A DNA stretch of 28,619 nt, from assembly GCA_965233585.1 (NCBI GenBank), contig CBDDTI010000322.1, positions 1 to 28,619 on the forward strand. The letters are read 5' to 3'. The DNA comes from a bacterium. GTDB lineage: Bacteria; SAR324; NAC60-12. This document shows positions 1 to 28,619 of this stretch, piece by piece (within the stretch, counting starts at the first letter, position 1; every line of letters starts with the position of its first letter). The notes under the pieces were generated by a model. That model was not told the DNA's origin. It did not search any database and saw only the letters and a program-made list of their open reading frames with translations. A program made the position numbers and the translations under genes.

Positions 1-594
1 ATTTGAGAGCAAGCCTCGCACATATAAGTTTCAATGCAAGGAAATACGAGACGGATTGCAACAAGTCGATGGGAAGAACGCAAGAGTCTTCACAAAGAAG
101 GGAGACCCCTGCATTGATGGTATCCGCTGCATAAAGGATGGTGTCATGTATCACGCGCTTTCAGAAGGTGGCACGGCTGGCACGCACAAAGGCTTCGACA
201 TTTGGTTCAAGACCGAAGCAGATGAATTAGTCCTGAGCTCAGTTGGAAGGCTGAATGTGTTGCAAACAAACAGTATTCCGTCATTTCAGTCTTTGTTTGC
301 ATGTGTTTGTATGTTTTGTAACTTGGCAGGTGCTCTTGGATGTGACTGGAGCTACGAACGCAGAAACCTGCAAGAAAAAGGCTTCAAATTTTGCCCAGAA
401 TGTGAACGCAGTGAAGCACACGGTGCAGAACGCGGAATCGCCGGTAAAATCAGTAATTGGCGTTCTTCTTGCTCCAAATTGCAACAGTCCCATTGTGGAT
501 GCACGAGTAGCTCAAGTAGTGGCAGGAGGCAGCAAGAGACATGTTAGGCGGCTTGCAACAACTCCTAACTTGGCTTGGTGATGATGTCGACTAA
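1..594 (+). pseudogene. Host gene 3' remnant, two exons (to 229; 330-594), possibly a restriction-endonuclease-fold/CRN-like C-terminal domain
   Basis: Removing a GT..AG intron (230-329) joins GFDIWFKTEADEL to VLLDVTG. After a frameshift near 527 the frame reads ARDMLGGLQQLLTWLGDDVD-stop. The family call is weak inference. Confidence 0.3.
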
Positions 595-1584
595 GCACCT
601 TGAGGACAGGGTTGGAGTGGAGCGCTTCCCACCCCATTTTCCCATGAACTTCAAGAATTTTCCCACTGGGAAACTTCATTTTTCCCAAACTTCAACTTTC
701 CCCGAGTGCCGTATGGAAACTTGACTTTTCCTGCAGGAGCAGCGGGATGTTCTGACCAACCGTGCCGAATGCTTGATTGACCTCGTCACTGAATGACTTT
801 CTGACTGGGGCAAAAAAGCGGTGTGGTGCTCTGAAGTCAATGTTGCATAAGAAGTGTCCTGACAAAGCCGAAGACAGTGATGCCATGTTCACCCTTTTTG
901 ATTTGCCGGTGTTGCGTTGCCAAATGAACAGGGCATCAACACATTCAGAGACCTTCGTAGGATGGAAAAAGGGTGTTTGGCTTCGCTGTGGACAGTTTTT
1001 GAACCGATACATTGAGACAACCAGCACTTGACAAGGATGACAAACACAACCATACACAACGAGAACTCTTCATTTTATGTTTTTGGTCTCCCATTTTCAA
1101 AGCGCAACTCAATATCCCACAAGCCCATCTGAGGTCATGAAGTCATCATCGGCTCTGATTTCCAAAAGGATCCAAAAGGTGTGTTGCGAGAACTCTGAAG
1201 GGTAGAAGTGGAGAAGGATTGAGATAGAACTTTTAAGTTTGAAGTGGAGATGGGGGTTTCACACAAAGACCACATATACAATGTTATAGCTATTTTACAA
1301 TACGTAATTTCACACAACAATACATCTATTTACCTATACCATGATGATATACATGCATCCAGTCGCTTGCATTCACCCTGTCAGAAAACGTGCGGAGGAG
1401 CGGAGTGTTGACCTCCTCGGGGATTCAAAAAGGTTATGTGTTATTTGTTTGGAGGAAATTGGATTTTCTCTTGTCTTGGTTTTACATAGATACAAAAGTT
1501 AGTTTTTTGGGCGGGGAACGAAGGGGTTGTGATAGAAAGCACACCGTCCATCTTAAAATATAAGGTCACACATGATTATCCACT

Positions 1585-1790
1585 ATGAATAGCATACAAG
1601 ACGACTGGGATGCTAAAGGCTCAAGTCTGATGAGGACAAAACGACAATTTATGACGACTTGACAACAAAAAACATTTTTCAACAAGTGTCCTGAGACCAT
1701 TTTTTTTTAATCTCAAATACGCTACATTCAGGACACGTGTTATTTTAAGCCAAAACGACTACCCGAAGCAAAAAGCAAAGACGCTTAAAG
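1585..1790 (+). pseudogene. Probable degraded first viral ORF
   Basis: ATG at 1585 lies 33 nt after a CTTAAAA motif (1552), the spacing seen at other terminal genes. Reads MNSIQDDWDAK, then a shifted frame SDEDKTTIYDDLTTKNIFQQ. Confidence 0.3.
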
Positions 1791-1818
1791 AAATGTCGCC
1801 TTATATAAAAAGTAAATT

Positions 1819-2148
1819 ATGCCCGGCTATATGGTAATTGATGGAAAGAAGCAAAAAATGGACGAAGACGTCTTTGACCAAATGGTTGAAGCACTCCACC
1901 AATCCAACAACCCCCACAACCCACCAGCCCAAGCAACCACACGATGGAAACCTGACGGAAATTATGACAAGAAACCATTAGACCCAGACTATTTTTCAAA
2001 ATGCTATCAGAAGAAACTATCAAAACCCTTCCAATGCCCAGACTGCGGACAGGTAATCAGTAGTAAATCCAATCTTTCAAAACACCGTCAAACCAAAAGA
2101 TGTATGAGCAAACAAACCCACTGTTTAAATCCGAAACCTTCTCAATAA
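1819..2148 (+). CDS. Small C2H2-type zinc-finger protein
   Basis: FQCPDCGQVISSKSNLSKHRQTKRC; CTTAAAGAAA motif 35 nt upstream; hairpin at the stop codon. Confidence 0.75.
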   Translation: MPGYMVIDGKKQKMDEDVFDQMVEALHQSNNPHNPPAQATTRWKPDGNYDKKPLDPDYFSKCYQKKLSKPFQCPDCGQVISSKSNLSKHRQTKRCMSKQTHCLNPKPSQ

Positions 2149-2175
2149 CAACGATTCTGTTTATTGAGAACGTTT
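2134..2175. terminator. Hairpin between convergent genes
   Basis: TTCTCAATAA (2139-2148) pairs perfectly with TTATTGAGAA (2161-2170); extendable with one mismatch. Confidence 0.6.
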
Positions 2176-2652
2176 TATTCACTATTCATTTTTGTCTGTT
2201 TGACACAGTTTTTTGACCCTTGATGTATTGGAACATAGTATTGAGACATTACATGCTTACAAAAAGGACATTCCATTTTTTCAAGGTGTTTCTCTAATAT
2301 CTTTTCTTTATTTTTGTAGTAGTATTCCCGCGCCACCTCCTTTCTCTCTTCTTCCATCCTATGTGGAATGACATTATTGACACAATCAATGCTTTTGATG
2401 TAGTGCCCTTCTCGTCTCAATAGTTCTTCCTTACAATTGCAGGGATAGTTTTCAATCAACTCAATCTTACAATCTTCAATACCAAACTCATCAAATATTT
2501 CAATCGCTGACACATTCTTATTTGTTTTTCCTGTTTTGTAAGAACTGTATTTTGCTCTATGCCTCTCAATTCTTTTACTCAAACTTTCGCAAGTGCTCCC
2601 TACATAGGCTTTGTTGTGTCCAGTGTTATTTTCTAAATCTTTCCGTTTTCAT
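2175..2652 (-). pseudogene. GIY-YIG endonuclease with C-terminal zinc-finger-like motif, 5' end disrupted
   Basis: Upstream of the tracked ORF the minus strand reads YENGKI*KIT, then after a frameshift GHNKAYVGSTCESLSKR (GIY-YIG signature). Also IELIENYPC, ELLRREGHYI and CPFC. Confidence 0.85.
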
Positions 2653-2831
2653 ACCTATATTTACACCTATATTTACCATAAGTTGCCATTTCTTTAAACC
2701 ATTTTTCCCAAATTCAATTCTGGTGTTCTCACGTTGGACTTCAACCCAGAACCCAATGACCCAAAAAGTGAACGAGAACCCACAATTGCTTAAAAAAATA
2801 ACTATATATTACTTCATATTTTAAGGAGAAA

Positions 2832-5800
2832 ATGGCAGAGGATACAAGGTTGAAACATTCAACAGAAAATTTTTATTTTGAAAATCAATCTGACAACCAA
2901 TCCAATCAACCGCAACATCCTCAACAAACAATGGAAACTGAAAAACTACTTAAAGAAACAGAAGATTATAATGATATAGATTATACTATAATGGACACTT
3001 CACAGCAGATTGTTTTAGATTATCTTTTATCATCCGAACAGGGTGAGATATTGAAACGGAATGGACAGGAACTCAAGAAACTCAAGATTGGAGACAAGAC
3101 CTGCAACTTTGAAAGGGGCAAACCCATATCAAAGAGGTTAATAACAAAATTCAACAAGATTAAGCAGACTATGGACTACAAAAAGTATGAACTGAAGGAA
3201 AAGAAAGGCATTAGGTGGGTCAATCTTGACAAGAACAAAGCACTCACAGGTATTCAAATGAGATACAAAGCAACCACCACCAACGAACAGTCTGCTTTCA
3301 AAGGTTATGCCAATTCATATGCCATCACAAACATCAGGGTAAGAGGCATCAAAGCACTACAATATCTAAAATACCAAGGTTTGAGGTTAAAAGAGTATTT
3401 GAGGAAACATAATGGAATGAAGGTTATGCTATAAGTCTTCGCCACTTTGAAGAGCAAAAAGACCAACGAAGATGTAAGACAAGTCATCAAGAGTAGAAGA
3501 TACAACATCACCAACGAAGGTGAAATACCTAACGTATTGAGCCAGATGGCAAGTGATGTAGAGCACCAAGCGGAGGTGATGGAAGTGTCGGAGAGTGGAT
3601 TAGTCATAACCCAGATTGACAAAATAAAGTTTAACTATGACAAATACAATCCAACTCGTGGGGGTAAGTTCATTCCATTACCTAAATGGGTTTCAAACAA
3701 AAAAGCGTGTATCAACATCAAAAATCAAGATGAACTATGTTTCAAGTATTCCGTTCAATGCGGTATATGAAAGGTTTATGAAAAAGACCATCCCGAAAGA
3801 GTTTCTCACTACAAAAATCTCAATGATGAGTTGAAGTGGGATAATGTCAATTTTCCGTCATCAGATGTTGATATAGATACATTTGAAGAAAACAATGGAG
3901 GGAAAGTAGCAGTCAATGTTTATTTTATTGACCCCGAAGAAGGGAAACAATACATCCTACTTTACAGACAGACCAAGGTTCAAAGAGCAACTCATCAAAT
4001 CAGTCTTCTGAAACTGGAGGATGGGGATGATTACCATTATGTATTCATCAAAGATTATGACAAGTTGATAGGATGCCAAACCAACAAACACAAAGCAAAA
4101 GTTTATCATTGTTTTCACTGCCGACACGGTTTTCAATCACAGGAACTTTTAGATGAACACAATGAAAAGGGATGTATGGCAGTTGAAGGGCAACAGATAG
4201 AAATGCCTAATGAAGACGACATTATGGTTTTCAAGAACCACTATAAAAAGTTGAAAGCACCTTTTGTCATCTATGCTGACTTTGAATGTTTAACCACAAG
4301 GACGGGGACAGTTTCAACTAAAGAAGTTAAGACTGATAAATACCAACATCACAGACCCTGCGGTTTTATGATAAATGTTGTCAATTCAATTGATGGTTCA
4401 TCAAAGCCTTTCCTTCACAGAGGGGAGGATTGTATGGATGTTTTTATCCAAAAGATTATTGAAGTCAAAAATGAGATAATGGAAAAAATGAAGGAAAACA
4501 AGGAAATCATTATGAGGGCAGATGACTGGAGGGACTTTAAAACCGCAAAGAAATGCTTTATATGTGGTAAAGACTTCAAAGAAGGTGATAAGGTTAGAGA
4601 CCATTGTCATTTTACAGGTAAGTATAGGGGTTGTGCCCACGATGATTGTAATTTACAGTTTTCAATGAGATATTATAAAATCCCCGTTTTCCTTCATAAC
4701 CTCAAGAACTATGACAGTCATTTAATCATTGAGAGGGCAAATAAACTATCAGAAAGGGGTAAGATAGATGTAATAGCACAGAATAGTGAGAAGTTCATAA
4801 CATTCGCATTTAAAATCTTTGTTTCAAAGACAGTTTTTCTTTCATAAGTTGGTGAAGTTGAGTAAGTATGAAGACGGAGAGAAGAAACAAAACTGGCAAA
4901 ACAACTTCAAATTTAGCAAAAGAAACCCTTATGTGAGTAATGATGAGGATTTAGATTTACTAACTGATAAAGGTGTTTATCCTTATGATTACTTCACTTC
5001 ATTTGACAAATTTAGGGAAAAACAACTACCACCAAAAGAAAGTTTTTACAGCAATCTTACCGAAAGTCATATTGAAGATGATGAGTATGAAAGGGCACAA
5101 AGGATATGGGAACACTTCGGTATAAGAAATCTTGGTCAATACCACGACTTGTATTTGAGAACCGATGTTCTTTTACTCACTGATGTCTTTGAAAATTTTA
5201 GAGACCTTTGTTTGGAATACTACGGTTTAGACCCAGCACATTATTTCACCCTTCCTAACTTTGCTTGGGACGCTATGCTTCTAAAAACTGGTGTTGAAAT
5301 AGACCCTTTAACTGACCAAGAGATGTATGAGATGATTGAGAAGGGTTTGAGAGGTGGTATGTGTCAAGTAAGTCATAAGGAAGCAAAAGCAAATAATAAG
5401 TATATGATGGACGACTGATAAAAACAGACCATCTAATTATATCAATTATTTAGATGCTAATAACCTCTATGGACTGGCAATGTCAATGAAACTGCCCATA
5501 GGAAAACTGAAGTGGATAAAGAAGATACTGACAGAAAAGATGATAATGGACTGGAATGAAAACGATGACAATGCCTACATACTGGAAGTTGATTTAGAGT
5601 ATCCAAAGGAGATACAGGACGAACAAGCGGATTACCTATTAGCACCTGAAAATATGAAGGTTGAAGAGAAACTACGTTCAAAGCACCAAAGGGAACTACA
5701 TAGAAATTACTATAATGGCAAGGAGGCACGGGATGAGAAACAACCAAAACTTATCCTAAACCAAATGGATAAAACCAACTATGTAGTCCATATCAAGGCA

Positions 5801-6724
5801 TTACAGTTTTACCTTCAAAAGGGTATGAAAATCAAACAAGTTCATCGTGGGGTGAAGTTCAAACAGAGATGTTGGTTGAAACCTTGGATAGATTTTAACA
5901 CTGAAAAAAGAAAAGTAGCGAAGAGCGACTTTGAGAAGGATATGTTCAAATTGATGAACAACGCCGTTTATGGCAAAACGATGGAGAATGTCAGAAACCA
6001 CATTGACTTTGAATTAGTATCAACGCAGGAGAGGATACAAAAATGTATCAACAATCCTAACTACAAAGGATGTCATATTATAAATGAAGAACTGGCAGGA
6101 GTGGAAAAAACAAAAACTGTATTGAAGTTGGATAAACCTATCTATTTGGGAATGTTAATTTTAGACCTTTCAAAGGTTCATATGTATTCTTTCTACTATG
6201 ATGTCTTAAAAGCAAGGTATAAGGATGATGTAAGACTGATATATACTGACACCGACAGTTATGTTATACAAACTTTCACCGAAGACATCTATGAAGATTG
6301 GAAAGGAATAAAGGATTATATGGACTTCAGCGGTTATGATAAGAACCACCCTTGCTATGATGCCACTAATAAAAAAGTCCTTGGCAAGTTCAAGGACGAG
6401 ATGGATGGAAAAATCATCACAAACTTCATTGCTTTACGTCCTAAAATGTATTGTCTAAAAGTCTTCAACGAACAGAAAGCAGAAAAGAAAGCAAAGGGTG
6501 TTCCAAAACTGAAAGTCAAAAGGGATTTAGATATGAAAGACTATGAGGCAACACTCCACGAACACATACCAAAGAATGTAAATTTCAATGCCATCAGAAG
6601 TAAGAACCACCAAATCTACAGTATAAACCAAAGCAAGGTCGGTTTAACATCTTATGACAACAAAAGGTATTGGTTCAACGATACTGACAGTCTGCCCTAT
6701 GGGCACTACTCATTATCCAATTAA
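2832..6724 (+). pseudogene. polB: Protein-primed family B DNA polymerase (pPolB), ~1300 codons, fragmented
   Basis: ExoI ADFEC, ExoII HNLKNYD, KGVYPYDY, ExoIII YLRTDV, motif A YLDANNLYG, motif B KLMNNAVYGK, motif C YTDTDS. In-frame stops at 3432 and 3768; frameshifts at ~4813, ~4845 and ~5416. Confidence 0.95.
4554..4652 (+). other. Endonuclease VII-like (His-Me finger) domain within the pPolB exonuclease region
   Basis: CFICGKDFKEGDKVRDHCHFTGKYRGCAHDDCN fits the CxxC...DHCH...RG...CN pattern. Confidence 0.85.
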
Positions 6725-6754
6725 TAATATTATTTAACAATAATATTATCAATT
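6719..6754. terminator. AT-rich hairpin between convergent polB and small ORF
   Basis: AATTAATAATATTATT-taac-AATAATATTATCAATT: 16-bp stem with one mismatch. Confidence 0.65.
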
Positions 6755-6756
6755 GT

Positions 6757-6963
6757 TCATATCAAACTCCAGTTACAGAGTTGTAGTTTCGGTAGTTGAT
6801 ATATCAGTTTGTTTTGTTTCTCCTTTTCCAGTTTCTCCACTCTTCCCACCAACTCTTTTACGCTCTTGATGAGTAAAACATCTGTTCGGGTCTTTTCGTC
6901 TTCGTCTATCTTTTTGATTTGTTCAAGGTAGTCGTTTTCAACACTGCTGTTTGAATTGCCCAT
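6757..6963 (-). CDS. Small coiled-coil protein with N-myristoylation consensus
   Basis: Starts MGNSNSS (MGxxxS); SVKELVGRVEKLEKE is heptad-like; TCTA 16 nt upstream. Confidence 0.6.
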   Translation of the reverse strand: MGNSNSSVENDYLEQIKKIDEDEKTRTDVLLIKSVKELVGRVEKLEKEKQNKLIYQLPKLQLCNWSLI

Positions 6964-6986
6964 TGTGTATATATGATTTTAGATTT

Positions 6987-9254
6987 TTAATTCTTTGATT
7001 TGGATTTCGCCTTTGCTTTAGGCTTGACAAAATCTTTGATGAAGTTTTCAACTTCAAATAAGCGGGTTTCTAAATGCTCAACTTTGTTTTTCAAGTCTTC
7101 ATTTTCTTTGATTATTTCTCTGACTGCTCCCCAAGTGATACTTCCCATTTTAATATAACTTAATTTCTTAATACCATCAACTTCAACAAGTATATTTTCA
7201 ACTTTTTCTGGTATATTTTCTTCTACCTCCTCTGCTATAAAACCTATATGACTTTTAGTTATTCCCATTTCTTTTTCTTCTTTCATTTTGAAAGTATGAG
7301 GTTTAATGCTATTTACTATTTTTGTAAAATTGAAATTTGCTTCTTCAATATCATATTTCTTATCTTTTTGTGATGTATCTACAAGGTCTCCCTCTAATGT
7401 ATAAGGTGCTGGAACAGAAACTTTTGATGGTGTAATAAAAAGTCTTATACTGCTATTAGCATAAAATCTTATGTCCCCGTTAGGGTCTTCATTGATTAAC
7501 TTGAAATGATTAACACCTGCGGTATTTTCATTAACTATATAACTATTCTTGCTTGTTTCTTTATGAAAATATGCCTTTTTGTCTTGATTGACATATACGT
7601 CTTTTGAAAAATTAACATCTTCAGTTGCTTTTCTGTATCTCATATATTCTACTAAACCGTCATCTGTTGTATTACTACCTTGAAAAACCATATCAGCACC
7701 ATAATTTCTATTGTAAAAATAATCTCCATAAATATATTGAGATGACAACGCCCTACCTGTTGAAACATTAATAATACTGTTAGCACCATCTAATGTAAAG
7801 AAATTTACACCACCTCTTTTAAAGACTACATCGGTAGGTGTGGCACTATCAATTACATCAAATTTAGCACTTTCAGCAAGTAATGATAAACCCGTATTTA
7901 CTTCTACATTACCGTTTCTAAAATACATAAAGTCTATTGTGTTCCTTCTAAATTTAACATCAGCATTACCTATACTATCATAAGTGTTTGCTTTAGCACC
8001 TTTTGTTAGTTCCACTGCTTGTAGCGTTCCTTCAAACTTCATATATGCAACATCGCCTCTTTTGAAGACTAAATCAACATCAGTAGCGTTTTTTGTATTG
8101 ATGACATCGGTTTGTAATTCAGTATGGCACACGACATCAACATTAAAATATGCCTGTGTTAATGACAATTGAAATTTTAAGTGTTGAGGAAACGGACGAC
8201 CACCAACATAAAACCGATGTACTCCACCAGAAGCAAAAATACAATAATCATAATCAGGATTACCACTTCCTATATTGATAGAACGGATATAACCTTTACC
8301 AGTTCCTAAAACAATTGAACCTCCTAATGGAAATTCTATGGTTGAATTATAATAAGCAGAACCATTAACCGTTAAGTCAAAACTTCCAAATTGAACACCG
8401 CCACATAAAACTAAATCGCCTTCTATTGTTTGTAATGTTTCACCTGTATATTTTACTAAATTAGTGTCATCAACACCACCACCTCCAATAGCGGGTGATG
8501 TTGTTTTATGAAATGTGATTAAATCATTTGCTAATGTCATAACTAAATTAGAAGCAGTAGCGGGGTCGCCTACATAAAAGTCAATTTGACCTGTCTGTTC
8601 TTTCATTACAAAATTCAAAAAGTTTCCAGCGTTTAAAGTTTCATTTATATAACTGTCGGTATGTTGAAAAAGTAATTTACTATTCAATGGTATATCTAAA
8701 CTTGATGCTAATGCCAATGGTTTTCCTAAAACTAAACCACCGTTAGTATCGTAATCATAATCATATTCCAAATAAATAGCATTGTTATGTTTAAACAATA
8801 TGTTAGACAGACTGTTTTTACTATCAAAGTCATTGCTCTTCAAAACGCCTGTTATTTCGGGATTGCTGACATTCAATTTATTGTTTAATAAACCATCGGT
8901 TTCAGTCTGTGTATAGTAAGGGGTAAATAAACCGTCGGTTTCAACTCTTGTATAGTAAGGGGTGAATAAACCATCGGTTTCAACTTTTGTATAGTAAGGG
9001 GTGAATAAACCATCGGTCTCAACTTTTGTGTAATAACTTGTGAATAAACCATCAACTTCACCACTATCATAATAAGGGGTGAAAAGATTGTTTGTTTCCG
9101 CTTTTGTATAGTAATTGGTTAAATCAACACTACCACCTCCTCCACCACCACTTCCTGCGATGTCAAGGATGTTCCTTAACTGTCCGTTATTTGGGTCTAT
9201 TGTTCTAAACTCGTATGCCTCCACGCTCCTATTTATATTATAATAATTTGCCAT
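6987..9254 (-). CDS. Putative virion fibre with C-terminal peptidase S74-like intramolecular chaperone (755 aa)
   Basis: Gly linkers, 13-aa tandem repeats and a beta-rich repetitive middle. C-terminus has SQKDKKYDI...HIGFIAEEVEE...LSY followed by a coiled coil. Open frame. Confidence 0.75.
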   Translation of the reverse strand: MANYYNINRSVEAYEFRTIDPNNGQLRNILDIAGSGGGGGGSVDLTNYYTKAETNNLFTPYYDSGEVDGLFTSYYTKVETDGLFTPYYTKVETDGLFTPYYTRVETDGLFTPYYTQTETDGLLNNKLNVSNPEITGVLKSNDFDSKNSLSNILFKHNNAIYLEYDYDYDTNGGLVLGKPLALASSLDIPLNSKLLFQHTDSYINETLNAGNFLNFVMKEQTGQIDFYVGDPATASNLVMTLANDLITFHKTTSPAIGGGGVDDTNLVKYTGETLQTIEGDLVLCGGVQFGSFDLTVNGSAYYNSTIEFPLGGSIVLGTGKGYIRSINIGSGNPDYDYCIFASGGVHRFYVGGRPFPQHLKFQLSLTQAYFNVDVVCHTELQTDVINTKNATDVDLVFKRGDVAYMKFEGTLQAVELTKGAKANTYDSIGNADVKFRRNTIDFMYFRNGNVEVNTGLSLLAESAKFDVIDSATPTDVVFKRGGVNFFTLDGANSIINVSTGRALSSQYIYGDYFYNRNYGADMVFQGSNTTDDGLVEYMRYRKATEDVNFSKDVYVNQDKKAYFHKETSKNSYIVNENTAGVNHFKLINEDPNGDIRFYANSSIRLFITPSKVSVPAPYTLEGDLVDTSQKDKKYDIEEANFNFTKIVNSIKPHTFKMKEEKEMGITKSHIGFIAEEVEENIPEKVENILVEVDGIKKLSYIKMGSITWGAVREIIKENEDLKNKVEHLETRLFEVENFIKDFVKPKAKAKSKSKN
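8880..9113 (-). repeat. Six 39-bp coding tandem repeats (YYTKVETDGLFTP-like)
   Basis: Visible in both DNA and translation. Confidence 0.9.
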
Positions 9255-9286
9255 ATATTATTAGATGATAAAATAATTTTGTAGCA

Positions 9287-10035
9287 TCATTCCACTTGAA
9301 TTCTTTGATTGAGGTTTTTGTAAAACATTTTCTTCTTGTCGCTTTCCATCAAATCTATGTATAAAAAACCGTGCCTGTCATTCGTGGCAACTCGGTATAT
9401 CTTGTCTAAAGTTTTCTTGTCATACAACCCGCTCAATTCTTCCAAAATGGCATCTAAATCTTTTTGATTACGAAGCCTGAAGATGAAAAGTTGGGTGGCA
9501 TTCTTCCTAACGACTGGCGATATTTGTGTGTAGGATTGTGATGTGATAAAAGTTGAGATATACCAATGCCTACCTTTGGTGAAGAGTTTGATTAACTCCT
9601 TGTTCTTCCTGACAACCTTTTCGTTGTCAGCCCAGTCGTCTATGATGATACAGATGTTGTATAGGTGTTTGTAATCCTTCTCCTTCATATACTTTATTAT
9701 TCCTTCCTGCGTGTCTATCACGTTCTTCAAGTCCTTCTCCTCAAAGGTGTCAAAGTAAATGGGGTCTTCATCCGTGTGTTTGATGTCCATTTCTTTGTCA
9801 ATGTATTTTTTCACAACCGTCCAGTTGTCATCAATGAAGATGGTTGGCGAAAAAATGTAGATTTTCTCAAAGCAACCCTTGTAGATGTCCAACACCAAGT
9901 TTGTCAAAGCAACCGTTTTACCCGTTCCCGACGGAGCGTTCAGTAAAATCCTTGCTGGAAGACAAACCATATACCCGTAGGATGACTGCTTACAATTATA
10001 TATTCTTTATGTTTGTAAGGCTTTATATTTATCAT
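9287..10035 (-). pseudogene. A32-like (FtsK/HerA superfamily) genome-packaging ATPase with 5' frameshift
   Basis: Walker A APSGTGKT, Walker B IIIDD, KGRH, TSQ. Likely ATG at 10035 (TCTA 12 nt upstream) gives MINIKPYKHKEY; an extra AT near 9997-10003 shifts it off NCKQSSYGYMVCLP. Confidence 0.88.
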
Positions 10036-10352
10036 ATTAAAAGTATTTAGAAATAAATTTCTGATATAAAATATTCAAAAGGAAACCTTTTTTACCTTGA
10101 AAGGGCGTCGGGTGAAAATGGGACAGTTGCTTTTCAGTCCGCATAAGACGTTAATTAGTTTTGAACTCTGCGTCCCTTTGACTGACAAAACGAAGCAATA
10201 GAAGATGAATTCGTTTGTGCTTTGCTTTTGATTACACCCCGACATTTTCGTTCTACCCACCCCAGTAGAAATCTTCGTGTCGCAAAAGAAAAGTCCTGTA
10301 TAGTATAATTAGAATGTATGTTGATGATATTTTCTAATTACATATAATCAGG

Positions 10353-10493
10353 ATGAACGAGTATGAAACCTACATTGATACAATAGGTGAGATTGAAAAT
10401 AGGATTGTTGATGACACGAAGTATCCAGTCATCACCGACAACAGGGTGAAAAGATGTTGTAAGCACACATTGGAACTAATTAAAATTGTTTAA
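10353..10493 (+). CDS. 46-aa ORF not in the ORF track (MNEYETYIDTIGEIENRIVDDTKYPVITDNRVKRCCKHTLELIKIV)
   Basis: ATG 16 nt after an AT-flanked TCTA (10333-10336); fills the gap before the next gene. Confidence 0.5.
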   Translation: MNEYETYIDTIGEIENRIVDDTKYPVITDNRVKRCCKHTLELIKIV

Positions 10494-10515
10494 AATTTTC
10501 TCAAATATAAAATAG

Positions 10516-10947
10516 ATGCCGAAAAAGAAAACTAACACAATCAAAAAACAACCAATCCCCGAGGATTTTGAACTTTCAGATGAAGAACCCGCTGTTGTCA
10601 ATCTGAACGAGGAACAAAAACTGTCAAGTAAATTCATTACCTTTGATTGTCCCATTTGTAGGGGTAAATTACAATTGAGAAACGAAATTCTTATCAACCC
10701 GAAGGGCATAAAGTGTTCTTGTAATCCTTGCTCCTTCAAAATTACCAAAAACGACAAAACGATGAATGTAAGTAGAGATGACAACGGGGATATAAAGTTG
10801 GACAGCGAAGACCACAGTATCTCGTTCAGTTGGAACAGACAAATCACACCCGAAGATAAGAAAGTAGAGAGCACGAAAAAGATGATAAGCGATGTAATGA
10901 GCACTCCAAGAAGTAGCGGTAGAAAGTCAATGAATGATATGGATTAA
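10516..10947 (+). CDS. Hypothetical zinc-ribbon protein
   Basis: CPIC...CSCNPC; basic N-terminus; TCTC variant upstream. Confidence 0.65.
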   Translation: MPKKKTNTIKKQPIPEDFELSDEEPAVVNLNEEQKLSSKFITFDCPICRGKLQLRNEILINPKGIKCSCNPCSFKITKNDKTMNVSRDDNGDIKLDSEDHSISFSWNRQITPEDKKVESTKKMISDVMSTPRSSGRKSMNDMD

Positions 10948-11063
10948 AAAGTTTCTCACAAAATGGTGAAAAGAGTAGATTTTGCGTGAAAGCAAATTGA
11001 TAAATAAATATCTAAATAAATATATATCTAAATAAATAATTATATATATAAATATATAATAGT

Positions 11064-11426
11064 ATGGTGGATGTTGAGAGCGATGACCCCGTAAAGCAAT
11101 CAGAACTGGAAGAACTGAAGAACAAGGTGAGCAAAATGAATAAGAACCTCATAACCATAATGAACACTGTTAAGAACATAGAATATAACCTGAACAACAA
11201 GAAGGAAGAGAACAAAGAAAATACCAACGACAAAGACAAAGAAAGAATAAACAAAGCCTTTGAAAAGAAGCAGATAGGCAGACCCGTCGGTTCGTGGGAA
11301 GATAAAAGGAAACAATACTTTGAGTGGATTACATCGGGTAAAATCACACAACCCAAAGAAGAAACTTTAGCATACTACCAAATCAATAAAGACCCGTCAA
11401 ACAACTCCTATGTGTTGCTGTCATAG
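11064..11426 (+). CDS. Hypothetical coiled-coil protein with GRP (AT-hook-like) motif
   Basis: N-terminal heptads; KKQIGRPVGS; two TCTA (11011, 11027) in the AT-rich leader. Confidence 0.65.
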   Translation: MVDVESDDPVKQSELEELKNKVSKMNKNLITIMNTVKNIEYNLNNKKEENKENTNDKDKERINKAFEKKQIGRPVGSWEDKRKQYFEWITSGKITQPKEETLAYYQINKDPSNNSYVLLS

Positions 11427-11456
11427 TTTCATATTTTAAATATATAGTTTTATAAT

Positions 11457-12089
11457 ATGAAATTACTTGAACTGTTTTCTGGAACGGGAAGTGTAGGCAA
11501 AGTCGCCAAAGAGTTAGGTTATGATGTTGTCTCGTTGGACTTGAAGGATGCCAACATCAACACTGACATACTCAATTGGGATTACAAACAATTCAACAGA
11601 AACAATTTTCAAATCATTGGGGCTTCTCCCCCTTGTGTTGAATATAGCATTGCCAAAACCACTGGTGTTAGAAAAATAGATTATGCCAACAGCATCGTTC
11701 AAGAGACCATTGAAATAATCACATACTTCAATCCATCAGTATGGTTCATAGAAAACCCACAGACTGGATTGTTGAAACATCAGGACTTTATGAAAGACTT
11801 TGATTACTTTGACATTGATTATTGTAAATACGGCTTTCCATACAGAAAAAGGACAAGGATATGGACGAACCTAACCAGTTGGAAACCAAGACCATTATGT
11901 AAAAAAGATTGTGGAAACATCATTAACAATAAACATAAAGAAACAGCCCAACGGATGCCATCAGGCAAAAAGAGCGACTGGGGTAATGATTACATAATAC
12001 ATCGTCAAGATGAATTATATAGAATACCCAGTGAGTTAATCAATGAAATTTTTACATCAATCGTCCTCAATGAAGGTCAGGGAGAATGA
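11457..12089 (+). CDS. C5-cytosine DNA methyltransferase (compact viral type)
   Basis: Motif I LELFSGTGS, catalytic SPPC, IENP, RKRTR. Open frame. Confidence 0.9.
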   Translation: MKLLELFSGTGSVGKVAKELGYDVVSLDLKDANINTDILNWDYKQFNRNNFQIIGASPPCVEYSIAKTTGVRKIDYANSIVQETIEIITYFNPSVWFIENPQTGLLKHQDFMKDFDYFDIDYCKYGFPYRKRTRIWTNLTSWKPRPLCKKDCGNIINNKHKETAQRMPSGKKSDWGNDYIIHRQDELYRIPSELINEIFTSIVLNEGQGE

Positions 12090-12884
12090 ACAATTCACAT
12101 TGTTCAAATCAACAACATTACCATAACTATTGACCAATTTGAAGTGTAGTGTTCTCAACACTCTATTTGAAACATTGATGTAATCAACACTGATGATTTC
12201 ATTGTCATAGATGACTGAACCGAAGGGGGCATTAATCGGGATTTTCTTAACGATGTTGTAAGCACCCGTAGAACCTAATTGTTTAGCGTCGCTCAATTCA
12301 CTACAAGTAAGGTATAAATTTCTCAACGCTAATAATGTCAAATACCCGCTTTTCCAATCTGGATAGTTCAACGATGAGGTGTAGTTTCCTAAAACCTGAT
12401 TGATGGATTTTAAGTTATTTCTGTCATAAGATGTTCCCGTCCATTGGATGGTGTTATACTCCATCTCATAGTCGGTCATTATCTTGAACGAAAAATCCAC
12501 ATAGTTTAAAGTGATGGTTATTTTGTTGGTGTCATAGTCGTAAGATACACTGAAATAATCGTTGTTTGCTTGAAACCCGTTTGTTGCTTCGTTCATCTTT
12601 GTTTGAAGGTTTGATGCCAATGTAGCACCTACATAGGAAGCACTCAACAGTTCAATTATAACATCCGTAGTGTTTGAAAAATCCGTCAGTCTTAAGTAAA
12701 GGTTGCTGTTCAACCCCGCTTAGACTGGATAAATGGAATTCGGTATGGTGATTTCGTGGATGTAGAGTTTGGTGTCGTTCCCGCATTCTTGACTTTCGGG
12801 TAAATAGATTTCAAAATCACTGCTACTGTTACAGTTCTGGGTTCGGTGGTGGCTGTCTATGTATATCTTTTTAAATCTACTCAT
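12057..12884 (-). pseudogene. Minor capsid (penton) protein with one in-frame stop
   Basis: ATG 12884 gives MSRFKKIYIDSHHRT...SDFEIYLP...IPNSIYPV, then TAA (12720-12722), then in-frame AGLNSNL. C-terminus LHFKLVNSYGNVVDLNNVNCSFSLTF. Both ends match the PLV/NCLDV penton pattern. Confidence 0.8.
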
Positions 12885-12936
12885 TTATTATGATATAATA
12901 ACTTTAGAAATTATATTTTTCTATACATTATTATAT

Positions 12937-13638
12937 ATGCTTCAAAAAAGGTTGATGGATGATATGAAAACACAGGGACGACTACAAAGAATAAACCCCT
13001 TTGAAGAGATTGACGGTAAAGAATACAACAAAAAACACAACAACAAACAAAAGGAATTGTTGGAGAAATTCAGTAAGGAGATACAACGGGGAAACAAATA
13101 CTTGGAGGAGTTCAGCAACATCAACGACGAGACCGGACTAAAGAGGGCATACAATAACAGAACAAATTTAGGACTATACCACCACCCAGAGAATAAAACG
13201 CTTTACATAGCGGGGACGAAAGATTTTCCGCGAGACATTTTGGACGACACACTCATTCCTTTTCATATGGTTCATAGGTCAAAGCGGTATAAGACCGCAA
13301 ACGACTTCATCAGAAACAACATTGATAATGTTGATACAATTGTCAGTCATTCCTTGGGTTCAGCAACAACGATGAAACTGAACCAAGACTATAACAAAAG
13401 ATTTACCACCAGAACCTATGGAACACCAACCGTAAGTTTTAATGACAACACTGACAGTAAGAACACGAGGTTCAGGGCAGTAGGCGACCCAGTCAGTATG
13501 TTTGACAGAGGCGTGGATATAACAGTCAATAAGAACAGTTATAATCCTTTATACAATCACGGCTTTCACGCCGTCCATTTTGGAGATATGGGAAAGTCAG
13601 AAAAGAATGTGGCAGAACCAATCAACAAGATAATGTGA
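12937..13638 (+). CDS. Class-3 lipase-like alpha/beta hydrolase
   Basis: LYIAGT, nucleophile elbow SHSLG, TYGTP, GDPVS, late His. Start reassigned to 12937 (TCTA 13 nt upstream). Confidence 0.85.
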   Translation: MLQKRLMDDMKTQGRLQRINPFEEIDGKEYNKKHNNKQKELLEKFSKEIQRGNKYLEEFSNINDETGLKRAYNNRTNLGLYHHPENKTLYIAGTKDFPRDILDDTLIPFHMVHRSKRYKTANDFIRNNIDNVDTIVSHSLGSATTMKLNQDYNKRFTTRTYGTPTVSFNDNTDSKNTRFRAVGDPVSMFDRGVDITVNKNSYNPLYNHGFHAVHFGDMGKSEKNVAEPINKIM

Positions 13639-13663
13639 TTTTACTTTATATAAGTCATATTAT

Positions 13664-13894
13664 ATGGAAGACATCGTAAGGGAATATTTGAAGAACAACA
13701 GACAGGAAATGAAGAAGTTGAAGAACGAGAATACCAAAAAGAAAAAACATCTAACATACAATGAAATCAAGAAGGTCATAGAGAGCGGAAAAGATATAAA
13801 GAACAACGAAAATCAACCTATAGAAAACAAACCCCAAAACAAAGGGAAGAAAACCAAAAATACATTTAAAAAATATATCTTCGACATAACTTAA
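13664..13894 (+). CDS. Small Lys/Asn-rich hypothetical protein
   Basis: Fills the lipase-MCP gap; AT-rich TATATG start context. Confidence 0.55.
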   Translation: MEDIVREYLKNNRQEMKKLKNENTKKKKHLTYNEIKKVIESGKDIKNNENQPIENKPQNKGKKTKNTFKKYIFDIT

Positions 13895-13944
13895 TTTAAT
13901 ATAACCTAATCATCAAAAATTTTCTGTATAGAATATATACAAGT

Positions 13945-15345
13945 ATGGAAGCATTAGAAATTACAGATGTTCTCAATGAAAATGTCCTTCGGTATAGACT
14001 AAAAGGTGGAGCGTCCTACATTAGAGACAAACGTATCAAAACATTCTACCCTTCTTCGGTCTCTACTTACTCATCCAACTCAAACAGTGTCATCCGTTTT
14101 AATCTAACTGGTGGAGCAAATGAATGGATAAATCTGCGAAGTCTTTTGATAGGTTTTACCCTCATCAATGCCGACAATGACGGAACAAAAGAGTTGAGAC
14201 CTGCCTATAAACCATCCTCATTTTTTCAAAGAATGCGAGTGATGGCGGGTTCAAATGTTATTGCTGAAATTCCTGACTTAAACCGTTATGAAGCAATGAT
14301 GGATATTTTACAAGATGACGGTTCAAGAAACTATACTGACAATTTAGGTTTTGGTGAGACCTTCTATAATGAAGGAAATAGATTTTTGACATATACGCAG
14401 TTGGCAACGAACCCAGGTTCAAACACAGTCCAGAATGTCATTGACCAAGCGAAACCTGACAATTTCGGAGGGTTTAAAAACAAAAAGACCGTTTATTACC
14501 GACCTTCTTGTCCCTTCTTCAATGTATCAAACTTCATTCCTTTATCATACTGTCCGATTGTCATTGAACTAACTTTGGTCAGTGATGCTAATGAACCCCT
14601 CATTAATTTAAGTGGTGATTTTACCACAACGAATACTTCGTTCTTATGGAACATAGAGCAACCCATCATCACCTGTGATATTCACCGACTTGATGATGGT
14701 TTATTTGCGGAGTATGCTGAAATTTTGGAAAAGCAATCTTTACCTATAACCTTCAACAGTGTTTCCGTCCAAACCCAAACAACAAGTAGAAGCGCCGACA
14801 TCTTCACGACAATAGTTAGAAATGTCAGTAAAGCAGACAACATATTCATATCTTTCTATTCAAATTTGGGTTATAAGGGCGGTTTCCAAGAAGTGTTGAA
14901 ACCTCATAACCTTCTTTATCATCCCCTTTCGTGGGAAAGCGGAACATCAATTGCTCAAAGATACTATGAAAATATTGATTTATCCTTTCAGTTAAGTATT
15001 GGTAATACTGTCATACCCGAAATGCCAACGATGGGGGTTGCTGACAACTACAAGCATCTTCAAGAAACACGAAACAATCACGTTTCAATCAAACCTCATA
15101 TGTATAGGACGAATTCCTTTTTAGCGGGGTTCAACCTCAAGAAACTCAACAGTGCCAATTACACTGGACTGAATTTGAAGAACAATTCAAATATGGTTGT
15201 CCGTGTTAAGCCATTGTATGGAACAGACCTATATACAACAGACAACGGGACTGATACTGGACTGATGCCTGACAACATGTATATCGTTATTGAACACGAA
15301 TGTATCTTGGAGATAAAAGCCCAATCTGTCATTTTCTATGACTAA
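13945..15345 (+). CDS. Putative double-jelly-roll major capsid protein (466 aa)
   Basis: Size, beta-rich composition, PLV-MCP-like N-terminus (FYPS...IRFNL...WINLRSLLIGFTL, FFQRMRV, IPLSYCPIVIELTL), and context with penton and ATPase. Open frame. Confidence 0.8.
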   Translation: MEALEITDVLNENVLRYRLKGGASYIRDKRIKTFYPSSVSTYSSNSNSVIRFNLTGGANEWINLRSLLIGFTLINADNDGTKELRPAYKPSSFFQRMRVMAGSNVIAEIPDLNRYEAMMDILQDDGSRNYTDNLGFGETFYNEGNRFLTYTQLATNPGSNTVQNVIDQAKPDNFGGFKNKKTVYYRPSCPFFNVSNFIPLSYCPIVIELTLVSDANEPLINLSGDFTTTNTSFLWNIEQPIITCDIHRLDDGLFAEYAEILEKQSLPITFNSVSVQTQTTSRSADIFTTIVRNVSKADNIFISFYSNLGYKGGFQEVLKPHNLLYHPLSWESGTSIAQRYYENIDLSFQLSIGNTVIPEMPTMGVADNYKHLQETRNNHVSIKPHMYRTNSFLAGFNLKKLNSANYTGLNLKNNSNMVVRVKPLYGTDLYTTDNGTDTGLMPDNMYIVIEHECILEIKAQSVIFYD

Positions 15346-15357
15346 AAATGATAGTGG

Positions 15358-15396
15358 ATAATTAATAAAATTATAATGAATAATCTTATTAATTAT
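15358..15396. terminator. AT-rich hairpin between convergent MCP and 431-aa gene
   Basis: ATAATTAATAAAATTAT-aatga-ATAATCTTATTAATTAT: 17-bp stem with one mismatch. Confidence 0.65.
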
Positions 15397-16688
15397 TTTG
15401 ATTTTAATTTTGGATAGATGATTGACTTGTAAAGTTCCTTCGCTTCCTTTAGATGCTGTTTCTTATCCTCTCCCTTGCTTGATTTCCATTTACCATATAC
15501 CTCTTGAAACCTTTGATAGTCTCCTGTGTCTATGCTTTTGCTGTTGTTCATCTCTTCAAACTTCTCTCTTATCACTTGTATTCCTACCTTGCTTGGCGAT
15601 ATTGCTTTGTTCATTGTTGGTTTCCTGACTGGTGCTTTTGATGAAGATGACGCCCCTGTTTCTTCCTGTGCTGTCTCTGCTTCATCTACATTGGGTGTCT
15701 TGTTGTCTTTGGGGATGTTGATTGTTGCTCCTAATGCTTGTGGTTGGGGTTGCTTTCCTCTTACTCTTCTTGCTTTGGGTGGTTTGGTGGTTGTGGATGG
15801 GTCTTCATGAAATTCTCTCTTCTCCTGCGTTGGCGGTTTTGGTTTCTGCCTCTTTGCTTTGGACTGTCTCACGCTTAAGGGCTTCCTTTTTTCTGCTGTT
15901 GGTATTGCTGTTGTATCCGTTGGTTCGTTGACATCGGGCACTACATCCACGTTCATCTTTGATTTTTCCTCCTTTAACTTCTTTTGGTGATTTACCTTTT
16001 TGACTTGTTTGTTGATTAGTTTTTGTGTTGGTTTTATCTTGGACGGTTTCTCTTCCTCGTCTTCGTCGGGTATGATGGCGTCTGTCAGTTTTGATGCTAT
16101 TAGTCCTCCTATTGACCCTCCCTTTGCTGTTCCTCCTGCTGTGGCGACTGCTTTGATGACTGGTTTGGATGATTTAAGGAATTTCTTTAAGATGCTTCTA
16201 CTGCTTGAAGGCGGTTCTTCGTCTTCTTGTATCCCTGCCGATGCCGTTGCTCCAACGGCGTCGTATGCCCCTTTGTTTGCCATATAGTGGTCTTGTGAAT
16301 GACTTAAGTTTGCTTGTTCTGCTACTCTCCTTTCGTTCTCTTCCCTCAACTCTGCCTCTCTGTCAAAGGACATTTCGAAGTCGCTGATGGCGTCGTCCCT
16401 CAAGTCTGTCATACCTTCAAAGTCAAGGTTGGGTGTTTCTTCTTCCTTCCTTGCGGTCGCTTCCTCTGCCATCTGTTTGAAGTTCATTTGCTGTAAGTCT
16501 GCTGGGTGGATGTTGTTTGTGTTCAGTGCTTGACCCTGCGGACTTTCGTGAAAATACCAAGCGTTCCTATCAAAGATTTTTCTGATGTCATTGGTTTTGA
16601 ACTTTTCCCTGTCTATTTCCTTGATGAGTTCTGCGTAAGTGGGTATTCGTGTCAATCCCTGTTTTGCGTTGATTACTTCTGCTGTCAT
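15393..16688 (-). CDS. Hypothetical 431-aa low-complexity protein, possible virion core/membrane-active protein
   Basis: Acidic N-half, Gly/Ala hydrophobic segment (VIKAVATAGGTAKGGSIGGLIASKL), Lys/Arg/Pro-rich C-half. Function is inference. Confidence 0.7.
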   Translation of the reverse strand: MTAEVINAKQGLTRIPTYAELIKEIDREKFKTNDIRKIFDRNAWYFHESPQGQALNTNNIHPADLQQMNFKQMAEEATARKEEETPNLDFEGMTDLRDDAISDFEMSFDREAELREENERRVAEQANLSHSQDHYMANKGAYDAVGATASAGIQEDEEPPSSSRSILKKFLKSSKPVIKAVATAGGTAKGGSIGGLIASKLTDAIIPDEDEEEKPSKIKPTQKLINKQVKKVNHQKKLKEEKSKMNVDVVPDVNEPTDTTAIPTAEKRKPLSVRQSKAKRQKPKPPTQEKREFHEDPSTTTKPPKARRVRGKQPQPQALGATINIPKDNKTPNVDEAETAQEETGASSSSKAPVRKPTMNKAISPSKVGIQVIREKFEEMNNSKSIDTGDYQRFQEVYGKWKSSKGEDKKQHLKEAKELYKSIIYPKLKSK

Positions 16689-16718
16689 TGCTATATATTA
16701 ATAGTTGAGATTTTTATA

Positions 16719-17168
16719 TTAATCTTGTGTATCGCCTCTCAACCACTGTTTATACTCATCAATTCTCTGTTTCATATTCTGGACGTTCGCCCCGTAATCT
16801 TCCAATCTGTGATTTTTCCTCACCTCCCTCAACCTTGTCATTTCGTTCTGTAGCATCTCATTCTCTTCCTTCATCCTCTGCTTTACTTGTAAGACTTTGT
16901 AATCGTGCTCGGTGTTGTGATATTCAAGAAGGCGCTTTAGGTAAAGATGATGGTTGTGAGTTGGCATCCTTGCCGTGTTGCTGTCGTTGTGGTAGTAGTG
17001 GTCATAACTACTATACACTTTTTTTCTTCTGTCTGGCATTTCGGGCGTTCCGCTCCGGTAGTTGGCACTTTTGTTTGAATGGACGGTTTGTCTTCTGTTG
17101 ATGTCCTTGCGGACGTTTTCGTAGATGCCTGTTTTGTTGAGTTCTATTTTCTGTTCCTTGATGTTCAT
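16719..17168 (-). CDS. Hypothetical basic coiled-coil protein
   Basis: Open ORF in a co-oriented run; AT-rich leader. Confidence 0.65.
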   Translation of the reverse strand: MNIKEQKIELNKTGIYENVRKDINRRQTVHSNKSANYRSGTPEMPDRRKKVYSSYDHYYHNDSNTARMPTHNHHLYLKRLLEYHNTEHDYKVLQVKQRMKEENEMLQNEMTRLREVRKNHRLEDYGANVQNMKQRIDEYKQWLRGDTQD

Positions 17169-17184
17169 TTTTATATATAATACT

Positions 17185-17529
17185 TTACAAACTTTTTGAT
17201 GCTAAAGATTTCAAGTTCTCTCTCGTCGCTTTGTTCTTTTCCTCTTTGGCTTTGTTGTAGGTGTCTCTGGCGGACATCGCACTTTGTAGTTCTTCCTTTA
17301 TTTGTTTTACAAGGTCGCTTTTGAATGCTTCTGGGTCAAAAGGTGGTTTCGCCCTTGACGGTCTTACCCTTTTGGGCTTTGGGGCTGGTTGCGGTTTCTC
17401 TTCAACGGATGGTTCAATTATTTCTTCTGGTTTCTCCTCTTCTTTCGGTGCTTCTTCCTGTGTTGGCTCTGGTATTGTTTCTTCCTTGGGTTCTTCATTA
17501 TCAATCTCTTTTACGACTACCTCTGTCAT
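17185..17529 (-). CDS. Hypothetical Glu/Pro-rich then basic protein
   Basis: Open ORF; TCTA 12 nt upstream. Confidence 0.7.
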   Translation of the reverse strand: MTEVVVKEIDNEEPKEETIPEPTQEEAPKEEEKPEEIIEPSVEEKPQPAPKPKRVRPSRAKPPFDPEAFKSDLVKQIKEELQSAMSARDTYNKAKEEKNKATRENLKSLASKSL

Positions 17530-17552
17530 ATATTAATATTATAGATAATTTT

Positions 17553-18493
17553 TTATACTTTCAAAATCTCGTGCCTCAAATACGGTTTGTTCAATCCTTC
17601 CAGTTTGAAGGTTCTGTTTCCGACATCATCGTATTCTATCTTGACGATTTTGTAGGATTGATTGCTCCACTTTGAGTTATACTCCTTCCTCTCGGTGTAG
17701 TTGTCTTTTTTCTTCTCAAAGACCTTGACCATATCATTCACTTTGACCTCTGGATATTTGCGAGTGTTCTTTTCCCTCCTTGTCAAATTTACCCTGACGT
17801 CCATATGGTTTTTGTCGTCGTGGGCATCCTTGGGTTTCATTTTGGTGGATGAATGGACGGTGTCGTTGTATTTATCTAACGCTTTGGACAACATCACAGT
17901 CCAACTGCCCCGATTAAACCTGACCCTGTCGTGTATCATATTTTTCATTGTCCTTATGAAACGTTCCACAACATTAGCGTGTGTTAGGGTGACGACGTGA
18001 GTGATGCCTTCTTTCTCAAAAAAATCTTTTACACCCGCTTGGAAGGCACGGTCATTATCGCTATAAACGGACATCGGAAAACCCATTTTGTTGAAACTAT
18101 CTTTCATCGCCGATAATGTGATTGGTCCGGATTTTCTTTCATAGGGACGACGTTTGCCAACTTGCTGAAGATGTCAATGACCACCAACCCATATCTCGGT
18201 TCGTCGTTCTTGATGGGAATTTTTGTCTCTGGTTCTTTAGTTAGGGGTTTCATATCCATTATGTCAATTTGATGCTCAAACCTTGCGAATGGTGCGGTGT
18301 AGGAGTTTGAACCCCTGTATTTTCTAATCTGTTTGTTGGGCTGTTTCCTCATAAAGTTTTCCACATCCACCCTGTTGATGGTCTGGTCTTGTTCCTTGGC
18401 TTTCTTGAGGGTCTCATTGATTGAACCGAAGCCCGTTTCAAGATTGTAATAGACATTGCTTATGATGTCATCTCTTGATAGTCTCCTTGCCAT
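17553..18493 (-). pseudogene. Retroviral-type (rve, DDE) integrase split by a 1-nt deletion
   Basis: QIDIMDM (D), VIDIFSK, YSDN (D), ANVVERFIRTMK (E), YNDTVHSST. Adding one base to the run at 18132-18135 restores MKEKSGPITLSAMKDSF. Confidence 0.92.
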
Positions 18494-18539
18494 ATATTAT
18501 AATATTAGATTTTAAAATTATCAGCAATAAAAAAATATA

Positions 18540-18571
18540 CTTAAAGAAAAAACACCTATATATAGTAAGAG
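18540..18571 (+). promoter_or_regulatory. Conserved upstream motif CTTAAAGAAAAAAnnnCTATATATARTAAGAG
   Basis: Near-identical copies at 18540, 19027 and 21457; weaker copies at 1552, 1784, 2789 and 2698 (minus). All lie 33-46 nt before an ATG. Confidence 0.75.
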
Positions 18572-18579
18572 TAAATAAG

Positions 18580-19008
18580 ATGACTAAATTTGACTGTGGA
18601 TGTCGTATTATGAGTGAGTGTATCACCTTAAACAATGGTGATTACAAAAAACCTAGTTGGAATTATTTGTTAAAAACCTTCGTGAATGTTTGTGGAAAGT
18701 GTGGCAAGAAACAAATGAAATTCCAACAGATGGAAAACAAACTTCTGGAAATGGAAAAGCAACGAATGGAAATGTTTTTGGAAAATGAGGATGAAGAACA
18801 CGACACATACTTTGACCTGACAGAGTTGAAGGAACATCTCCAAACCCTCCCACCCAACGAAAGACACAAAGTGAAGGATTTTGAGAGGTTAAGAAACCTT
18901 GCCAATGGACAAGACCCCAACGAAGGAATGAGTGAAATAGATATGGTTATAAAGGAACTGGAAGAGGAGGAAAGGGAAAATAAAAACCAACCCGAACCCG
19001 AAAACTGA
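18580..19008 (+). CDS. Hypothetical protein with CxC...CxxC and acidic C-terminus
   Basis: Start reassigned to ATG 18580, after the conserved motif; MTKFDCGC...CGKC. Confidence 0.7.
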   Translation: MTKFDCGCRIMSECITLNNGDYKKPSWNYLLKTFVNVCGKCGKKQMKFQQMENKLLEMEKQRMEMFLENEDEEHDTYFDLTELKEHLQTLPPNERHKVKDFERLRNLANGQDPNEGMSEIDMVIKELEEEERENKNQPEPEN

Positions 19009-19026
19009 ACGAGCCCCCAAAAACTA

Positions 19027-19058
19027 CTTAAAGAAAAAATATCTATATATAGTAAGAG
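19027..19058 (+). promoter_or_regulatory. Second copy of the CTTAAAGAAA motif
   Basis: CTTAAAGAAAAAATATCTATATATAGTAAGAG immediately before ATG 19060. Confidence 0.75.
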
Positions 19059-19670
19059 GATGCTATTTACTTATAAAAACTGTGGATGTTGTAAGAAAGA
19101 AATGACTAACCTAAAGGTTTTATTGAACAATATTTTTCCCGCTGGAATTTGTGATGAGATATGTCATTACAACCTTCACTGTGAAAAATGTAAAGACTTA
19201 AACGATAGGGAGCGTAGATACATAGATTTCAATTATCATTTTGACTATTTTAATGATAAAAAACTGACAAGAGTTGAAAAGATAATCTATTTCTTTAAAA
19301 CAAGGATGGAGAAATCACCTATTTATTTATCCAACACGAACCGAACAAACACTCGGCAAATGAAAAGAGAAATTTATGTTTTAATGGATACATTCAAACT
19401 CAAGCAAGAATTCAAACACGACAAACTGTTCTTAATGGCGATTAAGTCTTTTGTGAAAAGGGAGTGGAAAACTACCTATCACTTCCTTAAAAACTTTCAC
19501 GACCTTACATATATGAAGTATTGTAAGAACAAACGGGAGTGTTGGTTTCCTCAAAACGATTGGACTTATACATTCAGAAATAGGGAGTTTAAGGTAAAAG
19601 ACATTTTGGAAAGGAGGGCTGATTATTTTAGGATTTTTTTTTGATCAGGTTTAGGAATTATTTTTGGATT

Positions 19671-20030
19671 CCTGCTTCTCTGCTTTTCCTGCTTTTCCTG
19701 CTTCTCTGCTTTCCTGCTTTTCCTGCTTTTCCTGCTTCTCCTGCTTTTCCTGCTTCTCTGCTTTTTTGCTTCTCCTGCTTCTCTGCTTCTCTGCTTTTCT
19801 GCTTTTTTGCTTTTCTGCTTCTCCTGCTTCTCTGCTTCTCTGCTTTTCTGCTTTTTTGCTTTTCTGTTTTTCCTGTTTCTTTGCTTCTCTGCTTTTCCTG
19901 CTTTTCCTGCTTCTCTGCTTTTCTGCTTTTCCTGCTTCTTTGCCTTTCTGCTGTTTTGCTTTTGTGCGTTTCCTGTTTCTTTGCTTCTCTGCTTTTTTGC
20001 TTCTCTGCTTTTTTTTGCTTTGCCTGCTTT
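19671..20030. repeat. Degenerate (CTGCTTTT/CTGCTTCT)n pyrimidine-rich repeat
   Basis: Directly visible; source of spurious ORFs. Confidence 0.95.
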
Positions 20031-20280
20031 AAATACTTGATTTTCATGTAAGATGCATTTTGCACAGTATTTACATCCCTGAGTATCACATGACCAACCT
20101 TCTCTTGAAAACTAGCAACGTAACATGTGAGAAGAGGTGCTTGCATTCTGCTTTGGGGGGAGGCGCTGCGCCCTCCCCCAATCCCCCCCTCCCGCTTTTT
20201 TTAATTTAAACTTAAACCCAAGTTACATTAGTTGGTTTTTGCGAACTAACCTTCTCTGGAAAGCTGACAGGATTACATGT

Positions 20281-20922
<642 letters not shown>

Positions 20923-20991
20923 GCGCCCTCCCTCAATCCCCCCCACCCGCTTTTTATCTAATCCCAAGCTTCCGCATCTGTAAATATTTGG

Positions 20992-21240
20992 GTGAACATG
21001 CTCACATGTAGAACATCCCATGCAAAATGGAAGGTGAACATGCCAAAATGTGGCAAATACCATACAAAATGGAAGGTGAACATGCCCACATGTAGGAAAT
21101 CCCATGCAAAATGGAAGGTGAACATGCCAAAATTTGGCAAATACCATACAAAATGGAAGGTGAACATGCCCACATGTAGTAAATCCCATGCAAAATGGAA
21201 GGTGAACATGCCCAAATGTGGCAAATACCATGCAAAATGA
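20992..21240. repeat. 42-bp minisatellite, ~6 copies, alternating A/B variants
   Basis: Unit CATRCAAAATGGAAGGTGAACATGCC... Confidence 0.92.
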
Positions 21241-21456
21241 CAAATTCAAGTTCCAAACCGTTGCAAACACTAGGCAAATGGTACCAGCCAAGGAATCCAA
21301 AAAAAATTCCCAAACCTGCTCAAAAAAAAATCCTAAAACTATTTCACACCCTTTTGGAAATATTTTTGCGTGAATACACTGAAGAACTTTTCAATGGTTA
21401 TGAAAAATATTTTAATGTAGAAGAAATAAAAGAGTATCTACAAAAAGTGGTAAATA

Positions 21457-21488
21457 CTTAAAGAAAAAATAACTATATATAATAAGAG
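21457..21488 (+). promoter_or_regulatory. Third copy of the CTTAAAGAAA motif
   Basis: CTTAAAGAAAAAATAACTATATATAATAAGAG before ATG 21492. Confidence 0.75.
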
Positions 21489-21491
21489 AAA

Positions 21492-21956
21492 ATGAGTAGA
21501 GCAAAAATTGAGGTTATAGATATAGGTAATATCGGTTTATATGCTGACTTTGGTAGTGAAAGCGAGGACGATGACTGGGAAAGAAAAGCAATAGAAAAAG
21601 AAGATGAAGAGATTAGAGACTTTGTAAGGTGTCATCCCTTACCATCTCGTGAAGACTTTGATTTTTGGAAATCTGTCCTTGATAGATTTAAGGAAAGTAA
21701 TGTAGAACGGTTTAAGATATGGAAACAAAAAGAACCTGACATCATCAAACGAATGTATGAAAACCTAACTAATAAAGATATAATCATACAATGTGGAAAA
21801 GAATTCAATAAAAGAGGTGGTTATTACGCTATGGTTATTAATATAATTCTTTTATCAATAGCGATGGATGAACTAAACGATACAAACAAACCGTGCTTAA
21901 CACAAATGAGAGTAATTGAAAACTGGTGGGATGGAATAGGAAAGTGGAAAGCATAA
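21492..21956 (+). CDS. Hypothetical viral protein, last gene of the element
   Basis: Open 154-aa ORF with upstream motif and downstream hairpin; ends WWDGIGKWKA. Confidence 0.75.
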   Translation: MSRAKIEVIDIGNIGLYADFGSESEDDDWERKAIEKEDEEIRDFVRCHPLPSREDFDFWKSVLDRFKESNVERFKIWKQKEPDIIKRMYENLTNKDIIIQCGKEFNKRGGYYAMVINIILLSIAMDELNDTNKPCLTQMRVIENWWDGIGKWKA

Positions 21957-21959
21957 AAT

Positions 21960-22000
21960 ATTAATTCATAATATCTTAACCAAACATATTATGAAGTAAT
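21960..22000. terminator. AT-rich hairpin after the last viral gene
   Basis: ATTAATTCATAATAT...ATATTATGAAGTAAT: 15-bp stem with one mismatch. Confidence 0.65.
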
Positions 22001-22309
22001 CACCCGCCCAAACACAAACACAAAACCCCAACAGTCTAAACAATTATCCCCCTCATCTTAAACCAAACCATCAAGTGAAAGTTAGGGGTAAAATAGTCCC
22101 AAAACCCCCACCACATAAAACATCAAAGATAAGGAAGAAACATTGAACAATAACATAAAAACCATAACAACCAACAATAAACGCTGGGATGTCCTAGCAT
22201 CCCCCTTTTACCATTTTTTTTATGGGACCCTCATCATGACAGCATCAGGAAGACCTGGGAAATATGGCATTTTCATGGCAATTTGAAAGATGTTTCAAAG
22301 GGAATATGG

Positions 22310-22410
22310 ATGTTTCCTGTCATAGGGGTACCCCCAGTCATCATCCATTTTATTTTTGGATTTTCCATATGAACCATCCAGCTATCCCATGACTTAGGAA
22401 ACCCCATATG
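22310..22410. repeat. Probable host interspersed repeat (GGGGTACCCC...CATCCATTTT...AACCATCCAGCTAT)
   Basis: Contains the palindrome GGGGTACCCC; resembles, from recollection, a common Symbiodiniaceae intronic repeat. Not searched. Confidence 0.45.
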
Positions 22411-22912
22411 ATGATAACTTGGATAAACCATGATAGTTTGATGTTGCAAGTTTTAAGACAATGCAAACTGGCTGTGGCGACGGACCATATATTCGGATAT
22501 TTTATTTGGTTGATGTTTTTTGATGCCAACAATTGGGCAGATTAATGAGGAGTGAGTTCAGTATGAAAAACATTGAATCATAATCTTTGAGACACTTTTA
22601 CAGTTTTGGACACACCTGGGTGTCAAGTCATTTGCCTGCATTGTACATATCATCTATTTCACATGTTTGCATTGGCATTGCACTGTCATGGCAGACACTG
22701 TTTTCTTTTCATGACAACTGCATGGTGGATGTTCAGGCGCAAACAAATAAACATCTATTGTAGTGGAGGATGCGGGTTTGTATCTTTTGTCAATTGGAAA
22801 AGGCTTCAGATGCTGGAATTTTTCATTCAAACTTCCGAGCTTGGAAGGAACCTGGAGGAACCTCTGGAAGAAATCTATGGTATGAATCATCCCAATTGTT
22901 GTTCCTCTTGGG

Positions 22913-23678
22913 ATGGCCTATGATGGCCTGAAAACACCTGGCGGCCTAGGCACCTCCAACTTCCAGCTTTTGGAACTGCATGTTGGTGACCTCAACGACA
23001 CCGATCGCCAGATGGCTGTGGGCGATGACATGTGGCCCTCTCGGCGCTTCTATATGAACCAGGTGCGACATGTTGATCCAAATCAAACCCTCCATTTTGA
23101 CCAACGACATCAAAAAGACATACGAAAAGATCATAACAAATAGCTCTATGAGGAAAGGCCGTGAAATTGTGTAAGGGGCCGCAAGTCCTGGTTTTTCTGA
23201 GTTTCTCTAAACTGCAAGAGTTTGCGGACTCAGGAGGTCTCGGAGTTTGATCCTGAGGATCCAACCTCCCCCGTGTCTTGGTTTCGCACTGTTTCGCAGT
23301 GTCCTGTTTTGCGAATTTACCGGGGCTAGCCTGGGGCTAATGGAAAGACTTGGGAAGTGGGAAGTGGATTGGTTGGCTTTGTAGACTCCAGGCTTGTCAG
23401 TGCACAAACACGCACACACACACAATCAACAGCAACGTGGGTTTTCCTATGCATATAGGGTACTCCCAAAATCCTATAGATGATTACCGTTTTCCTATTG
23501 AAGTAGCCATAGAGTGGGGGTATACCGCATGGTATCAGACACAGCTCCTGAGACCGGTGAAGTTTACACTTACACGCTGATTTCCAATGGCATCGGTGTG
23601 GGCCGTCGCTTCTCTGGTGCCTACGCTGGCTTGACGACCTATGTGGGCGAGTCTGGCACCGCGTCCCTTCAGTTTCAG
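22913..23678 (+). other. Two probable host exons (~22913-23062, ~23511-23678) of an unidentified gene
   Basis: GC-richer open frames, each ending CAG|GT: ...WPSRRFYMNQ and GVYRMVSD...SLQFQ. Confidence 0.45.
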
Positions 23679-23909
23679 GTGGGCTCTGGAAGTTGCAGCT
23701 GAGATGAAAAATATGACCTCACGGGGTTTTCAGCAGCCCAGGGAAACCTGAAGGCCATTGAGATGCTGTGGTTGGTAAATGTGTCATTTTGTTGGAATCA
23801 CCTCAAGGGCTGTTTGTAGTGACTTTTTACTGATGGTCTTGGCAGATTTTCTGCAGCCGCTGTGAATCAAGAAAACGTCCTGTTTCTTGGGAAAGCAACT
23901 GCTTTTCCG

Positions 23910-24951
<1,042 letters not shown>

Positions 24952-25009
24952 GAGTGGGGATGGAGTCAACCGATGGGTGAAGGATTTTTTTTTCAGGTGA
25001 GTTTTTCAT

Positions 25010-25962
25010 AGTTCCCCAACAGCAGAATGCTTTGGGGTCTTCAGCCATAGTAAAGGTTTCGGAGCAGACCGAAGCAGCTCCAAAACCGATTCCCCCAAGG
25101 TTCCCAGGTTCCAAGTACAGGTTCCCAGTACAGGTTCCCAAGTAAAGGTTCCCAGGTTCCCAAGTAAAGGTTGCCAAGTAAAGGTTCCCAATTAAAGGTT
25201 CCCAAGTAAAGGTTCCCAAGTAAAGGTTCCCAAGAAAAGGTTCCCAAGTAAAGGTTCTCAAGTAAAGGTTCGCAAGGTTCCGAAGGTTCCCAAGGTTCCC
25301 TCAAGGTTCCCTCAAGGTTCCCCAGGTTCCCAAGGTTCCTCAAGGTTCCCTCAAGGTTCCCAAAAGGTTCCCAAAAGGTTCCCTCAAGGTTCCTTCAAGG
25401 TTCCCTGCAAGGTTCCCAAGTTTTCCAAGTAAAGGTTGTCAAGGTTCCCAAGATTATGATGTAAAGGTTCCCGAGTAAACGTGGTCCAGGTTGCCAAGGT
25501 GACATTGTAAAGGTTTCTATAAGATTCCCAAGGTTAGATTGTCAAGGTTCCCTCAAGGTTCCCAAAAGGTACCCTCAAGGTTCCTTCAAGGTTTCTTCAA
25601 GGTTCCCTGAAGGTTCCCAAGTTTTCCAAGGTTCCCAAGGTTGTATTGTAAAGGTTCCCTCAAGGTTCCCAAGGTTACATTGTAAAAGGTTCTCAAGGGT
25701 TCCAAGGTTATATTGTCAAGGTTTCCTCAAGCTTTCCAAGGTTACATTGTAAAGGTTCTCAAGGGTTCCAAGGTTATATTGTCAAGGTTTCCTCAAGCTT
25801 TCCGAGGTTGCATTGTAAAGGTTCCCTCAAGATTCCCAAGTTTCCCAAGTAAAGGTTGTCAAGGTTCCCAATTTTGTATTGAAAGGTTCCCTCAAGGTTC
25901 CCAAGTTTTCCACGTAATTGTTCTCAAGGTCCCCAAGGTTATTATGTAAAGGTTCCCAAGTA
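25010..25962. repeat. Host repeat: unique head (~25010-25095) plus degenerate AAGGTTCCC minisatellite
   Basis: Dozens of AAGGTTCCC(AAGT/TC) units. Confidence 0.9.
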
Positions 25963-25967
25963 GTAAT

Positions 25968-26425
25968 ATTCGTCGTAATATATTAATTTCTTTAAGAAAT
26001 TTGAATGCGGCTACACGCGCGGAACCCGCGCAGAACAACACGCGCGGAACCCGCGCAAAACGCACGTAGACGCGCGGAACCCGCGAGTAGTAGTAGTAGC
26101 AGCAGCAGCAGTAGTAGTTATAATAAAAATATCGTAGATGTATTAAAAATAATACTAATCGTAATATTGGTTAAATTACAATTAGTAGAAGTAGTACTAA
26201 GATTCGTCGTAATATTTTAAGTTCTTTAAGAAATTTGAATGCGACCACGCGCGCGGAACCCGCGCAGAACAACACGGGCGGAACCCGCGCGAAACGCAGA
26301 CGCGCATAACGTGCGGAACCCAAGCGTACTATTAATACTAGTAGTAGTAGTAGTAGGAGGAGTAGTAGTAGTAGGAGTAGCAGTAGCAGTAGCAGCAGCA
26401 GCAGGAGTAGTAGTAGTAATAATAA
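25968..26425. repeat. Two ~235-bp units: AT-rich head, three GCGGAACCC repeats, (AGT/AGC)n tail
   Basis: TTCGTCGTAATAT...TTCTTTAAGAAATTTGAATGCG occurs at ~25969 and ~26203. Confidence 0.85.
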
Positions 26426-27079
26426 TATCGTACTCATCACCCATATCGGCCTGCCAGACAAAACCGACACATGCCAAACGTTTGGTTGCTCTGTTGGACG
26501 GAGGCGAACAGAGCAACTCGGAGTCGAACAAAGCAACTAGCACCCGAAAACCACTCTTTTCCAAGCTATTTGCTCTATGAAACGATTGGTTGCTCTGTTT
26601 GACGCAGGCGAACAGAGCAACTAAGACCCCACCTGTCAGGTGAGATTTGTTAGATCATATGTTATCTCTTCTCTTTCTCCTTCTTCCACCGGACCTCAAC
26701 TTCTAAAGAGATCGGTCAAGATGGGGATCGCACGAATCATTGTTGTTTCTGGAAGATTTGGAGCATAAAGTTTGCATGCTCCCACTGTAACTTCCCAACG
26801 TTCACGGCGCGCACTGGAAGGAGAAGCTGGCAGCAATGTTCCAATCAGAAGGGTGGCTTGGCCCGATGAAGGTCGTGCGGCAGGGTGACAGCGACACCTT
26901 CACCTATGTGTCTGGCCACACCAGGACGTGCATGCGGTCTATGGCCCAGTCTGTGCCTGTCATGGTCGTGAAGGAGCCGGTGTCAGTTGCAGATCGGCAG
27001 AAAAAGATTGTAAATACAAAAACAGATGTAAATACAAAACGCAAAAAAACATTTGAAAAAAACAAGGCAATATTTTTCG

Positions 27080-28619
27080 AACGCTGATTCATTGCTACTG
27101 GTGCATAATCCGCCTTCTTACTCTTTTAAACGCTTTTATACTGGAGAAAACAAACCTAGAAGAACACAATTTTCAAACCTTACGCAAAGCGCACCGGGTC
27201 TTCAAAAGGACGTAAGTAAAGAACAATAATACACAAAATATCGACCAACTTTAAGCCTATTGTTTAGATGTCAGAATGTATGCGAGATGCAATGCCAGAA
27301 CGCAATTCAAATAAAATCACATGGAACACTTTATGAACACTTCAAGCAAACGCACTTGAAAAACCAGCGACAAAAGCGAAGCGCCATTTAAAAAAAGCGG
27401 CATAGCATGAAAACATGAGGTAAAAAGTCACGTAAGTGTAGTTGCACCTGAGTGCCATGCGTACAAGAGACATGTACCTGGTGACAATATACATATCATT
27501 ATCCATGCCAAGACATGCAGGATATTTTTTCCATCATCGATTACCTGTGTCTTCATGTATTTTTTTTTGAAAAAGAACATATTTCAAAAATACATCCGTG
27601 TAGACAAGCGAGAAATGTACAACTCATACCAAAACTATTTACATCTATAAGGTCTGATCTAAAGAAAGTCCAGAGACGAAACAAATCTGTATAGCTTTTC
27701 AAACCTTGATTTCTACCTAGAATGGACAGGTGGATTCTGGAATCCGGGACCCGGGATTCGGGACCCGGGGTCCGCGACCCGGGGTCCGGGGCCCGGATGC
27801 AGGAATCTAAATCCGCGATTATTTTTATCCAAAAATAAACATATATAGCTAAATTCAAGACATGAAAACCTAGAATCTGACAAATATCTAATCGTGGTTT
27901 GATTTTTTATTGAACGCGGTCATTGCTAGTAGTGAACAATCTATCTTATTGCTTTGTTGAACACTATCTATACGAACCAAGAAGAACACAATTTTCAAAC
28001 CTTACGCAAAGCGCACCGGGTCTTCAAAAGGACGTAAGTAAAGAACAATAATACACAAAATATCGACCAACTTTAAGCCTATTGTTTAGATGTCAGAATG
28101 TATGCGAGATGCAATGCCAGAACGCAATTCAAATAAAATCATATGGAACACTTTATGAACACTTCAAGCAAACGCATTTGAAACACCAGCGACAAAAGCG
28201 AAGCGCCATAAAAAAAGGCATAGCATGAAAACATGAGGTAAAAAACACGTAAGTGTAGTTGCACCTGAGTGCCATGCGTACAAGAGACACGTACCTGGTG
28301 ACAATATACATATCATTATCCATGCCAAGACATGCAGAATATTTTTTCCATCATCGATTACCTGTGTCTTCATGTAATTATTTTTTTTTAAAAAGAACAT
28401 ATTTCAAAAATACATCCGTGTATAGACAAGCGAGAAATGTACAACTCATACCAAAACTATTTACATCTATAAGGTCTGATCTAAAGAAAGTCCAGGGACG
28501 AAACAAATCTGTATAGTTTTTCAAACCTTGATTTCTACCTAGAATGGACAGGTGGATTCTGGAATCCGGGACCCGGGATTCGGGACCTGGGGTCCGGGAC
28601 CCGGGGTCCGGGGCACGGA
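27080..28619 (+). repeat. Tandem ~822-bp direct repeat, second copy runs off the window
   Basis: GAAGAACACAATTTTCAAACC at 27159 and 27981, highly similar thereafter; each copy has a GC-rich GGGACCCGG cluster. Confidence 0.95.

Follow-up and report, generated by a model that had tools for sequence, protein, structure and literature searches.

A 28,619-bp stretch of DNA filed under a bacterium (GCA_965233585.1, CBDDTI010000322.1:1-28619), hereafter the window, carries virus-like genes next to DNA of another kind. What is this element, in whose genome does it reside, and whose machinery transcribes it? The window is one whole contig (C322) of a chimeric 12-Mb "bacterial" bin, with the element and Symbiodiniaceae-like host DNA side by side on it. 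It is very probably a copy of a polinton-like virus (PLV, Preplasmiviricota) integrated in the nuclear DNA of a Symbiodiniaceae-type dinoflagellate.

Borders and Copies of the Element

Viral genes span about 1.8-22.2 kb of the window. The right border given in the preliminary description (22,230) was placed correctly and lies at 22219-22226. The left one (1420) was wrong, as sister contig C581, 99.4% identical to window positions 1-24063, extends about 2.2 kb farther and shows the element continuing leftward to an inverted terminus. This left end lies beyond the edge of the contig and is missing from the window. Element lengths are about 24.4 kb for C581 (2275 to about 26725) and about 21.7 kb for C657 (12388-34048). 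Both copies end in imperfect inverted repeats only about 30 nt long, beyond which similarity is patchy up to about 90 nt. The target duplication is 5 bp (CCCAT) in C581, and C657 shows only GGG. C657 holds a second, diverged copy, 85-90% identical, in a different flank. The G+C content is 43.6-45.0% in the three flanks versus 36.4% in the element core. The outer parts of the window are:

1..1707, + strand: left segment, element and not host flank, with host-like G+C content of 44.6%
2-547, + strand: 3' end of a 524-aa ORF, present in full in C581
1680-1707, + strand: shortened copy of the terminal sequence in direct orientation
22137..22226, - strand: right terminal inverted repeat, AAAAAAAATGGTAAAAGGGGGATGCTAGGACA..., host junction at about 22226
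22227..28619, no strand: host flank, 43.6% G+C, simple repeats, Symbiodiniaceae-like carboxylesterase pieces over about 23.9-25.0 kb

Host and Assembly Context

The contig is mis-binned into a bacterial MAG, which mixes bacterial, dinoflagellate-like, and metazoan-type histone contigs; another of its contigs bears a TTTAGGG telomere. Several megabases of eukaryotic repeats are included in what a reference collection lists as a "prokaryotic" species genome. The flank carboxylesterase has relatives with 96-98% identity on mRNA-length contigs; among named relatives, Effrenium voratum (Symbiodiniaceae) comes first at 73%, followed by an entry labelled 'Skav' at 68%. These relatives, together with the G+C content of flank versus core, agree with the dinoflagellate host proposed earlier. 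The sequencing runs containing the stretch, from 11 studies, are labelled coral metagenome or carry coded labels. In six metatranscriptome runs (three studies), 41-49% of the words sampled from the morphogenesis block were found, versus 50-55% in DNA runs.

Gene Content and Decay

A central morphogenesis block (fibre, A32 ATPase, penton candidate, major capsid protein) is followed by the integrase, and the arms carry pPolB, C2H2 zinc-finger, GIY-YIG, and small Cys-rich genes. A Pfam search (E ≤ 0.01) assigned families to six of the 21 ORFs, one of them a weak DUF6571, and eight ORFs were rescanned at E ≤ 5. The genes and the nested insertion are:

1819..2148, + strand: C2H2 zinc-finger protein, 109 aa (Pfam zf-C2H2, E 1.3e-5)
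2175..2648, - strand: GIY-YIG endonuclease-like gene (PF01541, 1.5e-4), in a 170-aa form in C581
2832..6724, + strand: pPolB, with N-terminal domain of about 430 aa and Endonuclease_7-like insert (insert E 1.2e-5)
6987..9254, - strand: fibre-like protein, 755 aa, with C-terminal Peptidase_S74 chaperone domain (Pfam 2.5e-9)
9287..9970, - strand: A32/FtsK-type packaging ATPase (Pox_A32 4.2e-11)
10516..11426, + strand: pair of short conserved ORFs, 143 and 120 aa
11457..12089, + strand: C5 cytosine DNA methyltransferase-like gene (Pfam 1.6e-5)
12057..12650, - strand: penton (minor capsid) candidate
12859..13638, + strand: GxSxG-motif ORF, putative "lipase"
13945..15345, + strand: major capsid protein (MCP), 466 aa, double jelly-roll (predicted fold)
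15393..17529, - strand: three charged low-complexity ORFs, 431, 149, and 114 aa (ORF calls)
17553..18493, - strand: probable retroviral-type DDE integrase, here as two ORFs (18104-18493 and 17553-18107)
18580-19008, + strand: Cys-rich ORF, 142 aa, class A motif upstream
19060-19644, + strand: Cys-rich ORF, 194 aa, class A motif upstream, 3' end cut by the transposon
19597..21367, no strand: nested non-autonomous transposon with 77-nt inverted ends, TTTTGGAAA target duplication, and internal satellite
21492-21956, + strand: last gene, ORF of 154 aa, class A motif upstream

The MCP matched no Pfam family at E ≤ 0.01, the Sputnik and mavirus capsid families included. Its AF2 model (pLDDT 78, pTM 0.83) is a double jelly-roll, with PBCV-1 Vp54 (E 9e-16) and the Sputnik capsid (1e-13) among its Foldseek matches and a top BFVD match at 5e-23, which is in line with the PLV-type capsid expected from the preliminary description. 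The gene is unbroken in all three bin copies, which are 97-99% identical. Its relatives, many of which are full-length (466 aa), include one cluster of 412 members and one weak relative in IMG/VR (29% identity over 104 residues). The penton candidate has 501 relatives, mostly of 275-290 aa. Its model (pLDDT 74, pTM 0.54) had a best fold match at 2.6e-5 to a protein with no named function, and named minor capsid proteins followed at E 0.03-0.16. The ATPase of C657 has a longer N-terminus (248-aa form; Pox_A32 1.9e-11).

The ORF called a "lipase" earlier stays putative as such: it has a GxSxG pentapeptide and no Pfam match at E ≤ 5. As had been stated, neither an RNA polymerase nor a protease matched: the Pfam search of the 21 ORFs (E ≤ 0.01) gave no RNA polymerase family, and no protease family, adenain-like cysteine protease included, came up in these or in the eight ORFs rescanned at E ≤ 5, with the unnamed ORFs remaining possible carriers.

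The pPolB has at least 7,982 relatives with E ≤ 1e-3 among 8,000 scored candidates, typically about 1,250 aa long. Relatives at about 60% identity carry PF03175, and the translation shows Exo and YxDTDS-type motifs. Its reading frame in the window is interrupted by in-frame stops (TAA at 3432, TGA at 3768) and by frame changes at about 4801-4847 and about 5408-5418. The gene is interrupted in all three bin copies, by stops and frame changes in C322 and C581 and by an insertion of about 310 bp with a TATGGCA repeat at its flanks in C657. The integrase is whole (313 aa) in C581 and C657, and its split in the window stems from an A run that differs in length by one base. Profile matches of the integrase are weak (retroviral integrase cores E 0.05, rve_3 0.039), and its D..D..E pattern was seen by eye in the translation. 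Homologues of pPolB were found on 51 contigs of the bin and those of the integrase on 45. The nested 1.7-kb transposon, a member of a host repeat family, truncates the 3' end of the 194-aa ORF in the window and is missing from C657.

The window copy is therefore partly decayed and unable to replicate by itself, because its pPolB is broken, its integrase split, and a transposon nested in it. Of the gene set described earlier as complete, replication, integration, and morphogenesis genes are found, but pPolB and the integrase are not in working order. The search for intact sister copies recovered a whole integrase in C581 and C657 and a whole MCP in all three, but pPolB is interrupted in each of the three. 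Such copies may seem complete at first reading and yet be broken.

Promoter-like Motifs and 3' Hairpins

A motif of the form ACTTAAAGAAA-N7/8-TATATA, designated class A, lies upstream of five arm genes, 9-16 nt from ATG. The corresponding scan pattern TTAAAGAAAWR-N3-8-TATATA (motif A) was found four times in the window versus 0.00 expected, and across the whole 12-Mb bin its 13 strict matches are confined to the three sister contigs. By motif scan, the class A sites are:

1785..1807, + strand: zinc-finger gene
2789..2811, + strand: pPolB, variant CTTAAAAAAATAACTATATAT
18541..18564, + strand: 142-aa Cys-rich ORF
19028..19051, + strand: 194-aa Cys-rich ORF
21458..21481, + strand: 154-aa ORF

Comparison of the sister copies showed that the motif is kept before the same five shared genes in C657 despite 10-15% divergence. 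C155, a distant PLV in the bin (MCP 26% identical by tblastn and 31% in a second comparison), has three formal motif A matches versus 0.52 expected, with a maximum of four in 200 shuffles.

Most central genes have TCTA or TCTN between AT-rich flanks, about 14-25 nt upstream of ATG. The plain count of TCTA in the window equals chance (4 versus 4.07 expected). In the positional test, TCTA precedes 5 of 16 window genes, with P 1.7e-5 when all windows serve as background and 0.03 when they are AT-matched; one of these matches (194-aa ORF) falls within a class A motif. C155 scores 7 of 18 genes (P 5e-7 and 9e-4 against the two backgrounds, respectively). The MCP gene and the 431-aa ORF have an upstream TCTA in C657 and TCTG or TCTC in the window. 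Thus, of the two positional promoter motifs described earlier, class A is strong, but TCTA is a low-information motif with a chance-level count and an AT-matched P of 0.03.

The 3' hairpins noted previously are indeed present, AT-rich and at three of the four ends of gene runs; the other eight junctions tested gave z between -1.2 and +1.1. The hairpins are:

2146-2185, no strand: weak hairpin, z -1.3
6722..6775, no strand: AT-rich palindromic hairpin where the ends of pPolB and a small ORF converge, z -2.43
15343..15400, no strand: AT-rich hairpin where the MCP gene and the 431-aa ORF converge at their ends, z -2.80
21954..22020, + strand: hairpin past the last gene, z -7.06

Hairpins recur at equivalent junctions in C657 and C155; at the site equivalent to 21954..22020, C657 has a hairpin of different sequence. 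Judged from sequence, these signals do look viral more than host-like.

Motif Sharing with a Virophage and Search for a Helper Virus

Both motif classes are common to the window element and IMG/VR contig IMGVR_UViG_3300013126_001297 (L038), an uncultured Sputnik-type virophage. The contig is free, has 13,980 bases, and is rated at 54% completeness. It encodes a Sputnik-type MCP (PF21915, 1e-92) and a V18/19 penton (3e-23), and has a primase-helicase instead of pPolB. The pattern CTTAAAGAAA-N5-9-TATA has five forward matches there and none for the reversed control. ACTTAAAGAAATATTATCTTATATA lies upstream of the primase-helicase and small genes, and TCTA upstream of the penton and other genes. 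No protein similarity between L038 and the element was found by blastp (E 1e-3). The occurrence of this two-motif grammar in a Sputnik-type virophage contig is new here.

The exact motif scan of IMG/VR gave nine matches at eight loci versus four matches at four loci for the reversed pattern. An ATG follows within 25 nt in eight of the nine, and in six an ORF of at least 90 aa is opened. The mimivirid-like contigs L039 and L041 have one exact match each, which, with four control matches against nine, is indistinguishable from chance. The scan of IMG/VR revealed no giant virus with repeated class A motifs, and the giant-virus partner anticipated in the preliminary description was not found there, single matches being not above the reversed control. 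Searches for NCLDV capsid and poly(A) polymerase gave no match in the bin, a weak result, as the same searches were also blank in all control genomes.

Proposed Transcription and Life Cycle

A decayed PLV provirus whose family is read by giant-virus machinery is the best explanation of the locus as a whole, and we give it an even chance. For its transcriptional part, dependence of the family on a giant virus through both motif classes, the motifs and their placement make a plausible case falling slightly short of that. Class A would be an early-type and TCTA a late-type promoter, both recognised by the transcription machinery that a co-infecting giant virus brings in, and the hairpins would mark the 3' ends of transcripts. 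Intact members may lie dormant in the host genome until a helper switches the family on. Replication would be protein-primed, starting at the inverted ends, followed by packaging of the genome by the A32 ATPase and re-integration via the DDE integrase. If giant-virus machinery does read the two motif classes, intact members would be virophage-like.

It is also quite possible, though less probable than helper dependence, that the family is an autonomous PLV or transposon with self-synthesising transposition. Its own early and late promoters would then be used in the nucleus by RNA polymerase II of the host together with element factors (C2H2 and Cys-rich proteins) in an adenovirus-like temporal programme. 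The element encodes its own pPolB and probable DDE integrase, candidate DNA-binding proteins sit under class A motifs, and the family is massively expanded, as counted above for pPolB and integrase. A polymerase, an integrase, possible regulators, and hundreds of copies also fit helper-free transposition. No helper virus was found in the IMG/VR motif scan or the bin searches, and the morphogenesis block occurs in RNA libraries of three studies. If its words there are real RNA from uninfected holobionts, they argue against strict helper dependence; if they are DNA carry-over, they are uninformative. Against autonomy, a TATA box sets the start site about 30 nt downstream, and the class A TATATA, just 9-16 nt from ATG, is too close to act as one. 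Moreover, AT-rich 3' hairpins, here at the ends of gene runs, are a giant-virus trait (the 'hairpin rule' of Mimivirus). The same grammar is used by L038, and cultured Sputnik-type virophages are, to our knowledge, all giant-virus dependent. In dinoflagellates, TTTT and not TATA is reported at the place of the TATA box in the accessible part of PMC9651163.

Improbable is a dead repeat, its motifs and hairpins left over from a virus now extinct, in silenced, decaying DNA without present function. The interrupted pPolB in all three bin copies and the transposons nested in copies fit it, as do the Maverick/Polinton repeats of Breviolum minutum, described in the available text of PMC11071213 as 5-hmU-rich and poorly accessible. 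The unbroken MCP, the many full-length relatives of MCP and pPolB, the motifs retained between copies 10-15% apart, and the morphogenesis block in RNA libraries speak against it. That a free virus genome was misjoined to host DNA in assembly or binning is hardly credible even in so plainly chimeric a bin, given the same virus-host junction on two contigs (99.4% identity), the 5-bp target duplication in C581, the diverged copy C657 in another flank, and the host repeat-family transposon nested within the element.

Returning to giant-virus-dependent transcription, its widest form would have hundreds of PLV proviruses in coral-symbiont dinoflagellates wired to the early and late promoters of an undescribed Symbiodiniaceae giant virus. 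Sputnik-type virophages would exploit the same machinery, and intact members would form an inducible population-level antiviral system in the coral holobiont. Taken together this is rather doubtful, and the antiviral role is one that we only infer. We know of no Symbiodiniaceae giant virus isolated so far. A part in bleaching and coral disease is suspected for viruses that infect coral symbionts. If the grammar belongs to a giant virus, it is a sequence tag for fishing that virus out of coral metagenomes, and if the whole proposal is true, the provirophage-defence idea reaches the most ecologically important dinoflagellates.

Relationship to Known Viruses

The double jelly-roll MCP, the A32/FtsK ATPase, the length within 14-40 kb with inverted ends (C581, C657), and the finding of no adenain-like protease place the element with the PLVs. 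With pPolB and the target duplication in C581, they bear out its earlier description as an endogenous PLV-type element. Polintons/Mavericks share pPolB, and their adenain-like protease was not found. Their rve integrase has a weakly matching candidate in the element, and their long inverted ends and 6-bp duplication stand beside ends of about 30 nt, patchy similarity up to about 90 nt, and the 5-bp CCCAT of C581. A match to the Sputnik/mavirus-type MCP family of virophages (Maveriviricetes/Lavidaviridae) is absent from the element, in contrast to L038.

For other hosts, the general idea of helper transcription has been published before (PMC8547959, PMC10945749, 10.1101/2022.07.28.501842, 10.1101/2025.10.09.676808). 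AT-flanked TCTA is the late promoter of CroV and the mavirus promoter (PMC8547959, PMC5294985, available portions), and only elements with compatible promoters are reported to be reactivated (PMC8547959, PMC10945749). The element resembles mavirus and the Cafeteria EMALEs in pPolB, a probable rve-type integrase, A32-type ATPase, double jelly-roll MCP, integration with inverted ends, and AT-flanked TCTA. It differs in its PLV-like MCP, no cysteine protease found, the additional class A motif on arm genes, and the dinoflagellate host.

PgVV Gezel-14T depends for transcription on Phaeocystis globosa virus and has the helper's early promoter before its replication genes (10.1101/2022.07.28.501842, as far as its text is available). 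A PLV-type capsid, a fibre-like protein, and GIY-YIG genes are common to both. Gezel-14T has early motif AAAATTGA, TVpol, and a tyrosine recombinase, whereas the element has the class A motif, pPolB, and a probable DDE integrase. AAAATTGA is also the early motif reported for mimivirids, and it is not the class A motif. The PLVs of Tetraselmis, endogenous in the alga and replicating upon TetV-2 infection, likewise combine a structural core that is conserved with replication and integration modules that vary (10.1101/2025.10.09.676808, available text). They have another host and helper and form an experimental system, whereas the window is known from its sequence.

Endogenous PLVs of dinoflagellates are already published. 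The Dino group PLVs are integrated, 14-40 kb long, and present in high copy number in Polarella and Symbiodinium (PMC10120064, PMC12166617, available parts). The element is like them in integration, in MCP, integrase, and polymerase genes, and in nested transposons, a likeness seen in gene content. It differs in its motif and hairpin grammar, which does not occur in the available text of PMC10120064, where the word 'promoter' is absent. The same two sources report nested introners in these PLVs and MCP transcripts in some dinoflagellate transcriptomes.

Identity of the element and its host

The window, which is the whole of contig C322, contains a real but decayed and truncated Polinton-like virus (PLV) provirus in Symbiodiniaceae-like DNA. 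Endogenous PLVs of dinoflagellates are already known, and this element adds one more member. High-copy endogenous PLV/eupolintovirus elements of Polarella and Symbiodinium, with nested introners and silenced chromatin, are described in published accounts (PMC10120064, PMC12166617, PMC11071213), and the supplements of published work may already list this PLV family.

The contig comes from bin G000, a 12.0-Mb assembly of 747 contigs filed as a 'prokaryote' genome. The bin is chimeric. About 3–4 Mb are densely coding contigs, the three longest among them, and about 6 Mb are contigs with less than 30% coverage by ORFs of at least 150 aa. Only a bacterial copy of COX1 was found in the bin, and one contig terminates in a TTTAGGG telomere. 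Histone genes form H1-H3-H4-H2B-H2A tandem arrays, metazoan-type quintets with a 6.6-kb period, and their H2A groups with the H2A of arthropods and molluscs. With completeness rated at 92% and contamination at 2%, this 'prokaryote' reference genome contains several Mb of eukaryotic DNA, dinoflagellate-like contigs included; the contigs contrasted were C747, C746, and C745 versus C7, C488, C13, and C322.

A probable dinoflagellate had been named as the host in the preliminary description, and this is supported by a gene in the flank, by G+C content, and by the origin of the sequencing runs. The flank carries a carboxylesterase gene fragmented in differing frames at about 23.9–25.0 kb. For a 63-aa piece, relatives with 96–98% identity are present on mRNA-length contigs, and the best named relatives of the gene are from Effrenium voratum (Symbiodiniaceae, 73%) and an entry labelled 'Skav' (68%), presumably Fugacium kawagutii. 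Three host flanks have a G+C content of 43.6–45.0% versus 36.4% in the element core. The sequencing runs containing the stretch, from 11 studies, carry coral metagenome labels or are coded. The coral animal itself had been entertained as host from the G+C content of the bin (about 39%), its metazoan-type histone arrays, and a coral polintovirus paper (PMC11131425), but was rejected for this contig in view of the Symbiodiniaceae match of the flank gene. The dinoflagellate spliced-leader core gave no match in the 12-Mb bin with up to two mismatches, which is weak evidence, because leader genes need not sit in the bin.

Borders, sister copies, and damage

Position 1420, proposed earlier as the left border, is no border. 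Sister contig C581 matches window positions 1–24063 with 99.4% identity (52 mismatches and 22 gap openings); the match includes 1.8 kb of the right flank, and C581 and C322 therefore represent a single insertion, whether they are alleles, derive from different strains, or arose by recent duplication. Beyond window position 1, C581 extends for a further 2.2 kb or so, up to the terminal sequence in inverted orientation, so the window begins inside the element. Both element ends in C581 are flanked by CCCAT. The terminal sequence recurs in shortened form at 1680–1707, oriented as the right end and 4 kb inside the left end of C581; this copy is missing from C657, the second sister contig.

The leftmost 4 kb or so of the element have host-like G+C content and encode a 524-aa ORF without family, for which a weak ESM Atlas match (0.84) to P-loop ATPases is the only lead. 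The stretch adjoining the left end (window 1–1700; C581 22700–26725; C657 31245–34048) has G+C content of 45–48%. At the left-arm position C657 has different DNA, with an unrelated 418-aa ORF versus the 524-aa ORF of the other lineage, and this stretch possibly serves as a slot for variable cargo. The C657 copy (12388–34048) is 85–90% identical to the window, and window block 9286–15345, from the ATPase gene to the major capsid protein (MCP) gene, is inverted there (17600–23722). Both breakpoints of the inversion are intergenic; a 3' hairpin coincides with that at 15345.

The gene set was previously considered complete, but the window copy is decayed and truncated, with the left end missing. 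The gene of the protein-primed DNA polymerase B (pPolB, 2832–6724) carries two in-frame stop codons (3432 and 3768), and its reading frame changes near 4801–4847 and near 5408–5418; the polymerase gene is interrupted in all three copies of the bin (C322, C581, and C657). The integrase gene is split in the window by a one-base difference from C581 within an A run, for which an assembly error could be another cause; it is intact, with 313 aa, in both C581 and C657. A nested transposon is also present:

19597–21367: nested transposon of 1.77 kb with 77-nt inverted ends and a TTTTGGAAA duplication

The Cys-rich 194-aa ORF is truncated by this transposon, which C657 lacks. Many contigs carry its satellite as well. 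In C657, an insertion of roughly 310 bp (about 29100–29410), with a TATGGCA repeat on both sides, interrupts pPolB, and several other ORFs are broken. The two insertions are different small elements, both with target duplications, and may be introner-type elements such as those in dinoflagellate proviruses (PMC12166617).

A second PLV lineage is represented in the bin by C155 (2800–34100) and C424. Its MCP is 26–31% identical to that of the window, and its fibre 76%. It encodes a 1,349-aa helicase protein in place of pPolB and four GIY-YIG genes, and it contains an inserted copia-type retrotransposon (about 25.3–33 kb).

Gene content and expression

Pfam identified 6 of the 21 ORFs in the window:

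C2H2 finger
Endonuclease_7-like insert in the polymerase
A32 ATPase
Fibre with Peptidase_S74 chaperone
C5 methyltransferase
One weak DUF

The 466-aa ORF is the capsid protein, with a predicted double jelly-roll fold. Its profile gave no hits against PDB sequences, the single sequence had no match in IMG/VR, and the profile found one weak, uninformative locus there (L006). The pPolB is not directly recognised by Pfam and had no phmmer hits in PDB. Of 8,000 scored candidates, 7,982 are its relatives, most of them around 1,250 aa in length, and PF03175 is present in those with approximately 60% identity. The polymerase pieces and the "200-aa ORF" upstream of them therefore make up a single gene of some 1,290 codons. 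Integrase families are matched weakly by the integrase. The penton candidate has 501 relatives and no clear assignment in the fold search, and a GxSxG motif is the sole basis of the putative "lipase" ORF. Among the window ORFs, neither RNA polymerase nor protease families were detected, which bears out the earlier statement that an RNA polymerase is lacking.

Homologues of pPolB are present on 51 contigs of the bin and those of the integrase on 45. Contigs C73, C315, C493, and C606 have the replication and integration genes in common with the element (45–60% identity), but not the capsid, which suggests module exchange.

Of the words sampled from window positions 9287–16688, 41–49% were present in six metatranscriptome runs (three studies) and 50–55% in DNA runs; this RNA signal is indistinguishable from DNA carry-over.

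Promoter-like motifs and hairpins

Two promoter-like motifs, class A before arm genes and class B before central genes, were recognized. Class A, ACTTAAAGAAA-N7/8-TATATA, is real. Four strict matches are in the window versus 0.00 expected, and all 13 in the 12-Mb bin are within the PLV family of the window. A looser form has five matches in the window and four in C657, where the reversed pattern gave none in either and shuffles about 0.3. In both C322 and C657 the motif precedes the zinc-finger gene, pPolB, and three small arm genes, with only 9–16 nt between TATATA and ATG. C155, with MCP identity to the window of 26% in tblastn and 31% in another comparison, has three formal matches versus 0.52 expected, and further variants were seen by eye. 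In dinoflagellates, TTTT reportedly takes the role of TATA (PMC9651163).

Class B is an AT-flanked TCTA or TCTN about 14–25 nt before ATG of most central genes. It is low in information, and the plain count of AAAWTCTMA is not above chance. In the positional test, TCTA preceded 5 of 16 window genes (P 0.03 versus AT-matched windows), one of these matches falling within a class A motif, and 7 of 18 genes in C155 (P 9e-4).

Clear hairpins are located at the ends of three gene runs (z −2.4, −2.8, and −7.1), a fourth end has a weak one (z −1.3), and none was found at the other eight window junctions tested. Ranking of 50-nt windows by MFE was dropped as a hairpin measure, being dominated by GC content. 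AT-rich palindromes are also located at equivalent junctions of C657 and C155, and several share ...ATAATATTATCAAT. A half-conserved palindrome, TTGATAATATTAT...ATAATATTATCAA, is common to hairpins at different gene-run ends:

Window, 6724–6749
C657, 17568–17602
C657, about 26475–26510
C155, 21087–21124

This palindrome may constitute a specific signal for 3' ends rather than just any hairpin. The earlier observation of promoter motifs and 3' hairpins holds.

Possible relationship to virophages and giant viruses

An exact class A scan of IMG/VR gave nine matches in eight loci versus four in four loci for the reversed pattern, so the number of matches alone means little. ATG follows within 25 nt in eight of the nine, and six stand at the start of an ORF of 90 aa or longer. 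Four loci look PLV-like (A32 ATPase, S74 fibre, or D5-like helicase); two of them are nearly identical, leaving three distinct viruses. Two are mimivirid-like (poly(A) polymerase, myosin) with one exact match each, indistinguishable from chance. NCLDV capsid and poly(A) polymerase families had no match in the bin, a weak result, as the controls had none either.

AT-flanked TCTA is reported as the CroV late promoter and the mavirus promoter (PMC8547959, PMC5294985). PgVV carries the early motif of its helper, AAAATTGA (10.1101/2022.07.28.501842), unlike the class A motif of the window element. The word 'promoter' is absent from PMC10120064, PMC11131425, and PMC12721341, and nothing relevant combining the class A core with 'virophage' or 'giant virus' was found in the searchable literature. 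Tentatively, we infer that this PLV family may depend on a giant virus.

Locus L038 (IMGVR_UViG_3300013126_001297; 13,980 bases) contains five class A matches, all of them forward, against zero for the control pattern. It is a Sputnik-type virophage, with MCP (1e-92), V18/19 penton, and primase-helicase. Class A precedes its replication gene and small genes, and TCTA its penton gene and others, the same split between gene sets as in the window element. The observation of promoters and hairpins gains weight because this grammar is common to the virophage. Across this uncultured genome (1–13980), ACTTAAAGAAATATTATCTTATATA, a motif for which no report was found in searchable papers, precedes at least four genes, and TCTA precedes capsid-side genes.

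Follow-up and report, generated by a model that had tools for sequence, protein, structure and literature searches.

The genes of the small virus-like element in this locus are spaced 20-60 nt apart, each with a short putative promoter, and the question is what kind of promoter this is and which transcription apparatus would read it. The window, by which we mean the whole stretch of 28,619 nt that was analysed, holds an integrated polinton-like virus (PLV), and the contig carrying it is eukaryote-like. The original prediction was that an AT-flanked TCTA lies 7-20 nt upstream of most central genes, as in the late promoter of CroV and mavirus.

The element and its genes

The element encodes a double jelly-roll major capsid protein (MCP), a single jelly-roll penton and an A32/FtsK-type packaging ATPase, the combination that marks polinton-like viruses (Polintoviricetes), together with a fibre, an integrase and a protein-primed polymerase, the last two names being tentative. 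The predicted MCP model (pLDDT 75.7) had PBCV-1 Vp54 as its best solved fold (E 1.8e-16), with the Sputnik and mavirus MCPs lower in the ranking, and the first methionine was invariant across 17 MCPs. The penton, modelled from the uninterrupted homologue L007 (pLDDT 78.2), matched the mavirus penton 6g42 (E 6.8e-9). The packaging ATPase matched Pox_A32 (E 4.2e-11), and the fibre had a C-terminal Peptidase_S74 domain and phage tail-fibre matches. Classification of the element as a virophage (Maveriviricetes) was rejected, since its capsid is PLV-type and Pfam gave no Sputnik_MCP match in the element.

The putative polymerase ORFs gave no match in Pfam, NCBIfam or PDB sequence searches; their Atlas neighbours (score 0.96-0.97) had PF03175 in 14-37% of their members. 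The gene at 2832-6724, which has several interrupted frames, we take to be pPolB (protein-primed DNA polymerase), partly from polymerase motifs. The integrase ORFs of the window had no Pfam match, and a family B homologue matched rve (E 1.1e-6, under the curated cut-off) and IS481 transposase (2.8e-11). The integrase frame is broken near 18104-18107 and reads through on the sister contigs C581 and C657. For the lipase-like gene 12937-13638 there was no Pfam match and an NCBIfam lipase match at only E 0.005. The family is highly multi-copy, with MCP clusters of up to 412 members, found on contigs of up to 1.8 Mb.

TCTA upstream of the central genes

Exact TCTA was found 7-20 nt before 8 of the 15 central starts. 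Three further genes had TCTC or TCTG in its place (11/15 in total), and for two of them sister copies read TCTA. All eight predicted spacings proved correct, and the predicted variants, TCTC before the ORFs starting at 10516 and 16688 and TCTG before the MCP gene, were found at the TCTA position. The sites are as follows.

6980-6983, minus strand: TCTA 16 nt upstream of the small-ORF ATG (ORF 6757-6963), TATATA at 6968-6973; kept on C581, C657 and C155
9262-9265, minus strand: TCTA 7 nt upstream of the fibre-gene ATG (gene 6987-9254)
10048-10051, minus strand: TCTA 12 nt before the upstream ATPase start at 10035; frame interrupted before 9970
10333-10336, plus strand: TCTA 16 nt upstream of a conserved ORF of 46 aa that begins at 10353
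10499-10502, plus strand: TCTC 13 nt before ORF 10516-10947; TCTC in all three family A copies
12905-12908, minus strand: TCTA 20 nt upstream of 12884, where the penton gene begins (12057-12884, with a broken frame)
12920-12923, plus strand: TCTA 13 nt before the lipase-like gene 12937-13638
13923-13926, plus strand: TCTG 18 nt before the MCP gene 13945-15345, TATATA at 13934-13939
16707-16710, minus strand: TCTC 18 nt before ORF 15393-16688, TATATA at 16692-16697; TCTA there on C657
17542-17545, minus strand: TCTA 12 nt before ORF 17185-17529
18506-18509, minus strand: TCTA 12 nt upstream of the integrase gene 17553-18493; families B and C have one here too

The motif had also been predicted before the reconstructed starts of the broken ATPase and penton genes. 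For the ATPase, C657 supports the start with an unbroken ORF of 248 aa that has TCTA 14 nt upstream; for the penton, uninterrupted homologues support it. The MCP site reads TCTA on C581, C657 and C155 and in most metagenome relatives, and homologues of the 46-aa ORF have TCTA on C657 and C155 (7/7 distinct upstream regions). A nearby TCTA was missing at 4/15 central starts, those of the MTase gene, ORF13664, ORF17168 and ORF11064 (where the nearest copies are 33 and 49 nt away), and also at the fibre gene on C657. The penton and lipase-like genes diverge from a region with one oriented TCTA for each of them. In the convergent gap 15346-15392 there is no TCTA motif. On both strands of 1800-22000 there were 31 W3-TCTA-W2 sites, 8 of them correctly oriented and at most 20 nt from a start.

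These frequencies were compared with several controls. TCTA stood at 7-20 nt from 23 of 431 non-start ATGs (5.3%) and in 145 of 1352 30-nt windows with at least 80% A+T elsewhere in the element (10.7%), while its reverse complement TAGA was found in 1 of the 15 upstream windows. With an element-wide rate of 0.0053 per position and strand the binomial P was 2.9e-6, and among the 12 permutations of its letters TCTA was the commonest (8, runner-up 5). When all 22 element starts were considered, enrichment over composition-matched sequence was confirmed, as the observed 9 was matched in 1/2000 mononucleotide shuffles (mean 2.9). The upstream windows are 87% A+T. Significance was weaker in controls that are conservative or circular, being built from the windows tested: dinucleotide shuffles of the same 30-nt windows reached 8 in 8/5000 for the 7-20 nt zone and in 259/5000 for TCTA anywhere in 30 nt, and an order-1 model trained on the same windows gave P = 0.023.

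Conservation in sister contigs and metagenomes

As anticipated, the motif was conserved in sister elements. On C155, which represents a second family in the same assembly, TCTA preceded 10/22 genes in a test set beforehand, and 0/2000 shuffles matched this. The capsids of the C155 family and the window are 26-30% identical, and the MCP start codon has TCTA 18-20 nt upstream in both clade A and clade B (MCPs likewise 26-30% identical), in flanks that cannot be aligned. The integrase gene has TCTA upstream in three families, and 22 aligned sites from three families had an invariant TCTA with flanks nearly all A/T from -10 to +11.

Among AT-rich upstream windows from metagenomes, TCTA was found in 44/77 for clade A (TAGA 9) and 48/87 for clade B (TAGA 15), compared with 21/106 for other PLVs (TAGA 27). 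After de-duplication the clade A and B relatives had TCTA in 84/154 such windows, mostly at 10-20 nt, and it was their most enriched 4-mer (z 14.7; other PLVs 21/91; Fisher 9.5e-7). No enrichment was seen in 72 unrelated viral loci (122/1171 vs 126 for the control). In the eukaryote-like contigs of the assembly, where host starts were crudely called, W4-TCTA-W2 preceded an ORF in 138/3944 cases, the same share as TAGA (143/4042). The TCTA motif is restricted to these lineages and is not general in the assembly: its matches cluster on C155, C657, C581 and C322, and many other pPolB elements there have neither TCTA nor the second motif described below.

Two putative promoter classes

A TATATA box lies between TCTA and the ATG. 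The earlier reading had missed this box, which occurs in both of the classes described here, and also that TCTA is one of two. In class I the AT-flanked TCTA stands 6-10 nt before TATATA, corresponding to 7-20 nt before the ATG. Class II consists of CTTAAAG-N10-TATATA, and there is almost no cross-use between the classes. The class II cassettes of the window are as follows.

1784-1807, plus strand: CTTAAAG, 10-nt spacer and TATATA-like box before the zinc-finger ORF 1819-2148 (zf-C2H2)
2789-2808, plus strand: cassette before the pPolB gene 2832-6724; CTTAAAA here, CTTAAAG in two sister copies
18540-18564, plus strand: cassette before ORF 18580-19008; repeat D15
19027-19051, plus strand: cassette before ORF 19060-19644, holding a TCTA at 19042-19045
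21457-21481, plus strand: cassette before ORF 21492-21956

The two motif classes are split by gene function, and a role as promoters is what we infer for both. Class I precedes the capsid, penton, ATPase, fibre, lipase-like, integrase and methylase genes and several small genes, and class II the replication genes (polymerase/helicase), GIY-YIG endonucleases and terminal accessory genes. Counted over distinct upstream regions, TCTA was present for MCP in 26/61, penton 21/33, ATPase 9/14, fibre 8/13 and integrase 12/19, and for small ORF families in 6/7 and 7/7; among these families class II was found only at the integrase (2/19). The class II motif was present for pPolB in 4/4, helicase 4/5, GIY-YIG 15/22 and o1819 6/9, and for the terminal genes o18580 in 4/5, o19060 in 5/5 and o21492 in 4/4, with 0-1 TCTA in each class II family. 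In every lineage examined class II precedes replication genes, even though these are non-homologous (pPolB, SF1 helicase, D5-type primase-helicases, Prim-Pol).

In both classes the TATATA box lies 3-17 nt before the ATG. The TATA box of Pol II lies some 30 nt ahead of the start site. With a conserved first methionine this close, the TATATA box is therefore not of the Pol II kind.

Comparison with virophages and giant viruses

The cited parts of PMC5294985 and PMC8547959 give AT-flanked TCTA both for the late motif of CroV and for the promoter of mavirus and EMALE04, and part of PMC13196603 gives it for the ChlorV late motif. Sections of PMC8547959 and PMC10945749 report that virophage promoters match the late promoters of their own giant virus and that a response to CroV is confined to EMALEs carrying its late motif. 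The element resembles CroV, ChlorV, mavirus and the type 4 EMALEs of Cafeteria in having TCTA in AT-rich flanks right upstream of coding sequences, including structural genes (parts of PMC5294985, PMC8547959, PMC13196603, PMC10945749). It differs from mavirus and EMALE04 in its PLV-type capsid, nearest to Vp54, and from the CroV/mavirus system in that TCTA is found on about half to three quarters of its genes, with a second class for replication genes. The early motif that partners TCTA in CroV and ChlorV, AAAAATTGA, is absent from the element, and the mimivirid early motif AAAATTGA gave 3 matches against 5.65 expected, 0 of them before genes. As AAAATTGA is not enriched, the element does not have both halves of the CroV/ChlorV promoter pair. 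A CroV-like virus is neither known for it nor was one found.

The same layout was found in true virophages. In 36 virophage loci drawn from IMG/VR by capsid homology alone, unseeded by motif, TCTA preceded 166/531 ORFs (TAGA 46), mostly at 7-20 nt, and 15 of the 36 loci, which have Sputnik-type MCPs, had it before at least 30% of their ORFs. In this sample a TA repeat lay downstream of TCTA in 58/82 cases. In seven small viral contigs, chosen after their motif counts were seen, TCTA preceded 46/108 ORFs (TAGA 3) and TTAAAG 22/108 (reverse complement 1). The virophage contigs L275, L257 and L229 have Sputnik MCP and/or V18/19 domains (Sputnik_MCP on L275, E 2.7e-101). Across the 36 loci class II was not coupled to TCTA (Spearman -0.01). 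The giant-virus-like IMG/VR contigs in the sample were not TCTA-rich, and class II showed no enrichment in such contigs beyond the match used for seeding, with 13/108 windows against 8 for the reversed control, in 7 loci each fetched for one match. The predicted likeness to the CroV/mavirus late promoter thus extends to Sputnik-type virophages and is stronger than the first reading could know, whereas equating the two in function is something we infer, for an element that is not a virophage by its capsid.

Possible readers of the motifs

We consider it probable, at roughly 0.6, that class I is a virophage-type late promoter read by the transcription apparatus of a giant virus. Class I would then belong with the TCTA late motif known from CroV, ChlorV, mavirus and EMALE04, and a co-infecting giant virus would supply the late transcription factors and RNA polymerase that recognise it. 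Transcription would start in or near TATATA, giving a leader of a few nucleotides, and class II would be an earlier, replication-phase class. By analogy with the known systems, the TCTA layout suggests a giant-virus partner that has not been seen. The divergent pairs with one oriented motif each and the empty convergent gap were also counted for this reading. Against it were counted the lack of enrichment of AAAATTGA, the uncoupling of class II from TCTA in virophages, its lack of enrichment beyond the seeding match in giant-virus-like contigs, the choice of the seven small viral contigs after their counts were seen, and the failure to find the giant-virus capsid (PF04451) or VLTF3 (PF04947) in the assembly, where the bin is incomplete and PF04451 matched in no control genome either.

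A possible, though rather unlikely, alternative is that these are compact promoters read by nuclear Pol II of the host or by factors of the element itself, for example zinc-finger proteins, with TCTA initiator-like or a factor-binding site. The element would be a self-sufficient PLV or transposon, like the PLVs that replicate without a giant virus (part of PMC10945749). The giant-virus genes not found in the assembly, the high copy number of the family and the C2H2 and Cys-rich proteins among the class II genes, which are possible regulators, agree with this. RNA-library runs holding the window sequence are labelled coral metagenome, and contigs assembled from RNA libraries span all 30 bins of the element, which DNA carry-over would explain equally well. 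The host may be a coral or a coral associate, and we know of no precedent for a giant-virus helper of a coral-animal host. Polintovirus hallmark genes are reported to be expressed in one stony coral, and in the expression of coral polintoviruses the structural genes group separately from those for polymerase, ATPase and integrase (PMC11131425, in passages that do not mention a giant virus); these passages and the coral-metagenome label were likewise set against a giant-virus reader. However, reading by the host fits poorly with the short distance from TATATA to conserved starts, with the lack of a link between TCTA and the crudely called ORF starts of the eukaryote-like contigs, with the other pPolB elements of the assembly that have neither motif, and with the same layout in bona fide virophages, which according to the literature depend on giant-virus transcription.

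TCTA could also be a conserved cis-element other than a promoter. It might act in the 5' leader or in translation, mark the 3' end or termination of the preceding gene, or bind the integrase or packaging proteins. The tight packing, which makes the 3' end of each gene run into the sequence upstream of its neighbour, would allow this. Such a role is nevertheless improbable, as the motif points the same way as the downstream gene and stays at a constant distance from the start codon, its occurrence follows gene function, the divergent pairs (penton/lipase-like and integrase/ORF 18580) have one oriented motif per gene where no upstream gene ends, and the convergent gap has none. It is very improbable that the pattern arises from AT-rich intergenic sequence and a 4-mer chosen post hoc; the A+T content and the only moderate own-dinucleotide controls speak for it, but the C155 test, the top rank of TCTA in clades A and B, and the lack of signal in equally AT-rich other PLVs and in the 72 unrelated viral loci do not support it.

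Related elements

The endogenous polintoviruses and PLV-like regions of stony corals (the cited parts of PMC11131425) are similarly high-copy and integrated, with MCP, penton, ATPase, integrase and PolB, and their expression clusters by gene function. The words 'promoter' and 'motif' do not occur in the main text of that paper. PgVV-14T (Gezel-14T), a PLV with a virophage lifestyle, has a separate promoter class before its recombinase, polymerase and homing-endonuclease genes, taken from the repertoire of its helper virus (part of bioRxiv 10.1101/2022.07.28.501842). The element is alike as a PLV with a separate replication-side class, its class II also standing before replication and GIY-YIG genes. 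PgVV-14T differs in using the mimivirid early motif AAAATTGA, and the cited part of that source reports no late motif for PgVV, whereas the element has CTTAAAG-N10-TATATA as its replication motif together with the late-type TCTA.

Gene content of the element

The window is the entire 28.6-kb contig C322 of a mixed bin, in which five bacterial-looking contigs with an ORF cover of 79-88% total ~2.9 Mb and ~9 Mb of low-coding, repeat-rich contigs look eukaryotic. The virus-like element in the window spans positions ~1800-22000 and carries the genes listed below. The names 'polymerase' and 'lipase' are only partly supported.

Genes and ORFs of the element (window positions; minus strand marked)
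2832-6724: polymerase gene, interrupted
6757-6963, minus strand: small ORF
6987-9254, minus strand: fibre gene, Peptidase_S74 at its end
9287-10035, minus strand: A32-type ATPase, interrupted
10353, 10516, 11064: small ORFs
11457-12089: C5 methylase
12057-12884, minus strand: penton gene, interrupted
12937-13638: lipase-like gene
13664: small ORF
13945-15345: major capsid protein (MCP)
15393-17529, minus strand: three ORFs
17553-18493, minus strand: integrase, interrupted
18580, 19060, 21195, 21492: ORFs

Its capsid makes the element a polinton-like virus (PLV) and not a virophage. A structure model of the MCP (pLDDT 75.7) matched PBCV-1 Vp54 (E 1.8e-16), and a penton model made from an uninterrupted relative (pLDDT 78.2) matched the mavirus and Sputnik pentons. 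No match to the MCP profile was found among PDB sequences, and a PHROGs search of the element gave matches to the fibre only.

In the polymerase gene, the middle fragment (4176-4847) matched Endonuclease_7 (PF02945, E 1.2e-5) and, by this domain match, may hold an endonuclease domain or insert. The fibre gene contains five tandem 39-nt (13-residue) repeats at 8848-9120. A microsatellite/tandem-repeat block within the element (19658-21300) is flanked by two inverted repeats, 77 nt long and 79% complementary, at 19597-19673 and 21291-21367, and the stretch 19597-21367 may be an inserted repeat element.

TCTA upstream of genes in the window

The original prediction placed an AT-flanked TCTA 7-20 nt upstream of most central genes, and all the TCTA-to-ATG spacings it listed were exact on re-measurement. 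The exact tetramer with AT flanks was found in this interval before 8 of the 15 central starts, and TCTC or TCTG variants occupied the same position upstream of three further central genes. Positional enrichment over an AT-rich background was upheld, as TCTA was contained in 10.7% of 1352 equally AT-rich windows elsewhere in the element; it stood 7-20 nt upstream of 5.3% of 431 ATGs that are not starts. With the element-wide rate the binomial P for the count was 2.9e-6. The reverse-complement control TAGA was found in one of the 15 upstream windows, and no other permutation of its letters was as common as TCTA. Eight of the 31 W3-TCTA-W2 sites in the element were oriented and at most 20 nt from a start; the zones up to 20 nt before starts make up ~1% of strand positions.

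When all 22 starts of the window were considered, the observed count of 9 was reached in 1 of 2000 mononucleotide shuffles. Dinucleotide-preserving shuffles gave a weaker result, reaching the observed count in 8/5000 or 259/5000 depending on the zone. With an order-1 model fitted to the upstream windows themselves P was 0.023; this background is circular, the motif itself accounting for 8 of their 30 C's.

Conservation in sister copies and metagenomic relatives

Sister elements in the bin keep the tetramer at orthologous genes with changed flanks. Together with the window element, the near copies on C581 and C657 form family A. C581 holds one 99.4% copy, which is full, and a second, partial copy (41210-53531, with the 3' part of the fibre, the small ORF, the polymerase gene and the two left-end ORFs), and C657 a rearranged copy with 80-93% identity. 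Family B lies on C155 and C424, its MCP being 26-30% identical, and family C, third and shorter, on C493, C315 and C606. Upstream of the MCP gene, the TCTG of the window is TCTA on C581, C657 and C155; upstream of ORF 16688, TCTC in the window and C581 is TCTA on C657. The methylase gene, without TCTA in the window, has it on C657 and C155, and the integrase gene has it in families A, B and C. No TCTA was found near the fibre gene on C657, or before ORFs 13664 and 17168 in any copy compared.

In a pre-specified test on C155, the motif was found within 30 nt upstream of 10 of 22 starts (shuffle mean 2.7, 0/2000). ORF-linked TCTA and TAGA sites numbered 11 vs 2 on C155, 8 vs 3 on C657, 7 vs 1 on C581 and 6 vs 0 on C322. 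Over the eukaryote-like contigs as a whole, TCTA was not tied to ORF starts (138/3944 vs 143/4042 for TAGA), and dozens of other pPolB elements in the bin showed no ORF-linked concentration of it (e.g. C212, 4 vs 7).

The C-terminal part of the fibre shares 72-76% protein identity between families A and B, and 84.8% DNA identity over 1465 nt (window 6987-9254 and C155 19438-21044 compared). As the fibres are far more alike than the capsids, only 26-30% identical, this comparison suggests that a host-recognition module was recently exchanged between the two families.

The MCP has 39 relatives in the database, all from ENA; their contigs reach 1.8 Mb, and their largest cluster has 412 members. 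An IMG/VR scan with the MCP alignment gave 232 pattern matches and no relatives, and 80 loci were retained when JGI/ENA metagenome contigs were scanned. The MCP tree has 61 rows, 57 metagenome loci and four from the source assembly; it omits 12 loci without a complete start, four with a frame below 300 aa and seven further loci, among them L017, L018, L015, L019 and L054. Family A (7 rows) and family B (11 rows) formed long separate branches beside 42 aquatic PLV rows. By script count TCTA precedes the MCP in 5/7 rows of family A, where the start of L007 was mis-called, and in 9/11 rows of family B, where a tenth, L078, fails the flank filter only. The motif was found before the MCP in 4/43 other rows, all four within the aquatic clade; the MCP of L038, outside that clade, is without it.

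Among ORFs with an AT-rich upstream region, TCTA was found before 44/77 in clade A (TAGA 9), 48/87 in clade B (TAGA 15) and 21/106 in other PLVs (TAGA 27). After removal of identical windows TCTA was present in 84/154 windows of clades A and B, where it was the most over-represented 4-mer (z 14.7), as compared to 21/91 in the de-duplicated other PLVs (Fisher 9.5e-7). The spacing to the ATG was 10-20 nt in 78 of the 86 windows holding TCTA within 45 nt.

A TATATA box and a second putative promoter class

Two features had been missed by the original prediction. One is a TATATA box between TCTA and ATG, so that class I reads AT-flanked TCTA, then TATATA. The box was found upstream of 12 of 22 window starts (shuffle mean 2.3, 0/2000) and, in other aquatic PLVs, before 76/106 ORFs. 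The second is class II, CTTAAAG followed after about 10 nt by TATATA, which stands before ORF 1819, the polymerase gene and ORFs 18580, 19060 and 21492. Exact CTTAAAG-N7-10-TATATA occurs three times in the window vs 0.03 expected, and when a looser class II pattern followed by an ORF was sought in the whole bin, 19 of 20 sites lay within these element families.

In all copies and relatives the two classes stand before separate gene families with hardly any cross-use. Every lineage examined has class II before its replication gene, despite these genes being non-homologous: families A and C have it before pPolB, family B before an SF1-helicase protein, and viral contigs before D5-type primase-helicases or a Prim-Pol. 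GIY-YIG endonuclease genes of family B likewise have class II. This resembles the PLV PgVV, for which a preprint describes the helper's early motif on replication and homing-endonuclease genes (bioRxiv 10.1101/2022.07.28.501842). Full-text literature searches linking the class II motif to virophages or giant-virus promoters gave nothing relevant.

Family B has three GIY-YIG genes (C155 6091-6690, 13136-13504 and 17153-17698), two of which are preceded by a class II-like motif. The other pPolB elements of the bin (e.g. C212, C328, C288, C705), with a polymerase 30-35% identical, lack both promoter motifs. In other aquatic PLVs (loci L019-L085, e.g. L026, L036, L048, L050, L074 and L081), the MCP genes retain TATATA 5-15 nt upstream of the ATG, and TCTA is replaced by distal elements such as ATTATAG or CTTTTTTCTG. 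From these upstream regions, lineage-specific distal selectors appear to be combined with a common proximal box.

Comparison with virophages

When IMG/VR was scanned for one class II pattern, at least 122 loci came up, most of them through a single chance match. Seven small AT-rich viral contigs carrying both classes were chosen after their counts were seen, and in these TCTA stood 5-25 nt upstream of 46/108 ORFs (TAGA 3; shuffle mean 9.2, maximum 21) and TTAAAG upstream of 22/108 (reverse complement 1). In the remaining 72 loci from the scan, TCTA was found at 122/1171 ORFs vs 126 for TAGA. Pfam makes three of the seven contigs virophages (L275, L257 and L229), L275 with Sputnik_MCP (E 2.7e-101), V18/19, A32 and primase-helicase; the genes of the other four are virophage- or PLV-like.

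The seeding bias was removed with a sample of 52 loci fetched solely by homology to the L275 capsid. The 36 loci with at least 8 scorable ORFs were scored, and 16 with fewer were dropped. In total TCTA preceded 166/531 ORFs vs 46 for TAGA, mostly at a spacing of 7-20 nt and with a TA repeat downstream in 58/82. Metagenomic Sputnik-type virophages commonly show the TCTA layout: in 15 of the 36 loci it stood before at least 30% of the ORFs. The motif therefore extends well beyond mavirus, all of whose genes to our knowledge carry TCTA. L355, from the same sample, has class II as well, upstream of small ORFs and of one of 745 aa. A single coupled TCTA and class II code in all virophages was rejected (Spearman -0.01 over 36 loci).

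Proposed promoter function and the giant-virus question

The TATATA box sits 3-17 nt upstream of start codons, and the first methionine of the MCP is invariant in 17 relatives. In divergent gene pairs each gene has its own oriented motif and the sole convergent gap has none, which favours promoters over terminators. We consider it probable (about 0.6) that TCTA-TATATA would be a virophage-type late promoter and CTTAAAG-N10-TATATA a replication-phase promoter, both served by the transcription apparatus of a giant virus. This reading draws on the TATATA geometry, on the oriented motifs, on the occurrence of an identical layout in true virophages, and on literature reporting that virophages and giant viruses share promoters (PMC8547959, PMC10945749, PMC5294985, PMC13196603).

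The lack of a mimivirid early motif upstream of the element genes counts against a giant virus. So do the class II counts in giant-virus-like contigs, which did not go beyond the matches used for seeding, and the coral-metagenome label of RNA libraries among the runs with the sequence. A marker search found no giant-virus genes in the bin; its PF04451 part is weak, since this family was also silent in all control genomes. Transcription of the element genes by the host polymerase is the alternative, which we regard as unlikely; it would gain plausibility if the host were the coral animal. A Pol II TATA box lies ~30 nt upstream of the transcription start site, and with TATATA taken as such a box initiation would fall inside the genes.

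Host and implications

Runs in which the sequence occurs include RNA libraries labelled coral metagenome. RNA-library contigs cover 30/30 bins of the element, intergenic parts included, and cross gene borders; the four runs are assembled contigs, so that neither transcription nor its starts are demonstrated by them. The element is flanked by copia-type retrotransposon genes only. According to one study, stony coral genomes contain hundreds to thousands of polintoviruses and some PLV-like regions, with polintovirus expression in one coral species; the words 'promoter' and 'motif' are missing from its main text (PMC11131425). We tentatively propose, as a doubtful possibility, that hundreds of PLV copies with a two-class virophage-type promoter code reside in a eukaryotic member of the coral holobiont, either the coral itself or a protist associated with it, with TCTA-TATATA for virion genes and CTTAAAG-N10-TATATA for replication and homing-endonuclease genes.

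The TCTA promoters of virophages and endogenous virophages are already known. The new points are a high-copy endogenous PLV lineage that uses them, a strict division of the genes between two classes, the class CTTAAAG-N10-TATATA itself and the common TCTA layout of metagenomic Sputnik-type virophages; some of these points may already be present in supplementary motif figures of the cited papers. Promoter matching is the main current sequence-based means of pairing virophages and PLVs with giant-virus helpers. In Cafeteria, as one report describes, a promoter match predicts which endogenous elements are reactivated by a given giant virus (PMC10945749). The clean TCTA code in a high-copy endogenous PLV lineage of coral-labelled runs would predict a giant virus with TCTA late promoters there, for which CTTAAAG-N10-TATATA would be a second, more specific search key. 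If the holobiont reading is true, this host would be infected by a giant virus yet to be discovered, which would have a late promoter like that of CroV, to which TCTA had been likened from the start, and an undescribed replication-phase promoter; the elements would act as inducible virophage-like parasites or defences. CTTAAAG, which some metagenomic virophages share, would then be a new giant-virus promoter class.

Class II was also sought in large viruses. Seven mimivirid-like loci lend it no support, with TTAAAG in 13/108 upstream windows, because each was fetched for one match and the reversed control gives 8. In L236, a 57-kb AT-rich viral contig of IMG/VR encoding a glycosyltransferase/methyltransferase and an AAA ATPase, TTAAAG was found in 6/25 upstream regions vs 2 and 1 in the controls, and from these counts L236 is possibly a large virus that uses the class II motif.
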